Virus record (IMG/VR): IMGVR_UViG_3300020165_000007
Coordinates: 62,001 to 126,000 of that record
DNA length: 64,000 nt
Strand: one strand, 5' to 3'
In this document: one piece after another, positions 1-64,000 of the stretch
How the letters are laid out: every line of letters starts with the position of its first letter
Numbering within the stretch: the first letter of the stretch is position 1
The notes under the pieces: model-generated
What the model was told of the DNA's origin: nothing
Database searches by the model: none
Seen by the model: only the letters and a program-made list of their open reading frames with translations
Position numbers and translations under genes: made by a program

Positions 1-817
1 TAAATAAAATATCTATGTCGAAGTTCTGAGGATTAGGTGGGTTTTTTCTAGCCCTTCTTGATTGTGTCCCCGTCTCCACTTCATATAATGTTAATGCCCT
101 ACTAATTGCCGGAGAAACTTGGAACTCTTCCTCGTCAATTAAAAAACCCATCATTAAGAACTCATAGTTTTGAACGTAGTACTTCCTTTTTTCAATATCC
201 AATACTGACTCATCAGATATACCATTTAAAATTATAGGAACGTAATGACCCTTAACAAATGTATAAGCTTGTCTTGAAGAAAATTTCTGTAAAACTAATT
301 TGTTAAACTCATTCAAGTGTCGCATTTTAGTACAAAATATTTTTATATTATACGTAATATCTACAGGTACGGGTTGAGGGATTTTATAAATATCCATTCC
401 TTTTCTTTGACCGTCCCACGTTGGAACCTTAGCGTAGTAAAATTGTTTTCTGTTTGGTATGGTGTACTGTAGTGAAGGGTTGGTACCGTACTTAACGTCT
501 GGATTTCTTACAGTTGCAATAAATGGGGGTTTGATGTTTTTATCTAAGTTCTGAAAATCCCAAGTCTCAGCAAACTGAGACCAGTTTTGAGTTGTAATAA
601 TAATATCAACAGGGTTAACTTTTTTACCCTCTGCAGTCATCTCTAAATCGTTCTTAACAAAATCTAACATACCCCTATCTAAGTCAGCATGTAAAACACT
701 CTTAGGTAAATATGTACCATCTTTTTGAATATATTCCAGTAGTTGCTCCCTCCTCTCTAATAAAATTTTATCAGGAGTTAAAGGTAGATGTTTTTTTATT
801 TTTTTAGGAAATGACAT
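1..817 (-). CDS. Tail terminator / sheath-stabiliser protein (T4 gp15-like), 3'-truncated by window edge; not in ORF track
   Basis: Manual translation from ATG at 817 (overlaps TAA of upstream ORF): MSFPKKIKKHLPLTPDK...YKIPQPVPVDITYNIKIFCTKMRHLNEFNKLVLQKF..., open to position 1. The PVPVDITYNI...F motif and position after a gp14-like gene resemble gp15-family proteins. Confidence 0.6.
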   Translation of the reverse strand, partial: MSFPKKIKKHLPLTPDKILLERREQLLEYIQKDGTYLPKSVLHADLDRGMLDFVKNDLEMTAEGKKVNPVDIIITTQNWSQFAETWDFQNLDKNIKPPFIATVRNPDVKYGTNPSLQYTIPNRKQFYYAKVPTWDGQRKGMDIYKIPQPVPVDITYNIKIFCTKMRHLNEFNKLVLQKFSSRQAYTFVKGHYVPIILNGISDESVLDIEKRKYYVQNYEFLMMGFLIDEEEFQVSPAISRALTLYEVETGTQSRRARKNPPNPQNFDIDILF

Positions 818-1290
818 TAGATTACTATTTCATTTATATGGAAGATTTTATTTCGAGTATTAATCATATCAATCTCATTTGCGTTATAAATTGGTTCTTC
901 GCTATCTTTTTTAACAAATGAATCGTATTTGTATGGGTTATATGTGATTACGTTATCATTAGTTTCTGCAGGCATTTCTTCACAAGGGAACTGACAATAG
1001 TCAACTAAATCACCAATAACAAATGCGTGTACGTTCTTTCTCATTTCTTGTCTTACTTTGTCTTTTCCCCCCTTTCTTACCCTAAACTCTACATTTCTTA
1101 ATTTAACGTAGTCGGCATACAAAATTACCCTACCCCCATAAGTCACTGAAAATGTATGTTTATGTAAGTTATAATATACCATAACCCTCAAACCAGTTAA
1201 ATCCTCAGGAGTTAATTCTTCCTCCTGTTCAATAATTAAACCCATATGAGTCTTCATTTTATTAATTTCTTTTAATAGATATCTATTCAT
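817..1290 (-). CDS. Conserved phage hypothetical protein (RKNVHAFV / YNPYK family) with N-terminal leader ending LIIEQ
   Basis: 157-aa ORF coupled to both neighbours; motifs VYYNLHKHTFSV, RKNVHAFVIG, YNPYKYDSFV recalled from conserved phage hypotheticals. Confidence 0.75.
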   Translation of the reverse strand: MNRYLLKEINKMKTHMGLIIEQEEELTPEDLTGLRVMVYYNLHKHTFSVTYGGRVILYADYVKLRNVEFRVRKGGKDKVRQEMRKNVHAFVIGDLVDYCQFPCEEMPAETNDNVITYNPYKYDSFVKKDSEEPIYNANEIDMINTRNKIFHINEIVI

Positions 1291-1802
1291 AATCCTCTAA
1301 ATTCATTTTCACTAACAGGTGATGCAGTAATTGACCTATAATAAGGTTTGTAACCACCATAAGTATGTTTATTATCACTCGTGACTCTTCCGTCATTAGA
1401 TACCGAGTAGTATCTAACACGAGATTCAGTCTCATAGTAACCTATATAATCACCATAATTAATATCTATTTCTAACTCATCTAAAGTCGTTTGATATACG
1501 CCAACCTTTAAGTTACCCGGCTCCATTTGTGTCATGTTACTATTACCGTAATTTTGATTTTCAGGTTGTTCTATTTGGACGTACCCCCTAAATTCAACGG
1601 GAGGATGGAACTTTACTCCGTCTTCTACGGTTTCACCGTAAACATCATCAGTTACTGTTTTTTGTTGGTCGATTCTATATAAAACTAACCTAAAATTCAT
1701 ATCACCCTCAAGCCATTCTCGACCCATTGCGATATCTAACTCAAAGTCTTCCGACCCGAAAAACTTTTCTAATCTTGTAATTGGAACCTTTCTATTACTC
1801 AT
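1287..1802 (-). CDS. Neck / head-closure protein (T4 gp14-like)
   Basis: 171 aa; LYRID...DDVYGE...PPVEFRGYV...GDYIGY pattern typical of gp14-like head-closure proteins; preceded by late motif; upstream of gp15-like gene. Confidence 0.55.
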   Translation of the reverse strand: MSNRKVPITRLEKFFGSEDFELDIAMGREWLEGDMNFRLVLYRIDQQKTVTDDVYGETVEDGVKFHPPVEFRGYVQIEQPENQNYGNSNMTQMEPGNLKVGVYQTTLDELEIDINYGDYIGYYETESRVRYYSVSNDGRVTSDNKHTYGGYKPYYRSITASPVSENEFRGL

Positions 1803-1803
1803 T

Positions 1804-1835
1804 ATTGATAAATATTAAGTTATTTGTTATATTTA
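1804..1835 (+). promoter_or_regulatory. Bacteroidota-type promoter variant (TTG-N20-TATATTTA) for helicase
   Basis: attg at 1804-1807, 20-nt spacer, TATATTTA at 1828-1835; implies the true helicase start is the in-frame TTG at 1854. Confidence 0.4.
1808..1815 (-). promoter_or_regulatory. Putative late promoter ATATTTAT
   Basis: Recurrent motif a few nt upstream of ATG 1802. Confidence 0.55.
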
Positions 1836-3608
1836 AGTGTATTTAGTCGACTTTTGGAAAATAAAACATTAAATAGCTTGCCTGAAGTGAGGGCTCTTCG
1901 TATTTTAGAGAAATACGAGGGGTATAATAATTACATTATCCGGTTACAGGATAAGATGAAAAAATTTAATCATTTTAAACTTACTCGTGCCCAAGCGGAT
2001 TACATAATTAAATTTAAAGATACTGTACCCAAAATAGCTAGAAGGTGGGTGGAACTTGATAGTTACTTTGGTCAAAAACTAATGAATGACAAGTTACTAC
2101 CAAAGAGACCTGAAAAAATTTATGTGGAAAAATTATTAGTGGAGAAAGAAAAGTCGTACCACATATGGGGTAAGTTATTTGAAAGTGAGGAACTTACAGA
2201 CATATGGTTACCTAAAGTTGCGTTAACAAAAAACAAACAAAGGGAAGTAAAAATCGACTATAGTAAGTACTCACATAGACCTCCGCTTTCACACCAAAAA
2301 GAATCTATAGAAAAACTTGTTGGTAATGACAAATATATATTGGCAGATGATATGGGTCTCGGAAAAACAACCTCAACAGTTATTGCGTCGATAGAGATGG
2401 GGATAGAAAAAGTATTAATTATATGCCCCGCATCTTTAAAAATTAACTGGGAGAGAGAAATACAAAATTATACGGAAAAATCTATTTCAATTATTGAGGG
2501 TAAAAAGTGGGAACCTTCCGAGTATACCATTATAAATTATGATATATTAAAAAACTTTCACGACCCAAAATACCCCGATAAATCAGAGATTTTAAATTAT
2601 GGTTTTGATTTGATTGTAATGGACGAAGCTCACTACGTTCAAAATAAAAAAGCTCAAAGAACAAAAATTGTAAATGACATCGCTAACAAAATAGGTAAGG
2701 TATGGTTACTAACGGGAACTCCGATGACCTCAAGGCCGATGAATTATTATAATCTTTTAGACTTAGTAGACTCTCCAGTCGCAGAAAATTGGATGGCCTA
2801 CGCTATAAGGTACTGTGCAGGTTATCAATTTAGTGTTGGTAGTAAAAGAGTTTGGAATGTTTCGGGAGCGTCTAATCTAGAAGAGTTAAGAGACAGGACA
2901 AAACCACAAGTATTAAGAAGACTAAAGGAAGACATCTTGGACTTACCTGAAAAAATAATAACTCCAGTTTATTTAAGAACCAAGTCTAAAGAATATAAAA
3001 AATTGATGGGTGAATACTATGATTGGTATAATTCATCTGAAGACTCGAATTCACTGACAATACAATTTTCTAAGTTAATGAAAGTCCGACAAGTTATTGC
3101 TGAAGAAAAAATAAAAGACACAATAGAAATTGCTCAGAACATAATAGACCAAGGTAAAAAAGTAATAATATTTACAAATTTTACAGATACACTAAATAAA
3201 ATAAACGAACATTTTGGTAAAGAGTCAGTTAAGTTAGATGGTAAAATGACCAAACCTAAAAGACAGGAATCTGTAGACGAGTTTCAAAACAATGATGACA
3301 TCAAAGTTTTTGTAGGTAATCTAAAAGCTGCGGGAGTAGGAATAACCCTAACAGCTGCAGAGGCGGTTATAATGAATGACCTATCTTTTGTTCCTGCTGA
3401 CCATTCACAAGCCGAAGATAGGGCGTATAGATATGGACAAAAGTTCTCAGTTTCAGTTTATTACCCGATATTAGAAAATACAATAGAAGGTATTATATAT
3501 AATATACTAACTAAAAAGAAAAATATTTTTGAAACAGTTATGGGTGATAATGAAGGTAAAGGTGACGTAATGGAAGAAATATTAAATATGATTTCACAAG
3601 AAAGGTGA
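1824..3608 (+). CDS. SNF2-family (SMARCAL1/HARP-like) DEAH helicase/translocase; probable start TTG 1854
   Basis: Motifs LADDMGLGKT (I), ICPASLKINWEREI (Ia), DEAH (II), LLTGTP (III), KVIIFTNF (IV), GVGITLTAA (V), QAEDRAYRYGQ (VI). Confidence 0.93.
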   Translation: MLYLSVFSRLLENKTLNSLPEVRALRILEKYEGYNNYIIRLQDKMKKFNHFKLTRAQADYIIKFKDTVPKIARRWVELDSYFGQKLMNDKLLPKRPEKIYVEKLLVEKEKSYHIWGKLFESEELTDIWLPKVALTKNKQREVKIDYSKYSHRPPLSHQKESIEKLVGNDKYILADDMGLGKTTSTVIASIEMGIEKVLIICPASLKINWEREIQNYTEKSISIIEGKKWEPSEYTIINYDILKNFHDPKYPDKSEILNYGFDLIVMDEAHYVQNKKAQRTKIVNDIANKIGKVWLLTGTPMTSRPMNYYNLLDLVDSPVAENWMAYAIRYCAGYQFSVGSKRVWNVSGASNLEELRDRTKPQVLRRLKEDILDLPEKIITPVYLRTKSKEYKKLMGEYYDWYNSSEDSNSLTIQFSKLMKVRQVIAEEKIKDTIEIAQNIIDQGKKVIIFTNFTDTLNKINEHFGKESVKLDGKMTKPKRQESVDEFQNNDDIKVFVGNLKAAGVGITLTAAEAVIMNDLSFVPADHSQAEDRAYRYGQKFSVSVYYPILENTIEGIIYNILTKKKNIFETVMGDNEGKGDVMEEILNMISQER

Positions 3609-3629
3609 GTTTGTTTTTATATTTCGCAT

Positions 3630-3637
3630 TATTTATA
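3630..3637 (+). promoter_or_regulatory. Putative late promoter TATTTATA
   Basis: Motif 10 nt upstream of SOD-fusion ATG 3648. Confidence 0.55.
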
Positions 3638-3647
3638 TATAAAAATA

Positions 3648-5207
3648 ATGGGTACTAAAAGGGCATTAAATAAAATAACTGATATAGAAAATCAGATTAT
3701 AAGTGAAGGGATAAAAAGAAAAGTATCACCGAACGTCCCAAAAGAAATTTTAAAAGAAATGAAAAAAATAGGTATCGAAAGATTACCTTACTCTTATTCA
3801 GCCTTAGAACGTTTTATAGATAAAGAAACTATGAACGTACACTACAATAAACATTATAAAGGTTATGTTAATAAACTTAATGATGCGATAAAAGATAAAA
3901 AGGGTAAGGACAAAAAATTAAAAGATATTGTGAAAACAATATCAATGTACGACAGAACTGTAAAAAATAATGCTGGCGGAGCGTTCAACCACGCATTGTT
4001 TTGGAAAATGTTAAGTCCTAAAAGGCAAAGATGTTCAGGAGAAATCTATGAGAAAATTATTAAAGAGTATAAAACGTTTAATAACTTTAAAAAGTTATTT
4101 GAGTCCGCAGCTCAAAAAAGATTTGGTTCAGGGTGGGTATGGCTTGTTTTAACAAAAAATAATAGGTTAAAAATAATGACTACTGCAAATCAAGACAACC
4201 CTCTTATGAATACCATTAAAGACGGTGGACTTCCATTATTAGGTTTGGATTTATGGGAACACTCTTATTATTTAAAATATAGAAATAAAAAAGACGATTA
4301 TATAAAAAACTTTTGGTCAGTAGTGAATTGGGATTTTGTGAACAACTTATATACATCTAACCCTAAATCCTCAATAAAGGAGTCGTTTAATAAAAAAAAT
4401 CTTATTGTTGAAATTGAGAGTCAGGGGTGTAATTCAAGACAAGTTAAACAGACCATAGAATTATTTAACACCAATCCTCAAATAAAGTGGAAATATCGTA
4501 CCGTAATTGATAAGGTTTTTAAAGAAATCTTTAAAGATTATTGGAGAGAAAAAGAAGGAGAGCAGTTATCGGGTATATATGACTTTGAATATAAAGGGAG
4601 TGTTGAAGGAGGTCGGTCGGTATTAAATAAAATCAATACAAACGCAACTACATTTTGTATTTTAAAAAATGACATTAATATTACTTTAAAACATTATGGA
4701 CACCCTCCGATTAGTTTTTACGGAAAAAATAAAAATGAACAAATAAAGGAATTATATCGATTTTTAAAATATATCATCCATTGGAAAGATAGTCTATTTA
4801 AAAATACATCAAACACTTTTGACTCTATGTATACCGCGGTTAATAGAAAAAATAAACAAGGTGATAAAACTGAAAATTTAGCGGTTAAAGAATTACAAAA
4901 AGTGTTCGGAGTTTCTAACGTAAAAAAAGTTGGTGAATTAGGTAGTGTTATAGATGCTATCGGTGGTGTTGATGCGATTATAAGGACAGATAATGGAGAT
5001 AAAACTGTACAAATAAAACCATTTAGAGATTATATTATTGAAGATGGGAAAATAACTATGGTCGGAACAGGTGTTATAAAACAGTATAAAACCGATATGT
5101 TAGTATTTCATAATAAAAATAAAGGAATAGTGGTATTTGATAATAACAACACCCAAATTAAAAACGGGAAATATGTTTTTGATAAAGAGTCTCAATATAA
5201 GTCTTGA
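3648..5207 (+). CDS. sodA: Mn/Fe superoxide dismutase (Mn-type signature) fused to a C-terminal PD-(D/E)xK-like (QxK) domain
   Basis: LPYSYSALE, HYNKHY, NNAGGAFNHALFW, FGSGWVWL, NQDNP, DLWEHSYY retain all four metal ligands; C-terminal part has GDKTE...GGVDAII...TVQIKP. Confidence 0.9.
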   Translation: MGTKRALNKITDIENQIISEGIKRKVSPNVPKEILKEMKKIGIERLPYSYSALERFIDKETMNVHYNKHYKGYVNKLNDAIKDKKGKDKKLKDIVKTISMYDRTVKNNAGGAFNHALFWKMLSPKRQRCSGEIYEKIIKEYKTFNNFKKLFESAAQKRFGSGWVWLVLTKNNRLKIMTTANQDNPLMNTIKDGGLPLLGLDLWEHSYYLKYRNKKDDYIKNFWSVVNWDFVNNLYTSNPKSSIKESFNKKNLIVEIESQGCNSRQVKQTIELFNTNPQIKWKYRTVIDKVFKEIFKDYWREKEGEQLSGIYDFEYKGSVEGGRSVLNKINTNATTFCILKNDINITLKHYGHPPISFYGKNKNEQIKELYRFLKYIIHWKDSLFKNTSNTFDSMYTAVNRKNKQGDKTENLAVKELQKVFGVSNVKKVGELGSVIDAIGGVDAIIRTDNGDKTVQIKPFRDYIIEDGKITMVGTGVIKQYKTDMLVFHNKNKGIVVFDNNNTQIKNGKYVFDKESQYKS

Positions 5208-5224
5208 TAAATAAAGATTTCTAA

Positions 5225-5233
5225 ATATTTATA
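5225..5233 (+). promoter_or_regulatory. Putative late promoter ATATTTATA
   Basis: Motif 13 nt upstream of neck gene ATG 5247. Confidence 0.6.
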
Positions 5234-5246
5234 TATAAAATATATC

Positions 5247-6359
5247 ATGTCAGCAATTAACGAACCACAAAGAAGTAAGCTATATACTCGTATAAAACAT
5301 CTATTAGGTGCTCCCTTACGTGGTGTAGAAATTACCGATGAAATGATGGATTCACTAATGGAATTATCAATTCAAGACTACGCACAATATGTTAACGATT
5401 GGTTAATTGAGGCTCAATGGACATCATTGTACGGGCTAAATTTAGATGAACAGTCGGTAACTAGAGCTTTTATAACTCGTAGTTTAGATTGGGAAACACA
5501 GTATACATACGCTTACTCAAAAATTGTCGGTTTACAGGCTGGAGGTGACTCAGTATTAAAAAAAGATTTTATTACTTTAGTTCCTGGACAACAAATTTAT
5601 GAGGTACCTGCAGGAAGAGAAATTAATGAGTTATTATGGTTTAGTAGGGCAGAGTTAGATGCGGCATTTTTTGACCCATTTATGGGTGGTTTTGGTGGTT
5701 TTGGTGGTGTAGGTTTAGGTGGAGGAGCGGGATTCTCTCAAATGGGTTCTCAGGGAAATTATTTTATAACACCGGCCTTTGATATGTTACTTAGAATGCA
5801 AGATATTAACATTAAGAGAAGAATAATTTCAGGAGATTTAACTTATAGAATTACTGCACTACCTGAAGGTAAAAAGGCGGTTCATCTAATGAATGTACCT
5901 GGAGGTAAATTTGATTTTGGTAATATTCAATATAATCAATACGTTGTGTGGTATTGGTATTATGAAACTGATGACCGTGAGACCTGTTTAGCTGAAAATC
6001 CTGACATAGTAAGATTACCTTCAGATATCCCGATAGATGAAATGTTATGGGATGAGTTAAATAATCCAGCCCAAACATGGGTTAGGAGATGGTTTACTGC
6101 TTATGTAAAAGAATCTTTAGGGAGGGTAAGAGGTAAGTACCTAGGAAATCTAAAAACACCTGACTCCGAAATACAAATGGAGTATGACTCACTTTTAACA
6201 GAATCAAAAGACGAAAAATCAAAACTAATAGAAGAGTTAACTCAAAGGTTAGAAAGATTAAGGCCTGATAAAATGATGGAAAGACAAGCTAATGAAGCGG
6301 AAAATTTAAATAAATCATTACAATATCGGGCATTCCCAAGACAATTTTATTCAATATAA
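5247..6359 (+). CDS. Neck / head-tail adaptor protein (T4 gp13-like)
   Basis: N-terminal LYTRIKHLLGAPLRGVEITDEMMD matches the gp13-family pattern (R.LGAP...VE.T); C-terminal WVRRWFTAYVKESLGRVRGKY and helical tail. Confidence 0.75.
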   Translation: MSAINEPQRSKLYTRIKHLLGAPLRGVEITDEMMDSLMELSIQDYAQYVNDWLIEAQWTSLYGLNLDEQSVTRAFITRSLDWETQYTYAYSKIVGLQAGGDSVLKKDFITLVPGQQIYEVPAGREINELLWFSRAELDAAFFDPFMGGFGGFGGVGLGGGAGFSQMGSQGNYFITPAFDMLLRMQDINIKRRIISGDLTYRITALPEGKKAVHLMNVPGGKFDFGNIQYNQYVVWYWYYETDDRETCLAENPDIVRLPSDIPIDEMLWDELNNPAQTWVRRWFTAYVKESLGRVRGKYLGNLKTPDSEIQMEYDSLLTESKDEKSKLIEELTQRLERLRPDKMMERQANEAENLNKSLQYRAFPRQFYSI

Positions 6360-6360
6360 T

Positions 6361-6693
6361 ATGGCAATTTTTAAATCAACACCAATTACAAAAATTATTA
6401 ATGGTCTAACCATTAAAACTTCAGAATCAACACTTTTAAGTAGTGAATCGTATACCACAAGCGGAGAGGCTGCGATTATTATTAAAGATGTTAAAGTCTG
6501 TAAATTACAATTAGATTCAAATACGACTGAACACGTAACAATTAAAGCGTTAACCGATGTTTTAGTGGTCGGAGATTATTCGATTGATGAGGAATTCGAT
6601 GAAATAGAATTACAGAATGGTGCGTCTGTAGAACTTAGATTTATAAGAGATGGTTGGTTTATTATGTCGTCTGATGGTCTAAAGAATTCATAA
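6361..6693 (+). CDS. Hypothetical beta-rich protein, possibly neck/collar accessory
   Basis: 110-aa ORF starting 2 nt after the gp13-like stop; tail-to-tail overlap with the polymerase gene. Confidence 0.65.
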   Translation: MAIFKSTPITKIINGLTIKTSESTLLSSESYTTSGEAAIIIKDVKVCKLQLDSNTTEHVTIKALTDVLVVGDYSIDEEFDEIELQNGASVELRFIRDGWFIMSSDGLKNS

Positions 6694-9421
6694 GAATTTT
6701 ATTTTTCTCAACATAATTAGTGTTAACTAATTCTTCGGTTCCTTCTAAATACATGTAGAAAGGGTTAATTCCAACACTTTTCCAAAACACTTTTTCAGTG
6801 TCAGATAGGGTAAGTACCTCATCTAAAGTATCTTGGTCACCTTCTTTTCTTGGGTATCCTCTAACTAATTTAGTTTGAGTTTTTGTAAAAAACGGTCTAT
6901 CTTCAGGATTTTCAATTAATATTTCATCTCGTATTTCAGGAGAAAATACAACTAATAGAGGTTCAATTCTCTTATTAAACGCAGTTACATAACGAGGAAC
7001 ATTATAATCTCCTAACTTATCTGGTGTATCTTCGATATCTTTTTCTTTTACATGATAACAGTTAATTACCACCTCATCTTTTTTCTTTTGTACATCTCCA
7101 TGAGATTTACGGGTTCCGTTATTTACGTAGTAAATTGTATCTCCTAACCCGACACTTAAGTTATTTGCCAATGCTAATTCCATATGTGCTTGTCGAGACA
7201 TAAAAGAACCTGACTTAGTTCTTTTTGTAATATGAACTTTGTAATCGTCAAGAGACTGTTTTACACGAGCTTTGTTCGCTATTTTAGAAATAGGTATTTC
7301 TCTGTTATATAATTTACCTAGATATTCATAGTATGAGTCTAAGAATTCTTGACCTTTACCGTCCAACAACATATTCAATCCTGAATCTAAGAACTCCGCA
7401 ACATACGTCTGAAGTTTTTTAGACTTAATCGAGTTTCCTGTAAGTTTAACCTTACCCTTATCTGTAAGTAGTGCGTAGTTTTTACGTGCTACATTAATAG
7501 TTGCTGGCCATTGACCGTCAGTGTCGAGACCCATTTCTCCTCTCATAAATATATCATTATATTCTGCAACATCTGCTTCTGAGCCCGAATATTCTTTACC
7601 TTCTTCTACAAGACCATTCAAACCTTTACCTACGTATTTGTGGTCTTCTCTACCATCAGGAACCGCAAAGTTAACACCATCAGTGTCCATAACTAATGGT
7701 TCGTACCCACGCTCCATAAACCACATAATCATTTGCCTTAGGTATTGTCTACCCGTACAAGTAATTTGTTCACCCATATCCATATCACCCCATGGAAATA
7801 CGTGAGGAGCGGACAGAGAACCAAAGAATGCGTTAATAAAAATCTTAATCGGAAGTTGTTTTCGATTGTACTGTGAAGACAATTTAGGGTCCGAAAGGTA
7901 ATGGTCGGATGCTAACTTCTTATATTTAATACGGGTATCACGGAAATACTTCAACATACTCTTCATTGCCCCCGTAACATCACACTTAGGAAATACATCG
8001 TGCACGAGTTGAATAGAGGGGTATAGAGACGAGTAGTCGAGCTTCAACACGTCAGTGGAGTACCCGACCTGTAATAGTCGAGACAGACCCCCTGTAAATG
8101 AACGCTTGTCCCCTTTCTTAGGTATTGCGAGCCCATGTTTATACGACCATGACATCATAATCATTTTCCATAGTGTTGCAGTACCCATTGTAGACAATCT
8201 CTCATATGTTGTAGGTACAAGTTTAGCGAGAAGGAAGTTGGCTTGGTTGAACTCTTCGTCAACCACCATAGTTTCCCAAATATCATCATACAGATATCTC
8301 TCGATGAGGTACTCACCGTTTACTTCTTCATAGTGACCAGGGAACCTTTCCATAAGATTTTCTGTACCGGGAGAGCCCACCTCTTTATAACCGCCAGTCT
8401 TAGGGTTGAAATAATAATCTTTATTATCAAAATATATTTTTCCAATCTTATCACCTTTGACGTATACACGATTTTCCTTTTCCGCTCCGATAAATTGAGT
8501 AATATACTTAAGACCCCAACTTTTTATGTCTGAGTTAATTGCTTGAGCTCTCCTAACGGCATGTGCAATGTCTACAATATTATACCCCCACATCATGGTC
8601 TGAGTATAATCTTCCATCTCATTTGCAAGCTTCAACATCCCTTGTTTTTGTCTAAGTTTTTTTTCGGGGTTAAGGGTCTTAGCTATTTTTCCTATATCCA
8701 AACCCAACATTTCCGCTCTTGTTAAAATAAAAGGAAAATCGAAAAACGCTGAGTTATATCCACCAACTAATGTCGGTTTTAGATAATTAATGGCATTAAA
8801 AAATTCGACAATCATCTCCTTTTCCTCCTCTTCATTTTGTGCCGATATCACCTTTTCATAACCTCTATTATCTTTCATGCCGATTAGGAATATTTTTTCA
8901 GTATTTGCATCCAAACCTGTGGTCTCGATGTCAAACACAAAACGATGTACTTCATCATACTCATCAAATCCCTTAAACAATCTTTTTTGTTTCTGACAAA
9001 GATACTGTTCTACTGGAGATAGTATCGCAATCGCATTTGTATTCTCTCTATCCCAAGGATTTAATCCTCCATTTTTAAAAAAGTTAACTAAGTTTGAGTA
9101 GGTCTTGGTTGTCTTTACCATATACTTCAGACCTTGTTCCATTCTTACATCGCCATGAGTATCTAACGTTTCGATTAGAATACCGTGTTCTGACATGGCT
9201 TGTTTTTGTGCATGTTTAGAACCGTTATAAAAATTCTTACCCTTTAAATCGCCGACCCATGCGAACGGTATAAAAGAGTCTGTTTTAATTTGTTTCCCGT
9301 TTGTAGGGTGTTGAATAACCTTAAAAATCTTATTAGACCTATAGTCATATTCTAAGGCTACAATATATTTTTCTTCATCCTCTCCGTGGAGGAACTTTTC
9401 AATTTCTTCTTGTGAGACCAT
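6662..9421 (-). CDS. polB: Family B DNA polymerase
   Basis: ExoI FDIETTG, ExoII GYNSAFFDFPFI, ExoIII YLYDD; polymerase motifs LDYSSLYPSI, KIFINAFFG, MDTDG. Confidence 0.97.
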   Translation of the reverse strand: MVSQEEIEKFLHGEDEEKYIVALEYDYRSNKIFKVIQHPTNGKQIKTDSFIPFAWVGDLKGKNFYNGSKHAQKQAMSEHGILIETLDTHGDVRMEQGLKYMVKTTKTYSNLVNFFKNGGLNPWDRENTNAIAILSPVEQYLCQKQKRLFKGFDEYDEVHRFVFDIETTGLDANTEKIFLIGMKDNRGYEKVISAQNEEEEKEMIVEFFNAINYLKPTLVGGYNSAFFDFPFILTRAEMLGLDIGKIAKTLNPEKKLRQKQGMLKLANEMEDYTQTMMWGYNIVDIAHAVRRAQAINSDIKSWGLKYITQFIGAEKENRVYVKGDKIGKIYFDNKDYYFNPKTGGYKEVGSPGTENLMERFPGHYEEVNGEYLIERYLYDDIWETMVVDEEFNQANFLLAKLVPTTYERLSTMGTATLWKMIMMSWSYKHGLAIPKKGDKRSFTGGLSRLLQVGYSTDVLKLDYSSLYPSIQLVHDVFPKCDVTGAMKSMLKYFRDTRIKYKKLASDHYLSDPKLSSQYNRKQLPIKIFINAFFGSLSAPHVFPWGDMDMGEQITCTGRQYLRQMIMWFMERGYEPLVMDTDGVNFAVPDGREDHKYVGKGLNGLVEEGKEYSGSEADVAEYNDIFMRGEMGLDTDGQWPATINVARKNYALLTDKGKVKLTGNSIKSKKLQTYVAEFLDSGLNMLLDGKGQEFLDSYYEYLGKLYNREIPISKIANKARVKQSLDDYKVHITKRTKSGSFMSRQAHMELALANNLSVGLGDTIYYVNNGTRKSHGDVQKKKDEVVINCYHVKEKDIEDTPDKLGDYNVPRYVTAFNKRIEPLLVVFSPEIRDEILIENPEDRPFFTKTQTKLVRGYPRKEGDQDTLDEVLTLSDTEKVFWKSVGINPFYMYLEGTEELVNTNYVEKNKILMNSLDHQTT

Positions 9422-9440
9422 ACTTTTTAACTTTTCACCT

Positions 9441-9478
9441 GAGATATTATTCTCACATCGTTTTGACGTGATTTCTCT
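9441..9478 (-). promoter_or_regulatory. Structured 5' leader (alternative hairpins) of DNA polymerase mRNA
   Basis: Sense strand gagaaaTCACGTCaaaacGATGTGAgaataatatctc: 7-bp stem (one G-U), or alternatively TGAGA-ataata-TCTCA. Confidence 0.4.
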
Positions 9479-9490
9479 TGGTATTTGTTA

Positions 9491-9522
9491 CAAAGATAAT
9501 CTACAATTTAAAGTTTGTCAAA
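9491..9522 (-). promoter_or_regulatory. Bacteroidota housekeeping-sigma promoter TTTG-N20-TATCTTTG driving DNA polymerase
   Basis: Exact match to the -33 TTTG / -7 TAnnTTTG consensus on the minus strand. Confidence 0.75.
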
Positions 9523-9871
9523 TAATATTAATAAATAAAGGCTCCCTGATTGGCGCTATTAAAATCCCGTCTTTGGTTGTAATTGAGAACTCTCCGATAA
9601 AACGACCTTTTTGGTTTGTATCTCTCGAAGTCCATTTATAATATATGTAATACTCTCGTGGTGTGTCAGGATTTATTAATAACTTTTCAGTTATGTATGC
9701 GTTATTCATAATAATTTTTTCCAAACCATCCGACTCTCTTTTCATTGAAAACCTTATAACTGAGTTTACAAGTTCTTCATTAAATTTCTGATATGAGTCA
9801 GTTCTCCCATCCTGAACTATTTCCATAATTAGGATGGGAGACTCACTATTTTTATTTATAAAAAATTCCAT
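9518..9871 (-). CDS. BppU-N-like small structural protein (baseplate/fibre anchor)
   Basis: MEFFINKNSESPILIMEI...FSMK...YYIYYKWTSRDTNQKGRFIGEFSI...IAPIREPLFINI; paralogous to the N-terminus of the 17055-20606 protein. Confidence 0.6.
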   Translation of the reverse strand: MEFFINKNSESPILIMEIVQDGRTDSYQKFNEELVNSVIRFSMKRESDGLEKIIMNNAYITEKLLINPDTPREYYIYYKWTSRDTNQKGRFIGEFSITTKDGILIAPIREPLFINII

Positions 9872-9872
9872 A

Positions 9873-12800
9873 TTAACAAGACGGACATTCTATAATTTTG
9901 AACCCGTAAGCGGTACTGTTAAATAACCCTCCGTAAACTGTTAAAGTATAAATTGATTCTCCCTGAGGTTTTTCAAAAGAGAATACTCGTGAGCCATTTG
10001 AATATCCTCCACAACCCGCATAAGTATCTAGGGGGATTGAAGGGGTCAAGCCGCATGAGCCAGGAGATACATAAACATTACTATTAAGATTAAAATATTC
10101 TAAAGTACCTCCAATTTGACCTTTTGCACCATATCTAGAAACACCATTATCGTCCCATACATTATCATATAATGGATATGTGTAATTACCAGCATCCGAA
10201 TGGTAAGGGAAGTCGGTTACCGTAACAGGTACCGATTGGGTGCTGGTGAACTCTAACTGGTCAGTGTCGTTATTCCACGTAAATACATTACATATATACG
10301 GACTATTCTCAACTCTACTATCAACCAAAGACTCATTAGATGGTTGACCTAACAGTAAACTATCGATAACAACCTCATCTGAGTTATTTTTAACAACAAA
10401 CCGGTCATGAGCACTCTGTGCGTATAATGCGAATTTTACCGTACCCGCACAAGACGATAAATTAAGTGTCGCATTTATAACGGTCTTTGATGTAGAATAT
10501 GATTGTATAGTCCCATCGGGGTTTAAAACATTATTAAAGTTTGAAGTACTAATAGTAAAATTATCAGCACACTGTATAGCTTCAGGTATAGGTGATGACG
10601 TTACCGAAGGTGTTGGAGTAATGGTAGGTGTGATTGATGGTGTGATAGTAGGTGTGATGGTAGGTGTTGGTGTCGGTGTATTTGATGCACAACTTTCACA
10701 TCCTAAGGGGTAAGTTAAAACCTGTCCTACAACGGGACCTAACTGTGTTACGCCAGACCACGGGATTGCTAATTCACTAGGAACAAAGCTAAGATAACAA
10801 TCCCCATTTACTGATAACTCGTCTTGAAAGTCCACAAAATAATAAGTGGCCGATGCGCCGTATTGGGGTATGTAGCTAAAATCTGGTCCCGTTAAGTCGC
10901 CACTCGAATCCCATATAAAATATCCGTTTCCTGTTGTACATCCGGTAAAATAACCCGTCACTGTACACTCTATATCGAATGCATTAGCGGCATCGAAACA
11001 ATTATTTACTCCTCCCTGAAATATATCTTCGTCGTCTAAATAAAAATATGCAACATCTTCCGAAGGTGAAGTTCCGATTACCCTCCACGATAAGGGGTCT
11101 CCAGGGTTGGAATAATTCCAAACAAATACGTCACCATTATTAAGAGATGTGATGGTACCATTAAAAATAACACCCAAAACATACCCATCAGTATCATCAC
11201 TAACTGCTGAACAACACGGAATCACTTCGTAATAAACAATGGGTAGTGGTGGTGAAGAACTTGGAGTCACTGAAGGTGTTACGGTCATAGTTACCGATGG
11301 TGTCATAGTTACTGATGGTGTCATAGTTACTGATGGTGTCACAGTTACTGATGGTGTCACACTAGGTGTAACTGTTGGACATGGTTCACATAGTTGAGGG
11401 TTTAATATTAAGTCAGTACATATATTTTCTAAAAAGTTGTCTGAATTTATTGTAATACTACCGCTTCCACTACCTTGACCTTCAATGAATACAAAACAAT
11501 TTCCTGAATATGAGAATCCATGAAATCCTAAAATAGGTTGGTCTCCCACTACTGTAACAAACAAATCTTCAACTCCACTTGTACAACAAGACTCCGCTCG
11601 ATATAATGAAGTACATGGGTTTGACGCTAAACACGAAGAACAGTTATCAAATCCGGTACTATTGTCTATTGTAAAAGAAGGTGTTAAAGTATTGTCTAAT
11701 ACAAAGTTTATCACAGTATAACATTGTGGTAATATGTTTTGAGTCCCGTCACCACCAAAATAGAAAGTGTCATTTGATTGAGTTATTTGATTAGTAAACT
11801 GAACATGCTCCAAATATGTTTCATTATCGCAACACCCACTTAATAATACTTTATATACAAATTGTGTAGGTGTCGAACTTGGAGTGACTGTGGGGGTAAC
11901 CGTATTAGTTGGTGTTATAGATGGTGTTATAGTTGGTGTTATAGATGGTGTTGGTGTCATTGAAGGTGTAGGTGTTGGTGTAGGAATCTCATCTTCAATA
12001 CATTCTGTACATCCTGAGTATACAGTATCAATACTAAAATTAATGACAGGTTGGTCTATACTGTTAACATCTCCCACATACTCATAGCAATTTTCTTCTT
12101 GAGTGACGTAGTAAATACCATTTAGTGTTGGATTAAGACCTTGAGTATACACCGAAGGACATGTTATTTGTTCTTGAATATATGATTGTAATTCTCCATA
12201 TATTGACAACATTACAAGTAGGTCCAAAGTAGTAAGGACCCCGTCAACTCCACCAAACGTATCACAAAAATATTCAATATTAGTACATGGACTATTAAGA
12301 TAAAAAATGAAACACGCAAACATTGCGGCGTCAGTTATAACACCATTTTCATCCGCTAAAGGTGCCAAATGTGATGGTTCTTGAATTACTGTAGGTATAT
12401 TGTATGTCACACCATCTGCGTTTGTATACGGTACTGTGTCGTAAGGATATGAAACTACGGTACATTGTTCGGAACAACCTGTATATTTTTGTAAACAAGG
12501 ATGATTATTTGTACATGAAGTACAACTTACTGACCCATAATTTTCGGTAATAGTCCCTTGTGAAGGCCCTGTTTGTGCCGACGATGAAAGTATTTTGTAA
12601 CATCCAGAAGTAAAACTACTACTATAAGATGAGTTATTATTAATAAAATAAACGTAGTCATTAACGTTTGCAGATACGTTTAATGTGGTATTTGCAGTAT
12701 AGGTAATTCCATCACAACAACCTTCCAGTGTCAATAGGTTAGTTACGATAGTCCATGAGTCGGGAGTTGTACTTGGTGTGGGTGTAGGTGTTGGCGTTGG

Positions 12801-14204
12801 ACAATCAGGACATAACTGTTCACCACAAATGTTATTAAACACAAAACTGTTTTGACTAATTATAATTGAGGGATTATTTTGATTTTGTTCCATGTAGAGA
12901 AGTCTATAACAGTTACCGTTATAGAAAAATCCAGGGTTAAGGGATAATATAGGTGTAGAATTTAAAAGTAATTGTACCGTTATTTGGTCTCCGCTATTGC
13001 AACAATTTTCAGCTCTAAATAAACTGTTTGTTTGTTCACATGGGTCAAAGTTATTTTGATTATAATTAAAACATTGTAGACATGATAGATGAGTACTCGA
13101 TACTGAGTGTATTACATCACTTGCGTCTAAACCATTCACCCCAAATAAAGTATAACAACCAGGCTCAATCTGAGCGTTTCCATCATACATTATCCCATCA
13201 AAAAATACTATAGTTCCATTTTCAGGTAAATAGTCCATAGCAAAAGTCACTACAGTAACATCATATGGGGGACAACAAGATTTTGCATATGCGGCAAATT
13301 TATCCTCTGGTTGGTCTGAACATAAACTAGTACATATCGAGCTTTGACAGCTTTGAGCTGATGGTCCGTTAAAAATTAATTGTGTTTGTTGACCTGTTAC
13401 CTGTCCATTACTAACCCAACAAGTACCATTATGAGTGACCGCATTACCATTAAATACCCAACCCCCCGTTTGAGTTTCCGTTAATAAAACTCTGGCTAAT
13501 ATAGTATCCTTAGGATTACAACAATTAATCCATTCATGTGTAGTGTATTGGGGAGGTGGAAAAGTATTATTTAAATATTGTGAATCAGAATTTACGTTAA
13601 TTATCGCATTAGCGTCTGAACATACAATGTTTTCAAACTCATAATAACCTTGTTGTAAATCGGAAAAAGGTATACTAAAGGTTAATTCAGTTGAACCTAA
13701 CGACTCTCTGACGGTGATAGATACTGAACCACTTTGAGTGACAGTCGTCCCCACATCATCTTTTAATTTTAAATCAAAAGAGATTGTAGTGTTGACATTA
13801 ACTAATATATTAGAAATTATATTAACGTAAGTGGTGGTTGTTCCTCCACCCGGTCCCGCTTCAAAAACATTATTTACGGTTAAACGAGGTATGACACCGG
13901 ATATAGGGGTTAACGTAGGAGTTGGTGTCGGTGTAAATGACAGTGTCGGTGTCGGAGTAACTAAATTAACACTACCAGTACAAGAACAACTTGTTACGGT
14001 ATCTATTAATTCATATGTGATACATGTCGAACCTGAAGTGCCCGAAAAATTGGTTGTTTCGAAATAATAAGGAAAATTATCAGGATTTATCAATCCTGTG
14101 GCGATTAATTGTTGGGGACTACCCGGTGCACAATCAGAAATATAAAGCGAATAATCACCTGGTTGAGGGTCTGATGGTGTTAAGTTTACTGAGATATAGG
14201 CCAT
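9873..14204 (-). CDS. 1443-aa Cys-rich repeat, Thr/Pro-linker appendage/tail-fibre-like protein
   Basis: About 9 modules CC...G.CY...CxxC...C separated by (TP)n/TPS linkers; N-terminal and Ig-like domains shared with the neighbouring gene; late motif upstream. Confidence 0.7.
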   Translation of the reverse strand: MAYISVNLTPSDPQPGDYSLYISDCAPGSPQQLIATGLINPDNFPYYFETTNFSGTSGSTCITYELIDTVTSCSCTGSVNLVTPTPTLSFTPTPTPTLTPISGVIPRLTVNNVFEAGPGGGTTTTYVNIISNILVNVNTTISFDLKLKDDVGTTVTQSGSVSITVRESLGSTELTFSIPFSDLQQGYYEFENIVCSDANAIINVNSDSQYLNNTFPPPQYTTHEWINCCNPKDTILARVLLTETQTGGWVFNGNAVTHNGTCWVSNGQVTGQQTQLIFNGPSAQSCQSSICTSLCSDQPEDKFAAYAKSCCPPYDVTVVTFAMDYLPENGTIVFFDGIMYDGNAQIEPGCYTLFGVNGLDASDVIHSVSSTHLSCLQCFNYNQNNFDPCEQTNSLFRAENCCNSGDQITVQLLLNSTPILSLNPGFFYNGNCYRLLYMEQNQNNPSIIISQNSFVFNNICGEQLCPDCPTPTPTPTPSTTPDSWTIVTNLLTLEGCCDGITYTANTTLNVSANVNDYVYFINNNSSYSSSFTSGCYKILSSSAQTGPSQGTITENYGSVSCTSCTNNHPCLQKYTGCSEQCTVVSYPYDTVPYTNADGVTYNIPTVIQEPSHLAPLADENGVITDAAMFACFIFYLNSPCTNIEYFCDTFGGVDGVLTTLDLLVMLSIYGELQSYIQEQITCPSVYTQGLNPTLNGIYYVTQEENCYEYVGDVNSIDQPVINFSIDTVYSGCTECIEDEIPTPTPTPSMTPTPSITPTITPSITPTNTVTPTVTPSSTPTQFVYKVLLSGCCDNETYLEHVQFTNQITQSNDTFYFGGDGTQNILPQCYTVINFVLDNTLTPSFTIDNSTGFDNCSSCLASNPCTSLYRAESCCTSGVEDLFVTVVGDQPILGFHGFSYSGNCFVFIEGQGSGSGSITINSDNFLENICTDLILNPQLCEPCPTVTPSVTPSVTVTPSVTMTPSVTMTPSVTMTVTPSVTPSSSPPLPIVYYEVIPCCSAVSDDTDGYVLGVIFNGTITSLNNGDVFVWNYSNPGDPLSWRVIGTSPSEDVAYFYLDDEDIFQGGVNNCFDAANAFDIECTVTGYFTGCTTGNGYFIWDSSGDLTGPDFSYIPQYGASATYYFVDFQDELSVNGDCYLSFVPSELAIPWSGVTQLGPVVGQVLTYPLGCESCASNTPTPTPTITPTITPSITPTITPTPSVTSSPIPEAIQCADNFTISTSNFNNVLNPDGTIQSYSTSKTVINATLNLSSCAGTVKFALYAQSAHDRFVVKNNSDEVVIDSLLLGQPSNESLVDSRVENSPYICNVFTWNNDTDQLEFTSTQSVPVTVTDFPYHSDAGNYTYPLYDNVWDDNGVSRYGAKGQIGGTLEYFNLNSNVYVSPGSCGLTPSIPLDTYAGCGGYSNGSRVFSFEKPQGESIYTLTVYGGLFNSTAYGFKIIECPSC

Positions 14205-14216
14205 TTTACTTTTTTT

Positions 14217-14225
14217 TATAAATAC
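14217..14225 (-). promoter_or_regulatory. Putative late promoter GTATTTATA
   Basis: Motif 12 nt upstream of ATG 14204. Confidence 0.6.
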
Positions 14226-14234
14226 TATTTATGT

Positions 14235-15737
14235 TTAATTTGTGTTAACATCGCAATTTAATGGAGTTATCGGTGTTTGAGTTGGTGTAACCGATGGGTT
14301 AGGTGTTACGGCTACATCACAACTTAATGGAGTTATTGGTGTTTGAGTTGGTGTAACTGATGGGTTAGGCGTTACGGCTACATCACAACTTAATGGAGTT
14401 ATTGGTGTTTGAGTTGGTGTAACTGATGGGTTAGGTGTTACGGCTACATCACAATCTAAATCGACACACTCAGGGTTAGATGTTGATGGAGTTATTGAGG
14501 GGGTTGTAGTTATTGAGGGAGTCGTTGTTGGTGTTGGTGTCGGACACGCGCAATCACTAGCTTTACATGAATTAAATCTAGGTCCCCATAGGTCACCTAT
14601 GTATGGACTTCCAGACCCTGTACTAAACGGAATATAACAATTACCGTTATAATATATTGCATTACCATTAGTAACCCATCCATTAACTCCGAGGGCTGAT
14701 GCATCAATTTGACCTACCACGTATTGGGGTGAGGTATCTTTACAACAGGCAATAAAACGGTGAGTTTGCCATATAGGGCTATTTTTACCGGTAAAGGTAA
14801 CTGAATTTACTGTGTACGAATCAACCAACTCTCCCGTGGATGAGAAATCTTTAAATTCACTATATGTACCTAATACATCGGTATACGATAAAGAGTTTTC
14901 AGTTATGGTTGCGGTTCCTGAAGTTTGACCTTGATTAATAGTTACTGACACACTAATTTCTACAAAGGTACTATTAGTCCTTTCAAGTCTATTGATAAAG
15001 CTTACTGTAGTATTAGTAGATGCCGCCACATTTGATGTTGCGGTGTAATTACATACTGTTGAACCACTTTCGTAAACAACACCAAAACCAATATTAAAAG
15101 GTATTACTGAAGATGAGGGCGTTACCGATGGAGTCGCGGTTACCGATGGAGTCGCGGTTATCGATGGAGTCGCGGTTACCGATGGAGTTACTGTTATCGA
15201 TGGAGTTGCTGTTATCGATGGAGTTGCTGTTATCGATGGAGTTGCGGTTATCGATGGTGTAGATGTGGGTGAAAGTCCTGGAGTTGCGGTTATCGATGGA
15301 GTTGCTGTTATCGATGGAGTTGCTGTTATCGATGGAGTCGCGGTTATCGATGGAGTTGCTGTTATCGATGGAGTCGCGGTTATCGATGGAGTTGCTGTTA
15401 CCGATGGAGTTGCTGTTATCGATGGTGTAGATGTGGGTGAAAGTCCTGGAGTTGCGGTTATCGATGGTGTTACAGTTACAGTGGGTGTTGGGCTTGGTAA
15501 TAACGTTTGACCACTACAGATTAAACCTGATATAGATTCCGAAACTTTAAAATCATAACAACTTATACTCCCGAACGTTTCGTCTAAATTAACTAAATAA
15601 GGGAAAGAGTCGTAAGTCAACCCTGTAGATATGGTTGTATAAGTGGGAGAAGAGCAATCTTTTAATTCAACTGTAAACGTATTAGTTACTCCAGTTAAAT
15701 TAGTACTTGTTAATAATATTCTAGCGAATGTTGCCAT
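14235..15737 (-). CDS. 500-aa mucin-like (TPSITA repeat) appendage protein with Ig-like and Cys modules
   Basis: N-domain, (TPSITA)n tract, Ig-like domain, CC module and three C-terminal 22-aa repeats. Confidence 0.7.
   Translation of the reverse strand: MATFARILLTSTNLTGVTNTFTVELKDCSSPTYTTISTGLTYDSFPYLVNLDETFGSISCYDFKVSESISGLICSGQTLLPSPTPTVTVTPSITATPGLSPTSTPSITATPSVTATPSITATPSITATPSITATPSITATPSITATPSITATPGLSPTSTPSITATPSITATPSITATPSITVTPSVTATPSITATPSVTATPSVTPSSSVIPFNIGFGVVYESGSTVCNYTATSNVAASTNTTVSFINRLERTNSTFVEISVSVTINQGQTSGTATITENSLSYTDVLGTYSEFKDFSSTGELVDSYTVNSVTFTGKNSPIWQTHRFIACCKDTSPQYVVGQIDASALGVNGWVTNGNAIYYNGNCYIPFSTGSGSPYIGDLWGPRFNSCKASDCACPTPTPTTTPSITTTPSITPSTSNPECVDLDCDVAVTPNPSVTPTQTPITPLSCDVAVTPNPSVTPTQTPITPLSCDVAVTPNPSVTPTQTPITPLNCDVNTN
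14250..14455 (-). repeat. 3 x 66-nt tandem repeat encoding CDVAVTPNPSVTPTQTPITPL(S/N)
   Basis: Near-identical nucleotide units visible at 14260-14455. Confidence 0.85.
15110..15495 (-). repeat. 18-nt tandem repeat array encoding TPS(I/V)TA
   Basis: Repeated gatggagttgc(t/g)gttatc units on the + strand. Confidence 0.9.
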
Positions 15738-15750
15738 TTTACGGTTATCT

Positions 15751-15763
15751 TATAAATAAATAC
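15751..15763 (-). promoter_or_regulatory. Putative late promoter (overlapping double TATTTAT)
   Basis: GTATTTATTTATA upstream of ATG 15737. Confidence 0.55.
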
Positions 15764-15770
15764 TTATAGA

Positions 15771-17027
15771 TTAGTTTATAGTACCCATCTGAAAAAATTT
15801 GTTTTCACCTATTGTTGTTGCACTTAAAGTAGAAAATCCTATTTCATAATGAATTTGAGGATTTAAAGTATTACTATAATTAACTGTTTGTCCTGTAAAG
15901 GGCTCGATATTTAGTTGTTCCGCAACTTTATCAATCCTACAAGCTCTACCAATCGTAAAATATCCGTCAGGACTTCCTGAAGTAGAACCCGCAAAACAAA
16001 GACCTATTATTTTTATTTCTCCATTTATATTTGCTAAAAGAGCGGAACCGGAATCACCTGAATTAATAGGGTAATAACATGAATTACCATTAGTTGTTGT
16101 TGACGCACTAGCAATATATGAAATACACTCGTCATATCTACAAGTAGATTGTGTGGTACTGTTTAATTTATTATTAACATAAACGGTTCCAATCGACAAA
16201 AATCTTAACTTAGTATCCCCCTCTCCTTTAGCTCCTGTCGTTCTACCCACGCTAAAAAAGTCCCATTCATTATTTATTAAGTCATCAATTTCAGATGTTG
16301 TTGCAAATGTAGGTGCTCCCGAAAAACTTAACCCATAATATTTATAAGACTCATTTGAATCAACAACTGACGAATCTAACGTAAATAACGCTCCGTCGAC
16401 GTAATTTATACCACCTAAAGAGTTACTTTTAACCGGTATGTATTTTTTAGTCACACCAACTTGTTGAGAAACTGATGAACTAGGTTGACCCATATCATCC
16501 CCAAATACATTTTCAACACCTCTACTTGGTTGGTTCGCTTCAAAAAATATTTCAGTCATAACATGGGCATTTGTAACCCCAACCAAAGAATCTGTATCTT
16601 TATCTACTGCGATAAATCCCATAGTACCTACCCATGATTTGGTTTGATTTCTAATTTGTAGACCCCCCATTATAGGTCTGATAGTGTTTTGTTGAATCGG
16701 AGTTGTTGCACCTGTCGGATTTAGAACGTTATTCGAGCTCCAAAAATAAAAGTTACTTGGGCAAGCCTCATATGCCGCAAATTCATTAGTTCCTTCTTGA
16801 ACATCGGTTTTTATTACCTCGTCACCTATTTTAATATTTTGTGGTATTATTTCCGCAGAAGTTAGTTCGCTTAATTTCTTTTTTTTCTTAAAACTAAAAA
16901 TTATAGATTTTTCTTTTGTTAATTTTCCGTCCGATTCTTTAAACCCATAACTAATAGATGTGCAATCTTCAGAGGAATTATCCGCTAATTCTTTTATTTT
17001 GTCTTTAATTTTTTGTGTGTATGACAT
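15771..17027 (-). CDS. Trypsin-like (S1, NAL1-like) serine protease
   Basis: Catalytic triad motifs GVTNAHV (His), VDGAL (Asp), SGDSGS (Ser), plus GTMG and IIGLCFAGS; N-terminal K...TDVQE pro-domain-like region. Confidence 0.8.
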   Translation of the reverse strand: MSYTQKIKDKIKELADNSSEDCTSISYGFKESDGKLTKEKSIIFSFKKKKKLSELTSAEIIPQNIKIGDEVIKTDVQEGTNEFAAYEACPSNFYFWSSNNVLNPTGATTPIQQNTIRPIMGGLQIRNQTKSWVGTMGFIAVDKDTDSLVGVTNAHVMTEIFFEANQPSRGVENVFGDDMGQPSSSVSQQVGVTKKYIPVKSNSLGGINYVDGALFTLDSSVVDSNESYKYYGLSFSGAPTFATTSEIDDLINNEWDFFSVGRTTGAKGEGDTKLRFLSIGTVYVNNKLNSTTQSTCRYDECISYIASASTTTNGNSCYYPINSGDSGSALLANINGEIKIIGLCFAGSTSGSPDGYFTIGRACRIDKVAEQLNIEPFTGQTVNYSNTLNPQIHYEIGFSTLSATTIGENKFFQMGTIN

Positions 17028-17039
17028 ATAGATATTTTT

Positions 17040-17048
17040 TATAAATAT
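17040..17048 (-). promoter_or_regulatory. Putative late promoter ATATTTATA
   Basis: Motif 12 nt upstream of protease ATG 17027. Confidence 0.6.
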
Positions 17049-17054
17049 TATTAT

Positions 17055-20000
17055 TTATACTGTTGGTGGTGAGTTTTTATATGGGTGGTTTGACGGTAAT
17101 TTATTTACTAATCCCCATTTCCATGCTAAATATCCCTCAGCCTTTTCTAATTGTGTTAAATCAGTTCCTCCTGTACCAGGAATTGTTGCGTACGCTATAA
17201 ATTCAGCTAAACGACCATCTAATTCTTGAGACGACCTGTTTCTCATTAGTCTTAACTCTTGGTTTGTTTGTAATGAATTATCATAGTCATTAACAGGAGT
17301 AAACGCATTACTACCATTTAATCTATTTCCAATTTGATTTCCTGTCTTATTAAACCAACAAGAAACTATAACCCAGTTATCCATAGAGACGCTTTGCAGA
17401 TTCCAAGTTTGTAAATTACCAATAGTAGTACTAATTCTATTACTTGATAATCCATCTAAGTCAAGTTCACCAGGCCAAGTGTTTGAACCACCACCACCTG
17501 ATGAAATTGCATAATCTCTTTTAGGTGAACCATCTGTTTCATAAGACCAAAAACTATCTTTGTCTCCGTCAACAAAATCCGCTAAAAATACACCAACAGC
17601 CCAATGATTACCAGATGACACTTGTGGTCTATATAATGTACTTTGTAGATATTCATTACTACCATCAAAATCAAATACATTTAGACTGTTGAGACCATTA
17701 GTAATTACTGTAGGATTACCACCAATACTCATTGTATAAGTTCCTGCCTTGTCCGTTACTGATGACAATATAGACCCCGAAGTATTATAACTACCTGTAT
17801 CTCCTGCATCAATCCACGCGACAGGTGATAATGTTGAGTCCGGTATCCACGGTACTTGAGTACTTGTACTTGGAGTTATCGACGGTGTTGGTGTTATTGA
17901 GTTAGTCGGAGTTACTGAAATAGACGGTGTTATAGATGGTGTTATAGATGGGGTTATAGATGGTGTTGGTGTTATGCAATCATCCGCAACATATCCAGAA
18001 ACCCCACCGTGGTTATTTTGGAAAATGTTTCTTAGTGTTACAAAACTTGGTTTAGTTAAAACTGTTGCGAAATAAGAATTAAATAAGTTATAACCTAAAA
18101 TATTATTTGTTTGAATACCCGATGGAGTTCTCATATTATCATTCCACTCAGGAGATAAAGAACCTCCCGCCCAAAACTCAGACATCTCCCACATACCCCA
18201 GTTAAGTAAATACATATACTCTTTATATGCTAATTGAGCCTGTTCTGTATCACCTGACCAATTAGGTGCGTATTCAGTAGGGTCAAACATACTATTGTCA
18301 ATGGCTTGTTTCATAGCCAAATGTAAGTCAGTTGTTTGCCAATTTGGATTTTCTTCTGCCATCCAATTTACTGCGGTTGACGAACCAGGAACCGCTCCCA
18401 TTATACCAAACAAGTGAACCGTATGGAAAATATGTTCAAAGACTTCTTCAATCACAGTATCTCCACTTGTGGAGCCGCTACTGTACCACACCATGTCATT
18501 AGTCGCGTGAGTATCTAAGAATTCTTGGTATCCTGTATACCCTGTTATACCTTCATCGGTCAACCAATTAGGGTCATAGTCGTCCCCACTACCATAACCA
18601 ACTCTTTGGGCTGTAGGTATTCCCTCATGTATTGTACCTACATCACCTCTTAAAGTGGCTACTAAATTATTTTGATATGACAAAGTAATCCCTGTTGCTG
18701 ATGGGTCCATTATTAATTGGAACGAACGAGCAACTTTTTTAGAGAATTCATCAGGTACCGCAACATTACCACCAACCGCACCGGCTATAACTTCTAACAT
18801 ACCGCTAACATTTATACTTCTATCGAATACTGCCCCATTACTAGTATCGGCAGTTAAAGGTCCTGCGACATAACAACTAAGAAGAGCATCAGCGGATGTT
18901 GTCGGTGTTGGTGTTATAGTATTAGTTGGTGTGATAGAATTTGTTGGAGTTACACTGTTAGTTGGAGTAACTGATGGAGTTGCGGTTATGGATGGAGTTG
19001 GAGTAACTGATGGAGTTGATGTTATAGAAGGAGTTGCGGTTATGGATGGAGTTGTAGTAACTGATGGAGTTGCGGTTATGGATGGAGTTGGAGTAACTGA
19101 TGGAGTTGATGTTATAGAAGGAGTTGCGGTTATGGATGGAGTTGTAGTAACTGATGGAGTTGCGGTTATGGATGGAGTTGTAGTAACTGATGGAGTTGAT
19201 GTTATAGAAGGAGTTGCGGTTATGGATGGAGTTGCAGTAACTGATGGAGTTGCGGTTATGGATGGAGTTGGAGTAACTGATGGAGTTGATGTTATAGAAG
19301 GAGTTGCGGTTATGGATGGAGTCGCAGTAACTGATGGAGTTGCGGTTATGGATGGAGTTGGAGTAACTGATGGAGTTGATGTTATGGATGGAGTTGGAGT
19401 AACTGATGGAGTTGATGTTATAGAAGGAGGTGCGGTTATGGATGGAGTTGTAGTAACTGATGGAGTTGTAGTAACTGATGGAGTTGCGGTTATGGATGGA
19501 GTTGGAGTAACTGATGGAGTTGCGGTTATGGATGGAGTTGTAGTAACTGATGGAGTTGATGTTATAGAAGGAGTTGGAGTAACTGATGGAGTTGCGGTAA
19601 TCGAAGGAGTTACAGTTATTGATGGCGTCGAGGTTGCGGAAGGAGTTACAGTTATCGATGGAGTTATTGAAGGAGTCGAGGTTATTGACGGAGTTGCAGT
19701 AATCGATGGTGTTGCAGTAATCGATGGAGTTGCTGAGTTAGTAGGTGTCGGTGTAGGAGTTACGTTGTAAGTATCTCCTGTAACAATATCAAATGTGGGA
19801 GAACTTGAACCCGTGTAAGATAAGGACACTCCAGTAAAATTAGATAACTGTGACAACTGATTGTAATCCCCGTCAATAAATGTTTGAGTGAACCCACTGG
19901 TTTCTCCACTAAGAATAGTGATTGACACGTTGTTACTTATAGTATTACCGGTTGTTGTTGATAATACATCAGTAAATGAAACTCCAATATGAGAATTATA

Positions 20001-20606
20001 TGATTCACTTATTGTTGCTGAATATCCAGCACCGATAGAGCCATTAAAGTAAAGCCCTGTTAATGTTAAAGTTGGTACGTTATTAGAGGGGGTAATCGTA
20101 GGTGTTACTGAAGGAGTGGTTGTTGGTGTAATTTCATTTGTGGTGCCTACAACAACCAATTCACATCTAATACCTATAGATGATGTTGGTGTAGGTTGTG
20201 GTGTTGGTGAAACTCTAACATTAGGTCGACAACACATATCAGGATTAGCAAAAGAATCTATTACATTAACTATTATTTCATTTTGTATTGGTAATATCTC
20301 AGTACCTCTTTGACCTATAATTTTAAATTCGGTAATATAACTTCCTAATTTTGAGGTTTCTTTTTGTGTAAATTGAGTTTCTAAGTAATAACTTTTAATG
20401 GGTCCTGAGTTTGTCGACCTTTTTACTTTTACAGATACTGGTTTATTAATTATAGTATAAAAACCAGTCTCCTCACTTTTCATGTTAAACGTAATAGTTG
20501 ACGCGGAAAAATCATCATTAGATGACCAAAAAGAGTTTCCGTCATCTATAAAAACCTCAACGATTAGTTTTGGTAGTGTGCTATTTTTTCTAATATAAAA
20601 ATTCAT
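17055..20606 (-). CDS. 1183-aa fibre-like protein: BppU-N-like + Ig-like + long TPS mucin tract + putative zincin-like domain + LamG/ConA-like tip
   Basis: N-terminus [14 protein letters not shown]; ~280-aa TPS(I/V)T(A/S/T/P) tract; [12 protein letters not shown]...AYKEY; C-terminal WIDAGD...FDFDG...LAEFIAY...[10 protein letters not shown]...LPSNHPYK. Confidence 0.75.
18900..19760 (-). repeat. Long 18-nt repeat array with 90-nt higher-order units (mucin-like [12 protein letters not shown])
   Basis: 18991-19080 is identical to 19081-19170; units gatggagttg(c/t/g)(g/a)gt(t/a)a recur throughout. Confidence 0.93.
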
Positions 20607-20608
20607 AA

Positions 20609-22531
20609 TTAACTAATACTCCCTACTACGTTTAATCGACAATCTGAGTCAACACATTCAATACAGTCTTTACACCAAAAATCATATAAATTGAACTTAT
20701 CTTTAAGTATTCTAAAATTATGTTGTATTTCAGGTGCGGTAAGAGGCTCCACATACATTCTAAATTGTGAAATACCTCCCATAAAGGTACCCCCAAAGTC
20801 AGGCTCCATGATAATATCAGTAGTAAGACCTGATAAACTAGTACCTGATAAGGTTTCGTTCGGCATTAATTCAGGGTCTTGAATATATGGACCCGTAAGT
20901 CCTGAACACCCACTAAATATTAAACTCTCTCTTAGTCCTTGCGTTCCTCCACCTATAGATATATTAAAAGGAACCCCTAATTGTTTTTCTTTTTCGGTAT
21001 TAAGTTCGTGAGGAATAATCTCTTCAAAATCAGGAATTTCCATAAACAGATAACCATTGATGTAAATTTTTAATATTCCTAATCTTTTTATTCTATCTTC
21101 AAACCATTTTTGAGTTAAGTTAATGTATGTTCTTTGTTCTTCTTTTGTGGAGCCTGAGTGTGTCTGAGGAGGCATTATTAAATTCGTAGACGACCCATTT
21201 AGTTCAGAGGGGAATAATAATTTTCGGACATCCCCTAATCCCCCCCAATTTAATAAATCACAATCTTCCAAAGTGATATATCTTTCAAATACAGTACTTA
21301 CCATAACCCACGATTCCTCACTTGATGATGTACAAGCAGTATAAATACAATCTTTATAAATTGTATCTGTAGAACAAGTCTCCACTATTGTATATCCTGA
21401 ACTATATGTTACTCCTGTATTTTCACAAGTACCTGTAGTTATACAATCTCCGGTAAACTTAATATATTTTACACAAATTTTAGGATTAGAGGGGTCTCCT
21501 GAAAATCTAACAGAAAACGCATTAGAAAATAAATCTAAGTCGGGGTCAGGTAATTTTTTAGAAACTTCCTTAGTGTACCCACCACAACTACTTATTCCGT
21601 GTGTTTGTGTGACCGCAGTTTGTGGGTAAACTAAAAGACAGTCTGAATTAGTAACTCCAGTATCCGAACACGCACAAGTTTTAATACACTCAGTCAACCC
21701 TGAGGTCACTCTAGTATATCCCGTATCACTTAATGGGCTACCAGATGCGGGATGGTAATATTTATTTTCTGCCCTCGTACCCATGAAAAAGAAAGTACCT
21801 GAATTTCCTGAGTAAACATCATTTAAATATAGAGAATCTGAATCAGGGGTAAATTTGTTTTCTAATCTAGGTTTTAATAATAATTCCGATGACCACCCTT
21901 TATTAACTCTTTCGGGGAAAACTTCATAATCGTAACCAAATAACTTATAAAATCCTTGATAAAATCCTCCATATAGTTCGTTATAATATCCAACATCACT
22001 ATCATTGTAAGAAACTATATTATATAAAGTTCTTTTTGTATTACCCGAAAATCTATGATTAGGCGATTCAGTATATCCTGTAACGGGATGCATCTTAAAC
22101 CTTCTATCGTAATAATGAGGATTAAACTTTTCAAAATCATTTAAACCCATAGTAAATGTCAGAGTTTCACCTGTCATTTTGTCATATAACCCATTGTCTG
22201 TGGCAGTTAAACCAATATCACATAAGGTAGTAGCGGTTTCACAAAACAAATCGTCATTGTTTGGGTTATAGTAGTTTTCAGAAACCAAAGTGTTACCTGA
22301 GTAATATTTTCCCCACTGTAACGTTTCTTTTTGATTAGATAAATTAGAGTTTAAATCAATGTTGATGGGTAATATATTACCGTTGTTTTCCCCTATTAAA
22401 TTAGGTGAAAATACCACTTCAGAGTTATATCCGTCGATATCCGAAGAAAGTGTAATGTCAAAATCGTCAATATTAGACAATTTTGCATCAAATCTATTAA
22501 AATAATAATTTTTAATATTTTGCCCGGGCAT
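20609..22531 (-). CDS. Structural/tail-associated protein with Cys-rich insert and LamG-like C-terminus
   Basis: 640 aa; KIYINGYL...[24 protein letters not shown] is a LamG-type terminal motif; heads the fibre operon. Confidence 0.55.
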
Positions 22532-22545
22532 ACTCCTTTTTTATG

Positions 22546-22572
22546 ATAAATACTTCCTTCGATGTATTTATA
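22546..22572. promoter_or_regulatory. Back-to-back divergent late promoters (GTATTTAT x2)
   Basis: ATAAATAC (22546-22553) and GTATTTATA (22564-22572) form an inverted pair between divergent genes. Confidence 0.65.
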
Positions 22573-22586
22573 GAAAAAAACTAAAT

Positions 22587-23342
22587 ATGAAGTCGTATCT
22601 TTTTAGAACAAAAGAAGAAGCGTTAGACGCATCTAAAGAACTAGGTTGTGAAGGATTTCACAAACACAAAAGAAAAACTTTTATGCCTTGTAAATCTCAT
22701 GACACTTTTAAAAATAAAGTGGAAGGATTAAAAGAACCTAAAGAAGAATTAGATGAGTTAATTGATTTTGACGGAACAATGAATAATTCTAAAATTCCTA
22801 TAATTGACCCAAGAACTAGCGCACCTGGTTTAAGTACAATGGATAAAAGAGTTGCGTCAGGACACCAAACCCAAGACCCACTTATGAGGGGATATAGAGT
22901 TTATTATGGTGAGTCGTTCGTTAGAGAGGAAGATATGTCAAAAGCGTTTGGTCATGAGGATACTGAATCTATGAATGCTGAGGAAACTATAAATCACTTT
23001 ATTAAAGCCTATGAATTTAATCCTGAAGATGCAAAAGATAGAGCAGCGGAAATGGGTAAAGACGAAAAAATACCAGTAAATAAAGAAATTGAAAAGGAAG
23101 AGGGAGAAGACTTTATTGATACTATGAGGTTAATTGAAAAAGAATTCACAAAAGAAGACATTATAAAAATGGTTGAGGATTCATTAGTTTTAAAGTCTGA
23201 CGATAAAGGTTTGAATAAAAAAGATTTATCTGATGACTCCGTGTCACCAATCCTTAAAAGAAATTTAAAAGCCCTAAAAAATATGGCCGAAACTGAAGGT
23301 ATATCAATACCTCAGTTAGTAAAGATGTTAAAAAATGAATAA
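22587..23342 (+). CDS. Hypothetical protein with N-terminal Cys/His module (GCEGFHKH...MPCKSH)
   Basis: 251-aa ORF after a late motif. Confidence 0.7.
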   Translation: MKSYLFRTKEEALDASKELGCEGFHKHKRKTFMPCKSHDTFKNKVEGLKEPKEELDELIDFDGTMNNSKIPIIDPRTSAPGLSTMDKRVASGHQTQDPLMRGYRVYYGESFVREEDMSKAFGHEDTESMNAEETINHFIKAYEFNPEDAKDRAAEMGKDEKIPVNKEIEKEEGEDFIDTMRLIEKEFTKEDIIKMVEDSLVLKSDDKGLNKKDLSDDSVSPILKRNLKALKNMAETEGISIPQLVKMLKNE

Positions 23343-23799
23343 AGATTTATACCATAGAAAGGCTAAATTACCTGAATCTTTAAAGACCCATTTACAAAAA
23401 AGTTTTGAAATGGTGGAGGGGGACAGTAACATTGAGGGTTACAACAGAAATAAAGATTTAAGGGAAAAAGGCGTTATTGGATATCCGGTTTTAAAAAGAA
23501 TTAAAAACTGGTTCGATTCCTATGACGGAGATGGTAAAGATTTACCTTTTGTTTTGAACGGGGGTCACAGAATGCATAAATGGTGTGACCACGTACTTAA
23601 TCATTGGAGGGATAGAATGTCTCAAGGAAAGACTGTTAAGTCTGACACAGGAATGGATAATCAATTTATCGACAATCATGAAAAAGAAGGTATAGTAGTT
23701 AACCCTCATGATAAACATGAAAAAGGAATTAATAAGTTTGATACTTCAATAACTGAAGAAATTAAAAAAATAAATAAATTATTTAAAACAATAGAATAA
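23335..23799 (+). CDS. Hypothetical protein
   Basis: 154-aa ORF overlapping both neighbours; ends SITEEIKKINKLF. Confidence 0.7.
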   Translation: MNKDLYHRKAKLPESLKTHLQKSFEMVEGDSNIEGYNRNKDLREKGVIGYPVLKRIKNWFDSYDGDGKDLPFVLNGGHRMHKWCDHVLNHWRDRMSQGKTVKSDTGMDNQFIDNHEKEGIVVNPHDKHEKGINKFDTSITEEIKKINKLFKTIE

Positions 23800-24095
23800 T
23801 GGCAACACAAAATGACAAATTAGATTTTGCACAACCAGAAAATACGTTATCGGCAATTGCTGAGGCGGAAAGAGCAAAACTATTCCCAAGGAATGATTAC
23901 TCACCTAAGTCAGAAAAGTACTCATCTGTACACCCCGATGCGAATGCTGACGGAGATGAATTAGGTAGAGGAACTGGTACATTTTTAGACGTTTATAATC
24001 AAAATGCTGGTACGTCAACTGATGTATTTGAGAGAAAAGACGAGATAAAAGTTAATAAGTACAACTCAAGTCAACCATACAACGTAGAAGGATGA
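23799..24095 (+). CDS. Hypothetical protein
   Basis: 98-aa ORF, TAATG-coupled. Confidence 0.7.
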   Translation: MATQNDKLDFAQPENTLSAIAEAERAKLFPRNDYSPKSEKYSSVHPDANADGDELGRGTGTFLDVYNQNAGTSTDVFERKDEIKVNKYNSSQPYNVEG

Positions 24096-24481
24096 AACTA
24101 ATAACGACATTTAAATCTTTATTAACTGAAATTGCATCTTTAAGTGATATTGAAGATTCGATTAATAAGAAAATTGTCGTTACAATTTACTACGATGGGG
24201 ATGAACCTGGAGGAAAGGGTTATAGAACAGTCGAACCTGTCGCAGTAGGATATAGTAAGGGAGGTAATAATTTAGTTTTAAGGGCATATGACTTAGACGG
24301 GGCGTCTCATACAGCGACTATAGGCGAAAAACCATTACCTGGATGGAGACTTTTTAGGGTTGATAAAATATTGACTTATCAACCAACTGATGATAATTTT
24401 ACAGAAATGAGACCTGACTATAACCCATCAGGAGATAACAGTATGTCAAATATGTTATTAAATGCTAAGTTTAATACGTGA
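24092..24481 (+). CDS. Stand-alone WYL-domain protein with short N-terminal leader
   Basis: VTIYYDG...GYRTVEPVAVG...LVLRAYD...GWRLFRVDKI is the WYL pattern (R.VEP...W.L...R.FR.DRI); no HTH domain. Confidence 0.8.
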   Translation: MKLITTFKSLLTEIASLSDIEDSINKKIVVTIYYDGDEPGGKGYRTVEPVAVGYSKGGNNLVLRAYDLDGASHTATIGEKPLPGWRLFRVDKILTYQPTDDNFTEMRPDYNPSGDNSMSNMLLNAKFNT

Positions 24482-24514
24482 GATTTAAATTAAAAAAACT
24501 GAACCCCAATACAT

Positions 24515-25114
24515 ATGAGCGATTTAATGCAAAAATTAGCGATGTCCAAAAAAATAATGGATAAACACAGTGAAGTACCGAGAGGTCAGTCACCGGGACA
24601 ACTTCCCATGAGTGAGAATGTAAACGCAACATACAACATACCGGAAAATATAAACAGTCAATTGACTCAACAACCAACACAACAACCAACACAACCATCA
24701 ATACAGGAAACGGTTAATGTTCAACCAATAAGTCAAGACGCAGTTATAAACTCAAAACTACCTGAAGAAATTAAAAAATTAATGTTAGAAAATCCGATAG
24801 TTCAACCTCAAATGAATGGACCGTCACTTTCTAATGAAATAATAGAAGGGGCAACAAGACTAATGGATAATAAGGTTACTCAACAAAGTAGTGCTCAACC
24901 AAATAGTATTCAACCAACAAATAATAATTCCGACCTAAAACAAATGATAAGGGATGTGGTAAGAGATACCGTTAGAGATGTGGTTAAAGAAGAATTAAAA
25001 AATTCAGGTTTATTAAGTGAATCCGCACAAAAAACTAATGAAACTCTTTCATTAAGAGTAGGTAAACACATTTTTGAAGGTAAAGTAACAAAAATTAAAA
25101 AAGTAAGACAATAA
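24515..25114 (+). CDS. Hypothetical Gln/Pro-rich protein
   Basis: 199-aa ORF with QQPT repeats and a C-terminal LRVGKHIFEGKV beta-hairpin. Confidence 0.7.
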   Translation: MSDLMQKLAMSKKIMDKHSEVPRGQSPGQLPMSENVNATYNIPENINSQLTQQPTQQPTQPSIQETVNVQPISQDAVINSKLPEEIKKLMLENPIVQPQMNGPSLSNEIIEGATRLMDNKVTQQSSAQPNSIQPTNNNSDLKQMIRDVVRDTVRDVVKEELKNSGLLSESAQKTNETLSLRVGKHIFEGKVTKIKKVRQ

Positions 25115-25162
25115 CTTTTCTTATTAAGTATTTTTTCCTATACTTTTCTAAATAGAAAAGTC

Positions 25163-26374
25163 ATGTCAAAAATTAATGTGTTAGTACTCCCATCAGACAG
25201 AACAGGAGTAGGTAAATTTCGTTCTGTTGAGCCACACACGTTTTTACAACAACATTATTCAGATGAATTTCATGTTGATATAGATTACGAACCTAAGGTA
25301 AATGACGAAAAATACTGGAAAAAGTACCAAATAGTACATTTTCATAGAGTTATAGGTTCAAATTATGAGCAGTCCCCTTTAATCATTAAACAGTTGAGAG
25401 AATGGGGTATTGTCACTATTGGGGATATTGATGATTATTGGCAACCCGGAAAAGAACATCCCGCATATGAATTAGTAAAAAAACATAACTTAAGTCATCA
25501 CATAATGAATAATTTGAGTTGTGTAGATTATGTTACAACCACTACTGAATTATTTGCGAATGAAATAAGAAAGATAAACAAAAATGTTTTCGTTTTACCT
25601 AACGCAATTAATCCCGAAGAACCACAATTTACAGAAAAAACTAAACCTAGTGACAGGTTAAGGTTTGGGTGGTTAGGTGGTTCCTCACATTTACATGACT
25701 TGAAATTACTTGATGGCACTACTAATAGGTTAACTGAGTTTAAAAATGATTATCAGATGTACTTATGTGGATTTGACATTAGAGGTAATGTTACAGAAAT
25801 TAATAGGGAGACCGGTGAGGAGAAGAAAAGACCTATTAGACCTGATGAGACCGTATGGAAGAAATATGAGGAAATATTCACGGATAATTACAAAACTGTA
25901 GATGAAAAACAAATGAAGTACCTGATGGAGTACCAATCAGGAGACTATAGTGAAGAAGACGTTTTTTACCACAGAGTATGGACCCAACCGATTAATAGTT
26001 ACGCTAAAAATTACTCTAAGTTTGACGTATCTTTAGCTCCTATTAAAGACCATATGTTTAACAGGATGAAGTCTCAATTAAAGGTAATTGAAGCAGGTTT
26101 TTATAAAAAAGCGTTAATCGCTTCTGATGTTGGACCATACACAATTGACTTAAAACACTCATTAGATAAAGGAAATTTTGTGGATGGTAACGCACTATTA
26201 GTTGATAAAAATAGAAATGGTAGTGATTGGGCAAAATACATGAAAAAACTTATTAAAAACCCCTCATGGGTTGAAGATTTAGGTGAGAGACTTTACGAAA
26301 CTGTGAACGGAACTTACGATTTAAAAAGTGTGACTAAAAATAGAGCGGAATTTTATAAATCTTTAGTAAAATGA
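25163..26374 (+). CDS. Glycosyltransferase, GT-B fold (GT4-like)
   Basis: GDIDDYW, VTTTTELFA, VLPNAI, GWLGGSSHLHDL, LAPI...FNRMKSQLKVIEAG...ALIASDVGPY. Confidence 0.85.
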   Translation: MSKINVLVLPSDRTGVGKFRSVEPHTFLQQHYSDEFHVDIDYEPKVNDEKYWKKYQIVHFHRVIGSNYEQSPLIIKQLREWGIVTIGDIDDYWQPGKEHPAYELVKKHNLSHHIMNNLSCVDYVTTTTELFANEIRKINKNVFVLPNAINPEEPQFTEKTKPSDRLRFGWLGGSSHLHDLKLLDGTTNRLTEFKNDYQMYLCGFDIRGNVTEINRETGEEKKRPIRPDETVWKKYEEIFTDNYKTVDEKQMKYLMEYQSGDYSEEDVFYHRVWTQPINSYAKNYSKFDVSLAPIKDHMFNRMKSQLKVIEAGFYKKALIASDVGPYTIDLKHSLDKGNFVDGNALLVDKNRNGSDWAKYMKKLIKNPSWVEDLGERLYETVNGTYDLKSVTKNRAEFYKSLVK

Positions 26375-27072
26375 TAGACGTACCATTAAACAAATTGTTA
26401 TTTTTTGATTTAGAAACTGTAGGGATAGAGAAAGACTACACTACACTAAATGAAAAGAACCCTGAAATGGGTAGACTTTTTGAAAGTTACCGAAATTGGT
26501 TTGAGAAAAGATATCCTGAAGACGTCGATAAGTCTTTAGATGAGATATTCACTAATCACGCAGCATTAATTTCAGATTTTGCAAAAATTATCGTGGCTTC
26601 ATTCTCATTCATAACCCCAAGCGGAGAAGTACACACCACTACGTTCGCAGAAGATGATGAGAAAAAACTTTTATTAGGGGTAAAAGACTTATTAAATAAA
26701 GTGTTAAAACTTGATTTTCATTTGTGTGGGCACAATATAAAGGGATTCGATATGCCAATGTTGTCTAAAAGATTTGTATGTAACGGTATAAAACCCCCAA
26801 GTATTTTACCAAAATTAGGTACAAAACCATGGGAATTAAAAGCTGTAGACACGAAAGAATTATGGCAGTTTGGTTCATTTAATTCTCCAGCCTCACTTGA
26901 TTTAATGTGTGTTGCGATGAATGTGAGTAGCCCTAAAACCGGCGAAGTGTCGGGAAATATGGTACATGATACATATTGGAACTTAAATGGGTTAACTCCT
27001 ATATCCGATTATTGTGAGAAAGACGTCCAAGTTTTAGTGGATGTTATGAATAAAATTTATAATTTAAAATAA
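26371..27072 (+). CDS. DEDD 3'-5' exonuclease (PolB-exo/DnaQ-like)
   Basis: FFDLETVG, GHNIKGFDMP, YCEKDV. Confidence 0.88.
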   Translation: MIDVPLNKLLFFDLETVGIEKDYTTLNEKNPEMGRLFESYRNWFEKRYPEDVDKSLDEIFTNHAALISDFAKIIVASFSFITPSGEVHTTTFAEDDEKKLLLGVKDLLNKVLKLDFHLCGHNIKGFDMPMLSKRFVCNGIKPPSILPKLGTKPWELKAVDTKELWQFGSFNSPASLDLMCVAMNVSSPKTGEVSGNMVHDTYWNLNGLTPISDYCEKDVQVLVDVMNKIYNLK

Positions 27073-27073
27073 T

Positions 27074-27673
27074 ATGTTTAAAAAATTTAATGAACTAAAC
27101 GACAGTTTGAGAGCCTTAAAAGATTTAGAAAGTAAATTAAGCGATGTGGATATGAGTAACCCCCAAGAATTATTAAATAGTTTAGGGGTAAACATTGATG
27201 AGGTTGAAGATAGTTTTAATAACAATTTTACAGGTATTGTTGAGCTAAAATACTTTTTGGACTCAGATAATAAGGAGCCTGAATATGCTTACCCTACCGA
27301 TTCAGGGTTTGACTTAAGGTCTAATGTCGATATTACCTTAGAGCCTTTTGGTAGAGCGTTAGTCCCTACAGGTATTCATTTTGATGTACCCGAAAGGTGT
27401 GAAATACAAGTTAGACCAAAAAGTGGGTTAGCAATTAAACGTGGTTTATCAGTCTTAAATACTCCAGGTACAGTAGACTATGGATATACAGGAGAAATTA
27501 AAGTAATCGTCTTTAATATGAGTAATGAGGTACAGAGTATAGTTAAAGGGGACAAGGTCGCTCAAGCTGTTGTATGTCCTGTAGTACAGGGTTCTGAAAT
27601 TAACCTAAAGAGAGTGGATAAAATTGAGAATAAAGACCGTAACAGTAATGGGTTTGGTTCTACAGGAAATTAA
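27074..27673 (+). CDS. dut: Trimeric dUTPase with N-terminal extension
   Basis: SGFDL, RPKSGLA, NTPGTVDYGYTGEI, GDKVAQ, RNSNGFGSTG. Confidence 0.95.
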   Translation: MFKKFNELNDSLRALKDLESKLSDVDMSNPQELLNSLGVNIDEVEDSFNNNFTGIVELKYFLDSDNKEPEYAYPTDSGFDLRSNVDITLEPFGRALVPTGIHFDVPERCEIQVRPKSGLAIKRGLSVLNTPGTVDYGYTGEIKVIVFNMSNEVQSIVKGDKVAQAVVCPVVQGSEINLKRVDKIENKDRNSNGFGSTGN

Positions 27674-27679
27674 AAAATT

Positions 27680-28108
27680 ATGAAGAAGACTATTGAATTA
27701 AAAACAATTACAGATGATGAAGGGTATGCCACTAGTCCTACCTTACCTGACGGAATAAAAAATTATCTTATTGATATAGATGGTACTATCACCGATGATG
27801 TCCCTAATGAAGAATCTGAAAGAATGAGACAAGTCATACCATATGAAGGTTCAGTTGAAACTTTAAACGGGTGGTTTAATGAAGGACATATAATAACTTT
27901 TTTTACTTCACGAACTGAAGAGGTAAGGGAGATAACCGAGGAGTGGTTAGATAAGTGGGGGTTCAAATATAGTAACCTGTTAATGGGTAAACCTCGTGGG
28001 GGTAATTATCATTGGGTAGACAATCACATTGTAAGAGGAACGAGATATAACGGACAGTGGACTGAGTTGACAAATAAAATGGTAGAAATTCAAGTATTTG
28101 ACGACTAA
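27680..28108 (+). CDS. Small HAD-superfamily phosphatase (capsule-biosynthesis type)
   Basis: LIDIDGTI, FFTSR, WLDKWGFKYSNLLMGKPRG...VDN. Confidence 0.8.
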   Translation: MKKTIELKTITDDEGYATSPTLPDGIKNYLIDIDGTITDDVPNEESERMRQVIPYEGSVETLNGWFNEGHIITFFTSRTEEVREITEEWLDKWGFKYSNLLMGKPRGGNYHWVDNHIVRGTRYNGQWTELTNKMVEIQVFDD

Positions 28109-29970
28109 TGATTACAATAGGGTTTAGTACAAGGGAGGTCGATAATAAGTTCATAGAACATATTAAGAAGACTTGTGGTCCAAAAAATATTGAAGTTATA
28201 CCTTTTGAAAATAAAGGTTCTCATTCTTTAACTGAAGCTTATAATATATTACTTGAGAAAGCAAGTAATAATATTGTGGTACTATGTCATGATGATATAT
28301 ATTTTGATAAAAAGGGTTGGGGTTCTAAAATATTAAACCATTTTAAAAAAAACCCTGACTATGGAATATTAGGTGTTGCCGGCTCAACTATTTTTCCTTC
28401 GTCCGCTAGATGGTGGGAAGATACTAGTAAAATGAGAGGGATTGTTAATCACGAACACAATGGTAAAAAATGGGAGTCAAAGTACTCAAATAGTAGAGGT
28501 AATAAGATTGACGAGGTTGTGGTGGCAGATGGTGTTTTTTTGTCAGTAAATAAAAACAGATTAAAAAAAACTTTTAATGAAGATATAAAAGGATTTCATT
28601 TTTACGATGTAAGTTTTACTTTCGAAAATTATATAGACGGAACCAAAATAGGGATTATGTATGATGTTAGAATTACCCACAAATCAATAGGTCAAACTAA
28701 TCAAGAGTGGGAAGATAATAGAATTAAAATCTCAAATTTATATAGTGAGTTTTTACCTAAAAAAATACTAAAAGATAAAAACAGTATATTAAAAATACTT
28801 TTATTAGTTAAAAAATATATTAAGGAAAATTACAATTCACTTAATACTCATGAACTAACTATTGTATCTGAATCTGTCGAGTATAGTAAAAATATTTTTG
28901 AAATTAGTACGATTCCGAGTACATTTTTAGGTGATGGTATTACACAAATAGGGGTAAATAAAACTGTTTCAGTAAAAAATAGGTTATATAAAACAAAACA
29001 AGTAGATTATGATTTAATAATTTCAGATTCCGAATTACTTTCTAATAAAATTAAGTACATTTATCCTAACACAAAACATATTTTTATAGGTGAAAAAAAA
29101 GAAATTCATAGTTCGGTTGAATTTATAAAGAATCTTAATTATGAAGATATTCATTTATTATCTAATAATAACATATCAAAACCTAAAGTTAAGGTATTGA
29201 CGGGGTTCTCAAACCAAGGAGGGTCTACATTTGCCATTTCAAGACTAGTTAATTATTTTAATAAAAATGATATACCCTCGACTATGTATGGACCACATGA
29301 TTATCATTTAAACTTATGTAATTCTGACTTAAGTGAAAATTTATCATTAAATACAGAAGACATTCTAATTACACATTTCATAAATTTAAAAGAAAGACCT
29401 AACGTAAAAAAAGTAATTTTATTTTGCCATGAAAAAAATCTTTTTGAAGTGTCAAAAATGAAACCTTACTGGGATGAAGTAGTGTTCCTTAATAATAAAC
29501 ACAAGAATTATCATTCAGGATACGATGGAAAATACACCATAATACCTAACTTTAAAGAGTTTTTTGAGGTCAGTAAAACTAAGGATAGTATAAACACTGC
29601 AGGTATTATTGGGTCTATAGATATTAATAAACAAACCCATAAATCTATTGAAAGGGCTTTAAATGATGGATACCAAAAGGTTATACTTTTTGGTACTGTA
29701 ACTGATATAAAATATTATCAAGATTATGTCAGTCCTTTAATTGATGGTAAAAATGTTATAGAATATGGTTTTACTGATGATAAAGAAAAAATATATTCTA
29801 TGGTTAATGCTGTTTATCAGTCTTCTTTAAGTGAAGTCGCATCTTTAGTAAAAGAAGAGTGTGAGATGACTGGTACAAAATTTAATGGTAACTCTCACAT
29901 AGACAATGATACTGAATCATTGTCGGATGAAGAAATATTTAAAAAATGGAAAAATTTATTAAAATTGTAA
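28108..29970 (+). CDS. Two-domain glycosyltransferase (N-terminal GT-A/GT2-like plus C-terminal GT-B-like)
   Basis: SLTEAYN...VVLCHDDI...GILGVAG...VVADG...FHFYD; second part GFSNQGGST...FCHEK...AVYQSSLSEVASLV. Confidence 0.75.
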   Translation: MITIGFSTREVDNKFIEHIKKTCGPKNIEVIPFENKGSHSLTEAYNILLEKASNNIVVLCHDDIYFDKKGWGSKILNHFKKNPDYGILGVAGSTIFPSSARWWEDTSKMRGIVNHEHNGKKWESKYSNSRGNKIDEVVVADGVFLSVNKNRLKKTFNEDIKGFHFYDVSFTFENYIDGTKIGIMYDVRITHKSIGQTNQEWEDNRIKISNLYSEFLPKKILKDKNSILKILLLVKKYIKENYNSLNTHELTIVSESVEYSKNIFEISTIPSTFLGDGITQIGVNKTVSVKNRLYKTKQVDYDLIISDSELLSNKIKYIYPNTKHIFIGEKKEIHSSVEFIKNLNYEDIHLLSNNNISKPKVKVLTGFSNQGGSTFAISRLVNYFNKNDIPSTMYGPHDYHLNLCNSDLSENLSLNTEDILITHFINLKERPNVKKVILFCHEKNLFEVSKMKPYWDEVVFLNNKHKNYHSGYDGKYTIIPNFKEFFEVSKTKDSINTAGIIGSIDINKQTHKSIERALNDGYQKVILFGTVTDIKYYQDYVSPLIDGKNVIEYGFTDDKEKIYSMVNAVYQSSLSEVASLVKEECEMTGTKFNGNSHIDNDTESLSDEEIFKKWKNLLKL

Positions 29971-29971
29971 G

Positions 29972-30685
29972 ATGATAATATTAACTACTCTTTTTAACGC
30001 TGAAAAATACATCGAAAGATGTTTGTACTCAATAATGAGTCAAACATTTAAAGACTTTAGATGTTATATAACTGATGATATGTCTACAGATAAAAGTGTG
30101 GATATAGTTAAAAAAATTATAAAGGACGACGACAGATTTATTTTAATAGAAAATAAAGAAAAATTTTATCAACCAGGAAATTACGACCAAGTAATTAGAA
30201 GTAATCCATTAATTAATGATGATGACGTTTGCGTTGAGGTAGATGGGGATGACTGGTTACCTGATTCAAAAACACTACATAGAATTAACAACGTTTATCT
30301 CGATAAAGATGTTTGGATAGCAAATGGTAAATTTAGGTATTCTTCAGGTGCAAATGGTTTTGCACAAAAACAAACTAATTTTGACTCTCTAAGGAAACAT
30401 AGATTTACTGCATCACATATTAGAACTTGGAGGGCTTTCCTTTGGAGAAATATCGACATATCTGATTTAAAGGATGAAAATGGAGTATATTGGAAAATGA
30501 CCGGTGATTTATCATTTATGTTTCCTATGCTTGAAATGTCAGGGGAAAAACATTATGTCTTTATGGAAGACATAAATTACGTTTATAACGAACAAAACCC
30601 AATTAATGACCACAAAGTAGATTTGTCATTAGTAAATGAAATTGCCTTAAAAATAAGAAATAAAAAAAAATATAAAAAAATATAA
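29972..30685 (+). CDS. GT2 glycosyltransferase
   Basis: FNAEKYIERCLYSI...YITDDMSTD...EVDGDDWL. Confidence 0.88.
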   Translation: MIILTTLFNAEKYIERCLYSIMSQTFKDFRCYITDDMSTDKSVDIVKKIIKDDDRFILIENKEKFYQPGNYDQVIRSNPLINDDDVCVEVDGDDWLPDSKTLHRINNVYLDKDVWIANGKFRYSSGANGFAQKQTNFDSLRKHRFTASHIRTWRAFLWRNIDISDLKDENGVYWKMTGDLSFMFPMLEMSGEKHYVFMEDINYVYNEQNPINDHKVDLSLVNEIALKIRNKKKYKKI

Positions 30686-30687
30686 AA

Positions 30688-31833
30688 ATGAAAAAAGTTT
30701 GGTATGCCCCCTATAAGTTTGAGTCCTATGGTGAAGAGGAAATAAAAGCAGTAGAAGAATCACTTAGAAGTGGGTGGTTAGGAGGTCAAGGACCTAAATC
30801 TATCGAGTTTGAAAAAGCGATTGCAAAGCGTTTTGGTAAGAAGTTTGGTGTTTTTGTTAATTCAGGCTCTTCCGCCTGTTTATTGGCTTTGGCGGCGTTA
30901 GACCTTTTAAAAGGGTCTAAAGTAATTACACCGGCTTGTACCTTTTCAACAACTTTAGCCCCAATAATACAGTTAGGATATGAACCTGTGTTTGTTGATG
31001 TGGGTTTGAATGACTACGTGGCACATGTTGAAGATATTATTAACGTGGTAACACCTGAGGTTAAGGCGATTATGTTACCTAACCTAATAGGTAATAAACC
31101 AAATTGGAAGTTACTCAAGGAGCAGTTAAAGTTAATTGGTAGAGAAGATATTTACTTGATTGAGGATTCGGCGGACACCTTAACTGAAACCCTTGAAACT
31201 GATGTTGCGACAACTAGTTTTTATGCGTCTCACGTTATAACTGCAGGTGGTGTTGGCGGAATGGTAATGTTTAACGATGAAAAGCACGTTACTAAATGTT
31301 TACAGTACCGTGATTGGGGTAGATTAGGTAATGACTCTGAAATAATGGACGATAGATTTACTCATGAAGTTGACGGTATACCTTATGACCACAAATTTTT
31401 ATACAGTGTATTAGGTTACCATATGAAATGTAGTGAAATGAATGCCGCTTTTGGTTTAGTTCAGTTGGAAAGGTTTAAAAAGTTTTCACAGATACGAAGA
31501 GATAATTTTGAACGATATATAGAAAACTTACAAGGTATTGGAGATTTGATTTTACCTGATGATTCAATTGAACCTAATTGGTTGGCGATACCGTTACAAA
31601 CTGAAAAAAGGTTTGAGTTATTAACATTTTTAGAAAATAGTAATATTCAAACTAGAGTTACCTTTGCGGGTAATGTTACAAGACACCCTGTCTATAGAGA
31701 ATACTTACAGGATTTTGAAAATTCTGATTTAATCATGAAGAACGGTTTTTTGTTAGGAGCTCATCATGGGATGAACATAGAAGACGTTGATTATGTTTGT
31801 GACAAAATAAAAGAATTTTTTAGTGAGTCATGA
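30688..31833 (+). CDS. DegT/DnrJ/EryC1/StrS-fold PLP enzyme, His-type NDP-4-keto-6-deoxysugar 3-dehydratase-like (RfbH/ColD group)
   Basis: VNSGSSA, TFSTT, FVDV, IEDSAD, TSFYASHVITAGGVGG (His where aminotransferases have Lys), LGYHMK...AAFG. Confidence 0.8.
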   Translation: MKKVWYAPYKFESYGEEEIKAVEESLRSGWLGGQGPKSIEFEKAIAKRFGKKFGVFVNSGSSACLLALAALDLLKGSKVITPACTFSTTLAPIIQLGYEPVFVDVGLNDYVAHVEDIINVVTPEVKAIMLPNLIGNKPNWKLLKEQLKLIGREDIYLIEDSADTLTETLETDVATTSFYASHVITAGGVGGMVMFNDEKHVTKCLQYRDWGRLGNDSEIMDDRFTHEVDGIPYDHKFLYSVLGYHMKCSEMNAAFGLVQLERFKKFSQIRRDNFERYIENLQGIGDLILPDDSIEPNWLAIPLQTEKRFELLTFLENSNIQTRVTFAGNVTRHPVYREYLQDFENSDLIMKNGFLLGAHHGMNIEDVDYVCDKIKEFFSES

Positions 31834-32507
31834 AACCTTTAGTTTTAGGTAACGGTCTTTTAGGTTCTGAAATTATAAAATTAACGGGATGGGACTTTGT
31901 TTCTAGGAAGTCTCATAATTTTAATATTGAAAATTTTGAGTCTTATATTGATTCACAATATGATACGATTATAAATTGTGTGGCAAATACAGATACCTAC
32001 TCAAAAGATAAAGATTCTCATTGGGATGTTAATGTAAAATTTGTTGATAAGTTAATTGATTATTGTAACAGTAATGATGTAAAATTAGTTCATCTGTCTA
32101 GCGATTATCTTTATACGGGGTCAGAAGTTAACGCTTCAGAGGAAAGTGTTCCTGTTCATTGTGACACTTGGTATGGATATACTAAATTAGTTTCAGACGC
32201 TTTAGTTCAGTTAAGGTGTAAAAATCATTTATTAATTAGGTGTACTCATAAACCAACACCATTTCCATATGATAATGCTTGGGTTGACCAAGTTGGTAAC
32301 TTTGATTATGTCGATATAATTTCTAATTTAATTATAAAATTAATTAAAAAGAATTTATCGGGACTCTATAATGTGGGGACTGAAACTAAAACTATGTTTG
32401 AACTGGCGTCAAAAACAAAGACGGTAAATAAATCATTTGCTCCTGTAAATGCACCTAAAAATACGTCTATGAATATTAAAAAATTATTAACAGACTTAAA
32501 TGAATAA
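31830..32507 (+). CDS. NAD(P)-dependent NDP-4-keto-sugar reductase (RmlD-like)
   Basis: VLGNGLLG, INCVANT, HLSSDYLY, YGYTK, LLIR. Confidence 0.8.
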   Translation: MKPLVLGNGLLGSEIIKLTGWDFVSRKSHNFNIENFESYIDSQYDTIINCVANTDTYSKDKDSHWDVNVKFVDKLIDYCNSNDVKLVHLSSDYLYTGSEVNASEESVPVHCDTWYGYTKLVSDALVQLRCKNHLLIRCTHKPTPFPYDNAWVDQVGNFDYVDIISNLIIKLIKKNLSGLYNVGTETKTMFELASKTKTVNKSFAPVNAPKNTSMNIKKLLTDLNE

Positions 32508-33198
32508 TCCATTTTTTTCAGTTGCAATACCAACTTACGGATATGACGGTAAGGGTTCTGATTTTTTAAATTTTAGTTTATCTAAATTAAGTAGTCAGAC
32601 TTTTAAGGATTTCGAGGTTGTTATATCTGACCATAGTAGTGATGACACGATAAAAGAAGTGTGTGAGAGATGGTCGAATAAGTTAAATATAAATCATACT
32701 TTTAATTCAAAAGGTCGAGGTATTATCTCACCTAACATTAATGAGGCGTTAAAAAAGTGTGAAGGGAGATGGATAAAGATATTATTTCAAGATGATTTTT
32801 TATTTGATGAATACTCGTTAGAAAAACAAAAAAAATTCATAGAAGACAAGGATAACTTAGTATGGTTTTTTTCAAAATTTTACCACAGTAATGACGGTAA
32901 ATCGTTTTATAGATTATATACACCGAAGTGGAATAATACTGTTTGGGTTGGAAATAATACTTTAGGTTGTCCTAGTGGACTTACGATAAAAAATAAAGAT
33001 ATTTTATTTTTTGATGAAAATCTTAATTGGTTAATGGATTGTGATTACTATCAGAGTATGTTCATTAAATACGGCGAACCTGAGGTATTAGATGAGATAA
33101 CCGTTGTAAATAGAACATGGGGGAATCGCCTTACTGATACCATATCTCAACAAATAAAGGATGAGGAATTTGTTTTAGTTAAGAAAAAATATGCTTGA
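32500..33198 (+). CDS. GT2 glycosyltransferase
   Basis: FSVAIPTY...QTFKDFEVVISDHS...N.NEAL...LFQDDF. Confidence 0.88.
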   Translation: MNNPFFSVAIPTYGYDGKGSDFLNFSLSKLSSQTFKDFEVVISDHSSDDTIKEVCERWSNKLNINHTFNSKGRGIISPNINEALKKCEGRWIKILFQDDFLFDEYSLEKQKKFIEDKDNLVWFFSKFYHSNDGKSFYRLYTPKWNNTVWVGNNTLGCPSGLTIKNKDILFFDENLNWLMDCDYYQSMFIKYGEPEVLDEITVVNRTWGNRLTDTISQQIKDEEFVLVKKKYA

Positions 33199-33850
33199 TT
33201 TAAATAATATAACTTTAGTTGCCCTAACAAGTGTTAGGTTAGAACAAACCATAAAGGCGTTACAACACAGTTCTTTAAAAATTAACTTCGGTGACATAAA
33301 ATTATTAAGCGATATTAAACCTGATAATTTACCTGATAATATAACACATGAGTATGTACCTAAATGTAATAATATAGATGAGTGGAATTATCATATAATT
33401 TATACTTTACCAAAATATATAGAAACCGACTATATCATTTTAATACACGATAATGGGTTTATTGTAAATCCTGAAGTGTGGACTGATGAATTTTTAAAAT
33501 ATGATTATATCGGGGCGCCATGGCCATTACCTAAAGATGATTTTTCATATAGAGATATAAATGGAGAAGTTATTAGACAAGGAAATAGTGTATCTCTAAG
33601 AAGTAAAAAATTATTAGATGTTGCGAACAAATTAGATTTAGAATGGAAAGCCTTTCATGGTTTTACAAATGAAGACGGATTTATATGTGTTAATTATCGT
33701 CATGAATATATAAATGAAGGTTGTGTTTTTGCACCTATCGATATATCCTGTTTATTTTCTAAAGAAACTGAGTTACCTGAAAATCGCGGAATTAATACGT
33801 TTGCCTTTCACAACTATAATGGAGAAAACAGAAAATACCCTAAATTTTAA
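33191..33850 (+). CDS. DUF5672-like putative glycosyltransferase
   Basis: LIHDNGFIVNPEVW...YDYIGAPW...GNSVSLRSKKLL...NEDGF...FAFH. Confidence 0.7.
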   Translation: MLDLNNITLVALTSVRLEQTIKALQHSSLKINFGDIKLLSDIKPDNLPDNITHEYVPKCNNIDEWNYHIIYTLPKYIETDYIILIHDNGFIVNPEVWTDEFLKYDYIGAPWPLPKDDFSYRDINGEVIRQGNSVSLRSKKLLDVANKLDLEWKAFHGFTNEDGFICVNYRHEYINEGCVFAPIDISCLFSKETELPENRGINTFAFHNYNGENRKYPKF

Positions 33851-33854
33851 AATA

Positions 33855-34044
33855 ATGAAAGATAATAACTACAGGGGCTAAATTAATAATCACCGATTTT
33901 AATCATTTACCCGAAAACCCCAAAGATTTTTGGACGGATGAATATACCGATAACTATATAGTATATGATAAGGCACATAGATTTAATGAAACTAATAAAA
34001 TAGTCCATAAAGAAAATTTAGGGTCAAATATATATGATAAATGA
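33855..34044 (+). pseudogene. Frameshifted, truncated remnant of a DUF3431-like gene
   Basis: ATG at 33855 is one base out of frame with the open frame 33859-34044 (KIITTGAKLIITDFNHLPENPKDFWTDEYTDNYIVYDKAHRF...ENLGSNIYDK*), which stops at the next ATG. Confidence 0.5.
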
Positions 34045-34721
34045 GTACTAAAGAAATTGTAATAGCGGCTTACGATAAAGAATTAGATTGGATAACCCAA
34101 TTTGATTCTGATATTAAACAAACAATATACAGAAAAGGTATTGAAACTGATAATGAAAATGAAATATTTATTGAGAATAATATGGGTAGATGTGTACATT
34201 CATTTTTTTATCACATTTATAAAAATTATGATAATTTATCAGACATAACGTTCTTTGTACAAGATTATCCATTTGACCACTGGGAAGATTTAATTGAAGT
34301 AATTAATAATGAAACTTGGGTTGATAGGTGTGCTTTAGAAATCGAGGGTTATTATGGTTTCCATTGGAATTCTATAAAAGTTCCATCACCAAAAGGGGGT
34401 ATTATGCACTCCCTTAAACCAACAACACATCATGGTAATGGTAACATTATTAGTTGTAACTCAAATGGTAGCCCACAAGACCGAAACCCATTAATAAATG
34501 TTGATAAATATTGGGAATTATTATTTGAAGGGATACCACCACCTATATATGAATTCATACCAGGTGGACATTTCGGCATAACAAAAGAATATACCCATCT
34601 AAGGTCTCGTGAATTTTATGGTAAAATATGTAATTTATTAACTGAAGATATATGGGCACCATGGATGATAGAACGTTTAGAGTGTTACATATTCAACCCA
34701 AAATATAAAACAAAATTATGA
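34041..34721 (+). CDS. DUF3431-like protein (glycan-locus associated)
   Basis: IVIAAYDKELDW...IYRKG...NMGR...HIYKNYDNLSDITFFVQDYPFDH...FIPGGHF...PWMIER. Confidence 0.7.
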   Translation: MSTKEIVIAAYDKELDWITQFDSDIKQTIYRKGIETDNENEIFIENNMGRCVHSFFYHIYKNYDNLSDITFFVQDYPFDHWEDLIEVINNETWVDRCALEIEGYYGFHWNSIKVPSPKGGIMHSLKPTTHHGNGNIISCNSNGSPQDRNPLINVDKYWELLFEGIPPPIYEFIPGGHFGITKEYTHLRSREFYGKICNLLTEDIWAPWMIERLECYIFNPKYKTKL

Positions 34722-35641
34722 TAACGACAAATTTAACTGGAAATCTAGGGAACCACATGTGGCAATATGCGGTATGTAGAACAATAGCTGAGAAACTAGG
34801 GTATGAGTGGGGTATAAACCCATCGCCAAGTCATGATTACTTTAAAGGGCAATCACAAATGACATTTATGAATGTTGATTTTGGTAAACCTGTAGAAGGT
34901 ATTATACATGAATATCATGAATCTTGGAAAGAAATATCTCACGTAGATAAAGTTAATATAACAATGTTAAATCCCTCATTATATGAGATACAAGATAATA
35001 CTATATTAGTCGGAGATAAGAGTATTAACCCAGGAGCGATAGGTGGTATATATCAGTCAGAAGAATATATAATTAATAGAAAGTCAGATATTAGAGAATG
35101 GTTTAAGATTAAAAACGAGTCAAAAAAAAATTATGATAAAATATTATCTGATAAGGGTATTGTTCTTGATGAAAATCTTTGTGTTATTAATTTCAGAGGT
35201 GGGGAGTATAGGTCGATACCAAATGTATTATTAAGAAGGGAATATTGGAGGGATTCAATTAACCACATGTTAATAATAAACCCTAATATGAAATTTGTGA
35301 TTATAACAGATGACCCAAACACCGCAAATAAGTTTATGCCCTTTCCAATCGAATCAATTCATGTTGATGTTGGATTTGATTTTTACGTTGTCAATCAAGC
35401 TAAATGGAATATAATATCCAATTCAACATTTGGTTGGTGGGCAGCATGGCTTAATGACAAAACAAATAAAATAATAGCTCCTAAGTATTGGGCTAGACAT
35501 AATGTTAGTGATGGGTATTGGGCCACAGGAGATTCGTACACCATAGGGTTTACATATATGGATAGGGAAGGAAATTTATATGATTATGAAACTTGTAAAA
35601 AAGAGGCAGAAATTTACTATAAACAAAAAAATATAATTTAA
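34718..35641 (+). CDS. GT11 (alpha-1,2-fucosyltransferase-like) glycosyltransferase
   Basis: GNLGNHMWQYA, GIYQSEEY, INFRGGEY, ITDDP, NSTFGWWAAWL. Confidence 0.85.
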   Translation: MITTNLTGNLGNHMWQYAVCRTIAEKLGYEWGINPSPSHDYFKGQSQMTFMNVDFGKPVEGIIHEYHESWKEISHVDKVNITMLNPSLYEIQDNTILVGDKSINPGAIGGIYQSEEYIINRKSDIREWFKIKNESKKNYDKILSDKGIVLDENLCVINFRGGEYRSIPNVLLRREYWRDSINHMLIINPNMKFVIITDDPNTANKFMPFPIESIHVDVGFDFYVVNQAKWNIISNSTFGWWAAWLNDKTNKIIAPKYWARHNVSDGYWATGDSYTIGFTYMDREGNLYDYETCKKEAEIYYKQKNII

Positions 35642-35642
35642 T

Positions 35643-36380
35643 ATGAGTTATACAGAGATACCAAACGAGGAGTTAGAAATTTTTAAAAGATTAAGTAATA
35701 AATTCAAAGTTGTTTTTGATGTAGGTTGCAGAGATGATATTGATTATTTTAAGATTAATGATTTATGTGAATATCACTTATTTGAACCAAATACAATAGC
35801 GATAAATTCTTTAAATGAAAAATTAGGTAAGTTAGAAAATCATAATATAAAATTAAATGAATTTGGTTTATCTGATACAACACAAGATAATTGTGTTTAT
35901 TATAAAAACGTTGAATCTTTTACGATAAATCCATTTGCTAGAACAATAGATTCTGGTGATAGATTCTCTTTAAAAAAATTAGATGATTATATCTCAGAAA
36001 ATAATATTGAAAAAATTGACTTTATAAAAATAGATGTTGAAGGGTTGGATTATAAAGTTATTTTAGGTGGTTTAGAGGCTATTAAAAATAAAAATATTGT
36101 GTCATTCATTCAAATAGAATATAATGGTGGCGTTAAACAATACGTTGATTTGCTTGATAATTTTGAGTTTTATTGGATGATGGAACCAAGATTATTATCA
36201 GCTGTTAATAATATGGGTAATAAAAATGATTTTAACAAATCATTAATTAGACTTGATATTGACATAATTAATTTTATTGATAATACCGTATCCCCAACTG
36301 GTAATGGTGGTAATATTTTTGGTGTTAATAAAAAAAATGTTGACTTTGATGTTGATAAAATAATATTTAAAATAATTTAA
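35643..36380 (+). CDS. FkbM-family SAM-dependent methyltransferase
   Basis: VVFDVG, HLFEPN, FGLSD, KLDDY...IDFIKIDVEG...VILG...IQIEY. Confidence 0.85.
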   Translation: MSYTEIPNEELEIFKRLSNKFKVVFDVGCRDDIDYFKINDLCEYHLFEPNTIAINSLNEKLGKLENHNIKLNEFGLSDTTQDNCVYYKNVESFTINPFARTIDSGDRFSLKKLDDYISENNIEKIDFIKIDVEGLDYKVILGGLEAIKNKNIVSFIQIEYNGGVKQYVDLLDNFEFYWMMEPRLLSAVNNMGNKNDFNKSLIRLDIDIINFIDNTVSPTGNGGNIFGVNKKNVDFDVDKIIFKII

Positions 36381-36381
36381 T

Positions 36382-37242
36382 ATGCGAAAAATTTATGATT
36401 GTTTTAATTTTTTTAATGAATTAGATTTATTAGAAATAAGGTTAAATACACTATATGATATAGTTGATTATTTCGTAATCATCGAATCAAACTTAACTCA
36501 CTCTGGTGAGGTTAAACCATTTTATTATGAGGATAATAAAAGTAGATTTGAAAAATTTTCAGATAAAATTATACATTATAAGGTGTTAGATACTCCAGAA
36601 CAATTTAATAATTTACATAATGGTGATGATGAAATACTAAATCAAATCTATCATTATATAAATAAACAAACTAATAGGTTTAATAGAAACACACAGCCCG
36701 ATTATGGTAGAGACTTCTTTCAAAAGGAATGTGTTAGAAGACCCTTAACAAATTGTTCTGATGATGATATAATTATTATTTCTGACTTGGATGAAATACC
36801 GAACCCTAAAATACTAAGTAATGTACACGAATTAAATCTATCTGAAAATATATATCGGTTAAATCAAAATATGTATTGTTATTATTTAAATGTGTTTAAG
36901 GAGAAAAATTGGTTTGGTAGTAGAATTCTTAATTATGGTAAACTTAAAAATCTATCAATAAATGAGGTTAGAGGTGATAATACACTTAGTGTTGAATTAC
37001 CAAATGGTGGTTGGCACTTCAGTTTTATGGGAGGAAAAGAAATGGTAAAAAAGAAAATAACATCTTATTCTGCACGAGATTTAGGAGGTAGACATGTTTT
37101 AAACTCTATTGAATCAAATATGGACAAGAATATTGACCCCTTTTTTAGGGGTAGTCTTAATGTTGTTGAAATTGATGATACTTACCCTAAGTATTTGATT
37201 AATAACCTTAAAAGGTATGGTCACCTCATAAAAAAAATATGA
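36382..37242 (+). CDS. GT17 (beta-1,4-GlcNAc-transferase, MGAT3-like) glycosyltransferase
   Basis: IYDCFNFFNELDLLEIRL...FVIIESNLTHSG.VKP...FQKE...ISDLDEIP...GGWHFSFMGG. Confidence 0.85.
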   Translation: MRKIYDCFNFFNELDLLEIRLNTLYDIVDYFVIIESNLTHSGEVKPFYYEDNKSRFEKFSDKIIHYKVLDTPEQFNNLHNGDDEILNQIYHYINKQTNRFNRNTQPDYGRDFFQKECVRRPLTNCSDDDIIIISDLDEIPNPKILSNVHELNLSENIYRLNQNMYCYYLNVFKEKNWFGSRILNYGKLKNLSINEVRGDNTLSVELPNGGWHFSFMGGKEMVKKKITSYSARDLGGRHVLNSIESNMDKNIDPFFRGSLNVVEIDDTYPKYLINNLKRYGHLIKKI

Positions 37243-38015
37243 TAACTTGCAAATTACAGGGAGGATTAGGAAATCAAATGTTCCAAATATCTGCAACTAT
37301 TGGTCACGCTCTGAGGTATGGTTTTAATTATGGTTTTGATTTTAACCGTTGTTATACTCCTAATCAGGGTCATAAATCATCCACATATTCAAATAACTTT
37401 TTTAGAGACATTAACGAAAGAATCGACTTATCAGACTTATCTAAATATAATTTATTTAATGAGAGAGGGTTTTCGTATCAGGAAATACCAAATAAAGATA
37501 ATATTATTTTATCGGGTTACTTTCAAAGTGAAAAATATTTTAATAATGTTAAATCCGTAATTAAAGACCTTTTTTATTTCGATGAACAAATAAAAAATAA
37601 CGTTAATAAATTATTAAACTCAATTAATGAAGAAAAATGTGCGATTCATATTAGAAGAGGTGATTATGTAAATAAACCTGATTTTCATTTAGTTTGTGAT
37701 AATACGTACTATCAAAAAGCTATCGATTTTATTGGTTCAGACAAACATTTCATTGTGGTATCGGATGATATAGAATGGTGTAAAGACAATATAAAGTCAG
37801 ATAATATAACTTTTACTCCATTTAAAGACGAAATAAGTGATTTATATTTAATGACACAATGCGAACATAAAATAATGTCTAATAGTTCTTTTAGTTGGTG
37901 GGGAGTGTGGTTATCAAAAAAAAGTGGGGTTGTGGTTTCCCCAAATAAGTGGTTTAATTATAATGGGCCGCAAGATTTTAACGATATATATTTAGATTCT
38001 TGGGTTAAAATATAA
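37239..38015 (+). CDS. GT11 (alpha-1,2-fucosyltransferase-like) glycosyltransferase
   Basis: GGLGNQMFQ, GYFQSEKYF, IHIRRGDY, VSDDIEWC, NSSFSWWG. Confidence 0.9.
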   Translation: MITCKLQGGLGNQMFQISATIGHALRYGFNYGFDFNRCYTPNQGHKSSTYSNNFFRDINERIDLSDLSKYNLFNERGFSYQEIPNKDNIILSGYFQSEKYFNNVKSVIKDLFYFDEQIKNNVNKLLNSINEEKCAIHIRRGDYVNKPDFHLVCDNTYYQKAIDFIGSDKHFIVVSDDIEWCKDNIKSDNITFTPFKDEISDLYLMTQCEHKIMSNSSFSWWGVWLSKKSGVVVSPNKWFNYNGPQDFNDIYLDSWVKI

Positions 38016-38064
38016 ACGATTTATTTTTATTAAAAAATTAATATATTTTAATAAAATATAATAC

Positions 38065-38772
38065 ATGTCAACAAAACAAAAAGGTAATGAAAAGCCCTTT
38101 AATAATGTTAAGGAGTTAGTTAATTCTATAGTAAATCGTAAAACAAGGAAAAAGTTTTTATCGGATAATCAGAAAACTTACTACCAAACATTATTAGATA
38201 ACGAAATAACGATATGTTCAGGTCCTGCGGGAGTAGGTAAATCTTTTATCGCTATGAGAGCAGCTATAGATTTACTATTAGATAAGGATAATGCATATGA
38301 AAAAATTATTATTGTTAGACCGGCGGTGGAGGCTGAAGAAAAATTAGGTTCTTTACCTGGTAATTTAGAAGAAAAATTAGACCCTTATATTTTTCCGTCT
38401 TACTACCTACTAAATAAAATCATAGGTAAAGAAGCTAGAGAAAAATTAAAACAGAATGAAGTTATTGAAGTTTTTGCGTTAGCATATATGAGAGGAATGA
38501 ATATTGATAACTCTATATTAATTTTTGAGGAGGCTCAAAACGCGACTCCATCTCAGATGAAACTACTATTAACTAGAATAGGTTTTAATTCTAAATTTTT
38601 AATATCAGGTGATGTGGAGCAAACAGACCGTTATAGAGATAAAACACAATCAGGGTTATATGACGCTTTAAAAAGATTTAGAAATATTGATGATATCGGA
38701 GTTTTTGAGTTTGATAACAAGGATATCATAAGGAATCCTTTAATAAGTAAGATTTTAGACAATTACGAGTAA
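38065..38772 (+). CDS. phoH: PhoH-family ATPase
   Basis: GPAGVGKS, RPAVEAEEKLGSLPG, YMRG, EEAQN, GDVEQTD, IRNPLI. Confidence 0.95.
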   Translation: MSTKQKGNEKPFNNVKELVNSIVNRKTRKKFLSDNQKTYYQTLLDNEITICSGPAGVGKSFIAMRAAIDLLLDKDNAYEKIIIVRPAVEAEEKLGSLPGNLEEKLDPYIFPSYYLLNKIIGKEAREKLKQNEVIEVFALAYMRGMNIDNSILIFEEAQNATPSQMKLLLTRIGFNSKFLISGDVEQTDRYRDKTQSGLYDALKRFRNIDDIGVFEFDNKDIIRNPLISKILDNYE

Positions 38773-38773
38773 A

Positions 38774-39421
38774 ATGAAAATCGCAATAGATTTAAATGGT
38801 GTAATTAGAGATGTTTTTGGTAAATCAGCTCAGGTTTACGAAAAATTTTATTTAGATGAATTATCTGAATCACCAACCTCTCAGTATAATGAAGAAACCG
38901 AAGAATGGGTTAAAGAAGATAATGATAAAAATTCTTTTGATTACGAATTAAACTTACCAGTTACGTCATTAAATTTAATTGACCACTTTAAGTTTGATAA
39001 TGATGAGGATTTATATGATTTTTTCTATGTTGATTTTCCTATGGAAATATTTGGTCACAGTCCGTCGATACAGAATAATACATTTAATATTTTAAATGAT
39101 ATATATGTGAATTTTAGAGATTTTAATGAAATCACTATAATTTCAGATGAAATAGGTAAGTCCAAACCGGCAACTTTATTTTTCCTATCTAAATACGGAT
39201 GTTTAATCGAAAACATTAAGTTTTATTCAAAAGTGACTTTATCAGATACTTTCGATTCATTTGATGTTATTATTACGTCAAATCCCGATTTATTATCATT
39301 AAAAAATGATAATAAAACTATAATAAAAGTAATAACTACATATAATTCTGAATTTGACGGGGATTACAACATCTCTAATATTGAAGAGTTATCTGAAGTA
39401 TTAACAAAAATTAATATATAA
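38774..39421 (+). CDS. HAD-fold 5'(3')-deoxyribonucleotidase-like protein (motif I degenerate)
   Basis: MKIAIDLNGVIRD...KPATLFFL; DLNG replaces DxDG. Confidence 0.55.
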   Translation: MKIAIDLNGVIRDVFGKSAQVYEKFYLDELSESPTSQYNEETEEWVKEDNDKNSFDYELNLPVTSLNLIDHFKFDNDEDLYDFFYVDFPMEIFGHSPSIQNNTFNILNDIYVNFRDFNEITIISDEIGKSKPATLFFLSKYGCLIENIKFYSKVTLSDTFDSFDVIITSNPDLLSLKNDNKTIIKVITTYNSEFDGDYNISNIEELSEVLTKINI

Positions 39422-39425
39422 TAAT

Positions 39426-39695
39426 ATGTTGGAAATTTTAGGAGAAATGTATTACATAGATTTAAATGAATTAAGTGATACTATTGATATGTCCATCCCT
39501 ACAATAAGTGGTGAAACTGAACAAACTATAAACTTAGTTTCATTTGAAGTTTTAAAGATGATGCTTGAGGTTATAATGACTGAACGTGAGGAAGTTGACG
39601 AAAATTTAGGCATCCACTCGGTTAAAAATTTAAGTATTCCCTTTAAAATTGCATTTAATACATTATTAAAACATCAAATACTAAAACATTTATAA
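39426..39695 (+). CDS. Hypothetical protein
   Basis: 89-aa ORF in operon. Confidence 0.7.
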   Translation: MLEILGEMYYIDLNELSDTIDMSIPTISGETEQTINLVSFEVLKMMLEVIMTEREEVDENLGIHSVKNLSIPFKIAFNTLLKHQILKHL

Positions 39696-39697
39696 AA

Positions 39698-40762
39698 ATG
39701 AATGAAGAAACGTTACTAAAAGTAGAAAAGTCTATCGAGAACTTACGTGATAAGTCCTCTAGAATTTATTTTATGGTTCAGGATACTAAAGGTAATCCTA
39801 AGGCCGGTGTTAGGATGTCATATCAAATGGCTCAAACATTAAAAGAAGAAGGTTATAATACCTTTATTATGCATGAAAAAAATGATTACACCGGTGTATC
39901 ATCATGGATGGGTGAAAAATATATGGAAATCACACACTCATCAATAGAAAATCAAAATTTACAGATATCACCTGAAGATTTTATAATAATACCTGAAGTA
40001 TATGGTCATGTTATGGAACAGGTGTCAAAAATGACATGTGCTAAAATTGTCTTATGTCAAGCTTATGACCATATGTTAGAGACATTACAGGCTGGAACAT
40101 CTTGGTCCCAATACGGATTTTTAAAATGTATCACAACAAGTGAAACTCAAAAAAAATACATTTCAGAAATAATGAAAAATATATCTTTCGATATAATTAA
40201 ACCACTTATTACTGAAGAATTTACCCCTAAAACATTACCATCTAAACCAATCGTTTCTATCCACACAAGAGACCAGAGGGACACTATGAAAATAATAAAA
40301 ACTTTTTATTTAAAATACCCTCAATATAGATGGATTACTTTTAGAGATATGAGAAGTTTAGATACTAAAGAATTCGCCGAATATTTAAAAGACGCGTTTG
40401 TATCAGTATGGGTTGACGATATTTCAGGTTTCGGTACATACCCTATTGAATCAATGGCAAGCAATACTCCTGTAATTGGAAAAGTCCCAAATATGAAACC
40501 GGAATGGTTAAACGATAATAATGGTATATGGACATATGAGTTAAATAACATTCATGATATACTTGCTGAATATATACAGAATTGGTTAGAAGATAATGTT
40601 AATATTGAATTGTACGATAATGGAATTGAAACTTCTAATGAATACAAAAATCAGGATTCCTTTAAATCTTCAGTTATTGAATTATTTGAGGGTTACTTTA
40701 ACTCTCGTAGAGAAATTTTTGAGGTTCAATTAGAAAAAATAAAAGTAGAAGAAGAAAATTAA
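39698..40762 (+). CDS. Glycosyltransferase, GT-B fold
   Basis: IIIPEVY...VLCQAY...VWVDDISGFGTYPIESMASNTPVIG. Confidence 0.75.
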   Translation: MNEETLLKVEKSIENLRDKSSRIYFMVQDTKGNPKAGVRMSYQMAQTLKEEGYNTFIMHEKNDYTGVSSWMGEKYMEITHSSIENQNLQISPEDFIIIPEVYGHVMEQVSKMTCAKIVLCQAYDHMLETLQAGTSWSQYGFLKCITTSETQKKYISEIMKNISFDIIKPLITEEFTPKTLPSKPIVSIHTRDQRDTMKIIKTFYLKYPQYRWITFRDMRSLDTKEFAEYLKDAFVSVWVDDISGFGTYPIESMASNTPVIGKVPNMKPEWLNDNNGIWTYELNNIHDILAEYIQNWLEDNVNIELYDNGIETSNEYKNQDSFKSSVIELFEGYFNSRREIFEVQLEKIKVEEEN

Positions 40763-40767
40763 TTAAA

Positions 40768-41598
40768 ATGGAAAAATTAAATATATCAGTGGTTTTACCT
40801 GTAGAATCTTCTAAACATAAAAATTTTACAGACCTATTTAAATCTTGTATTGTTTCAGTACAACAACAAATTAAAGAATCTGTAAGAGGTGAAAATGTTA
40901 TAGATGATATTGAGTTGGTTATAATCCATTCAGGAGAAGAGAGTTTAGTAGAATTAATTAATAATTCAGACTTTAGTGGGTTAACTACTAATATCATTCA
41001 TAATGAAGGAGATACGGACTTTAGTACTCAAGTTAATTTAGGTATTGAAAAGTCGTCTCACGACTGGGTAACAATATTAGAATTTGATGATGAGGTATCG
41101 AGCATATGGTTTAGGAACGTTTATAAATATATTAACGCATACCCACACATAAAAGGGTTTTTACCTATCGTTGTTGATACTGACGAAAATGACACGTTTG
41201 CAGGATTTACTAATGAAGCTACATTCGCGGCTAACATGAATAGTGAAATTGGAATACTAACCAACGAAGTACTACTAAACTATCAGAATTTCCAAACGAG
41301 TGGTATGGTTTTTAAAAAATCAATATTTGATGACTTTGGTGGTTTTAAGAAATCCTTTAAGTTAACCTTTGTATATGAACTATTATTAAGGTTGACTTAT
41401 AACTCTGTAGAAATAATGACTATACCTAGAATTGGGTATAAACACTCCAATATGAGGGAGGGGTCAATTTTTTGGAACTATAAAAATGGAGAATATCCAT
41501 TAACTCAAGAAGAAGTTTCTTTTTGGATTGAATCAGCAAAAAAAGAACATTTCTTTAAAGATGATAGAGATATAAAATATGAAGTGATTGATATTTAA
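40768..41598 (+). CDS. GT2-like glycosyltransferase
   Basis: ISVVLPV...QVNLGIEKSSHDWVTILEFDDEV...FKKS...YELLLRL. Confidence 0.8.
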   Translation: MEKLNISVVLPVESSKHKNFTDLFKSCIVSVQQQIKESVRGENVIDDIELVIIHSGEESLVELINNSDFSGLTTNIIHNEGDTDFSTQVNLGIEKSSHDWVTILEFDDEVSSIWFRNVYKYINAYPHIKGFLPIVVDTDENDTFAGFTNEATFAANMNSEIGILTNEVLLNYQNFQTSGMVFKKSIFDDFGGFKKSFKLTFVYELLLRLTYNSVEIMTIPRIGYKHSNMREGSIFWNYKNGEYPLTQEEVSFWIESAKKEHFFKDDRDIKYEVIDI

Positions 41599-42350
41599 TG
41601 TTATTAAATGAAACGGGAAATACTGTAAATCCTGAAACTAAAGGTAAGAGGGGAAGAAAGGCTAAATCTCAAAACTATTTTGATGTGAGAGAGGAGAAGG
41701 CTGTTAGGATGTTCCTGACCGCCTCTACATGGGAGGAAAAAAACACCATATACAATGAGTTTTTAAGGGGACCTTTAGATAAAATGATAGAATCTATTAT
41801 TAGAAGATATAAACTATATCGTAAAAATATGGAGTTTAGAGATATTCATAATGATACCCATTCATTTTTAATGACTAAAGTTGATAAATTTAAACCTGAT
41901 AAAAATAAAAAGGCGTACTCTTATTTTGGTACTATATGTAAAAACTATTTAATGGGTCAAATAATAAAAGACCAAAAAGAACAAAATAGAAAAATATCAT
42001 ATGAGGATATCACGACTAAATTAGAAAGTAGACCTGACATGGTATATTATTTAGAGTATGAAAAATTACTACCAGAAAAGGTAATAAAAGAGTTTATAAA
42101 AGAACTAAATAAGTTTATTGATAATACTGATTTAAATAATAATGAATTAAAATTAGGATACGCATTAATTGAGTTATTTGAAAATTATGAGGATATATTT
42201 ATTGGTACGGATAATAATAAATTTAATAAAAATATCATATTATTATCATTGAGAGAAATGACTAATTTAACCACTAAAGAAATAAGGACTTCTATGAAAA
42301 AGTTTAAAAATCTATACTTTGATTTGACCGTTAAATTAAATAACCTATAA
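41598..42350 (+). CDS. Phage sigma factor (T4 gp55-like, putative late transcription)
   Basis: YFDVREE...LDKMIESII...KFKPDKNKKAYSYFGTICKNYL resembles sigma region 2 as in gp55 (F....N.FAYFT). Confidence 0.7.
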   Translation: MLLNETGNTVNPETKGKRGRKAKSQNYFDVREEKAVRMFLTASTWEEKNTIYNEFLRGPLDKMIESIIRRYKLYRKNMEFRDIHNDTHSFLMTKVDKFKPDKNKKAYSYFGTICKNYLMGQIIKDQKEQNRKISYEDITTKLESRPDMVYYLEYEKLLPEKVIKEFIKELNKFIDNTDLNNNELKLGYALIELFENYEDIFIGTDNNKFNKNIILLSLREMTNLTTKEIRTSMKKFKNLYFDLTVKLNNL

Positions 42351-42365
42351 AATACAAATTCAATA

Positions 42366-42374
42366 ATATTTATA
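42366..42374 (+). promoter_or_regulatory. Putative late promoter ATATTTATA
   Basis: Motif 5 nt upstream of ATG 42380. Confidence 0.55.
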
Positions 42375-42379
42375 TTATT

Positions 42380-42751
42380 ATGGGTAGACCAAAAAAGAAA
42401 GAAATAATTTTAAGTAAAGACTCCGTTTTAGGGTTAATGCAAGAAATTTATAACGAACTTGTCGAGCAAAGAGCAACTGCGGTACGTATACAAAATAAAA
42501 TGTTAAACCTATTAAAAGGTGCAGAAGACATGGCGGTTATAGGTCCTGTTATTAAAGAACAACAAAAAATTATAAACGATACCATAGAAAAAAAATTATC
42601 ATTATCTAAACTACAATCATCAATATGGGAAAAATCAACAAATAATAGTGAGGATAATTTTAACTTAGCGGAAATGGACGACGATGTATTACAGGCGCTA
42701 ATTAATAAAGATACTGACGATAATAATAAAGATGGTTATAAAATGAGTTAA
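42380..42751 (+). CDS. Hypothetical helical protein (weak small-terminase candidate)
   Basis: 123 aa, two long amphipathic helices and an acidic tail. Confidence 0.65.
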   Translation: MGRPKKKEIILSKDSVLGLMQEIYNELVEQRATAVRIQNKMLNLLKGAEDMAVIGPVIKEQQKIINDTIEKKLSLSKLQSSIWEKSTNNSEDNFNLAEMDDDVLQALINKDTDDNNKDGYKMS

Positions 42752-42753
42752 TT

Positions 42754-44709
42754 ATGGCTACAGACGTTAAAAAAGGACTTAATGATGCTTCATCTCAAAT
42801 AATCTCTTATGGTACCACCATTAGTGTGCAGGAAACGGAAAAAAAATTAAAGAAACTATCTAATGGTAATAATTTTGAACTATCTAAAAGTGAATCAGTA
42901 AAACAACTTAACGCAATAGGTGATGTTAAACAGAGAGCACAAACAGAGATAAAAAACCAATTTGAGGAGTTAATAGATTTGTTTAAACTGTCTATGCCAT
43001 CCAAACCTGGTATAAACTCTAAAAGTATTGATTTTCTTTTAAAGCAAATTCTTTTAGCTAGCCAAAACACTAAGAGTAGAATCTCAGAAGTATTGGTCGA
43101 GGAAAGTATGAAGGTTGCGGGATGTTCTCAAGAACAGACGTTTGAGGGTAATGACGATAATGACGGACCTAATAAGTTATATGTTAGAGTAAACCAAATA
43201 GATTTATTTAAACTCTTAAAAAAAGACCCTGAAGAAGGATTTAATAGTATTTTATATGAGTCCACTAATCCCGTAAATGGGTCTCAACCATATTCCATGG
43301 ATAAGGAGTTATATAATCGACTTCAAAACGAAGGGTTTTCTTTTAATGACGAATATGGTAGTGATTATATAGGTTCAGCTAACAGTCCCATTATGAATAT
43401 CACATATGTTACCTCATACGTTAAAAATGGTACAACATATTATGGAAATTTTTATGAAATAACTTTAAGGAATAGACCAAATTTAAATCGAGTTTCAGAT
43501 TTTTTAAAGGATTATTATAATTCTATTGATTTTTTGAACTTTGATGGTCTTTCGGTTAAAATTATGAACTCTCTAACTAACTTTATAGATATATCTGGAA
43601 ATTTATCCATTAATGAAAAGGAGGAGCAATCTAAGTTTGAAAAGATAGTGCAGAGAATACTTGGGTTGTGTTTTGATAATAATAAAGAAATTGACGTATC
43701 AGGAAATGCTAAGAATTCTGCTTTAGATACTATTAATGAATCTTTCTTTGAGATGTCACCTATAGATTTACGTAACATCGAAAATAACGTGAATAATATG
43801 GTAAATGGTGTTACTGAGTTTGAGGATTGTAATAATGTTAAAGTTCCTGTAAACGTACAGTCTATATCAAAATCTATAGGTAATATGTCATTTTTACCTG
43901 ATAATGAAAAAATTGATTATTTTATTCAAGAAGCCGATAATATGTCTAAGGACGAAAACTGGAAATTACTTCTACCTGACAGTCTTAATATAAATGTATC
44001 AATAAAAAGTGGAATATTAAAAGTAATCCCACAAGCAGTTGTCCTTACTATTTTATCACCAAAAGTTTTATTAGGTTTAATGGTTATATTAAAATCTTTA
44101 GGTAGTACTATAATTGATGAAATTGAAGGTTTTGATACATTTATGAGAAATATGAAAAGCTTTTTAATTAATTTAGTTAGTCGGATTGGCGCTATTTTTA
44201 TTGAAGAACTTTTTATGTTATTAAAAGCTAATCTAAGAGCGTTAGTTGAAACATTATTAATTGAGGTAGTAAAGGAGTCTAAAAACGCCTCTCTAAGTAT
44301 TGTAACTTCTATTATTTATGCGTTAATACAAGTTGCGTCAGGTATTGTGGATTGGCGACAATGTAAGAGTGTAGTAGATGAAATATTAAATTTATTAAAG
44401 TTAATACCTCAACCTATTCCCGGAATACCTAACTTTGCACTTTCGTCTGCAAGATTACTACCAGGTTACTCACCAACCAGAGCTATGGCATTAATAAATG
44501 AAAATTTACAAAAACTAGGTCTACCTACCGGTGATATGCCTGACGGGTCACCTAATTTAATGTTACCATCTATGTTTCAACAATTAAAAGGTAGTAATCA
44601 AGAAAATCTTAACAACAGTAAAACTGAAATTTATGTACCCGCAACTGCAGTTGCGGCATTTGCTGGAGGGGTAACCTTTCCGGTTAAAGCCTTTGGAAAA
44701 TCTTATTAA
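42754..44709 (+). CDS. Hypothetical 651-aa protein, probably baseplate/tail-associated
   Basis: Late operon upstream of the gp5-like gene; hydrophobic helices near the C-terminus. Confidence 0.7.
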   Translation: MATDVKKGLNDASSQIISYGTTISVQETEKKLKKLSNGNNFELSKSESVKQLNAIGDVKQRAQTEIKNQFEELIDLFKLSMPSKPGINSKSIDFLLKQILLASQNTKSRISEVLVEESMKVAGCSQEQTFEGNDDNDGPNKLYVRVNQIDLFKLLKKDPEEGFNSILYESTNPVNGSQPYSMDKELYNRLQNEGFSFNDEYGSDYIGSANSPIMNITYVTSYVKNGTTYYGNFYEITLRNRPNLNRVSDFLKDYYNSIDFLNFDGLSVKIMNSLTNFIDISGNLSINEKEEQSKFEKIVQRILGLCFDNNKEIDVSGNAKNSALDTINESFFEMSPIDLRNIENNVNNMVNGVTEFEDCNNVKVPVNVQSISKSIGNMSFLPDNEKIDYFIQEADNMSKDENWKLLLPDSLNINVSIKSGILKVIPQAVVLTILSPKVLLGLMVILKSLGSTIIDEIEGFDTFMRNMKSFLINLVSRIGAIFIEELFMLLKANLRALVETLLIEVVKESKNASLSIVTSIIYALIQVASGIVDWRQCKSVVDEILNLLKLIPQPIPGIPNFALSSARLLPGYSPTRAMALINENLQKLGLPTGDMPDGSPNLMLPSMFQQLKGSNQENLNNSKTEIYVPATAVAAFAGGVTFPVKAFGKSY

Positions 44710-44711
44710 AT

Positions 44712-44906
44712 ATGGATGATAAATTAAAAAATGTTATTATAAACTATAAGTCTTTACCTAATAAAGAGTTAGAATTTGGTTTAGGTTTAATAAGTGAAGA
44801 TTTTGAGGACACTAAAAAACTATTAGTTAAACTTACTCACCATTTAGATTCTTTAGAAAAAAGTTATAATAATATATTAGAAGAATATAAAACACGAAAT
44901 AAGTAA
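44712..44906 (+). CDS. Hypothetical coiled-coil protein
   Basis: 64-aa ORF, TAATG-coupled to the next gene. Confidence 0.65.
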   Translation: MDDKLKNVIINYKSLPNKELEFGLGLISEDFEDTKKLLVKLTHHLDSLEKSYNNILEEYKTRNK

Positions 44907-46486
44907 TGGGTCTTGAAGGTAAAAGCAATAATAGAGATATATTAAATTCACAATTAATATATAAAGGTCAGTGTATAAACAATGACGACCCGATGAGACT
45001 TGGTCGGATTAGAGCTTTATTAAAGACTGAAAATCAATCTGACAGAGAAATTGCTAATGAAAATTTTGGTAAACAAACTTATAAAGATTGGGGTGAAAAG
45101 GACCCCTTTGTTTTCAAACCTCTACTACCTTTTTTCATTAATACCCCACCTAAAATAGATGAGTATGTACACCTTTTTTATAATAATATAACTAGAAAAG
45201 GTAGTAAAGATAAATACTATATCGGAGGGGTGTACAGCTCCCCAACCACATCAAATGTTGAGGTTTACGACTCGGCAATTACTAATTTAGAAGAGGGTTC
45301 AAGAAATAAGCCGTTTCCAAATTTATTAAATGAAGAGGGGGAGTATTTTATTAAAGACTCTAAAGGTATATACGCCGACCCTAATGATATAACACTATAC
45401 GGTAGGGGTAGTTGTGATATAGTAATACAAGATAACACAGTACTTTTAAGGGCGGGTAAAAATAAAAATTTTCAAGTAGGTCAGACTCCGAGAAAAAATG
45501 AAAAACGTTCTTTTTTACAATTAAGTAAATTTGACAGTAGGACAGTTTATGGTCAACCAGAAAAGAAATATATATTTGGTTCACAACATAAAGATTTAAA
45601 ATGTTTAATAGAATACGATATTATTAACCCTGAAAATCAAGCGAATAACTTTAGAGGTATCATTTATATCTATAATTTAACACAGCCAATTTCTACTCAG
45701 TCAATATCAGTAAATTTACCTATACCTGAAACGTCTAAATCTTTAATGACTACAGTATCTTTTGAATCAAAGACTATTAATCAAGTAAAAACATTAATTA
45801 ATCAAGTTTTAGAGGGGTTTATTAAGTCAAATATAAATGGTATCGTTACACAACAATCTGAAAATATTACGGTTAGTGGTCCTGAAAGGTTTGATGCAGG
45901 TGGTATTTTCCCCTTTTATTTTAGACCACAAAACAGTTTTTATAAACTTTTAAATGGTGTGAATTCATCAACTAACCCACAAGTAATGTTTAATGTAAGT
46001 AGTATTATATCACAAGTTTCTATTAAACCTACCGATGGTTTAAGTAGAGGTTATAGTTTGGTATATGACAAAAATAAAACAGATTCGGTACCACTTATAC
46101 CTACAAGACAAGATATAATACCTAAAAAAGTGGAGCCTTTTAATAAATCTGTTGGTATTTTTGGTGGTGATGAAATTTATTTGTTATCTCATAATTCGCA
46201 AAAATCAGGTACTAATGGTAAAATCGACTTGTCCGATACACTATACGGAATAAATGAGAATTTAGTTGCCGATGAAATTGAACCTAAAACATCCTCTATG
46301 GTTAGGGGTGAAGAATTATTAGACTTATTAAACTTAATGATTCGATTTTTGGTGGGTCACGTACATGCGTACCCCGGTTTACAACCCGTACCTCAAAGTG
46401 TTGACGGTGTTACTGTAGATAACCTTCTTGAGGAGTTATTAAATGCGCAAGATACAATTTTAAATAAGAATATTCGTATAAACTGA
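44906..46486 (+). CDS. Baseplate central spike / hub (gp5/VgrG/gpV-like OB-fold, HxH tip)
   Basis: N-terminal GQCINNDDPMRLGRIRA...PLLP...PKIDEYV matches gp5/gpV OB-fold; C-terminal RGEELLDLL...GHVHAYPG. Confidence 0.7.
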   Translation: MGLEGKSNNRDILNSQLIYKGQCINNDDPMRLGRIRALLKTENQSDREIANENFGKQTYKDWGEKDPFVFKPLLPFFINTPPKIDEYVHLFYNNITRKGSKDKYYIGGVYSSPTTSNVEVYDSAITNLEEGSRNKPFPNLLNEEGEYFIKDSKGIYADPNDITLYGRGSCDIVIQDNTVLLRAGKNKNFQVGQTPRKNEKRSFLQLSKFDSRTVYGQPEKKYIFGSQHKDLKCLIEYDIINPENQANNFRGIIYIYNLTQPISTQSISVNLPIPETSKSLMTTVSFESKTINQVKTLINQVLEGFIKSNINGIVTQQSENITVSGPERFDAGGIFPFYFRPQNSFYKLLNGVNSSTNPQVMFNVSSIISQVSIKPTDGLSRGYSLVYDKNKTDSVPLIPTRQDIIPKKVEPFNKSVGIFGGDEIYLLSHNSQKSGTNGKIDLSDTLYGINENLVADEIEPKTSSMVRGEELLDLLNLMIRFLVGHVHAYPGLQPVPQSVDGVTVDNLLEELLNAQDTILNKNIRIN

Positions 46487-46495
46487 ATATTTATA
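46487..46495 (+). promoter_or_regulatory. Putative late promoter ATATTTATA
   Basis: Motif 14 nt upstream of ATG 46510. Confidence 0.6.
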
Positions 46496-46509
46496 TAAAA
46501 AACTTATCT

Positions 46510-48018
46510 ATGTCACTTCATCGTTCATATTTTAGTAAAAATGATACCATATTATATAATTCATACACTAATACGGGTCGGAATCCTGTTGTAGAGTTAT
46601 TTTATGGTAATGTAGATAACATTATATCGCCTGTAGGTTTTACTCGTTTTATATTCGATGTGGATATTGACGATTTACAAAAAAAAGTTTCTTCAGGTGA
46701 AATATCTACTGGGTGTAGTTATAATCTTACCCATAAATTAAAAATGACTAATACTTCATCTTTTGATGAAGAGTTATTAAACGAAAAATGGTCTAACGGT
46801 AGAAGAAGAGCCACATCTTTTGATTTAGTCCTATTTAGAATACCCAAAACATCAGGTTCAAGTGGAGACCCTCAAACATGGGACGAGGGTGTAGGTACTG
46901 ATTATTATGCAGGTCAAGCAAGAAGCAGTACTAATACAGTTTCAGTACAGAATATAATAGAAACTGATAAATCATACTCAAGCCGACCTGTTAATTGGTT
47001 TCAGAGAAATACAATTAACAACTGGTCGGAAGAAGGTTTATATAGTAACACTAATTCAGTATCAAATACCCCAGGATTAAATTATTCAGGATTAACGATT
47101 ATCGATACTCAACATTTTGAGTTTGGTAATGAAGATATTGAATTTGATATGACTAATGAGATAAATAATATAATAACAGGTTCCACAACAGGAACTACAG
47201 GGTGGGGAATCGCATTCGTACCTGATGTTGAAAATATATCGGGTCTTACAGAAAATTACTCCGTTGGGTTTTTCTCTCGTCATACTCAAACTTTTTACGA
47301 ACCGTTCTTAGAAACTTCATATAGTGATTTAATCCAAGACGATAGAAATACCTTCTACGAAAAAAGAAATAATAGGTTATATTTATACTCATTTAAATAC
47401 GGCAACCCTCAAAGTTTCGACTCAAATCCAACAGTAGACATCTTAGACTCGACAGGGTCCGTTGTAAGTGGTTTTAATGGACTGACAACGTGTCAAATAT
47501 CTAAAGGGGTGTACGAGGTTAACGTTAGTGGTTTAACGTCCTCTTCGGTCCCCTGTGTCTTTTATGATACATGGAAAGGTATATCCGTTAATGGGGTAGC
47601 ATTAAATAATGTAGAAAATCAATTTGTTTTACATTCATTATCTGATTTATATCAAATAGGGATGGAAGATAATGAACCTAAGATATATGGATTTGATTTT
47701 TACGGGATTAAACAAGATGAAAAAATACTAAACACAGATATTAGAAAAGTTAATGTAGTGTTGAAAAAGGCATATACCACAAAAGAGGTATTAACACACG
47801 TTGACGCTTACTATAGAATATACGTAAGAGAAGGGATGACCGAGGTACAAGTTCAAGATTGGACCTCTATTAATAGAACATCTAGCGGATATTATTTCAT
47901 ATTCGATACCAAAGATAAGATACCTAATGAATATTTCATAGACATAAAAGTTATTACTGACAGAGAGGTTAATACCTATAAACGAGAATTACAATTTCAA
48001 ATAGTTAACAAAAAATGA
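46510..48018 (+). CDS. Putative virion structural protein (beta-rich, Ig-like C-terminal domains)
   Basis: 502 aa, late motif, follows the spike gene. Confidence 0.6.
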   Translation: MSLHRSYFSKNDTILYNSYTNTGRNPVVELFYGNVDNIISPVGFTRFIFDVDIDDLQKKVSSGEISTGCSYNLTHKLKMTNTSSFDEELLNEKWSNGRRRATSFDLVLFRIPKTSGSSGDPQTWDEGVGTDYYAGQARSSTNTVSVQNIIETDKSYSSRPVNWFQRNTINNWSEEGLYSNTNSVSNTPGLNYSGLTIIDTQHFEFGNEDIEFDMTNEINNIITGSTTGTTGWGIAFVPDVENISGLTENYSVGFFSRHTQTFYEPFLETSYSDLIQDDRNTFYEKRNNRLYLYSFKYGNPQSFDSNPTVDILDSTGSVVSGFNGLTTCQISKGVYEVNVSGLTSSSVPCVFYDTWKGISVNGVALNNVENQFVLHSLSDLYQIGMEDNEPKIYGFDFYGIKQDEKILNTDIRKVNVVLKKAYTTKEVLTHVDAYYRIYVREGMTEVQVQDWTSINRTSSGYYFIFDTKDKIPNEYFIDIKVITDREVNTYKRELQFQIVNKK

Positions 48019-48269
48019 AAATTATTAAATTAACAGAAGGAGATTTAGTTGAAATGATACAACAAGTTATTTCCGAAAAAAAGAAAAAATCTAAAAAGAA
48101 GAAGTCTAAAAAGAAAGATACGACTTTATGCTCTCGCGGTATTAACGCAGCAAAATCCAAGTATGAGGTTTACCCCTCAGCATATGCTAATGGCTATGCC
48201 GTACAAGTATGTAAAGGAACTATGCCTGGATTAGACGGTAAGAAAAAATGTTCAGGAAATTATTGTTAG
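48015..48269 (+). CDS. Small basic Cys-containing protein (YPSAYANG family) with LTE leader
   Basis: MKIIKLTEGDLVEMIQQVISE leader, poly-Lys, CSRG...YPSAYANGYAVQVCKG...KCSGNYC. Confidence 0.75.
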   Translation: MKIIKLTEGDLVEMIQQVISEKKKKSKKKKSKKKDTTLCSRGINAAKSKYEVYPSAYANGYAVQVCKGTMPGLDGKKKCSGNYC

Positions 48270-48292
48270 TGTATAAATAAAACTTATATTTG
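48262..48292 (+). promoter_or_regulatory. Bacteroidota housekeeping promoter TTG-N19-TATATTTG
   Basis: attg at 48262-48265, TATATTTG at 48285-48292, ATG at 48309. Confidence 0.7.
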
Positions 48293-48308
48293 TAAAAACA
48301 TTTTGAAA

Positions 48309-48482
48309 ATGAATCGTGTTAACTACAGAACTTATCAACTATTAAAAGAAGACAAATTAATCTTAGAAACTGAAGCGGCCACCTTTGATAGGGCTGTTGA
48401 TTACTTTTGTGATATACATCCTAACGCATACATGGATAAGTCTTATACTTTTAAAGTCGCCCCCATTAAGTACGGGTATTAA
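48309..48482 (+). CDS. 57-aa hypothetical protein (not in ORF track)
   Basis: MNRVNYRTYQLLKEDKLILETEAATFDRAVDYFCDIHPNAYMDKSYTFKVAPIKYGY*, directly behind a consensus host promoter. Confidence 0.6.
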   Translation: MNRVNYRTYQLLKEDKLILETEAATFDRAVDYFCDIHPNAYMDKSYTFKVAPIKYGY

Positions 48483-48748
48483 TATTCCTCTATAAGGATT
48501 TTAAGGTCCATACTCCCCTTAATAACTCTGTGGAAGGTCTCCTTAGGTATTTCAAATTTAACACCCTTTTTAAGGGGTGTAGGTAACTCGTTGTCCATTT
48601 GAAAGTACCAGTCCGTATCCTCTAATACTTCCACTATCCGATTTTCTTTATCTCTATGCCAAACGAGCTCTTTCTCAGAGACATCTGAAGAAAAAACTCG
48701 TTTGAATTTATTATCTGTAACGTTTTCTTGGGTGTATACCATTACCAA
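48479..48748 (-). CDS. Small cupin-like conserved phage protein (WHRD family)
   Basis: ELVWHRD...WYFQMDNELP...IPKETFHRVIKG beta-barrel pattern. Confidence 0.65.
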   Translation of the reverse strand: MVMVYTQENVTDNKFKRVFSSDVSEKELVWHRDKENRIVEVLEDTDWYFQMDNELPTPLKKGVKFEIPKETFHRVIKGSMDLKILIEEY

Positions 48749-49656
48749 AATCTACCTGATACATTCTTACCAAAATCTTTATGGGCTCTACACGCCCAAT
48801 ATCCGGCCTTTGTTTTATCTTTTTTCTTTTCACATCTGTGTCTAGCGGCAAATGATTTTCTCGCTGCAGGGTCATTCCATTTAGCTGTCATTACAGGAGA
48901 ACCATAACTTACCTTTTTTACGTTACCTGATTTAGGATTTCTTACGTAAACATACCATTTTTTTGAACCTCCAGACTTAGGTTTATTTAAACTTACTTTC
49001 TTACCTTTATATTCAGCTTCATTTAAATTTACATATTCAAAAGGGAAATCTAAAGCTACGGTATCCCCATTAATTAATTTAACAAAAGTACCAACCTCAG
49101 ACTCTAAAATCTCAGTGTCAAAATCATTAAAACGATATCCATTACCATGTAATTGCCTAGCCTCATTTACAATCTCAAAATACTTTTCACTACCATGTCT
49201 AAAAATATTATCGGTTATTGATAAGTTATTATCGATGTGATATTTCATTTCTTCTGAAATAATATTTTTTTCTATTATTTTTTTATTAATAGATTCTTTT
49301 ATTATTTTTTTAAGATACATAGATTCGTTTTTTGATTTTTTATTTTTATGATTTTTAATTTTAATTCTTGTTGGTTTTTGTCCTTTACCTGATTGTGGGT
49401 CTTTCTTTTCTTTTTCTCTTTTTCTTCTGCAAGCCGAGTCTTTTGCAGATTGTGACATTTTACCTGCGACACCCGCAGCTCTACATACGGGATATCCCCC
49501 TTTATCAGAATCTTTTCTACCGCAAGATGGGTGACCACCCCCCTTCTTTTTTTTGCAGATGTTAACCCATGGTCCCTTTGGTTGTTTGGACCCCTTCTTT
49601 TTTTTCTTTTTTCCGAACCATACGGCCAAGTCTTCAGATAAAATATATGTATCCAT
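48742..49656 (-). CDS. Basic multi-module Cys/His protein, candidate internal head protein
   Basis: Module 1 EDLAVWF...GPWVNIC...CGR...YPVCR; linker with IIKES/IISEE; module 2 EAEYKGKKV...YVYV...SFAARHRC...AGYWACR. Confidence 0.75.
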   Translation of the reverse strand: MDTYILSEDLAVWFGKKKKKKGSKQPKGPWVNICKKKKGGGHPSCGRKDSDKGGYPVCRAAGVAGKMSQSAKDSACRRKREKEKKDPQSGKGQKPTRIKIKNHKNKKSKNESMYLKKIIKESINKKIIEKNIISEEMKYHIDNNLSITDNIFRHGSEKYFEIVNEARQLHGNGYRFNDFDTEILESEVGTFVKLINGDTVALDFPFEYVNLNEAEYKGKKVSLNKPKSGGSKKWYVYVRNPKSGNVKKVSYGSPVMTAKWNDPAARKSFAARHRCEKKKDKTKAGYWACRAHKDFGKNVSGRFW

Positions 49657-49677
49657 ATTTACTTTATTAAGTTTTTT

Positions 49678-49686
49678 AATAAATAT
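49678..49686 (-). promoter_or_regulatory. Putative late promoter ATATTTATT
   Basis: Upstream of ATG 49656. Confidence 0.45.
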
Positions 49687-49705
49687 TAGTAAAAAAGGAA
49701 TTAGT

Positions 49706-49966
49706 ATGGAAAATGAAAATCAAAATGTAAATACTCTATTTAACGCTATTAATTACAGAGAACCTCACGAGTTAAATAAATTTATAGACGAAATGAATTT
49801 AGACCAAGCATTATTTTGTTTAGTACATGCCGCTAGATACGCACATAATAAAGGTATATACGGTATAGAGGAGTCTGAAGTAGTATCAAAAGCAATTAGA
49901 GCGTTAACTACTCCACAACCTTTATCAGAGGACGAAAAAAATGACGAAGAACCAACTGTCGAGTAA
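49706..49966 (+). CDS. Hypothetical protein (start revised from 49553 to ATG 49706)
   Basis: MENENQNVNTLFNAINY...; the longer call overlaps the divergent gene antisense. Confidence 0.7.
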   Translation: MENENQNVNTLFNAINYREPHELNKFIDEMNLDQALFCLVHAARYAHNKGIYGIEESEVVSKAIRALTTPQPLSEDEKNDEEPTVE

Positions 49967-50144
49967 AATCATAGAACTGCAATCAGAGATTACAACTGCA
50001 ATTTTAAAAGGTCATAAATCTAATGATGATGATATTTTTAATTCACATAGAATAGAGTTAATGATATTACGTTGTATGTTATATGGTGAAGATTCTAAAA
50101 TTTGTAAAACAGAAAAGTCTAATTGTAGAAGTTGTAAAAAATAA
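49941..50144 (+). CDS. Hypothetical protein
   Basis: 67-aa ORF ending at the terminator. Confidence 0.5.
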   Translation: MTKNQLSSKIIELQSEITTAILKGHKSNDDDIFNSHRIELMILRCMLYGEDSKICKTEKSNCRSCKK

Positions 50145-50172
50145 AAAAGGGAACCTAATTGGTTCCCTTTTT
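50143..50172. terminator. Bidirectional intrinsic terminator downstream of MCP
   Basis: AAAAAAGGGAACC-TAATT-GGTTCCCTTTTT between convergent genes. Confidence 0.88.
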
Positions 50173-50194
50173 CTTTTTACTATTAAGATATATA

Positions 50195-51991
50195 TTATCT
50201 TAATTCTTTTAAGTCAAATGTTCTAACACCATCAACTGTAATCTTACCGTAGAAACGGTTGTTCACCATCTTCTTAGCGTATCTAGTCATGATACCCTTA
50301 ATTGGTGTAAAGTTGAATGGGTTATACATTGTAGGTGTTAACTGAAGCGGTACATACGGTGCATATACATATCCAGTATCAAGTAATGATGAACCTTTGT
50401 GTCCCAACAATACTGTGTTTGGTGGGAAGTAAGGGTCACGGTAAACTTGATATCTACCTGACAATGTTCCAACTCTTTCAATACCCATGTTATACTGGTC
50501 CTGGTCAGGAGCCGCGTTTGAAACGTGGAAGTACTCAAGGTCGTCAAAAATAGCAGAAATTTCAGAAGAAACAACAACCCAATTTGCACCACCTCTTAAA
50601 GTTGACTTATGGATTTGAGCTGAAATCTGATTGATTGCTGTAATCAATGTTTGATTCCAATCCTTTTGGTTATAGTTTACAGAACCGTTAGAAATTCTTC
50701 TCCAACCGTTGTAATCCCATCTTAAGCTCCACGCCGCACCTTTTCTTAAGTCTCTTAAGATTTCACGGTCAATCTCAGCTGCAACTTGCTCTGACAACAG
50801 TGCTGTCAATTCAGCTTCAGCATCAATATTATGGAATGCAGATACGTCTTGTGCGAGTTCTGGTGACCATTGTGCTCTTAACTTTCTTTCTGTAACAGAA
50901 ACAGTAACAGCGTCAAGGTCGAATGAAACCTCACCAATCTTATCTTCAAACTCAAGACTTTCATAAACTCTGTGATAAGACTCAAAAGTATCTCCTGATG
51001 CGATAGTAGTTCCGGTATAACCATCGATTGAACAGTTTGGACATCCTACAACAGGTGTTGAGAAGTCTAACTCTAAATAGATTTTACCTGTGACATCACA
51101 GATATCTTCGTATCTTCCACCAGGACCAGGATGAGAACCTGAATAGAAAGTAGTTTTTTGCTCACTACCATACTGTACAATACCTTTACCGTACTTTTGA
51201 GTAACTACTCTAAAGTTATAATACACATCGGGTGCAGCACTTTCATAAGTTTCTAATGAAGCTAAGAAATCTTCAGTATCCATTTCATTTCCATCGGGTC
51301 CGATTAATTTACCAGCTCCTGATGAACTAAATCCTGATAACATAAAGATTAATGACCTAACGTTACCATCTGCCGCTGGGTTACCAGGGCTACCTGCCGC
51401 AGCACCTAAAGCTAATCCCAAAGTAGTACCAACTAATTCACCGTTAGACCATACTGCAGGTACTAAGGTATTAGTTTGAGCACTCCACTGACCTTTTGAA
51501 TAATCAAATAATCCTGCGGGGTCAGAGTTTGGTGTACTTCCTTCATAAAATCTGTCATAAAGGTTAGTTCCTGAATCGTATCCAGCCGATGGGTCTGACT
51601 CGTTATTACCAGGTGCTCCGAATGGTTGTCTGTGTGAACCAGCTCCTTGAGCACCTTCTTGGATTTTTGGTACAAAGTAAAATAACTTACCGATAGGTAA
51701 ATTCATCGCTTGAACAGAAACGATATCGTTAGCCAATAACTTAGAGAATACTCTTCTGATGATTGGAAAAACAACAGTTTCAAATGAACCTGAACTGTCT
51801 GAAGATGATGCTTCGTTTATCAAATGTGACGCTTGGTTTTCATACAATTGCGCCATGTTTTCTTTAATGTGTCCTTTAAGACCGTCGAGGAACCCTAATT
51901 TGTCCCACTTATTGATTGTGTCCTCCTTGATAACTTTTAAGTGCTTAAGACCAATGTTACCAACTAGACCTGATTCTAATAATGCTCCCAT
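50195..51991 (-). CDS. Major capsid protein (T4 gp23-like)
   Basis: IIRRVFSKLLANDIVSVQAMNLPIGKLFY, RKLRAQWSPELAQD..AFHNIDAEAELTALLSEQVAAEIDREI, YAPYVPL, PIKGIMTRY. Confidence 0.96.
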   Translation of the reverse strand: MGALLESGLVGNIGLKHLKVIKEDTINKWDKLGFLDGLKGHIKENMAQLYENQASHLINEASSSDSSGSFETVVFPIIRRVFSKLLANDIVSVQAMNLPIGKLFYFVPKIQEGAQGAGSHRQPFGAPGNNESDPSAGYDSGTNLYDRFYEGSTPNSDPAGLFDYSKGQWSAQTNTLVPAVWSNGELVGTTLGLALGAAAGSPGNPAADGNVRSLIFMLSGFSSSGAGKLIGPDGNEMDTEDFLASLETYESAAPDVYYNFRVVTQKYGKGIVQYGSEQKTTFYSGSHPGPGGRYEDICDVTGKIYLELDFSTPVVGCPNCSIDGYTGTTIASGDTFESYHRVYESLEFEDKIGEVSFDLDAVTVSVTERKLRAQWSPELAQDVSAFHNIDAEAELTALLSEQVAAEIDREILRDLRKGAAWSLRWDYNGWRRISNGSVNYNQKDWNQTLITAINQISAQIHKSTLRGGANWVVVSSEISAIFDDLEYFHVSNAAPDQDQYNMGIERVGTLSGRYQVYRDPYFPPNTVLLGHKGSSLLDTGYVYAPYVPLQLTPTMYNPFNFTPIKGIMTRYAKKMVNNRFYGKITVDGVRTFDLKELR

Positions 51992-52023
51992 TTTAATATT
52001 TTTTTTTGGAATTTTTATTTTTA

Positions 52024-53568
52024 TTATAATTTACCCATTAAATCTTTCATTCTTAAGAACTGTGGATTTTCATAGGTTTTGCTCTCGATTAAGTTATTCG
52101 CAGAACCATTAGATGGTGATTTTTGAACTTTAGATTGTACTGATTCAGTAACAACCGACTGTGCTTTTCCACCTAAGTCTTCTTTGAGTGACTTATAAAG
52201 AGACTTTGACTCTTTAATAGTTTCGACACCATCGAAACGTCTTAGTATATTTATTTTTTCTTTCTTTGTCGTAGTGTGTTCAGTGAACAAACGAGTAGCG
52301 TAAGCTAAGTTAGAATTGAAAACTGCAACCTCGTTAAGTTTTTCTTTAAAGATGTTAAGTGCCTTACGGTACTCTTCATTCTTTTCTCTTAACTGTGTAA
52401 TTTCTTTATTAACTGACTCGTTTCTTTGTGCGGGTCTCTTAAGAGATTTAGGAAAGTTAGCAGGTTTTTTATTAGTCATTCTACCGTTAACATTAGAACG
52501 AGCTGAACCTTCGTTAGCTTCGTAATCTCTGTGGGACCTAGACTCATCGCCTTTGTTTCCACCATACTTACCTTCGTTAGCTTCGTAATCTCTGTGGGAC
52601 CTAGACTCATCGCCTTTGTTTCCACCATACTTACCTTCGTTAGCTTCGTAATCTCTGTGGGACCTAGACTCATCGCCTTTGTTTCCACCATACTTACCTT
52701 CGTTAGCTTCGTAATCTCTGTGGGACCTAGACTCATCGCCTTTGTTTCCACCATACTTACCTTCGTTAGCTTCGTAATCTCTGTGGGACCTAGACTCATC
52801 GCCTTTGTTTCCACCATACTTACCTTCGTAATTTTCCTCTTTGTGATGTTCTTCAGAATCATAGTGTGCGTCTTTTTTCAACTTCTCAATTTGTGAGTAG
52901 TCGTCCTCAGCCGAGTCACCATAATAGTTTCCGTCATCTTCTCCGATTTCTAATTCGACATCTTCTTCACCAATCTCAATTTCATACACGACTTCCTCCT
53001 CTTCCATTTCTGCAAGAGCTTCTTCTTTATCTTCAGATTCTAAACGAATCTCATATTCTACATCTGCTTCATCATCTTTTAAATTAATACCCTCTTCGTC
53101 TTGTGTGACAATGACACCGTCATCTTCACCCATAGCCTTAAAGACCTTTAAAATTTCGTCATCGGAAGCACCTGTTAAATCAAGTGGTAATAGAACTTCT
53201 TCTTCATCATCGACTTCTAAATCATCACCAGGTAAATCAGTCATTAACATTTCCTCATCACCTAAGTCTAACTCTTCGTCGTTATCAGAGTCCATTTCAA
53301 TATCTCCAAGAACTAAATCTTCAAGACCTTCAATATCATCCTCTCCATCATCATCCACATCAATGTCTAAATCAAGAACTTCTTCTTGTTCTGACATTTC
53401 TGTTTCAGAATTTTTAACCTCTTCTTCTTCGAGAGATTCTTTTACTAATTCACTGATTTCTTCCTTCATAGTAGAAGCAAGTATTCCTTTTGCATTTTCT
53501 GTAATGGCTTCTTGTAGATTTTCCATCTGCAATAAAGCTTCCTCAACTAGTGTTTTTTTGTCTGCCAT
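52024..53568 (-). CDS. Prohead core / scaffolding protein (gp22-like); start revised to ATG 53568 (MADKK)
   Basis: Between protease and MCP; highly acidic N-half, coiled-coil C-terminus (LNEVAVFNSNLAYATRLF...KESKSLY); late motif lies at 53606-53614, inside the longer ORF call. Confidence 0.85.
   Translation of the reverse strand: MADKKTLVEEALLQMENLQEAITENAKGILASTMKEEISELVKESLEEEEVKNSETEMSEQEEVLDLDIDVDDDGEDDIEGLEDLVLGDIEMDSDNDEELDLGDEEMLMTDLPGDDLEVDDEEEVLLPLDLTGASDDEILKVFKAMGEDDGVIVTQDEEGINLKDDEADVEYEIRLESEDKEEALAEMEEEEVVYEIEIGEEDVELEIGEDDGNYYGDSAEDDYSQIEKLKKDAHYDSEEHHKEENYEGKYGGNKGDESRSHRDYEANEGKYGGNKGDESRSHRDYEANEGKYGGNKGDESRSHRDYEANEGKYGGNKGDESRSHRDYEANEGKYGGNKGDESRSHRDYEANEGSARSNVNGRMTNKKPANFPKSLKRPAQRNESVNKEITQLREKNEEYRKALNIFKEKLNEVAVFNSNLAYATRLFTEHTTTKKEKINILRRFDGVETIKESKSLYKSLKEDLGGKAQSVVTESVQSKVQKSPSNGSANNLIESKTYENPQFLRMKDLMGKL
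52508..52830 (-). repeat. 5 perfect 63-nt tandem repeats encoding EANEGKYGGNKGDESRSHRDY
   Basis: Unit ccttcgttagcttcgtaatctctgtgggacctagactcatcgcctttgtttccaccatactta repeated five times without mismatch. Confidence 0.97.
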
Positions 53569-53605
53569 TTTATTTTTTTTGCAAAAAAGTTTATTATAGT
53601 TTACA

Positions 53606-53614
53606 TATAAATAT
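53606..53614 (-). promoter_or_regulatory. Putative late promoter ATATTTATA for scaffold-MCP operon
   Basis: Lies downstream of a terminator and upstream of the scaffold ATG. Confidence 0.65.
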
Positions 53615-53653
53615 GCCAATTACTAAAAAAGTGTAATTTTAATAACTAATAGC

Positions 53654-53684
53654 AAAAAAAAATCGGGATTTTAGTCCCGATTTT
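53654..53684 (-). terminator. Intrinsic terminator
   Basis: Minus strand AAAATCGGGAC-TAAA-ATCCCGATTTTTTTTT. Confidence 0.85.
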
Positions 53685-53712
53685 AATTTTTAAAATATTA
53701 TGTTAAAGTATA

Positions 53713-53922
53713 TTATTCGTATACCTCATCAATTTTACTCTCTACACACGCTGTAATTCTCCAGTCATAAACAAAATCTTTAAAATGTTTAGTGACCTTA
53801 GCCTCAACATCAGTTACATTATAACCTTTAACTAATTTTTCTTCTCTGATTTTTTTTACCTTACCTGAATTTTCATCAGGAAGGTCATACTGTACTTTAG
53901 CAACAAAATATTTTTCGTCCAT
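53713..53922 (-). CDS. Small hypothetical protein (DUF4494-like)
   Basis: YFVAKVQYD...KVKKIREEKLV.GYNVTDVEAKV resembles the Bacteroidota DUF4494 pattern. Confidence 0.6.
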   Translation of the reverse strand: MDEKYFVAKVQYDLPDENSGKVKKIREEKLVKGYNVTDVEAKVTKHFKDFVYDWRITACVESKIDEVYE

Positions 53923-53942
53923 TTTTATTTTTTTAATAATGT

Positions 53943-54665
53943 TTAATAACCTAAATAATCGGATAACTTTTTCATTAAGTCAACACTTTTACCTAAACTA
54001 CCATCTATATTCTGTTCAGTAGCTCTATTCTGTGTCTCCTCTTCAATATTTTCTTCATACTTACCTTTATCGTCTTTATTTAAAAATAAATAAGCTCCGG
54101 GTGTTGAAGGTGACGAGACCAAATCAAAACATATTAATTCAAAATCCTCTTGAACTTCATTTCTTTCTCCTTTCTTTACTAGTGAACCTACTCCACGAGA
54201 AGATACTCCCATAGTAACCCCTTGTCTCATTAAGTTGGCCGCTTGGTCTCCGGGACAAGATACGACACCTCTTTCATGAAATCCTGGTGAGGTTAGTAAT
54301 TTAATCTTACCCATAAGAGTGTTACCTTCCCACCACACATCTGTTATAAGATGAGAAACACGGTCTAAATCAATTAAAGACGATTCAGGGTGATTAAGTT
54401 CAGATATTGATAATCCCTTTTCAATTGCCTTTTTATAATTATCGGCTTCACGTCTTAATATTTTTTCAGGATATACTCTACCATTTCTATTTGGTGTATC
54501 AAATTTCTGTAAAGTCGCATAAAACTCAAAGGGTTTAGAGTGTTCTAGTTGTCCGTAAGATTCTTTAATTACTTTAGAGTTCCTACCATCCTTAGGGTTT
54601 ATTGACCCAGCATCCCACTCAACTAAAATACCTTTACCTGTATCGTTTGGTCCTAATATTTTCAT
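53943..54665 (-). CDS. Prohead maturation protease (T4 gp21-like)
   Basis: NRNGRVYP, SELNHP, GVSSRGVGS, FDLVSSPSTPGA. Confidence 0.93.
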   Translation of the reverse strand: MKILGPNDTGKGILVEWDAGSINPKDGRNSKVIKESYGQLEHSKPFEFYATLQKFDTPNRNGRVYPEKILRREADNYKKAIEKGLSISELNHPESSLIDLDRVSHLITDVWWEGNTLMGKIKLLTSPGFHERGVVSCPGDQAANLMRQGVTMGVSSRGVGSLVKKGERNEVQEDFELICFDLVSSPSTPGAYLFLNKDDKGKYEENIEEETQNRATEQNIDGSLGKSVDLMKKLSDYLGY

Positions 54666-54676
54666 ACTTTTTTTAT

Positions 54677-54685
54677 TATAAATAT
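54677..54685 (-). promoter_or_regulatory. Putative late promoter ATATTTATA
   Basis: 11 nt upstream of protease ATG 54665. Confidence 0.6.
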
Positions 54686-54686
54686 G

Positions 54687-55130
54687 TTAGACCAACTCTT
54701 TTGTCGATTTACTCTTATGTACTTTGAAATAATTTATCCCTTTTATGTTGTCTTTGTATACCGCTCTAAGTATATCTTTTATTTTTTCCCTCAAGATTAA
54801 GGATTTAAAATCTGTAGACTCTTTAACAAATAAGGTTATTTCTAAGTTCATAAAACTTCTTTTACCTTTTTGAATTCCACTACTTCTTAAGTCTAAATCC
54901 ACTATATTAAATTTCTCAAATACTAAAGGGTCACAAATCTCATGTAATGTCTGTTTTATAGTTTTTTCTAAATAACTTGTCGCTCTATCCCAGTTATCAA
55001 ATTCTTTTATGGGTTCTACCCATGTCTGTAATACAATATACAGTGATTTTAAATTTTTTGCATCTACCGTCCCATAATAACATTTTATATCGCTAAATAA
55101 TTTTAGCTGTGATGTTTTTCCTTTTTTCAT
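54687..55130 (-). CDS. Hypothetical protein
   Basis: 147-aa ORF with its own host-type promoter. Confidence 0.7.
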   Translation of the reverse strand: MKKGKTSQLKLFSDIKCYYGTVDAKNLKSLYIVLQTWVEPIKEFDNWDRATSYLEKTIKQTLHEICDPLVFEKFNIVDLDLRSSGIQKGKRSFMNLEITLFVKESTDFKSLILREKIKDILRAVYKDNIKGINYFKVHKSKSTKELV

Positions 55131-55166
55131 ATTTTAGCATAACTTTAAAAGTTTATTTATTTAAAT

Positions 55167-55198
55167 AAAATATAGTTTAATAATGGTAATATGTCAAA
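55167..55198 (-). promoter_or_regulatory. Bacteroidota-type promoter TTTG-N20-TATATTTT
   Basis: Minus strand tttgACATATTACCATTATTAAACtatatttt upstream of ATG 55130. Confidence 0.6.
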
Positions 55199-55203
55199 AA
55201 CAT

Positions 55204-55212
55204 ATATTTATA
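55204..55212 (+). promoter_or_regulatory. Putative late promoter ATATTTATA for bS21
   Basis: 17 nt upstream of rpsU ATG. Confidence 0.6.
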
Positions 55213-55229
55213 TTACATAAAACCGTATA

Positions 55230-55415
55230 ATGTTAATAATAGAGGTAAAAAATAAGAATATTGAATCAGCTTTGAAGAACTATAAATATAAAGTTTATAG
55301 AACTAAGCAGATGCAGAAAATCAATGAAAATAAAGAGTATACGAAACCTTCGGTTGAAAGAAGGGAGGAGCGCAAAAAAGCTATCTACGTAAATAAAAAA
55401 AGAAACGACCTTTAA
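55230..55415 (+). CDS. rpsU: Phage-encoded ribosomal protein bS21 (Bacteroidota type)
   Basis: MLIIEVKNKNIESALKNYKYKV...YTKPSVERREERKKAIY matches the Bacteroidota bS21 pattern MLII.VK..NI..ALK...F.KPSV.RR...KA.Y. Confidence 0.92.
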   Translation: MLIIEVKNKNIESALKNYKYKVYRTKQMQKINENKEYTKPSVERREERKKAIYVNKKRNDL

Positions 55416-55513
55416 CTGTTAGAGTACCACTGGTCGAAAATATCCAAATTCTTTCTTATCTCAGCGTCACTAACAGTAGTATTGGACCATTTAAGATATT
55501 TTCTGTCTGACAT
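55412..55513 (-). CDS. 33-aa micro-ORF coupled to holin-like gene (not in ORF track)
   Basis: MSDRKYLKWSNTTVSDAEIRKNLDIFDQWYSNS*; its ATG overlaps the TAA of the upstream gene (TAATG). Confidence 0.45.
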   Translation of the reverse strand: MSDRKYLKWSNTTVSDAEIRKNLDIFDQWYSNS

Positions 55514-55743
55514 TATTCTTCGACCCCTCTACTCCTTGAAAATTTTTCAAGTGTGGTGAATCCTAGTCCGGCTCCAACAATATACATCATACCATCCCAA
55601 ACATATTTTTGTAGAGGTATTTCCATAAAGATGTTGGATATAAATGCAACACACATCATGAAAAATGCTATTATAGTAACAAATCTTTTTGATGATTTTT
55701 GACCATCGACGTCACCTAATAATGATGTGAAAAATTTTCTCAT
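55513..55743 (-). CDS. Holin-like two-TM membrane protein
   Basis: SSKR followed by two hydrophobic helices (FVTIIAFFMMCVAFISNIF; GMMYIVGAGLGFTT) and a charged C-terminus. Confidence 0.55.
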   Translation of the reverse strand: MRKFFTSLLGDVDGQKSSKRFVTIIAFFMMCVAFISNIFMEIPLQKYVWDGMMYIVGAGLGFTTLEKFSRSRGVEE

Positions 55744-56480
55744 GAAATAAGTCCACTTTCTAATTGTCTTAATTTATATAAAGACGTTAAACTATTTTCC
55801 GACTCATTAATTTTATTAATAGTCTTTTGTAATTTTTCTTTTAATTCGGTATCGGTAGATTCGTTTAGATTATTGTTTAACTTTTCTATTACTGAGTCTT
55901 TTGTGTTGGATATTTCCTCTTTTAATGATTTACCGTCTAAAGAAATAAAATACTTTAACTCATTCTTATCCGACTCATTTAATGTGACATACTCATCATT
56001 AAATGTTTTAGTTGCAACTTTTAACATAGTTGATAGAGGTAGATTAACTGATGTACTTTCTTTAACTACTATTGTTTTTAATAAATTGTTTTTAATCTTT
56101 AATTTAGACTCTAAAAGAGACTCTAAGTTCTTCACAACGTTTTTAGTGTAGATTTGATAATCAATATCGGCATATCTATTATCCACATTTTCTTTTAGTA
56201 ACCCGTCAATCCATTCACCTAAAGAGTTAATTTTAGTTTGATTATTATTAATTAAATCTCTTAATTGTTCAAATGATTCTGATATGTAATCATCAACTAT
56301 ACTTTCATTTAATCCCTTTTGTGACGATAACTCATCGTATATATAATAAGCCTCAGAAATAGATTTATCACCTATAACGTAATGTTTAAATTCTTTTAAA
56401 CCTTTTTTAAAAATATCTTTTTTGTAATTTTTTTCAAAAAAAGTTTCGATTTTAGTTTTTATTACTCCAAATGAATTCAT
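55740..56480 (-). CDS. Helical hypothetical protein rich in [ILV]xES motifs, candidate prohead core component
   Basis: GLNES, LLES, VVKES, TLNES, NLNES, INES, QLES in 246 aa; late motif upstream. Confidence 0.7.
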   Translation of the reverse strand: MNSFGVIKTKIETFFEKNYKKDIFKKGLKEFKHYVIGDKSISEAYYIYDELSSQKGLNESIVDDYISESFEQLRDLINNNQTKINSLGEWIDGLLKENVDNRYADIDYQIYTKNVVKNLESLLESKLKIKNNLLKTIVVKESTSVNLPLSTMLKVATKTFNDEYVTLNESDKNELKYFISLDGKSLKEEISNTKDSVIEKLNNNLNESTDTELKEKLQKTINKINESENSLTSLYKLRQLESGLIS

Positions 56481-56492
56481 GGTATTTTATTT

Positions 56493-56501
56493 TATAAATA
56501 T
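56493..56501 (-). promoter_or_regulatory. Putative late promoter ATATTTATA
   Basis: 12 nt upstream of ATG 56480. Confidence 0.6.
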
Positions 56502-58402
56502 CAATCATTTAGTAATTCGTTCAATTTATCTTCAATTTCACCTAACGACTGTCTTCCTTTAGATAAGTCTAATATAGTTTTTCCATTAATAAAATCATCT
56601 TCTAATAATATATCTAAATCTTTATTACTAATAAATCTTTCAGGTGTTAAATCTCCCCCACCTTCGTCACCACCTGCGTCACCACCTGCGTCACCACCTA
56701 AATCACCACCTAAATCACCACCTAAATCACCACCTAAATCACCTCCTAAATCACCTCCTAAATCACCTCCTAAATCACCAGTCGACATTCCTCCCATATC
56801 ACCTACTTCGGAGTCTGTTGTTTCGTCACCCATAGCATCACCACCTTCACCAGGTTTATTACCGTATAACTTATCTATATTAGCAAATATACCCGTTTTA
56901 CTTATTACTTCAGATGTCTTTTCTAATTCAGCGGCAACTGCTTTTTCCATTCTTTGTTGTTGAATATCCAACTTAATTTCATCATCACTAAATCCGAGAA
57001 TGTGTTTCTTAGCCCAAGATGATGAAACAGGTAGAATACCATTACCTGGGTCACTAACAGCATCCCTATAAAGTTGTATTTTCTGTGTCCATTGTTCCAT
57101 TTTTAATAATTCTGCTTGTGCAGATGGATTAGTTAACCCTAAAGTAAAGTTACCTAATTCGTCTTCAAAACCTAAAAGGTATAAATGAACTATAGCTATT
57201 TTATTAAGTTCTTGAACCATAGATTTTTGTATTCTATTTATAGTTCTAGCGAACCTAATATCTTGTAAAGATAGACTTTTACCGTCTCCAACAACCTCTT
57301 CAAAACCTAAGAAAGCTTTAGGTACCCTCAAAGAAGTTAATAACTTTTTTTGTATGTACTCAATATCCGCAATTTCAGATAGGTTCTGAGCCCCTGGTAA
57401 TGTATCTATAGGGTTAGGAGCATTAGGGTCCCTAACAGGAATAAAGTAATCTTGGTCAACAGCCATTTGATTATATCTTAAGTCCACATTTCCATTGTTG
57501 GAGTCAACTACTTGGTCTCTTTTGAACTTATTAGCGACTCGTTGTACATAAGGTTCAACATCCTTATCATCCATGTTACCTACAAATATTTTAAATACCC
57601 TTCTTTCTGGTGCTCTAGAAGTCCTATAGATTAACATAGCATCTTCTGATAAGATTAATTGTTTCCATATACGTCTACCTTTTTCTAACATAGATGTACC
57701 GTATGGTAGTTTTCTATCATCACCTAATAATCTAAAGTGAGCGACTTCCCAAGTATTGAAAGTTATATCTTTATTCTGCCACAAAAATTTTAATGAATCA
57801 TTTTCACTTTCCGTTGAGTTTCTTTCAGGTTTAATTTTCATACCTCTCTCCTGTCTAGTAATCTCAATATTAGGTAACTGTTGAGCCCCCATAATACCTT
57901 TTTCAGGGTCTAATTTTAAATACACAAAATTATCACCGTACTTACATGTATTACGTGTCCACATAGGTAAGTTAGTATTAATATCTAATCTATTATTAAA
58001 TAAATCCGCTAAAACTGATTTTATTCTTTTACTTTCAGAGTAAATTTGTAATATATATCCGTCTTCATCGGGTGTAGTAGACTCTTCAGAATAAATGTCT
58101 AAAGCTGCTGAAATTTCAGGAGTATACTCCATACTCTCATAGTCGTAAAAAGATGCTAAACGTGTGGGTTCATAATAAACCGCTTGGGTATATAAATTGT
58201 TTTCGATTTTTTGCCATTGCTGACCTAAATATAGTGTTTGTTGAGCTTGTAATTTCTCTCTTTCATATTCTTTTTTGTCGGTAGTTTTTAATATTTGTTT
58301 TTTATCAAAATTATAAACCGGGGCTTGTTGGTCTAAGGTAGAATCAGGTCCAAATACCTTAGTCAACCTTTGCCATATAGTAAAATTGTTATTATCAGCC
58401 AT
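56501..58402 (-). CDS. Portal protein (T4 gp20-like)
   Basis: PEISAALDIYSEE, HFRL...PYGTSMLE, EDAMLIYR.SRAPERRVF.I.VGNM, QDYFIP, IDTLPGAQNL..IADIEY..KKL..SLRVP. Confidence 0.95.
   Translation of the reverse strand: MADNNNFTIWQRLTKVFGPDSTLDQQAPVYNFDKKQILKTTDKKEYEREKLQAQQTLYLGQQWQKIENNLYTQAVYYEPTRLASFYDYESMEYTPEISAALDIYSEESTTPDEDGYILQIYSESKRIKSVLADLFNNRLDINTNLPMWTRNTCKYGDNFVYLKLDPEKGIMGAQQLPNIEITRQERGMKIKPERNSTESENDSLKFLWQNKDITFNTWEVAHFRLLGDDRKLPYGTSMLEKGRRIWKQLILSEDAMLIYRTSRAPERRVFKIFVGNMDDKDVEPYVQRVANKFKRDQVVDSNNGNVDLRYNQMAVDQDYFIPVRDPNAPNPIDTLPGAQNLSEIADIEYIQKKLLTSLRVPKAFLGFEEVVGDGKSLSLQDIRFARTINRIQKSMVQELNKIAIVHLYLLGFEDELGNFTLGLTNPSAQAELLKMEQWTQKIQLYRDAVSDPGNGILPVSSSWAKKHILGFSDDEIKLDIQQQRMEKAVAAELEKTSEVISKTGIFANIDKLYGNKPGEGGDAMGDETTDSEVGDMGGMSTGDLGGDLGGDLGGDLGGDLGGDLGGDLGGDAGGDAGGDEGGGDLTPERFISNKDLDILLEDDFINGKTILDLSKGRQSLGEIEDKLNELLND
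56667..56780 (-). repeat. 12-nt tandem repeats encoding (GGDL)7(GGDA)2 in portal C-terminal tail
   Basis: tcaccacctgcg x2, tcaccacctaaa x4, tcacctcctaaa x3. Confidence 0.92.
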
Positions 58403-58411
58403 CTTTTTTTA

Positions 58412-58420
58412 AATAAATAT
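58412..58420 (-). promoter_or_regulatory. Putative late promoter ATATTTATT
   Basis: 9 nt upstream of portal ATG 58402. Confidence 0.5.
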
Positions 58421-58445
58421 AAACTTTACTTAATTTAATTAAAGG

Positions 58446-60227
58446 TTATCTACGATTACCTCCAAATAACCAACCGTAATCCTCATAATCTTTTTTAGTG
58501 TAACCATCAATTCGTCTATGGTGATTGTATTGATTAGCGGGCATTACAGGTAAACCTGGATTAAACTCTTTAGATGAATTTTTTACCGGAGTTTCATTAA
58601 CTAACCAACTTTCCATCATAGCCTTTGTTTGGTCGGTCACCTTTTCAAGTTTCGTGAAAGAATTTTCACCTACATATATTGCCATTGCCATGGCCATGAT
58701 AAGGTCGTCGTGTTGACCCTTAATATGGTCAGGCCTTCCATTTACATAGACAAAAGTATTTAGCTCGTTCATAAGACGTGTCGAACGAACAATAAAGTTA
58801 TGTCTTAAAGCCTCCTCAAAAGAAGCCACAATTTGAACTCTTTTTGAGTTAAAGTTTAATCCCGGTATTTTCTCTATAGTTGATGGGTTGTACTTCCACT
58901 TATCAGCAACATTAGTACCTTCAACATATAAATCTTTATAGTTCATTTCTTGCAATTTTCTTGCGGTAGAAACCCCCATACCTCCAGTGATATCAATAAC
59001 GACAAAGGCAGAATACATTGTCGCCCACTTAAATGCGACTTCAGCAGCGACATCAGGAGGTATTTTACCTAAATACTCTAAAACTTGTTCTCTCTCATCA
59101 AAATCTATAATACAAAAGGTTGTAAAGTCTTCACTATCACCACGAGATACATCAATACCCATAATATATTTGTGACCGACAACAGGTTCTTTCCACTGCC
59201 ATAACGCACCACCCATAAATTTATTTTCTGGTTCCACAATAAAATTCTCCTTTATTTTTTCCACAGTATCACTAGGTATTACATTATCACCTGAACCCAA
59301 GAAATTACACTCTAATTCCTGAGCAATTTTACGTCTATCAAACTTAAGCTTTTTAGCCATACCTTCGAACCACGTAGAGTATGGCTTATATCCCTCAAGA
59401 AACTTAGATTTAATCTCTTCAAAATTTCTTTCCATAGGTGATATGTGACCATACTCTATAATAATCTCGTCATCATTGTAATCCTCCCTATTTAACATAT
59501 AATGAACAATATCATTACATTTAATAAGTTTTAAATCTTTAGCGTACCGAGGGTCACGGTACCAAAACATTTCAGTAATTTTAAAGTCATTCATACCCCT
59601 TAAACACTGGTCGTAAATAGAGTAATATATTGGGTCAAATCCATTAGGGGTAGATATTACAATTACTTTACCTCCTGTAGATAGGGACGCCATACACGCA
59701 GACCAAAAGTCATTATCGGCTTCAATAAATGCCGCTTCGTCAAACACAAGAATGGTAGGGGTATATCCACGAAGTGCGTCTTTCGATGTTGCAACTGACT
59801 TTACTTCACACCCATTAGTTAATTTATAATGTCTTTGAGAGTTCTTTTCAATGGAGAAATCTACCCCAAACCATGAGGGCCATTGGTCCATGAAAGCTCT
59901 GATTTTACTTGCCATCTCAACAGATGTATCAAGTTTATTGGCTATGATAAGGATTTTTTCTGGTTTAGTTTTAGAAGCTGTAACTAATTTTTTAGATATC
60001 CATGCAGATGTTACAGTAGACACTCCAGCTTGTCTATATTTAAGGGCTATGTTTTCTTCAAAAGTATCATAATCATTTATTAGATATTCTTGGTCGGGAA
60101 ATAATTTTAAAGGAACATATTTAGACTGAGTATTATCATAAGTCTGTAGATATGTTTTTAACGCATACGAGGTGTCTTTTACACACCTCGCATACTCCAA
60201 TAATACCTTTTCTTTTGTTAACGCCAT
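58446..60227 (-). CDS. terL: Terminase large subunit (T4 gp17-like)
   Basis: LKYRQAGVST (Walker A), LVFDEAAF (Walker B), ISTPNG, QELEC.F, MGIDVSRGDSEDF, HDDLIMA. Confidence 0.96.
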   Translation of the reverse strand: MALTKEKVLLEYARCVKDTSYALKTYLQTYDNTQSKYVPLKLFPDQEYLINDYDTFEENIALKYRQAGVSTVTSAWISKKLVTASKTKPEKILIIANKLDTSVEMASKIRAFMDQWPSWFGVDFSIEKNSQRHYKLTNGCEVKSVATSKDALRGYTPTILVFDEAAFIEADNDFWSACMASLSTGGKVIVISTPNGFDPIYYSIYDQCLRGMNDFKITEMFWYRDPRYAKDLKLIKCNDIVHYMLNREDYNDDEIIIEYGHISPMERNFEEIKSKFLEGYKPYSTWFEGMAKKLKFDRRKIAQELECNFLGSGDNVIPSDTVEKIKENFIVEPENKFMGGALWQWKEPVVGHKYIMGIDVSRGDSEDFTTFCIIDFDEREQVLEYLGKIPPDVAAEVAFKWATMYSAFVVIDITGGMGVSTARKLQEMNYKDLYVEGTNVADKWKYNPSTIEKIPGLNFNSKRVQIVASFEEALRHNFIVRSTRLMNELNTFVYVNGRPDHIKGQHDDLIMAMAMAIYVGENSFTKLEKVTDQTKAMMESWLVNETPVKNSSKEFNPGLPVMPANQYNHHRRIDGYTKKDYEDYGWLFGGNRR

Positions 60228-60247
60228 ATAGACATTTTAAATAACTT

Positions 60248-61543
60248 TTATGTTAAGGAAATACCTAGGTCACCCAATAGGTCAGAAAGTCCATCATCGC
60301 TGTCATCATCATCATCAGTATACTGTGACATTGCGTCTTCATATTCATACCCCTTAAGTTCTTCAATAATTTCATTAACCATTTTTGAAACAATTTGTTT
60401 TCCTTCGTCTGAACCTGAAATAATTAAACGAGCTACTTCAAAAAACTCGTCTGTAGATAATGCGGAAAAACGAGAAAATAAATAATTTTGTATTTCTCTC
60501 ATATCATCTTCATATATTTTATCAGGATACGAAGATTTAAATTTGTCCCAAATAACTGGACCTAATCTTAAATCCCATATTTCATATGGGAGTGTATCTG
60601 TTTGACCCATAACCATATCAGCGGCCTTAGGGTCGTCTGGTAACCCTGACGTACCTAATACCTCATAAACCCCTTTAATTAGTTCATGAACTAAAACAGG
60701 AAAGAATAGACCTTTAGCCTTAATAGTAGGTGGGTCTGTCGTATCATCAACTTCTTCAGAACCCTGTACTCCCTCACCACTTTCGGCTGCGGACATAATC
60801 ATTTGGTCTGGCATTATCCAATAAAGTAAATCGTTAATAGACATTAGGACCCCATAAAGATTTAATAGTCTAGGGTTAATATTATTTAATTGTTCCTCAA
60901 CAAGATGGAACATGTAATGACCTTTTTTTGAGGCTCCCTGTATTAATGAATTAATAAACCTTCTTTTAGATTTCTCTAAATCAAATTTTTCAAAAGCCAC
61001 CATAAAGTTTTCTAAATCGTCTTCCGCCTCATCTGAACTAACTCCAAATTGTTGCTGAACTTCCTCATCATCAATCTCTTCTGGTTCAGAAATCATATTA
61101 GACGTATCTATTTGACCTGGCATTGATTGTAACTCTACGTCATATTGAAATGCATCATCAGGTAGTGATAATTCTTGTTTAACTAAGTCTACTGCTAATT
61201 GTTCTAAATAACCCTCATTATTTGATTCTATAGATTTCACTTCCTGTACTGCCTGCATTAACATCATTTGTAATTGCATAAATGCATTTTGTCCTGACAC
61301 TTCTTCCATACCAGTGTAGTTTTTTACTCTATCAACCACTTCTTTAAATCTCGTAGAAGCTATTAATTCAGCAAAAGAATTATCAAACTCATCGTTCTCT
61401 TTACCTGGTAGGGCGGGATTATCAGAAATAGGGGTTTCACCACTAGAGATTTTCCTCTCGATTTCTCTATCCATTCTTTCAGGACCATCGTATTCGATTT
61501 GTTCTTTTACGGCCTTTCGTATTTTGTTAGTTAAATCACTCAT
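60248..61543 (-). CDS. Conserved hypothetical protein (HELIKG motif)
   Basis: 431-aa acidic ORF directly upstream of terL. Confidence 0.75.
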   Translation of the reverse strand: MSDLTNKIRKAVKEQIEYDGPERMDREIERKISSGETPISDNPALPGKENDEFDNSFAELIASTRFKEVVDRVKNYTGMEEVSGQNAFMQLQMMLMQAVQEVKSIESNNEGYLEQLAVDLVKQELSLPDDAFQYDVELQSMPGQIDTSNMISEPEEIDDEEVQQQFGVSSDEAEDDLENFMVAFEKFDLEKSKRRFINSLIQGASKKGHYMFHLVEEQLNNINPRLLNLYGVLMSINDLLYWIMPDQMIMSAAESGEGVQGSEEVDDTTDPPTIKAKGLFFPVLVHELIKGVYEVLGTSGLPDDPKAADMVMGQTDTLPYEIWDLRLGPVIWDKFKSSYPDKIYEDDMREIQNYLFSRFSALSTDEFFEVARLIISGSDEGKQIVSKMVNEIIEELKGYEYEDAMSQYTDDDDDSDDGLSDLLGDLGISLT

Positions 61544-62498
61544 CTCTAAATTTTATATTTAGGTTATTAAATTTTAAGAACTCAGGCACTCCTTTATCTT
61601 CACCCGCTTTAGGTTTTGGACTATGTTTTGGTTTGTAAGGATTACCCCTTTCAGGTTTAACACCTGGTTTAACCGTTGGCTCTGCCGGTTTTATTTCAGT
61701 ACCCGCTTTAGGTTTTGGACTATGTTTTGGTTTGTACGGTGTACCTCTTTTAGGTTTTACCCCTGGCTTAACAGTAGGCTCTGCGGGTGCAATTTTAGGT
61801 TGTTCCGACAAAATATCTTTTTTAGTTAACATTTTACCTTGTGATTTCTTAATCAAAGATACAATACTTTCTTCAAGATGACTAATTTTTTCTTCCTTAC
61901 TTTCTTTTTTAACGCAATTTGGAACTTTTTTACCAAACATAGTCTTCATACCTTTCTTCTCATAACCTTTCCAACACTTCGTACCTTTACTTGTCTCTTC
62001 AAACATACCTAAAGTTGTTAAAGTACCGATAGGTTTTTTCATTTTTTTCTTTGGGCTACCGAATAAATCTTCTATAACTGCATCCTCATCAATATACCCC
62101 ATTCCGTCACTATTCGGACTAGGATTATTACCTGCCGGACCTTCAGTATTACCAGGACTATTACCGGCGTAAGGATTATATCCACTTTCCTTCTCTACTG
62201 AGTTATCTAAATCTTCATCCTCAGATATTTCACTTTCATTCTTCATTGTTAATGCAACGTCTCCTTGGTCGGTTGCGGTTATCTGATTATTCTCACCGCT
62301 ATTAGCGTCTTTATCAAACTCTTTTCTATCTGTTTCATTATCTAAATCAAAAACTTTTGTTTTTGTATTATAACTTTCAGCCTCTTTAATTAATCTATCA
62401 TATAGTAAATCAATGTGAGTGTTAGACATTTTCTTAATAGTATCATAAGAAAAACCCTCCTCTAATAATGATACTATTTTTTTTTCTTTATTCTTCAT
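61536..62498 (-). CDS. Hypothetical modular protein with CWKGY...VPNCV module and duplicated Pro/Lys repeat
   Basis: KCWKGYEKKGMKTMFGKKVPNCVKKE; several [ILV]xE motifs. Confidence 0.75.
   Translation of the reverse strand: MKNKEKKIVSLLEEGFSYDTIKKMSNTHIDLLYDRLIKEAESYNTKTKVFDLDNETDRKEFDKDANSGENNQITATDQGDVALTMKNESEISEDEDLDNSVEKESGYNPYAGNSPGNTEGPAGNNPSPNSDGMGYIDEDAVIEDLFGSPKKKMKKPIGTLTTLGMFEETSKGTKCWKGYEKKGMKTMFGKKVPNCVKKESKEEKISHLEESIVSLIKKSQGKMLTKKDILSEQPKIAPAEPTVKPGVKPKRGTPYKPKHSPKPKAGTEIKPAEPTVKPGVKPERGNPYKPKHSPKPKAGEDKGVPEFLKFNNLNIKFRDE
61601..61795 (-). repeat. 99-nt tandem duplication encoding PAEPTVKPGVKP.RG.PYKPKHSPKPKAG
   Basis: Units start at about 61601 and 61700, with synonymous differences. 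Confidence 0.85.
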
Positions 62499-62898
62499 GT
62501 GTCATAAAACTTTTTTCATAAGAAAGAACAATATCTCTTTCATATAATTTATCTTCTACGGATTTTACTGTATCTCCGTATCTAAAGACTAATCTTTTAT
62601 ACTTACTATCGACTACAAACTCAGAATCAGATTTTTCCCATCCTAAAGATATAACATCCTCAACTGCGTCATAAACAGAAAAAAAGTCAGAGTTTTGAAC
62701 TAACTCTAATTCAATATCTGAGTTTCTCAAAACACCAACTTTTTTAATATATTCAACATTAGGTGGTAATGGTTTACCTGAAGCCGGTTCAGAATCCCAA
62801 TCCTCACCCCATACTTCTTCTACGTCAGAGAATATAAACTCATAGATATTGTCCCCTTTATAATTGGGACCCAATTCGTTGACGTAGATTAACCTCAT
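62488..62898 (-). CDS. Hypothetical protein
   Basis: 136-aa ORF coupled to both neighbours. Confidence 0.75.
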   Translation of the reverse strand: MRLIYVNELGPNYKGDNIYEFIFSDVEEVWGEDWDSEPASGKPLPPNVEYIKKVGVLRNSDIELELVQNSDFFSVYDAVEDVISLGWEKSDSEFVVDSKYKRLVFRYGDTVKSVEDKLYERDIVLSYEKSFMTHEE

Positions 62899-64000
62899 AG
62901 TAATTCTCCATTAGGTGATACTTTCAATTGTTTACCATCTACTTCAAATACCAAGTTGTTCTTGTTTGTTTTACCTAAGAACTTAGAACCCTTGTTTTCC
63001 TTCATGATAAACTCTGAGGTTAATTCTTGCTCTAAAGTCTCTGACATTTCTTTAACTTCAGACTTAACTTTAACCTTGTTTACTTTTTCTGTGATAAATC
63101 TCATTACGTTCTTATCTTCAGTTTCCTTTTTTTCTTCTTCAGAAATTACGAAATACTTTGATAAAACCTTATCTACTTTAGATTCTGTGAATACTTCATC
63201 TACAACTTCTTCGATTCCGTATCCTTCACCTAATTCCTCATCACCTACAGGTTCTTCTTCCACACTCATATCCAAGTCTAAGTCCAACTCATCTTCACCA
63301 CCGGCTTCAATATCAAGTTCTCCCTCAACACCATAGTCGATTTCTTCATCTTCAAAGTTACTTAAAATATCTTCTAAGTCTTCTTCTGATAAGTTTTCTA
63401 AATTCACGGCAGATATAATTGAATTTAAAACGTACTTAATATCTTCAGAAGAAAGTCCTTCTTGAGAATCTAATGTTCTTAACTTTTGACCTAGTTTACC
63501 CGTTAATTTTTGGATTAATTTAAATGATATTTCGTCTTCCTCTGATTCAATGTCAGTTTCAGGTACATCCATATCTAAGTCTAATTCTTCTTCACCTTCA
63601 GGTGTTTCTAAATCCATGTCTAAATCTAATTCTTCTTCTTCACCTCCTAAACTCCCTAAATCTAAATCACCACCCATATCGCTCATCGAAGCTTCAGGTG
63701 ATGGTTCTGGTTCAGGTGTTGGAGTCTTAAGTACAAACTTTTTTTGTTCACCTATTAAGTCAACATTTTCACTATGTTCATGAATCCTATTCAATTCGCC
63801 AGCCATTAGATTTATTTTTTTCATGGCTTGTGAATAAGAGCGATAATATTTCCTATTCTTCATAGGATTAATATATTCTAATTCACTTTCGTTAATTCCT
63901 CTTTTAACTATGTAACCACTTTTTTCGTGTACAATACCGTAAACGTTACCATCTGCGAGTTGTATAGTGTAATCGGATTTATTTTCATTCAAATTTTGAG
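62895..64000 (-). CDS. Acidic prohead-core-like protein, 5' end probably beyond window
   Basis: Frame stays open from TTG 63992 to the window edge (QNLNENKS...); EEELDLDMD repeats and INES/FTES/FITE motifs as in the scaffold. Confidence 0.7.
   Translation of the reverse strand, partial: QNLNENKSDYTIQLADGNVYGIVHEKSGYIVKRGINESELEYINPMKNRKYYRSYSQAMKKINLMAGELNRIHEHSENVDLIGEQKKFVLKTPTPEPEPSPEASMSDMGGDLDLGSLGGEEEELDLDMDLETPEGEEELDLDMDVPETDIESEEDEISFKLIQKLTGKLGQKLRTLDSQEGLSSEDIKYVLNSIISAVNLENLSEEDLEDILSNFEDEEIDYGVEGELDIEAGGEDELDLDLDMSVEEEPVGDEELGEGYGIEEVVDEVFTESKVDKVLSKYFVISEEEKKETEDKNVMRFITEKVNKVKVKSEVKEMSETLEQELTSEFIMKENKGSKFLGKTNKNNLVFEVDGKQLKVSPNGELL

What the first reader, a model, noticed from the sequence alone, without database searches (positions are those of the whole stretch)
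3648..5207. Mn-SOD fused to a PD-(D/Q)xK nuclease-like domain, with putative protease sites between them
Seen: an intact SOD (ligands H, H, D, H; GGA+NQD signature typical of Mn/cambialistic enzymes) at about 3760-4305, a linker SSIKESF...LIVE, then ~280 aa ending in GDKTE-helix...GGVDAII...TVQIKP, the layout of a PD-(D/E)xK core with the QxK variant. It has a late-type motif and sits among neck genes. Inference: a virion-packaged polyprotein yielding an antioxidant enzyme (protecting DNA in sunlit water, or countering host ROS-based abortive responses) plus a nuclease or DNA-binding effector. I know of no described SOD-nuclease fusion.
Basis: partly seen in the sequence, partly recalled or inferred. 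Interest (0 to 1): 0.72.

Follow-up and report, generated by a model that had tools for sequence, protein, structure and literature searches.

The report
Phage SOD–nuclease modular late protein
A marine T4-type jumbo phage makes one late protein that joins an intact manganese-type superoxide dismutase to a restriction-enzyme-like (Mrr-type) nuclease through a flexible linker carrying conserved head-protease-type cut sites, an architecture that is widespread in uncultured phages but that I found described nowhere.

Summary
ORF 3648-5207 (+) encodes 519 aa in five parts:
- a 37-aa leader;
- a complete Fe/Mn SOD with all four metal ligands and Mn-type residues invariant in 59 homologues;
- a disordered linker;
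- a helical subdomain;
- a C-terminal restriction-endonuclease fold with invariant E409, D442 and Q455-I-K457, the active 'PD-QxK / Mrr-like' variant.

It is not a chimera. Contigs from independent DNA and RNA libraries cross the junction, more than 1,400 database proteins share the architecture, and both halves are under purifying selection.

New findings:
- The phage is T4-type (gp23, gp21 prohead protease, gp13 neck protein next door), marine or estuarine, and probably infects Bacteroidota.
- The nuclease part ('X') is a lineage-core gene that always sits between an SNF2 helicase and gp13.
- The SOD is a cassette inserted in frame behind X's own leader. It has been lost again in some relatives and split into a separate overlapping gene in others.
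- The linker carries two conserved Phi-x-E/small motifs (E245 59/59, E255 58/59). The same rare (L/I)-N-E-(S/A) motif marks the capsid-protein maturation site and occurs four times in a core-position protein next to the protease.

Processing by the protease and head packaging are therefore plausible but unproven. The nuclease's substrate is unknown.

The parts
3630..3637 (+). Sense-oriented TATTTATA upstream motif (late-type candidate promoter), followed by an A-rich leader and no Shine-Dalgarno sequence
   Evidence: the motif lies within 40 nt upstream of 37 of 248 ORFs, peaking 20-23 nt from the ATG. These include the gp13-like gene, the gp21 protease gene and large structural-looking genes.
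3648..5207 (+). 519-aa ORF: leader, Mn-type SOD, linker, helical subdomain, PD-QxK nuclease core
   Evidence: dN/dS is 0.04-0.10 for all parts.
3648..3758 (+). Leader, residues 1-37: an amphipathic helix (K-I-x-x-I/L-E-x-x-I), a variable stretch, then Phi35-x-E37 directly before M38
   Evidence: Column counts are (E37 50/59, M38 52/59). pLDDT is below 50 for residues 18-39. A leader HMM ranks the stand-alone homologues P0002, P0008, P0005 and P0010 at 1, 2, 3 and 5 of 535 N-termini.
3759..4358 (+). Fe/Mn superoxide dismutase domain, residues 38-237. Ligands H65, H115, D201, H205; H69, Y73, Q182, E204, Y208 also invariant. M38-KKIGIE-LPY looks like the ancestral SOD start.
4359..4433 (+). Flexible linker, residues 238-262, with two conserved Phi-x-E/small motifs: I243-K-E245-S246 (nt 4374-4385) and I253-V-E255-I256 (nt 4404-4415). 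It ends at invariant C261.
   Evidence: E245 is present in 59/59 and E255 in 58/59 sequences. pLDDT is below 50 at residues 239-252. The split variant's X gene starts at the second site.
4434..4847 (+). Helical subdomain, residues 263-400, with the conserved G322-R323-S-x-L-N-x-L-N-T-N motif and C337. No assigned fold family.
   Evidence: There are only weak restriction-enzyme leads.
4848..5204 (+). Restriction-endonuclease-fold core, residues 401-519. E409 (helix), D436, D442 (start of a strand) and Q455-x-K457 (next strand) are invariant.
   Evidence: The QxK variant is documented as active in NhoI/Eco15I (PMC11347163).
1824..3608 (+). SNF2-family helicase, the conserved upstream neighbour
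   Evidence: The synteny holds in L002-L012, L016, L018 and L021-23.
5247..6359 (+). T4 gp13-type neck protein, the conserved downstream neighbour, with the same TATTTATA motif
   Evidence: It is 68% identical to an L021 protein that carries a precomputed Pfam Phage_T4_gp13 hit. It also hits phrog_211 adaptor. The motif is shown.
53943..54665 (-). T4 gp21-type prohead protease (Peptidase_S77), the candidate enzyme for the linker sites
55740..56480 (-). 246-aa protein between the portal and protease genes (the T4 gp67/gp68 position), carrying GLNES, TLNES, NLNES and KINES
50195..51991 (-). gp23-type major capsid protein with L-I-N-E/A at residues 57-61, the expected maturation position

Best explanation
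The gene encodes a late-expressed, modular protein of a marine T4-type jumbo phage that probably infects Bacteroidota. Its C-terminal 260 aa ('X': a helical subdomain plus an Mrr-like PD-QxK endonuclease core) is a lineage-core gene, always found between an SNF2 helicase gene and the gp13 neck gene. An Mn-type SOD gene was inserted in frame just behind X's short N-terminal leader. This produced the layout leader, SOD, linker, X.

The two enzymes are structurally independent, with a disordered linker and no fixed interface, and they are functionally separable: relatives exist without the SOD, and others have SOD and X as separate overlapping genes. These points are shown.

The most likely mode of action is inferred. 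The precursor is made late and enters the prohead. The phage's gp21-type protease then cuts it after E245 and/or E255 (and probably after E37), releasing a ~208-aa SOD and a ~265-aa nuclease. Both would stay in the head and enter the next cell with the DNA. There the SOD would remove superoxide at the onset of infection. The Mrr-like nuclease would attack DNA that differs from the phage's own, such as host or competitor DNA. The nuclease's substrate and the packaging step are not shown.
For: Architecture:
- SOD Pfam domains and all ligands are present.
- The C-domain model has pLDDT 91.8.
- Fold matches: Hjc Z 8.2 over about 100 of 125 residues, then SPARDA DREN, NhoI/Eco15I, I-Ssp6803I, DpnI and PvuII; PD(D/E)XK, DUF4365, PDDEXK_5 and Hjc clusters.
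- E409, D442, Q455 and K457 are invariant and sit on the helix, strand start and strand as in the canonical core.
- QIK is the active motif of Eco15I.

Reality of the fusion:
- 8 IMG/VR contigs carry it.
- More than 1,400 proteins share the architecture.
- DNA and RNA-library contigs cross the junction.
- dN/dS is 0.04-0.10.

Modularity:
- Full-length pTM is 0.51, with pLDDT below 50 at residues 18-39 and 239-252.
- Stand-alone X occupies the same slot in L002, L012, L016 and L018.
- Stand-alone genes are nested inside fusion clades.
- The split form occurs in L021-23.
- The leader is shared with stand-alone forms.

Processing and packaging (circumstantial):
- The genome has a gp21 protease, gp23 and a T4 head-gene order.
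- The upstream motif is shared with the protease, gp13 and structural genes.
- E245 and E255 are invariant within Phi-x-E/small motifs in a disordered segment.
- The rare (L/I)NE(S/A) motif (20 sites per 80.8k aa) is at the capsid maturation site and occurs 4 times in the core-position protein.
- T4 precedent: 10-19-aa N-terminal targeting propeptides are removed by gp21 after Glu (PMC9026906).
Against: - There are no proteomic or biochemical data, so packaging and cleavage are inferred from motifs only.
- The window's own site 1 is I-K-E-S, not the strict (L/I)NE(S/A). Only 17 of 59 fusions have the strict form.
- No other ORF of this genome shares the leader (next best E 0.29), unlike the shared targeting sequence of T4 internal proteins.
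- In the split variant the leader stays with the SOD and X starts without it.
- Phi-x-E motifs are frequent by chance in K/E/I/L-rich sequence.
- A nuclease stored next to packaged DNA needs a self/non-self rule that has not been demonstrated.
- Sequence profiles (Pfam, PHROGs, NCBIfam, PADLOC, PDB) do not recognise the C-domain, and the fold E-values are marginal (3e-3 PDB, 2.6e-4 AFDB).
- Dimer prediction gave no answer.
Confidence: 0.5

Rival explanations
1. Cytoplasmic late enzyme, not packaged. X is the phage's DNA-debranching or Holliday-junction-resolving nuclease, needed to clear branches before and during packaging (the functional analogue of T4 endonuclease VII). The SOD merely rides on its late expression to protect the late-infected cell. 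The conserved linker glutamates serve another purpose.
For: The best structural matches are Hjc resolvases (Z 8.2). No Endonuclease_7 homologue is found in the 88%-complete genome. The gene has the late-type motif and sits beside the neck gene and near packaging genes. X is a conserved lineage-core gene. The split variant's X has no leader.
Against: X is twice the size of Hjc, with an extra 140-aa helical subdomain. There is no Pfam Hjc match. The QxK core is typical of Mrr-like restriction-type enzymes rather than resolvases. X evolves faster than its neighbours (64% identity against about 90% for polB and gp13). This reading does not explain the invariant E245 and E255 in a disordered linker or the conserved leader. 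EndoVII is not universal in T4-type phages (my own knowledge), so its absence is weak evidence.
Confidence: 0.27
2. Cytoplasmic anti-host or anti-competitor nuclease. X is an Mrr-like, possibly modification-dependent, endonuclease that degrades host or co-infecting DNA while the phage's own DNA is spared. The SOD is an independent auxiliary gene that happened to be captured in the same ORF.
For: The PD-QxK core is shared with the modification-dependent enzymes NhoI/Eco15I and DpnI and with the SPARDA effector nuclease. X evolves relatively fast. The family is virus-restricted.
Against: Host-shutoff nucleases are usually early genes (my own knowledge), whereas this gene carries the late-type motif. 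No evidence was obtained here that the phage DNA is modified. Linker conservation is again left unexplained.
Confidence: 0.15
3. The SOD domain is mainly a structural dimerisation scaffold for the nuclease rather than an antioxidant enzyme.
For: Fe/Mn SODs are obligate dimers, and many PD-(D/E)xK nucleases act as dimers (established knowledge). Dimer-interface residues E204 and Y208 are invariant.
Against: All catalytic and second-sphere SOD residues are invariant and dN/dS is 0.05, which points to selection on catalysis. SOD-less and split variants of X exist. The linker is disordered, with no fixed domain arrangement.
Confidence: 0.04
4. Assembly chimera or missed stop or frameshift: SOD and X are really two genes in this phage.
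For: A related lineage does have two overlapping genes.
Against: The identical open frame is found in 8 IMG/VR contigs, in at least 14 DNA runs from at least 11 studies, and in RNA-library contigs spanning the junction with no indels. More than 1,400 full-length homologues exist.
Confidence: 0.01

Closest known systems
Bacterial Mn-superoxide dismutases (e.g. PDB 1jr9; E. coli SodA family)
   Same: Both Pfam domains; about 50% identity in the HMMER alignment to 1jr9; four metal ligands; gateway His/Tyr; Mn-type Gln in the C-terminal domain; dimer-interface Glu/Tyr.
   Different: It is embedded in a 519-aa phage protein, preceded by a 37-aa leader and followed by a linker and a nuclease-like module. 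It scores below the NCBIfam equivalog cut-offs (189 against 363 bits).
PD-QxK (Mrr-like) subgroup of PD-(D/E)xK nucleases: BisI-family NhoI/Eco15I, DpnI, SPARDA DREN domain
   Same: Core fold; a Glu on the first helix; an Asp at the start of strand 2; Q-x-K on strand 3 (QIK as in Eco15I).
   Different: No detectable sequence-profile relationship. It has an additional invariant D436 and a family-specific 140-aa helical subdomain. It is phage-encoded and lineage-core rather than part of a defence system. Its substrate is unknown.
Archaeal Holliday junction resolvase Hjc
   Same: Best structural match (Z 8.2, about 100 of 125 residues aligned). The D-x12-(E/Q)-x-K spacing is, as I recall it, the same as in P. 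furiosus Hjc; I could not confirm this in the held papers.
   Different: Q instead of E in the third motif; twice the size; no Pfam Hjc hit; dimerisation not supported or refuted.
T4 internal proteins and Alt (capsid-targeting propeptide plus gp21 processing)
   Same: A T4-type phage with a gp21-family protease; a short N-terminal leader; conserved Phi-x-E/small motifs in disordered segments; a late-type upstream motif (PMC9026906).
   Different: No sequence similarity to the T4 targeting sequence. The leader is not shared by other ORFs of this genome. The cargo would be two enzymes released from one precursor. Packaging is not demonstrated.
Stand-alone phage SODs (e.g. Pseudomonas phage PA5oct group, Vibrio phage 2.275.O, Bacillus phage MZTP02) and virion-associated Cu/Zn SODs of giant eukaryotic viruses
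   Same: A virus-encoded SOD. Virion packaging of SOD in chloroviruses and megaviruses is from my own knowledge, not checked here.
   Different: Those are separate genes (and the Cu/Zn type in giant viruses). Here an Fe/Mn-type SOD is part of a larger precursor with a nuclease.

Membership tests
Fe/Mn superoxide dismutase | Sod_Fe_N and Sod_Fe_C domains above Pfam gathering scores | tested here: met
   85.4 and 128.9 bits against cut-offs of 27 and 20.9.
Fe/Mn superoxide dismutase | Four metal ligands (His, His, Asp, His) plus gateway His/Tyr | tested here: met
   H65, H115, D201, H205, H69 and Y73 are invariant in 59 fusions and aligned to 1jr9.
Fe/Mn superoxide dismutase | Mn-type discriminating residues (Gly-Gly before the second His, Phe after it, Gln-Asp in the C-terminal domain; the rule is from my own knowledge) | tested here: met
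   G110-G111, F118 and Q182-D183 are conserved. The best NCBIfam model is SOD [Mn], although below its equivalog cut-off. The actual metal cannot be read from sequence.
Fe/Mn superoxide dismutase | Superoxide dismutation activity and a dimeric state | not testable with these tools
   This needs an activity gel or metal analysis. Interface residues E204 and Y208 are invariant.
PD-(D/E)xK nuclease superfamily, PD-QxK (Mrr-like) subgroup | Restriction-endonuclease-like alpha-beta-beta-beta core fold | tested here: met
   The model has pLDDT 91.8. The top ~35 VIA-align rows are all this fold, Z up to 8.2. Foldseek probability is 0.99-1.0 but E-values are only 3e-3 to 2.6e-4. Atlas returns PDDEXK_5 and Hjc.
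PD-(D/E)xK nuclease superfamily, PD-QxK (Mrr-like) subgroup | Glu on the core helix, Asp at the N-terminus of strand 2, (D/E/Q)-x-K on strand 3 | tested here: met
   E409 lies in helix 389-420, D442 lies just before strand 443-447, and Q455 and K457 lie in strand 450-458. All are invariant. The layout follows PMC11347163. A residue-level superposition was not available.
PD-(D/E)xK nuclease superfamily, PD-QxK (Mrr-like) subgroup | Match to a curated sequence family (Mrr_cat, PDDEXK_n, Hjc and the like) | tested here: not met
   No Pfam, PHROG, NCBIfam or PADLOC hit for the C-domain. Among 48 members only single non-significant hits appear (Mrr_cat_2 at 0.0045, RE_EcoO109I at 0.0045). The profile against PDB sequences found nothing relevant.
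PD-(D/E)xK nuclease superfamily, PD-QxK (Mrr-like) subgroup | Metal-dependent phosphodiester cleavage | not testable with these tools
   This needs a nuclease assay with D442A, Q455A and K457A mutants.
Hjc-type Holliday junction resolvase | Hjc sequence family, a ~125-140 aa single domain, and a homodimer | tested here: not met
   No PF01870 hit. X has an extra 140-aa helical subdomain. Dimer prediction gave no answer.
T4-type capsid-targeted, gp21-processed head proteins | A gp21-family prohead protease encoded by the same phage | tested here: met
   Peptidase_S77 at 81 bits; phrog_207 head maturation protease at 2e-43.
T4-type capsid-targeted, gp21-processed head proteins | Cleavage motifs (hydrophobic-x-Glu) in accessible segments, matching this phage's own substrates | tested here: inconclusive
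   E245 59/59, E255 58/59 and E37 50/59 lie in segments with pLDDT below 50 or low confidence. (L/I)NE(S/A) is also at the capsid maturation site and occurs 4 times in the core-position protein. No cleavage data exist.
T4-type capsid-targeted, gp21-processed head proteins | An N-terminal targeting leader shared among several internal proteins of the phage | tested here: not met
   The leader HMM finds no other ORF in the genome (next best E 0.29). A 17-column HMM has low power.
T4-type capsid-targeted, gp21-processed head proteins | Presence of the processed protein in virions | not testable with these tools
   This needs virion or viral-fraction proteomics.

The most novel reading that the evidence does not exclude
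A widespread lineage of marine T4-type phages uses the prohead targeting and protease system to load a two-enzyme precursor into the head. The cargo is an Mn-SOD and an Mrr-like endonuclease, released by cleavage at conserved linker glutamates and delivered with the DNA. This would be a natural counterpart of the engineered T4 packaging fusions that use the capsid-targeting sequence, and the first phage-particle-borne SOD.
Probability: 0.4. Interest if true: 0.8.

Novelty: new variant of a known kind. Interest (0 to 1): 0.62.

Why it matters
Both enzymes belong to well-known superfamilies. What is new is their combination in one phage protein, the new sequence family of the nuclease module, and the evolutionary behaviour of the SOD as an in-frame cassette that is gained, lost and split. 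I found none of this described.

The family is abundant in ocean and estuary metagenomes and is transcribed in the field. It is annotated only as 'superoxide dismutase', so half of each protein is currently invisible to annotation.

If the linker sites are real protease sites, this would be a natural example of T4-type heads carrying enzymatic cargo, an antioxidant plus a nuclease, into the next host. That bears on how phages cope with oxidative stress and host DNA or defences at the first moments of infection. It can be tested directly with a protease co-expression assay and viral-fraction proteomics.

Tried and rejected
- Sequence-library searches for the C-domain (Pfam, PHROGs, NCBIfam, PADLOC, and a PDB profile search) returned nothing usable.
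- megablast of the first 12 kb against cultured phages found no match. tblastn found the C-domain only in two records of a 735-kb uncultured phage.
- The search for related loci with the whole-family alignment failed because no stretch was conserved enough. It was redone with the single protein.
- Several 'stand-alone' hits turned out to be contig-truncated fusions. For P0016 and P0012 the frame is open to the contig edge and reads the SOD C-terminus. I therefore counted as stand-alone only genes with an upstream stop and the SNF2 gene in view.
- The T4 late promoter TATAAATA in the T4 orientation is not enriched overall (23 matches against 16.8 expected). The real signal is its reverse complement in the sense orientation, close to start codons.
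- The shared-leader (common targeting sequence) test within the genome was negative.
- C-domain homodimer prediction gave no answer.
- Protein-language-model look-alikes for the helical subdomain scored 0.64 or below, so they are leads only.
- The literature search for Hjc catalytic residue numbers found nothing, so that spacing comparison rests on memory.
- The chimera or missed-stop reading was rejected.
- The SOD-as-scaffold reading was largely rejected.
Full report

Yes. ORF 3648..5207 (+) encodes 519 aa.
- Pfam finds Sod_Fe_N (residues 44-123) and Sod_Fe_C (130-233), both well above threshold.
- The best solved relative is the MnSOD 1jr9 (E 3e-58, residues 41-235).
- NCBIfam ranks the SOD [Mn] model first, but below its equivalog cut-off.

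**2. Is it an artefact?**

No.
- The same open frame, with the same neighbours, is present in eight IMG/VR contigs at 64-100% C-domain identity.
- Near-identical sequence occurs in at least 14 marine, seawater or estuary DNA runs from at least 11 studies, and in metatranscriptome libraries.
- Contigs from two DNA runs and two RNA libraries run through the SOD/C-domain junction (nt 4365) without indels or joints.
- A database search returned 1,443 proteins. The 120 listed are mostly 506-526 aa, cover 92-100% of the query, and carry both SOD Pfam domains. Where they are named at all, the name is 'Fe-Mn family superoxide dismutase'.
- Against a relative with dS of about 0.4-0.9, dN/dS is 0.05 (leader plus SOD), 0.04 (helical part) and 0.09-0.10 (nuclease core). 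The comparison values are 0.017 for SNF2, 0.03 for polB and 0 for gp13.
- Both halves are therefore functional. The C-domain is somewhat less constrained, and at larger distance it is the fastest-diverging gene of the block: 64% identity against 87-91% for its neighbours.

**3. What is the SOD part?**

In 59 aligned fusions the following are invariant:
- the four metal ligands H65, H115, D201 and H205;
- H69, Y73, W163, Q182, W203, E204 and Y208.

G110-G111, F118 and Q182-D183 are the Mn-type discriminators as I know them (own knowledge). The actual metal cannot be decided from sequence. It is the only SOD in the 270-kb record.

**4. What is the C-terminal part?**

No curated sequence library recognises it.

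An exhaustive search found 142 cluster representatives. Their alignment has these invariant columns (full-protein numbering): G405, D436, D442, Q455, K457 and Y480. E409 is nearly invariant, and invariant among the fusions.

AlphaFold with that alignment gives pLDDT 91.8 and pTM 0.84.
- Residues 263-400 form a helical subdomain with a conserved GRSxLNxLNTN motif.
- Residues 403-519 form a helix followed by a mostly beta core.

Fold-search results:
- Foldseek's best PDB matches are Hjc resolvases, I-Ssp6803I, SPARDA nuclease domains and NhoI. Probability is 0.99-1.0 but E-values are only about 3e-3.
- AlphaFold-DB clusters are 'PD(D/E)XK endonuclease domain', DUF4365 and restriction endonucleases (best E 2.6e-4).
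- VIA-align gives Z 8.2 to A. fulgidus Hjc over about 100 of 125 residues. The next ~35 rows are all restriction-endonuclease-fold enzymes.
- The ESM Atlas returns PDDEXK_5 and Hjc clusters.

The conserved residues sit where the canonical core requires them. E409 is on the long helix, D442 immediately precedes a strand, and Q455-x-K457 lies in the next strand.

The Q-for-D/E substitution is a documented active variant. [quoted passage not shown] I conclude that X has an intact Mrr-like PD-QxK nuclease core and belongs to a new sequence family within that superfamily. The equality of the D-x12-(E/Q)-x-K spacing with P. furiosus Hjc is from memory and could not be confirmed.

**5. Which phage, and where in it?**

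The window is part of a 270,383-bp virus record, estimated 88% complete. It is T4-type:
- a Gp23 capsid protein;
- a Peptidase_S77 gp21 protease;
- portal and large terminase, in the T4 order terminase, portal, 246 aa, 147 aa, protease, 531 aa, capsid.

The closest cultured capsid proteins are from Flavobacterium T4-like phages (39% identity). Start codons are preceded by A-rich, Shine-Dalgarno-less leaders, and a distant family member lies next to a PorP/SprF gene. A Bacteroidota host is therefore likely, but this is inference.

The gene's neighbours are:
- upstream, an SNF2 helicase;
- downstream, a 370-aa protein that is 68% identical to one carrying a precomputed Phage_T4_gp13 Pfam hit;
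- then a 110-aa ORF, and the B-family DNA polymerase on the other strand.

**6. Expression signal**

The T4 late box TATAAATA is not enriched as such. Its reverse complement, read in the sense direction (TATTTATA followed by A-rich sequence), lies within 40 nt of the start of 37 of 248 ORFs, peaking 20-23 nt upstream. These ORFs include this gene, gp13, the gp21 protease, the 246-aa head-module protein and several very large structural-looking genes. Its timing is not measured.

**7. Evolution of the architecture (new)**

Genuine stand-alone X genes of 284-290 aa, with the SNF2 stop just upstream and gp13 downstream, occupy the same slot in four other contigs. Two apparent stand-alone hits are fusions cut by contig ends.

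The first ~17 residues of the fusions form an amphipathic leader. An HMM built from it ranks the stand-alone proteins P0002, P0008, P0005 and P0010 at 1st, 2nd, 3rd and 5th among 535 N-termini. After the leader comes Phi35-x-E37 and then M38-KKIGIE-LPY. M38 is present in 52/59 sequences, and this stretch looks like the original SOD start.

The SOD was therefore inserted in frame behind X's own leader rather than added at the N-terminus.

On a C-domain tree the verified stand-alone genes are nested at several places within fusion clades. P0002 sits inside two clades with at least 96% SH-aLRT support, while a distant clade has no known fusion. The cassette has therefore been lost, or exchanged, more than once.

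In a basal lineage seen in three independent assemblies the arrangement is split:
- a 248-aa leader-plus-SOD gene;
- an overlapping (29 nt, +1 frame) 266-aa X gene that starts M-I-V-E-N, exactly at the fusions' second linker motif.

Covalent linkage is therefore not essential, and the linker is a natural boundary.

**8. Linker and protease sites**

The full-length model has pTM 0.51. pLDDT is below 50 at residues 1-3, 18-39 and 239-252, which means two independent domains on a flexible tether.

Within that tether:
- E245 is invariant (59/59) and E255 nearly so (58/59);
- each is preceded by L/I/V two positions earlier and usually followed by S/G/T/A (42/59 and 46/59).

T4 gp21 cuts after Glu in such motifs and removes the 10-19-residue capsid-targeting propeptides of internal proteins (PMC9026906).

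In this genome the strict form (L/I)-N-E-(S/A/G) is rare, at 20 sites in 80.8k residues. Yet it occurs at residues 58-61 of the capsid protein, the expected maturation position, and four times in the 246-aa protein encoded between portal and protease (the T4 gp67/gp68 position). The family consensus of linker site 1 is (L/I)-N-E-S. The window's own version is I-K-E-S.

This is specific circumstantial support for cleavage by the head protease, and hence for residence in the prohead. Arguments against:
- there are no proteomic data;
- only 17/59 fusions have the strict motif;
- no other ORF shares the leader;
- the split variant's X lacks the leader.

**9. Most likely mechanism and rivals**

Shown:
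- a modular late-motif gene encoding an intact SOD and an intact PD-QxK nuclease-fold domain that are structurally and evolutionarily separable.

Inferred:
- processing at E245/E255 (and E37) by the gp21-type protease in the prohead (about 0.5);
- delivery of both enzymes with the DNA;
- the SOD acting at the onset of infection;
- the nuclease discriminating foreign from phage DNA.

The main rival (about 0.27) is a cytoplasmic debranching or junction-resolving nuclease for packaging. Its support is the Hjc-like fold, the absence of an EndoVII homologue and the late-type motif. The other rivals are a cytoplasmic anti-host nuclease (about 0.15), an SOD used as a scaffold (about 0.04) and an artefact (about 0.01).

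**10. Comparison with what is known, and novelty**

Phage SODs exist as separate genes. PD-QxK nucleases are well known. T4 heads carry protease-processed cargo.

Two literature searches aimed at phage SODs, and two aimed at SOD-nuclease combinations, found no description of this fusion. The library is limited to open-access papers and preprints. Database entries with the architecture exist, for example a 501-aa 'superoxide dismutase [uncultured Caudovirales phage]' in BFVD and virus-only Atlas clusters, but the C-domain is unannotated in them.

I rate it a new variant of known kinds, with moderate-to-high interest because it is abundant, is present in environmental RNA libraries, and is directly testable.

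Noticed in passing
Whole genome; in the window e.g. 3630-3637, 5226-5233, 14217-14224, 15751-15758, 17040-17047, 22565-22572, 46488-46495, 54677-54684, 56493-56500: The candidate late promoter of this T4-type phage reads TATTTATA in the sense direction, the reverse complement of T4's TATAAATA. It lies only 10-23 nt from start codons and is followed by A-rich, Shine-Dalgarno-less leaders. It precedes 37 of 248 ORFs.
   Followed up: partly
L012:3-3983 and L016:333-3197 (relatives of window 1824-3608): The orthologous SNF2 helicase genes in two relatives are interrupted. In L012 the window helicase matches in three separated pieces within a 1326-aa ORF. In L016 there are two ORFs, one with a Pfam Intein_splicing hit. 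The window's own copy is uninterrupted.
   Followed up: no
L021:7837-9523 (also L022, L023): In the lineage with the split SOD/X genes, an IS605-type TnpB/OrfB gene (Cas12f-like TNB domain) and a small HNH protein are inserted between X and the gp13 neck gene.
   Followed up: no
L006 versus window 1824-5207: Mosaicism: in L006 the SNF2 gene is 99.6% nucleotide-identical to the window, while the adjacent SOD-X gene and downstream genes are only 87-93% identical. This implies a recent recombination breakpoint at the SNF2/SOD-X boundary.
   Followed up: partly
window 9873-14204 (-), 14235-15737 (-), 17055-20606 (-): Three large neighbouring proteins (1443, 500 and 1183 aa) share a domain (phrog_15511). 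The largest is full of Pro/Thr-rich linkers and Cys-rich repeats. They are probably fibre or adhesin proteins, and two of them carry the TATTTATA motif.
   Followed up: no
window 22587-48018 (+): A long run of about 25 co-directional genes of roughly 130-650 aa includes at least one glycosyltransferase (25163-26374, phrog_7162). It may be a sugar or modification cluster, which would be relevant if the phage DNA or virion is glycosylated.
   Followed up: no
window 50195-51991 (-): The gp23-type capsid protein is 598 aa and matches the Gp23 model in two separated pieces (model positions 3-91 and 123-359). This suggests an insertion relative to T4 gp23.
   Followed up: no
BFVD entry A0A8D9CCA0: An 1113-aa 'uncultured marine phage' protein contains the X fold (TM 0.78 by query). 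1113 equals 594 + 519, the summed lengths of the window's SNF2 and SOD-X proteins, so it may be a read-through or merged gene call of the two neighbours. Not checked.
   Followed up: no
window 4428-4430 and 4656-4658 (C261 and C337 of the protein): Two cysteines are invariant in all 59 fusions, one at the end of the linker and one in the helical subdomain. They are not invariant across the wider family. They could form a disulfide or metal site or be redox-sensitive, which is notable next to an SOD.
   Followed up: no
L020:151-2919: A distant stand-alone family member (P0061) lies between a PhoH gene and a PorP/SprF (Bacteroidota type IX secretion) gene on a 3-kb contig. This hints at a Bacteroidota association for the wider family.
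   Followed up: no

What the first reader, a model, noticed from the sequence alone, without database searches (positions are those of the whole stretch)
11270..41598. Candidate phage 'glycocalyx' system: mucin-like virion appendages plus a dedicated multi-glycosyltransferase pathway
Seen: three adjacent late genes carry long Thr/Pro/Ser tracts (~280 aa of TPS(I/V)T(A/S/T/P) at 18.9-19.8 kb; ~125 aa at 15.1-15.5 kb; several shorter in the 1443-aa protein). About 3 kb beyond this operon starts a locus with GT4-like, GT2 (x3 plus a fusion), GT11 (x2), GT17, GT-B, DUF5672, DUF3431, FkbM and sugar-modifying enzymes, with no flippase, polymerase or signal peptides noticed, so it looks cytoplasmic. 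Known: TPS/PT tracts are typical O-glycosylation substrates; streptococcal serine-rich-repeat adhesins are glycosylated in the cytoplasm by clustered GT4/GT2/GT8 enzymes; some mycobacteriophages and giant viruses glycosylate their virions; the Bacteroidota host O-glycosylation system is periplasmic and uses a D(S/T)x motif, so it is unlikely to serve here. Inference: the phage builds elongated, fucose/dideoxyhexose-capped, methylated O-glycans on stiff mucin-like stalks that display LamG, peptidase and Cys-module heads, for adhesion, shielding or buoyancy.
Basis: partly seen in the sequence, partly recalled or inferred. Interest (0 to 1): 0.85.

Follow-up and report, generated by a model that had tools for sequence, protein, structure and literature searches.

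The report
Jumbo phage glycan island and fibres
A 270-kb T4-like water phage carries, side by side, a swappable set of fibre proteins joined by long Thr/Pro/Ser linkers and a large sugar-building gene set that its whole clade shares. The two vary independently among relatives, so the sugars are probably not made specifically for those linkers.

Summary
Three adjacent genes carry Thr/Pro/Ser (TPS) tracts of 314, 145 and 33-61 aa. About 2.6 kb away lie 14 Pfam-supported glycan genes, none with membrane-spanning segments.

The window matches part of a 270,383-bp IMG/VR contig of a T4-like jumbo phage, probably of the freshwater "moraphage" lineage (Bacteroidota hosts).

Comparison with about 90 related loci changes the interpretation.
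- **TPS genes:** they form a hypervariable cassette between a conserved 640-aa protein and PolB. TPS tracts link interchangeable modules to conserved anchors. One module is homologous to a cyanomyovirus baseplate protein, which supports a virion appendage.
- **Glycan genes:** four glycosyltransferases (GTs) are conserved in every relative. They flank an island of 0 to at least 18 genes (606 proteins, 257 families, mostly sugar-nucleotide enzymes, GTs and methyltransferases).
- **Co-occurrence:** TPS content and island size do not co-vary (rho -0.26, n=15). Ten relatives with no TPS at this locus keep islands of up to 18 genes. Three relatives with at least 125 TPS residues have 0-1 island genes.

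Best reading: a clade-wide cytoplasmic glycan system acts on a conserved acceptor, most likely virion proteins. TPS stalks are at most opportunistic acceptors. Host-envelope remodelling remains a serious rival.

The parts
9873..14204 (-). 1443-aa Cys-rich (4.5% Cys) modular protein. Six globular modules are separated by five TPS linkers of 33-61 aa. It has its own upstream TATTTATA motif.
   Evidence: No Pfam hit for any module. No homolog of its modules in the fetched relatives.
14235..15737 (-). 500-aa protein: an N-terminal domain of about 75 aa, a 145-aa TPS tract, a Cys-containing module, and a 3x 22-aa C-terminal repeat.
   Evidence: The N-terminal domain recurs in cassette proteins of four relatives.
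15771..17027 (-). 418-aa trypsin-like serine protease, a separate gene inside the cassette.
   Evidence: Pfam Trypsin 20.5 bits, against a cut-off of 20.6. PHROG 20754 'protease', E 1e-17. Homologs lie beside the 640-aa protein (p640) in three relatives.
17055..20606 (-). 1183-aa protein built from the following parts:
- N-terminal anchor domain (aa 1-130)
- a small module
- 314-aa TPS stalk (aa 265-578)
- widespread central domain (aa about 560-872)
- a 61-aa TPS linker
- C-terminal LamG-like module (aa 935-1183)
18875..19816 (-). DNA that encodes the main (TPS[IV]T[ATSP])n tract. It is a diverged tandem array with periods of 18, 36 and 90 nt.
   Evidence: Several metagenome contigs end inside this repeat. 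The antisense ORF 18931-19770 is a by-product of the repeat.
20609..22531 (-). 640-aa Cys-rich protein (p640), conserved across the clade. It is the first gene of the cassette operon and an alternative anchor: in some relatives the TPS stalk and head modules are fused to its C-terminus.
   Evidence: The AF2 model (pLDDT 62, pTM 0.73) gives weak Foldseek matches to lectin-like jelly-roll binding modules. No Pfam, PHROG or PDB sequence hit.
9518..9871 (-). 117-aa protein (p117), a paralog (about 33% identity) of the N-terminal anchor domain of the 1183-aa protein. It is conserved in all relatives, next to PolB.
25163..26374 (+). Core GT 1 (called GTB1 here): a 403-aa GT-B type glycosyltransferase, present in all relatives at 62-79% identity.
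28108..29970 (+). Core GT 2 (called GT2_5 here): a 620-aa protein with an N-terminal Glyco_tranf_2_5 domain. The unassigned C-terminal 400 aa varies in length and sequence among relatives (380-842 aa in all).
29972..38015 (+). Hypervariable glycan island. In this phage it holds 10 genes: GT2, RfbH-like DegT, RmlD-like, GT2, DUF5672, DUF3431, GT11, FkbM, GT17, GT11.
   Evidence: It is replaced by other gene sets, or absent, in relatives.
39698..40762 (+). Core GT 3 (called GTB2 here): 354 aa, related to the Agt/AmGGT family.
40768..41598 (+). Core GT 4 (called GT2c here): 276 aa, GT2 family.
26371..28108 (+). Conserved non-glycan genes interleaved with the core GTs: PolB-type exonuclease, dUTPase and HAD phosphatase. 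PhoH (38065-38772) and an NT5C-like gene (38774-39421) are interleaved in the same way.

Best explanation
Two neighbouring modules of a moraphage-like T4-type jumbo phage each vary on their own.

**Module 1 (9.9-22.5 kb).** This is a recombination-prone cassette of virion appendage proteins.
- Conserved anchors (the 640-aa protein, and a 130-aa N-domain that also exists as the stand-alone 117-aa paralog) carry interchangeable head modules. These are a baseplate-protein-like central domain, a LamG-like domain and Cys-rich modules.
- The heads sit on proline-stiffened Thr/Pro/Ser linkers. The longest linker (314 aa) could span up to about 100 nm if fully extended.

**Module 2 (25.2-41.6 kb).** This is a clade-wide, membrane-free and therefore cytoplasmic glycan-building system.
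- Four conserved GTs presumably start and extend a glycan on an acceptor common to the whole clade.
- A swappable island of sugar-nucleotide enzymes, GTs and methyltransferases gives each strain a different outer glycan.
- The acceptor is most likely one or more phage-made virion proteins.
- In this phage the TPS stalks may also be glycosylated, but they are not what the system exists for.

**Shown:** the anatomy, the conservation pattern and the lack of co-variation.
**Inferred:** the virion location, the cytoplasmic site, and the acceptor.
For: **Core plus island.**
- The same synteny appears in about 90 loci. GTB1, GT2_5, GTB2 and GT2c are always present. The island holds 0 to at least 18 genes.
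- The 606 distinct island proteins fall into 257 families.
- Pfam on 100 family representatives is dominated by epimerase/dehydratase, GDP-mannose dehydratase, RmlD, DegT, FkbM, GT2, GT11, UDP-glucose dehydrogenase, acetyltransferase and cytidylyltransferase.
- A relative with 98% identical flanks carries a different island.

**No membrane step.** No protein with two or more hydrophobic segments occurs among the island proteins, and none in the window locus.

**Protein-glycan hint.** The GTB2 profile matches only AmGGT (8xsg, E 4.5e-13). Its Agt homologs elongate peptide-linked glucans.

**Conserved acceptor argument.** Core GTs at 50-79% identity across phages whose other proteins diverge to 30-50% argue for an acceptor carried by the phage itself. 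This is inference.

**Cassette.**
- The region between p640 and PolB ranges from nothing, to a 130-aa N-domain only, to 1.0-1.5-kaa non-TPS proteins, to TPS proteins with up to 796 TPS residues.
- Head modules are fused to p640 in some relatives and to the N-domain protein in others.
- The central domain is homologous to a domain of S-RIM2 'baseplate wedge subunit' SWTG_00062, which lies between gp9-like and gp8-like genes.
- TATTTAT[ACT] sits 12-29 nt upstream of 15 ORFs, against 0.7 expected. These include all four cassette transcription units and the portal and neighbouring head genes. None occurs in 23.4-42.3 kb.
- Cys content is 3-4.5% in p640, the 500-aa and the 1443-aa proteins, against about 0.5-1% elsewhere.

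**No TPS-GT co-variation.** rho -0.26, p 0.36, n=15.
Against: - No data show any glycan on any protein.
- The GT genes sit among replication and nucleotide-metabolism genes and lack the promoter-like motif of the structural genes.
- No initiating protein GT (for example GT41/NGT-like, or GtfA-like) was recognised.
- AmGGT itself acts on free oligosaccharides rather than glycopeptides.
- Similar GT11/GT2/epimerase clusters in T4-like cyanophages are usually read as host cell-wall modification.
- The promoter-like motif also precedes non-structural genes (the SOD fusion, a DUF3721 protein), so 'late' is not proven.
- Only 20-40 kb per relative was seen. TPS proteins could exist elsewhere in relatives that look TPS-free.
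Confidence: 0.42

Rival explanations
1. The GT locus is a pathway dedicated to building O-glycans on the TPS tracts. This would turn the appendages into mucin-like, glycan-coated stalks.
For: - The two loci lie 2.6 kb apart.
- The TPS tracts are 53% Ser+Thr, and host periplasmic O-glycosylation cannot reach them because there is no signal peptide. There is no D[ST]x motif inside the tracts.
- The GTs are soluble.
- GTB2 is related to a family that includes glycopeptide-elongating Agt enzymes.
- TPS tracts occur in a majority of the relatives examined.
Against: - The four core GTs and large islands persist in 10 relatives whose complete cassette region has zero TPS residues, with islands up to 18 genes.
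- Relatives with 125-573 TPS residues have 0-1 island genes.
- Spearman rho is -0.26.
- Only 12 of 79 database proteins that share the central domain have TPS tracts. The cyanophage homolog has none.
- TPS tracts sit between every pair of modules, as ordinary Pro/Thr linkers do, and such linkers are extended without sugar (general knowledge of PT linkers).
Confidence: 0.2
2. Host-envelope remodelling. The phage GTs and sugar-nucleotide enzymes act during infection on host lipid-linked LPS, capsule or glycoprotein precursors and rely on host initiation, flipping and ligation. The aim would be to block superinfection or to stop progeny readsorbing to debris. Island diversity would then mirror host glycan serotypes. 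The TPS tracts would be plain linkers.
For: - The gene content resembles O-antigen and capsule loci.
- The nearest NCBIfam models are polysaccharide GTs such as TuaG, EpsE, PglI and WcaA, all well below their cut-offs.
- This is the usual interpretation of the comparable clusters in P-SSM2, S-SCSM1 and S-SCSM2R and of GTs in huge phages.
- The genes sit in a non-structural region without the motif shared by structural genes.
Against: - No phosphoglycosyl transferase, flippase, polymerase, ligase or any multi-pass membrane protein occurs among 606 island proteins from about 80 loci.
- Four GTs are strongly conserved across a clade whose hosts presumably differ in surface glycans. That fits a phage-borne acceptor better (inference).
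Confidence: 0.26
3. DNA hypermodification. The GTs glycosylate modified bases of the phage genome to evade restriction, and the island diversifies the DNA-linked glycan.
For: - The GTs are interleaved with an exonuclease, dUTPase, HAD phosphatase, PhoH and an NT5C-like nucleotidase.
- Phage GTs that put diverse glycans on DNA are documented (the paper found).
- GTB1 has homologs in a 4-GT cluster next to the DNA polymerase in Phapecoctavirus.
Against: - Pfam gave no hit to the T4 alpha- or beta-glucosyltransferase families, and the window holds no hydroxymethylase, TET-type or other base-hydroxylating gene.
- The list of genes shared by more than 80% of moraphages contains none either.
- Ten or more GTs plus deoxy/amino-sugar and O-methylation enzymes far exceed known DNA-glycan systems (general knowledge).
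- dUTPase suggests ordinary thymidine DNA.
Confidence: 0.06

Closest known systems
Glycan ('LPS / cell-wall modification') gene clusters of T4-like cyanomyoviruses (P-SSM2, S-SCSM1, S-SCSM2R)
   Same: They are aquatic T4-like myoviruses. Their clusters hold GT2, GT11 and GT1-type transferases with NDP-sugar epimerases and lack export machinery. The clusters are variable and have no experimentally known target. This phage also shares a baseplate-protein domain with cyanomyoviruses.
   Different: Here four GTs are fixed across a large clade and flank a single replaceable island. The host is probably Bacteroidota. The published interpretation for the cyanophages is host surface modification.
Mycobacteriophage virion O-glycosylation (Freeman et al. 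2023, as cited in PMC12619734)
   Same: Phage-encoded soluble GTs modify phage structural proteins in the cytoplasm. This is the only experimentally established case of glycosylated tailed-phage virions that I know of.
   Different: Those phages use one to a few GTs located in the structural operon. Their acceptors are the C-termini of capsid and tail-tube subunits. Here there are 14 glycan genes outside the structural operon, the MCP has no TPS tract, and there is no experimental evidence.
Giant-virus glycosylation machineries (chlorovirus capsid glycans; Megavirinae fibril glycans). From my own knowledge, not tested here.
   Same: Virus-encoded, ER/Golgi-independent GTs work with enzymes for rare amino/deoxy sugars and methyltransferases. 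Gene clusters are clade-specific. The glycans coat capsid proteins or fibrils. Families such as GT17, DUF3431 and DUF5672, seen here, are more typical of eukaryotes and their viruses than of phages.
   Different: Those viruses infect eukaryotes.
Actinobacillus/Haemophilus cytoplasmic N-glycosylation (NGT + Agt) of adhesins
   Same: GTB2 is a detectable relative (E 4.5e-13) of AmGGT, whose Agt homologs elongate glucose chains on adhesin peptides in the cytoplasm.
   Different: No NGT (GT41) homolog was found in the window. AmGGT itself prefers free oligosaccharides. The acceptor-defining residues were not compared.
Streptococcal serine-rich-repeat adhesin glycosylation (GtfA/GtfB + accessory Sec)
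   Same: Both involve cytoplasmic O-glycosylation of long hydroxy-amino-acid repeats of a fibrillar adhesin by clustered GTs.
   Different: There is no GtfA/GtfB-type hit and no accessory Sec. The repeats here are Thr/Pro-rich hexapeptides, not Ser-rich dipeptide repeats. The resemblance is in concept only.
Pro/Thr ('PT box') linkers of secreted multidomain glycoside hydrolases
   Same: The composition and the position between globular modules match, with variable length and an extended conformation.
   Different: Those linkers are glycosylated, where they are, by host secretory-pathway enzymes. Here the proteins have no signal peptide.
'Moraphages' (Arch Virol 2025, PMC12619734)
   Same: They have 200-307-kb genomes, mainly from freshwater, with predicted Bacteroidota hosts. 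They share T4-like structural genes, PolB, PhoH and dUTPase. Four core orthogroups are putative GTs, and variable genomic islands were noted.
   Different: Membership of this contig was not tested phylogenetically. The paper does not describe the glycan island or the TPS cassette.

Membership tests
Pfam glycosyltransferase and sugar-modifying families | Score above the curated Pfam gathering threshold | tested here: met
   Above the cut-off: Glyco_tranf_2_5 100 bits; GT2 62, 53 and 30 bits; GT11 34 and 129 bits; GT17 95 bits; DUF5672 38 bits; DUF3431 43 bits; FkbM 41 bits; DegT 243 bits; RmlD_sub_bind 64 bits.
GT-B (GT4-like) glycosyltransferases, for genes 25163 and 39698 | Score above the Pfam threshold for Glycos_transf_1 or Glyco_trans_1_4 | tested here: not met
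   Scores are 18.7 against 27 bits and 24.0 against 26.4 bits. Indirect support: 25163 matches phage genes annotated as glycosyltransferase at E 1e-20 to 1e-22, and the 39698 profile matches the solved GT 8xsg at E 4.5e-13.
Wzx/Wzy- or ABC-dependent surface-polysaccharide locus | Initiating phosphoglycosyl transferase, flippase or ABC transporter, and polymerase or ligase (all multi-pass membrane proteins) | tested here: not met
   Hydropathy scans found no ORF with two or more hydrophobic 19-mers in 25163-41598 or among 606 island proteins of relatives. No such Pfam family appeared.
T-even type DNA glucosylation | T4 alpha/beta-glucosyltransferase family, plus a pathway that makes a hydroxylated base | tested here: not met
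   No such Pfam hit in any window ORF scanned. The other 206 kb of the genome could not be examined.
Mycobacteriophage-type virion O-glycosylation | GT genes inside the structural operon; acceptors are C-terminal extensions of the major capsid and tail-tube proteins | tested here: not met
   The GT genes lie among replication and nucleotide genes on the opposite strand from the head genes. The MCP (50195-51991) has no TPS tract. The tail tube gene is not in the window.
Mycobacteriophage-type virion O-glycosylation | Glycan demonstrated on virion proteins | not testable with these tools
   This needs virions.
NGT/Agt cytoplasmic protein glycosylation | Agt-family elongating glucosyltransferase | tested here: met
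   A profile of 28 GTB2 orthologs matches AmGGT (8xsg) at E 4.5e-13 over 246 positions. The family description comes from PMC12159676.
NGT/Agt cytoplasmic protein glycosylation | HMW1C-like N-glycosyltransferase (GT41) that primes Asn | tested here: not met
   No GT41 or TPR-GT hit in the window.
Serine-rich-repeat adhesin system (GtfA/B + aSec) | GtfA/GtfB pair, SecA2/SecY2 export, and Ser-rich dipeptide repeats | tested here: not met
   No such families were found and there are no membrane proteins. The repeat unit is TPS[IV]T[ATSP].
LamG / ConA-like lectin fold (C-terminal module of the 1183-aa protein) | Match to Laminin_G models | tested here: inconclusive
   The window copy gives no hit even at E<=5. 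Three of 30 homologs at 54-82% identity hit Laminin_G_3, best E 1.4e-5. No profile hit to PDB.
T4-like (Gp23/Gp20) myovirus | Gp23-type major capsid protein, Gp20-type portal and T4-type large terminase | tested here: met
   Pfam Gp23 E 4e-73, Portal_T4 E 9e-79, Terminase_6N E 6e-9.
Moraphage lineage | 200-307-kb genome, T4-like structural genes, PolB, PhoH, dUTPase, and four core GT orthogroups | tested here: met
   The contig is 270,383 bp. The genes were found. Four GTs are conserved in all relatives. The paper's features were read.
Moraphage lineage | Phylogenetic placement with the published genomes | not tested

The most novel reading that the evidence does not exclude
An abundant clade of aquatic jumbo phages carries a 'serotype' locus of its own. 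A conserved four-GT core plus an island as replaceable as a bacterial O-antigen locus coats virion proteins with a strain-specific glycan made entirely in the host cytoplasm. In phages such as this one, the acceptors would include 100-nm Thr/Pro/Ser stalks. The coat could act as a shield, or as a glycan bait for the polysaccharide-binding surface proteins of Bacteroidota hosts.
Probability: 0.3. Interest if true: 0.85.

Novelty: new variant of a known kind. Interest (0 to 1): 0.55.

Why it matters
Phage-encoded glycan clusters are usually listed as auxiliary metabolic genes and left there. This clade offers a clean natural experiment. Four GTs are fixed over hundreds of metagenomic contigs, and they bracket one island that is swapped even between phages with 98% identical flanks. 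That pattern is the signature of diversifying selection on a glycan structure.

If the acceptor is the virion, tailed phages of Gram-negative aquatic bacteria would have variable glycan coats. This would bear on adsorption, on grazing and particle attachment, and on how virion 'serotypes' evolve.

If the acceptor is the host envelope, the locus is a large toolkit for superinfection exclusion.

Either way, the specific claim that mucin-like stalks and the GT locus form one system should not be carried forward without genome-wide and biochemical tests.

The fibre cassette also exposes a widespread, confidently folded domain with no structural relative.

Tried and rejected
**Searches on the cassette proteins that found nothing.**
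- Pfam on whole TPS proteins and on ten excised modules at E<=5 gave nothing credible.
- PHROGs hit only low-complexity 'unknown function' families.
- PDB sequence and profile searches for the 1183-aa pieces, p640, the N-domain/p117 family, GTB1, the GT2_5 fusion and the C-terminal module gave no hits.
- PHROGs on the N-domain family and Pfam on the p640 family gave nothing.

**Structure predictions.**
- The central domain folds with high confidence (pLDDT 87.5), yet Foldseek against PDB and BFVD found no match.
- The p640 model has moderate confidence, with only weak jelly-roll matches (TM 0.2-0.35). I use it only as a hint.

**Other searches.**
- hhalign of the C-terminal module against p640 showed no relation.
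- Megablast of 25 kb against cultured phages found no match. p640 and GTB2 have no tblastn hit in cultured phages.
- The genome-contig scan with the RfbH-like gene, meant to find a host, returned only three MAG contigs of mixed taxonomy and was uninformative.
- Cluster names for database homologs are all 'hypothetical'.
- A literature search on Phapecoctavirus GT function found nothing relevant. The Freeman 2023 paper is not held.

**Ideas considered and rejected.**
- TATAAATA as a T4-type late promoter: the element that is enriched by position is TATTTAT[ACT] in sense orientation.
- The 651-aa protein downstream as a membrane GT-C or Wzy: it has only three weak hydrophobic helices in a helical C-terminal third, more like a tape-measure or hub protein.
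- The 250-aa protein as part of the glycan system: by eye it resembles a gp55-type sigma factor (untested).

**Not attempted.** I did not walk whole relatives' contigs, because that would have used more scans than the caps allow.

Full report
**1. Observation**

The TPS tracts are real and striking.
- The 1183-aa ORF (17055-20606, minus strand) has a 314-aa tract at aa 265-578, window about 18875-19816. It holds 40 TPS[IV]T units and is 34% Thr, 19% Ser and 19% Pro. Two shorter tracts are also present.
- The 500-aa ORF (14235-15737, minus) has a 145-aa tract plus two shorter ones.
- The 1443-aa ORF (9873-14204, minus) has five tracts of 33-61 aa.
- The DNA is a diverged tandem array with periods of 18, 36 and 90 nt.
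- No other ORF in the window has such a tract.

The glycan genes are also real. On the plus strand lie:
- a weak GT-B (25163)
- a 620-aa Glyco_tranf_2_5 fusion (28108)
- GT2 (29972)
- an RfbH-like DegT enzyme (30688)
- an RmlD-like reductase (31830)
- GT2 (32500)
- DUF5672 (33191)
- DUF3431 (34041)
- GT11 (34718)
- FkbM (35643)
- GT17 (36382)
- GT11 (37239)
- a second GT-B (39698)
- GT2 (40768)

An exonuclease, dUTPase, HAD phosphatase, PhoH and an NT5C-like gene are interleaved with them. None of these proteins has membrane-spanning segments.

**2. What genome this is**

- The window encodes a Gp23-type capsid protein, a Gp20-type portal, a T4-type terminase and a PolB.
- It is identical over the fetched loci to IMGVR_UViG_3300020165_000007, a 270,383-bp contig.
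- The nearest cultured capsid proteins are only 35-45% identical: Flavobacterium phage immuto, Microcystis phage Mel-JY01 and Rhodothermus phage RM378.
- The features match the recently named 'moraphages': 200-307 kb, mostly freshwater, predicted Bacteroidota hosts, T4-like structural genes, PhoH, dUTPase and PolB. That paper reports four core orthogroups of putative GTs and unexplored variable islands. I did not test membership by phylogeny.

**3. The TPS genes are a hypervariable fibre cassette**

I fetched 27 loci around the 640-aa protein (p640) and 32 around the first GT-B.
- In all of them the backbone is p640, then a variable region, then a 117-aa protein (p117), then PolB.
- The variable region takes four forms: nothing; a 130-aa protein equal to the N-terminus of the 1183-aa protein; large proteins without TPS tracts (689-1456 aa); or TPS proteins with up to 796 TPS residues.
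- The 130-aa N-domain is a paralog of p117.
- The central and C-terminal modules of the 1183-aa protein are fused to the p640 homolog in two relatives, while the N-domain stands alone there.
- TPS tracts therefore act as linkers that join interchangeable modules to two alternative conserved anchors.
- Several metagenome contigs end inside the repeat.

**4. Evidence that the cassette proteins are virion appendages**

- The central domain (aa about 560-872) has more than 200 database homologs at 53-95% identity. Their partner domains differ: subtilase, Laminin_G_3, fn3, He_PIG and lipase. Only 12 of 79 carry TPS tracts.
- The same domain matches 86 cultured cyanomyoviruses at 42-44% identity (E 1e-58 to 1e-63). 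In S-RIM2 it lies in the 1713-aa 'baseplate wedge subunit' between gp9-like and gp8-like genes.
- The C-terminal module always sits at the C-terminus of its homologs. Three of 30 close homologs reach Laminin_G_3.
- p640, the 500-aa protein and the 1443-aa protein have 3-4.5% Cys and no signal peptide. This suits proteins that end up outside the cell after lysis.
- A motif TATTTAT[ACT] lies 12-29 nt upstream of 15 ORFs, against 0.7 expected. These include all four cassette transcription units, the portal and neighbouring head genes, but no gene between 23.4 and 42.3 kb. The motif also precedes a few non-structural genes, so it marks a shared promoter class rather than proving 'late'.

**5. The glycan genes are a clade-wide core plus a replaceable island**

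Eighty loci were fetched around PhoH, and these were only the best 80 of more than 600 matches. Together with the GT-B-anchored loci they show one synteny:
- p640, DUF3721 protein, three small proteins, GTB1, exonuclease, dUTPase, (HAD), GT2_5
- then the island
- then PhoH, NT5C-like, GTB2, GT2c, a 250-aa protein, a 123-aa protein and three large proteins

The four GTs outside the island are present everywhere at 50-79% identity.

The island ranges from 0 to at least 18 genes.
- Its 606 distinct proteins form 257 families, and none has two or more hydrophobic segments.
- Pfam on 100 family representatives finds mostly NDP-sugar epimerases/dehydratases, GDP-mannose dehydratase, RmlD, DegT, FkbM and other methyltransferases, GT2, GT11, UDP-glucose dehydrogenase, acetyltransferases and cytidylyltransferases.
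- A relative whose flanking genes are 94-98% identical has a different island.

**6.

I merged overlapping loci into 93 superloci. For 34 of them I tabulated TPS residues between p640 and PolB against island size.
- With complete islands (n=15), Spearman rho is -0.26 (p 0.36).
- Ten relatives with a fully visible cassette region have zero TPS residues yet keep the core GTs, with islands up to 18 genes.
- Three relatives with 125-573 TPS residues have 0-1 island genes.
- The caveat is that only 20-40 kb of each relative was visible.

**7. What the glycan is put on**

This part is inference.
- The absence of any initiating phosphoglycosyl transferase, flippase or polymerase in about 80 islands argues against autonomous synthesis of a surface polymer.
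- Strong conservation of four GTs across a clade whose other proteins diverge to 30-50% identity suggests an acceptor that travels with the phage.
- GTB2's only solved relative is AmGGT. Its Agt homologs elongate peptide-linked glucans in a cytoplasmic protein-glycosylation system, although AmGGT itself uses free oligosaccharides.
- No DNA-glucosyltransferase family and no base-hydroxylating gene is in the window or in the published moraphage core list.

My ranking is:

| Acceptor | Confidence |
|---|---|
| Virion protein glycosylation not tied to TPS | 0.42 |
| Host-envelope remodelling | 0.26 |
| DNA | 0.06 |
| Other targets | remainder |

**8. Comparison with known systems**

- The closest known kind is the GT11/GT2/epimerase cluster of T4-like cyanomyoviruses, whose target is unknown and usually assumed to be the host surface.
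- Mycobacteriophage virion glycosylation is the only proven tailed-phage precedent. It differs in gene number, gene position and acceptor.
- Giant-virus glycan machineries are the best functional analogy (from my own knowledge, untested here).
- The serine-rich-repeat adhesin system is similar in concept only.
- New here are the fixed four-GT core bracketing one island as variable as an O-antigen locus in an abundant clade, and the adjacent TPS-linked fibre cassette. The functional link between the two is not supported.

**9. Limits**

No experiment is available and no cultured relative carries the core GTs or p640. The anchors and most modules have no assignable family. Gene temporal classes are inferred from a motif only.

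Noticed in passing
window 17991-18929 (-), aa about 560-872 of the 1183-aa protein: This is a widespread domain, with more than 200 homologs at 53-95% identity. It is also found in cyanomyovirus baseplate-module proteins. It has an invariant EExxEHxxHTxH cluster. AF2 gives a confident model (pLDDT 87.5, pTM 0.87), but Foldseek finds no match in PDB or BFVD. It may be a new, probably metal-binding, virion enzyme or adaptor fold.
   Followed up: partly
window 9518-9871 (-) and 20202-20606 (-): The conserved 117-aa protein next to PolB is a paralog (about 33% identity) of the N-terminal anchor domain of the 1183-aa protein. Neither has a Pfam, PHROG or PDB relative.
   Followed up: partly
window, 15 sites (for example 22565-22572, 17040-17047, 15751-15758, 14217-14224, 56493-56500): The promoter-like element TATTTAT[ACT] lies 12-29 nt upstream of start codons, against 0.7 such sites expected by chance. 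It resembles a reversed T4 late box. It is absent from 23.4-42.3 kb.
   Followed up: partly
window 41598-42350 (+): A 250-aa protein conserved next to the last core GT has a region that looks like sigma-factor region 2 (AYSYFGTICKNYL). It may be a gp55-type late sigma factor. This is judged by eye only.
   Followed up: no
window 42754-44709 (+): A 651-aa fast-evolving protein has a hydrophobic, helical C-terminal third. It is a candidate tape-measure or hub protein, a class the moraphage paper could not find.
   Followed up: no
window 3648-5207 (+): A 519-aa protein carries a complete Fe/Mn superoxide dismutase (aa 44-233) fused to an unassigned C-terminal half of about 285 aa. It is conserved in relatives at 48-65% identity and is preceded by the promoter-like motif.
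   Followed up: no
window 25163-26374 (+); L140 (NC_052662.1 45046-48190): The first core GT has 26-28% identical homologs, two per genome, in a four-GT cluster near the DNA polymerase of Phapecoctavirus coliphages. It also has a 36% homolog in a 735-kb huge phage. The function of those clusters appears to be undescribed.
   Followed up: partly
L002, L003, L007, L022 (contig ends): Four independent metagenome contigs stop inside the TPS-encoding repeat. This suggests either assembly breaks or population heterogeneity in repeat length.
   Followed up: no
L141 (JACQLK010000018.1): A 44-kb contig binned as a 'Pacearchaeota' MAG carries a 73% identical copy of the RfbH-like gene next to an RmlD-like gene. 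This points to either recent transfer or a mis-binned contig.
   Followed up: no
window 14248-14454 (-): The 500-aa protein ends in three near-identical 22-aa units (CDVAVTPNPSVTPTQTPITPLS), each containing a Cys. The DNA is a 66-nt tandem repeat with 95% matches.
   Followed up: no

What the first reader, a model, noticed from the sequence alone, without database searches (positions are those of the whole stretch)
55167..55415. Phage bS21 on a late motif, retaining the anti-SD-sequestering Tyr but lacking an SD itself
Seen: rpsU on the opposite strand inside the head module, with ATATTTATA upstream, leader ...cataaaaccgtataATG with no SD, and Tyr53 in KAIY. Known: bS21 phages of freshwater Bacteroidota carry the gene beside head genes and express it late; in Flavobacterium the bS21 C-terminal Tyr helps occlude the anti-SD, and host rpsU is autoregulated through its own strong SD. 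Inference: the phage copy escapes that feedback and keeps ribosomes in the SD-independent mode suited to its A-rich leaders (e.g. MCP leader ...aaaaaaaaatattaaaATG).
Basis: partly seen in the sequence, partly recalled or inferred. Interest (0 to 1): 0.6.

Follow-up and report, generated by a model that had tools for sequence, protein, structure and literature searches.

The report
Phage-encoded ribosomal protein bS21 gene
A ~300-kb phage of marine or estuarine Bacteroidota carries its own copy of small ribosomal protein bS21 inside its head-gene block, an arrangement already published for freshwater relatives; the copy shares a conserved upstream motif with head genes and lacks the strong ribosome-binding site that host cells use to self-limit their own bS21.

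Summary
Window 55230-55415 (+) encodes a 61-aa bS21 (Pfam E 6.8e-11). It is the only + strand gene between terminase/portal and protease/capsid genes. Tyr53 aligns with Tyr54 of Flavobacterium johnsoniae bS21. The leader has no Shine-Dalgarno (SD) sequence.

This arrangement, the conserved Tyr and late expression were published by Chen et al. 2022. This is a marine/estuarine member of that phage group, not a new kind.

New here:
- The motif TATATTTATA is a conserved, orientation-specific element. It precedes bS21 in 30 of 36 distinct relatives, prohead protease in 27/27 and the 246-aa gene beside portal in 28/28. It differs from the host-type TTG-N20-TATATTTG promoters found before non-structural genes. 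This supports co-regulation with head genes; the timing itself is inferred.
- No phage bS21 has an extended SD (ΔG +1.3 to -7.4 kcal/mol). Canonical Flavobacteriaceae rpsU has -16.5 to -23.9 in 29/29 cases.
- SD absence is the default for all about 300 phage genes. About 40% of Flavobacteriaceae genomes also carry SD-less bS21 paralogs, so it is not a phage-specific adaptation.

Ribosome incorporation and escape from feedback remain untested.

The parts
55230..55415 (+). bS21 (rpsU-like) coding sequence, 61 aa, stop included
   Evidence: Pfam PF01165 E 6.8e-11. Best solved relatives are bS21 chains, including F. johnsoniae 7JIL_z. dN/dS about 0.10.
55386..55388 (+). Codon of Tyr53, equivalent of F. 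johnsoniae bS21 Tyr54, which stacks on 16S A1534
   Evidence: Alignment. Role of Tyr54 from Jha et al. and McNutt et al.. An aromatic residue is kept in all 37 phage variants: Tyr except one His and one Phe.
55203..55212 (+). TATATTTATA, candidate -10-like promoter element shared with head genes (core TATTTAT 55205-55211)
   Evidence: Upstream enrichment and orientation bias. Conserved 17-21 nt before the bS21 ATG in 30/36 distinct relatives while the leader diverges. Conserved before protease in 27/27 and before the 246-aa gene in 28/28.
55213..55229 (+). Short A-rich leader without a Shine-Dalgarno sequence
   Evidence: Duplex energy +0.5 kcal/mol with the 16S tail. The sequence varies among relatives.
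55131..55229 (.). 99-bp divergent regulatory spacer between bS21 and the 147-aa gene
   Evidence: Start-to-start spacer of about 90-110 nt, with four conserved blocks across clades.
55169..55197 (-). Host-type promoter-like site (TTTTGACA, 16 nt, TATATTTT) pointing at the 147-aa gene
   Evidence: Consensus scan gives 11 of 12. Both boxes are conserved across clades. Function not shown.
54687..55130 (-). 147-aa conserved divergent neighbour of bS21, probably the 'bS21_CN' gene of Chen et al.
   Evidence: Found next to bS21 in 74 of 80 related loci. 36 invariant columns. Model pLDDT 86.5. Literature on bS21_CN. Identity with fam498 was not tested.
53943..54665 (-). Prohead protease, preceded by the same motif at 54677-54685
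   Evidence: phrog_207 E 2e-43. Motif.
55740..56480 (-). 246-aa head-module gene, preceded by the same motif at 56493-56501
   Evidence: No family match.
56501..58402 (-). Portal protein, with TATTTAT 10 nt before its ATG
   Evidence: phrog_213 E 2.7e-66. Motif.
50195..51991 (-). Major head protein (T4 gp23-like) with an A-rich SD-less leader
   Evidence: phrog_138 E 7.2e-65. 38.6% identity to the Flavobacterium phage immuto MCP. Leader.

Best explanation
This is a phage-borne bS21 gene of a roughly 300-kb myophage of Bacteroidota, probably of marine or estuarine Flavobacteriales. It is a monocistronic unit on the strand opposite the head genes. A short -10-like element, TATATTTATA, lies about 18 nt before the ATG and also precedes prohead protease, the 246-aa gene and portal, so bS21 is made together with the head proteins (inferred: late). 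Its mRNA has a short A-rich leader with no SD, like all other genes of this phage, and is read by normal SD-blind Bacteroidia ribosomes. The protein keeps the Bacteroidia-specific Tyr (Tyr53, equivalent to Tyr54) and the neighbouring aliphatic residue. It therefore most likely occupies the bS21 site on host 30S subunits and keeps the anti-SD tail sequestered (inferred). Host canonical rpsU is translated preferentially by bS21-free ribosomes through an extended SD. The phage copy is not under that feedback. By filling vacant sites it should also hold host rpsU translation down, so phage bS21 would progressively take over the site while ribosomes stay competent for SD-less phage mRNAs. Shown: gene identity, context, motif conservation, absence of an SD, Tyr conservation, purifying selection. 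Inferred: timing, ribosome incorporation, effect on the feedback.
For: - Identity and Tyr alignment.
- Head-module context on the opposite strand: and 23 of 25 related loci, as in Chen et al..
- Motif statistics: 71 of 300 upstream regions, against 13 in shuffles and 27 for the reverse complement, with a distance peak at 13-19 nt.
- Footprinting: bS21 30/36, protease 27/27, 246-aa gene 28/28, 147-aa gene 0/31, 76-aa gene 0/18.
- A second, host-type promoter class (TTG-N20-TATATTTG) precedes a ClpC-like ATPase, a peptidase, a polynucleotide kinase and small ORFs, but no structural gene.
- SD energies: bS21 +0.5. All 300 phage genes average -2.0, the same as shuffled sequence (-2.1). A is enriched at -3 and at -11 to -14.
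- 39 distinct phage protein/leader variants range from +1.3 to -7.4, against -16.5 to -23.9 in 29/29 canonical Flavobacteriaceae rpsU genes.
- Y54A or C-terminal deletion of F. johnsoniae bS21 raises translation of the SD-bearing rpsU reporter 3- to 5-fold (McNutt et al.).
- Chen et al. saw bS21 transcribed with structural genes.
- Near-identical sequence covering bS21 is present in marine metatranscriptome assemblies.
- dN/dS is 0.10.
Against: - There is no direct evidence that this protein enters ribosomes.
- The RNA runs are assembled contigs, which show neither strand, 5' end nor timing and may contain DNA. Two further RNA runs cover head genes but not bS21.
- The motif is also found before many genes outside recognisable structural modules. 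PHROG annotation of motif-bearing genes was poor, so 'late-specific' is not established.
- In distant clades a TTG lies 20 nt upstream of the bS21 motif, which also fits a host-type -33/-7 promoter.
- Absence of an SD is the default state here, so it carries little evidence of selection for escape.
- The N-terminal helix is strongly diverged from cellular bS21 (long branch). The protein may therefore do more than replace host bS21, or something different.
Confidence: 0.55

Rival explanations
1. Specialised ribosomes. The point of the phage copy is not occupancy or escape from feedback. Its diverged N-terminal helix, which lies where mRNA approaches the platform, would bias ribosomes towards phage late mRNAs over host mRNAs. 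This is the hypothesis of Chen et al. and is compatible with the main explanation.
For: The phage bS21 sequences form one clade on a long branch (100/99; SH-aLRT 98 with 37 variants). Chen et al. map the significant phage-versus-bacterium differences to the N-terminal helix, while the C-terminal anchor and Tyr are kept. In the alignment the phage has Tyr, Val and Gln where F. johnsoniae has Arg21, Phe23 and Thr28.
Against: No feature distinguishing phage leaders from host leaders was found. The phage translation initiation regions (TIRs) show the ordinary Bacteroidia pattern. There are no binding or translation data.
Confidence: 0.25
2. Non-ribosomal or virion role. A small, very basic protein (pI 10) encoded in the head module serves as an internal head or nucleic-acid-binding protein. 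Alternatively it is packaged and delivered to act at the onset of the next infection.
For: It lies in the head-morphogenesis block and is co-regulated with prohead protease. Chen et al. raise packaging as a possibility. There is a weak, non-significant NCBIfam hit to a nucleoid-associated family, E 0.19.
Against: The ribosome-specific features (KPS motif, Tyr plus an aliphatic residue) are conserved in all phage clades under strong purifying selection. Another phage bS21 is known to enter E. coli ribosomes (cited).
Confidence: 0.08
3. The motif is not a late promoter. It could be a general phage promoter used throughout infection, a variant of the host -7 box read by the host sigma factor, or an AU-rich translational enhancer in the mRNA. 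In that case the 'late motif' part of the finding is wrong, although the gene is still bS21.
For: The motif precedes 68-89 genes spread over the whole genome. It resembles the host -7 box TAnnTTTG with A in place of G. In distant clades a TTG lies at host-type spacing upstream of it. Its distance to the ATG is tightly constrained, and a second peak lies only 3-5 nt from the ATG. The only sigma factor found is a full sigma-70 type with region 4, not a gp55-like -10-only factor.
Against: bS21 is an isolated gene on its strand and needs its own promoter, and the motif is the only + strand block conserved in all clades. Many copies directly follow terminator-like G-rich stems with T runs. Genes behind full host-type promoters are all non-structural. 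Chen et al. observed late co-expression.
Confidence: 0.2

Closest known systems
bS21-encoding jumbo myophages of freshwater Bacteroidota (Chen et al. 2022, ISME Commun 2:31; PMC9723584)
   Same: bS21 on the reverse strand within TerL-portal-protease-MCP. Genome near 300 kb (270 kb at 88% completeness), 33% GC, 12 tRNAs. Tyr at the Tyr54 position. A conserved co-neighbour gene. Bacteroidota host signals.
   Different: The runs holding this lineage are labelled marine, estuary and marsh rather than freshwater lakes. Whether this record is one of the IMG/VR genomes they used was not determined. Promoter motif and SD status were not analysed in that paper.
Canonical rpsU of Flavobacteriales, autoregulated through an extended SD (Jha et al. 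2021; McNutt et al. 2023)
   Same: Same protein family. Same Bacteroidia-specific Tyr and moderately basic C-terminal part: pI 10.2, against 9.4-10.3 in cellular copies.
   Different: No SD: +0.5 against -16.5 to -23.9 kcal/mol. It lies outside the canonical SD-bearing clade in the tree. It is driven by a phage motif, not a host context.
   Same: Tyr-retaining bS21 copies without an SD, coexisting with one SD-bearing copy. Functionally the closest cellular analogue of the phage gene.
   Different: They are chromosomal and fall in several clades. The phage clade joins one of them only weakly, SH-aLRT 71, so common descent is not shown.
T4-type late promoters (TATAAATA, read by gp55)
   Same: A short AT-only -10-like element with no conserved -35, repeated before many structural genes of a phage whose capsid protein is T4 gp23-like.
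   Different: The sequence is TATTTATA on the coding strand, which is the reverse complement of the T4 box. No gp55-like factor was identified. The phage sigma factor found has regions 1.2, 2 and 4.

Membership tests
Ribosomal protein bS21 (Pfam PF01165 / TIGR00030) | Profile match over the curated threshold across the whole domain | tested here: met
   Pfam 42.1 bits against a cut-off of 27, residues 4-55 on profile positions 2-54 of 55. The stricter NCBIfam equivalog scores 25.7 against 28.95, just under its cut-off.
Ribosomal protein bS21 (Pfam PF01165 / TIGR00030) | Stoichiometric component of the 30S subunit | not testable with these tools
   Needs ribosome purification and mass spectrometry from infected cells.
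Bacteroidia-type bS21 (ASD-sequestering) | Signature Tyr at F. johnsoniae position 54, followed by an aliphatic residue (Ile55) | tested here: met
   Tyr53-Val54 align with Tyr54-Ile55 of 7JIL chain z. Definition taken.
Bacteroidia-type bS21 (ASD-sequestering) | C-terminal part less basic than in other phyla | tested here: inconclusive
   C-terminal pI 10.16, net charge +4, within the range of Flavobacteriaceae copies (9.4-10.3). No comparison with other phyla was run here.
bS21 phages of Chen et al. 2022 | bS21 on the reverse strand inside the TerL/portal/protease/MCP block, with a conserved co-neighbour gene | tested here: met
   Equivalence of the 147-aa gene with their fam498 is inferred, not tested.
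bS21 phages of Chen et al. 2022 | Genome 293-331 kb, GC 31-34%, 5-25 tRNAs | tested here: met
   270,383 bp at 88% estimated completeness, 33% GC, 12 tRNAs.
bS21 phages of Chen et al. 2022 | Freshwater lake habitat | tested here: not met
   The runs holding the stretch are labelled marine, estuary, marsh and marine sediment. Habitat is a descriptive trait of the published set, not a defining trait of the lineage.
SD-autoregulated rpsU of Flavobacteriales | Extended SD complementary to the 16S 3' tail upstream of the start codon | tested here: not met
   ΔG +0.5 kcal/mol here. Phage relatives range from +1.3 to -7.4. Canonical copies range from -16.5 to -23.9 in 29 of 29 cases.
T4-type late transcription | TATAAATA box and a gp55-like sigma factor lacking region 4 | tested here: not met
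   The motif differs in sequence and orientation. The only sigma-70-family gene has region 4. gp55 itself was not searched by sequence.

The most novel reading that the evidence does not exclude
bS21 and its invariably divergent 147-aa neighbour form a two-gene ribosome-takeover module. The 147-aa protein has a predicted fold most like type III secretion chaperones and YbjN proteins. It would chaperone or load the phage bS21 onto host 30S subunits. The Tyr-retaining, SD-less phage bS21 would then turn the host's own feedback against it: by filling bS21-free sites it would shut off translation of the SD-dependent host rpsU, so the phage protein replaces the host protein without any need to destroy it.
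Probability: 0.12. Interest if true: 0.7.

Novelty: new member of a known kind. Interest (0 to 1): 0.4.

Why it matters
Bacteroidia ribosomes are kept blind to SD sequences partly by bS21, and the cell measures bS21 occupancy through the one gene that has a strong SD. A phage bS21 that keeps the blinding residue but is made outside that loop is a natural probe of the circuit. It predicts that phage bS21 represses host rpsU translation, which can be tested with the existing F. johnsoniae reporters. The conserved TATATTTATA element gives these uncultured jumbo phages a candidate late-promoter consensus. The SD-less cellular paralogs suggest that ribosome heterogeneity at the bS21 site is common in marine Flavobacteriaceae. 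The core facts about the gene itself are already in the literature.

Tried and rejected
- Complex prediction of the 147-aa protein with bS21 returned no verdict (score 0.00). This is neither support nor evidence against binding.
- Foldseek of the 147-aa model against the PDB gave nothing at E < 0.01. The wider structural search put type III chaperones on top at Z 6-7.4, under the Z 8 caution line. The Atlas feature search gave no lead.
- PHROG and Pfam left most motif-bearing genes and the 147-, 76-, 246- and 514-aa neighbours unnamed. The 'late genes only' test therefore could not be made quantitative.
- The annotation of Flavobacterium phage immuto was fetched to transfer gene names. Its replication genes are not T4-like and the step was dropped.
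- 'Relatives' cannot be drawn for a virus record.
- The word-based protein search found only close phage relatives. The large HMMER search was not used.
- Trees of 60-residue proteins could not place the phage clade. My first idea, that it derives from the SD-less Tenacibaculum paralog (best identity 59%), is not supported.
- The RNA runs were available only as contigs, so they show no strand, 5' end or level. A 701-nt contig ending 14 nt after the bS21 stop is suggestive only.
- The terminator scan found no convincing terminator after bS21.
- A 33-codon ORF overlapping the bS21 stop occurs in only 9 of 80 loci and was dismissed.

Full report
**What is there.** The window is bases 62001-126000 of a 270,383-bp IMG/VR virus record (33% GC, estimated 88% complete, 12 tRNAs).
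- Window 55230-55415 on the + strand is an ATG-initiated 61-codon ORF. Its start is fixed by an in-frame TAA twelve bases upstream.
- It matches Pfam Ribosomal_S21 over the whole domain (E 6.8e-11, 42 bits, cut-off 27). It falls just under the stricter NCBIfam equivalog cut-off.
- Its best solved relatives are bS21 chains, including chain z of the Flavobacterium johnsoniae ribosome 7JIL. In that alignment Tyr53-Val54 of the phage protein pair with Tyr54-Ile55.
- Every neighbouring gene is on the other strand: large terminase, portal, a 246-aa and a 76-aa gene on one side; a 147-aa gene, prohead protease, a 514-aa gene and a T4 gp23-like major head protein on the other.
- ATATTTATA lies at 55204-55212.

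**It is already known.** Chen et al. 2022 (PMC9723584) described 47 freshwater phage genomes of 293-331 kb and 31-34% GC.
- In those genomes bS21 lies on the reverse strand within exactly this terminase-portal-protease-capsid block.
- An aromatic residue (Tyr in 54 of 61) is kept at the Tyr54 position.
- bS21 is transcribed together with structural genes.
- A co-evolving neighbour gene sits on the opposite strand.
- The present record fits that group in size, GC, tRNA count and gene order.
- The public runs that hold near-identical sequence are labelled marine, estuary, marsh and marine sediment. This is a saline-water member of the group.
- Host signals are all Bacteroidota. Every cellular bS21 relative retrieved is from that phylum. 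The capsid's nearest cultured relative is a Flavobacterium phage (38.6% identity). One promoter class matches the Bacteroidota consensus. Translation-initiation regions have A enriched at -3 and at -11 to -14 and no SD.

**The 'late motif'.**
- TATTTAT occurs in the 40 nt upstream of 71 of about 300 crudely called genes. Composition-matched shuffles give a mean of 13 (maximum 24), and the reverse complement occurs in 27.
- Its distance to the ATG peaks at 13-19 nt, with a second peak at 3-5 nt.
- Many copies directly follow G-rich stems with T runs, as expected at the start of transcription units.
- A second, distinct class, TTG-N20-TATATTTG, matches the host -33/-7 consensus. It precedes a ClpC-like ATPase, an M42-like peptidase, a polynucleotide kinase, a methyltransferase-like protein and small ORFs, and no recognisable structural gene.
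- The strongest evidence is footprinting across 80 related loci whose bS21 is 51-100% identical. The motif is present 17-21 nt before the bS21 ATG in 30 of 36 distinct upstream regions. It precedes prohead protease in 27 of 27 and the 246-aa gene in 28 of 28, while the flanking sequence diverges. It is absent before the 147-aa gene (0/31) and the 76-aa gene (0/18).
- bS21 therefore shares a conserved cis element with head-morphogenesis genes.
- That the element is a promoter, and that it fires late, is an inference consistent with Chen et al.'s transcript data.
- I could not map 5' ends. The RNA runs exist only as assembled contigs, which show that sequence covering bS21 is present in two marine metatranscriptomes but give neither strand nor timing.
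- The phage encodes a sigma-70-family factor with regions 1.2, 2 and 4, downstream of host-type promoters. It is a candidate reader of the motif, but this is untested.
- In distant clades a TTG lies 20 nt upstream of the bS21 motif, at host-type spacing. The window's clade has lost that spacing through a 12-nt deletion.

**The Shine-Dalgarno argument.**
- I scored the 25 nt before each start against the 16S tail GAUCACCUCCUUUCU.
- The 39 distinct phage bS21 protein/leader variants range from +1.3 to -7.4 kcal/mol.
- In 29 of 29 canonical Flavobacteriaceae rpsU genes the value is -16.5 to -23.9. This agrees with McNutt et al. 2023, who showed that this extended SD lets bS21-free ribosomes drive rpsU translation, and that Y54A or C-terminal truncation of bS21 raises it 3- to 5-fold.
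- First qualification: the phage's 300 genes as a whole are no more SD-like than shuffled sequence (mean -2.0 against -2.1). An SD-less bS21 is the default state, not evidence of adaptation.
- Second qualification: cells have the same thing. Of 61 evenly drawn Flavobacteriaceae genomes, 25 carry two or three bS21 genes. In all 24 that I parsed, exactly one copy has the extended SD and the others have none, and all keep the aromatic residue.
- McNutt et al. list extra bS21 copies in other phyla but not in Bacteroidota.
- In a tree of 119 sequences the canonical SD-bearing copies form one clade (SH-aLRT 96). The phage copies form another on a long branch (98), which joins one SD-less paralog clade only weakly (71). 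The phage gene is thus not a recent capture of canonical rpsU, and its origin is unresolved.

**Mechanism.**
- The best-supported reading is that the phage makes its own Bacteroidia-type bS21 together with head proteins.
- The mRNA is read by ordinary SD-blind ribosomes. The protein occupies the bS21 site and keeps the anti-SD tail sequestered.
- Its synthesis does not depend on the pool of bS21-free ribosomes. By filling vacant sites it would also repress host rpsU translation.
- Purifying selection (median dN/dS 0.10) and retention of the ribosome-specific residues argue for a ribosomal role.
- The strongly diverged N-terminal helix leaves room for Chen et al.'s idea of selective translation of phage mRNAs.
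- None of the functional steps is shown.

**The conserved partner.**
- The 147-aa gene is the divergent neighbour of bS21 in 74 of 80 loci, with a start-to-start spacer of about 100 nt containing four conserved blocks. Three of the six misses lack the upstream DNA.
- It is probably the 'bS21_CN' gene of Chen et al.
- Its model is confident (pLDDT 86.5). The top structural matches are type III secretion chaperones and YbjN proteins at Z 6-7.4, which is suggestive but under the caution line.
- A complex prediction with bS21 gave no verdict.

**Verdict.** This is a correct observation of a published phenomenon in a new, saline-water member of the group. It is less special than implied, and it is experimentally open.

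Noticed in passing
Loci L066-L076 and L199-L249 (cellular Flavobacteriaceae genomes G001-G064): About 40% of sampled Flavobacteriaceae genomes (25 of 61) carry 2-3 bS21 genes. In all 24 parsed, exactly one copy has the extended SD (-17.5 to -23.9 kcal/mol) and the others have none. All keep the aromatic residue at the Tyr54 position. The bS21 autoregulation paper I read does not list this for Bacteroidota.
   Followed up: partly
Genome 128523-130544 and 130609-131679 (L080:2523-4544 and 4609-5679), outside the window: A ClpC/ClpB-like double AAA+ ATPase (673 aa) followed by an M42-like peptidase, each behind a full host-type TTG-N20-TATATTTG promoter. McNutt et al. speculated that bS21 phages might encode a protease acting on host bS21.
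   Followed up: partly
Genome 246459-247274, - strand (L250:1081-1896): A phage sigma-70-family factor of 271 aa with regions 1.2, 2 and 4 (phrog_351 E 2e-55). It lies downstream of genes headed by host-type promoters and is a candidate reader of the TATTTAT motif.
   Followed up: partly
For example window 1287-1802 (-) and 42380-42751 (+), plus about 25 other genes genome-wide: The TATTTAT distance distribution has a second peak only 3-5 nt before the ATG. If the motif is a -10-like box, these genes would give leaderless or nearly leaderless mRNAs.
   Followed up: no
window 54687-55130 (-): The 147-aa conserved partner of bS21 has a confident beta-alpha-beta-beta-alpha-beta model. Its best structural matches are type III secretion chaperones (InvB Z 7.4, Spa15 6.9) and YbjN-family proteins. 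It has no Pfam or PHROG family.
   Followed up: partly
window 55131-55229 and related loci L089-L168: An AATAAAC block about 20 nt before the 147-aa gene's ATG is conserved across clades. ATAAAC(A) is 4- to 11-fold enriched upstream of genes genome-wide. It may be a third regulatory motif.
   Followed up: no
window 20532-22650: The divergent genes 20609-22531 (-) and 22587-23342 (+) each have the motif, arranged as a near-palindrome (TATAAATAC ... GTATTTATA). This is a back-to-back promoter pair.
   Followed up: no
window 55429-55436: Metatranscriptome contigs from two runs of one marine study break here, 14-21 nt after the bS21 stop, where the convergent transcripts should meet. Contigs cannot prove transcript ends.
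   Followed up: no
Genome 163842-176421, outside the window: A cluster of 12 tRNA genes, including Ile-tat, Leu-taa, Leu-tag, Arg-tct and Lys-ttt, which suits the AT-rich codon usage.
   Followed up: no
Loci L122, L123, L152: A lineage of viral contigs whose bS21 lacks both the upstream TATTTAT motif and the 147-aa neighbour. It shows that the two features travel together.
   Followed up: no
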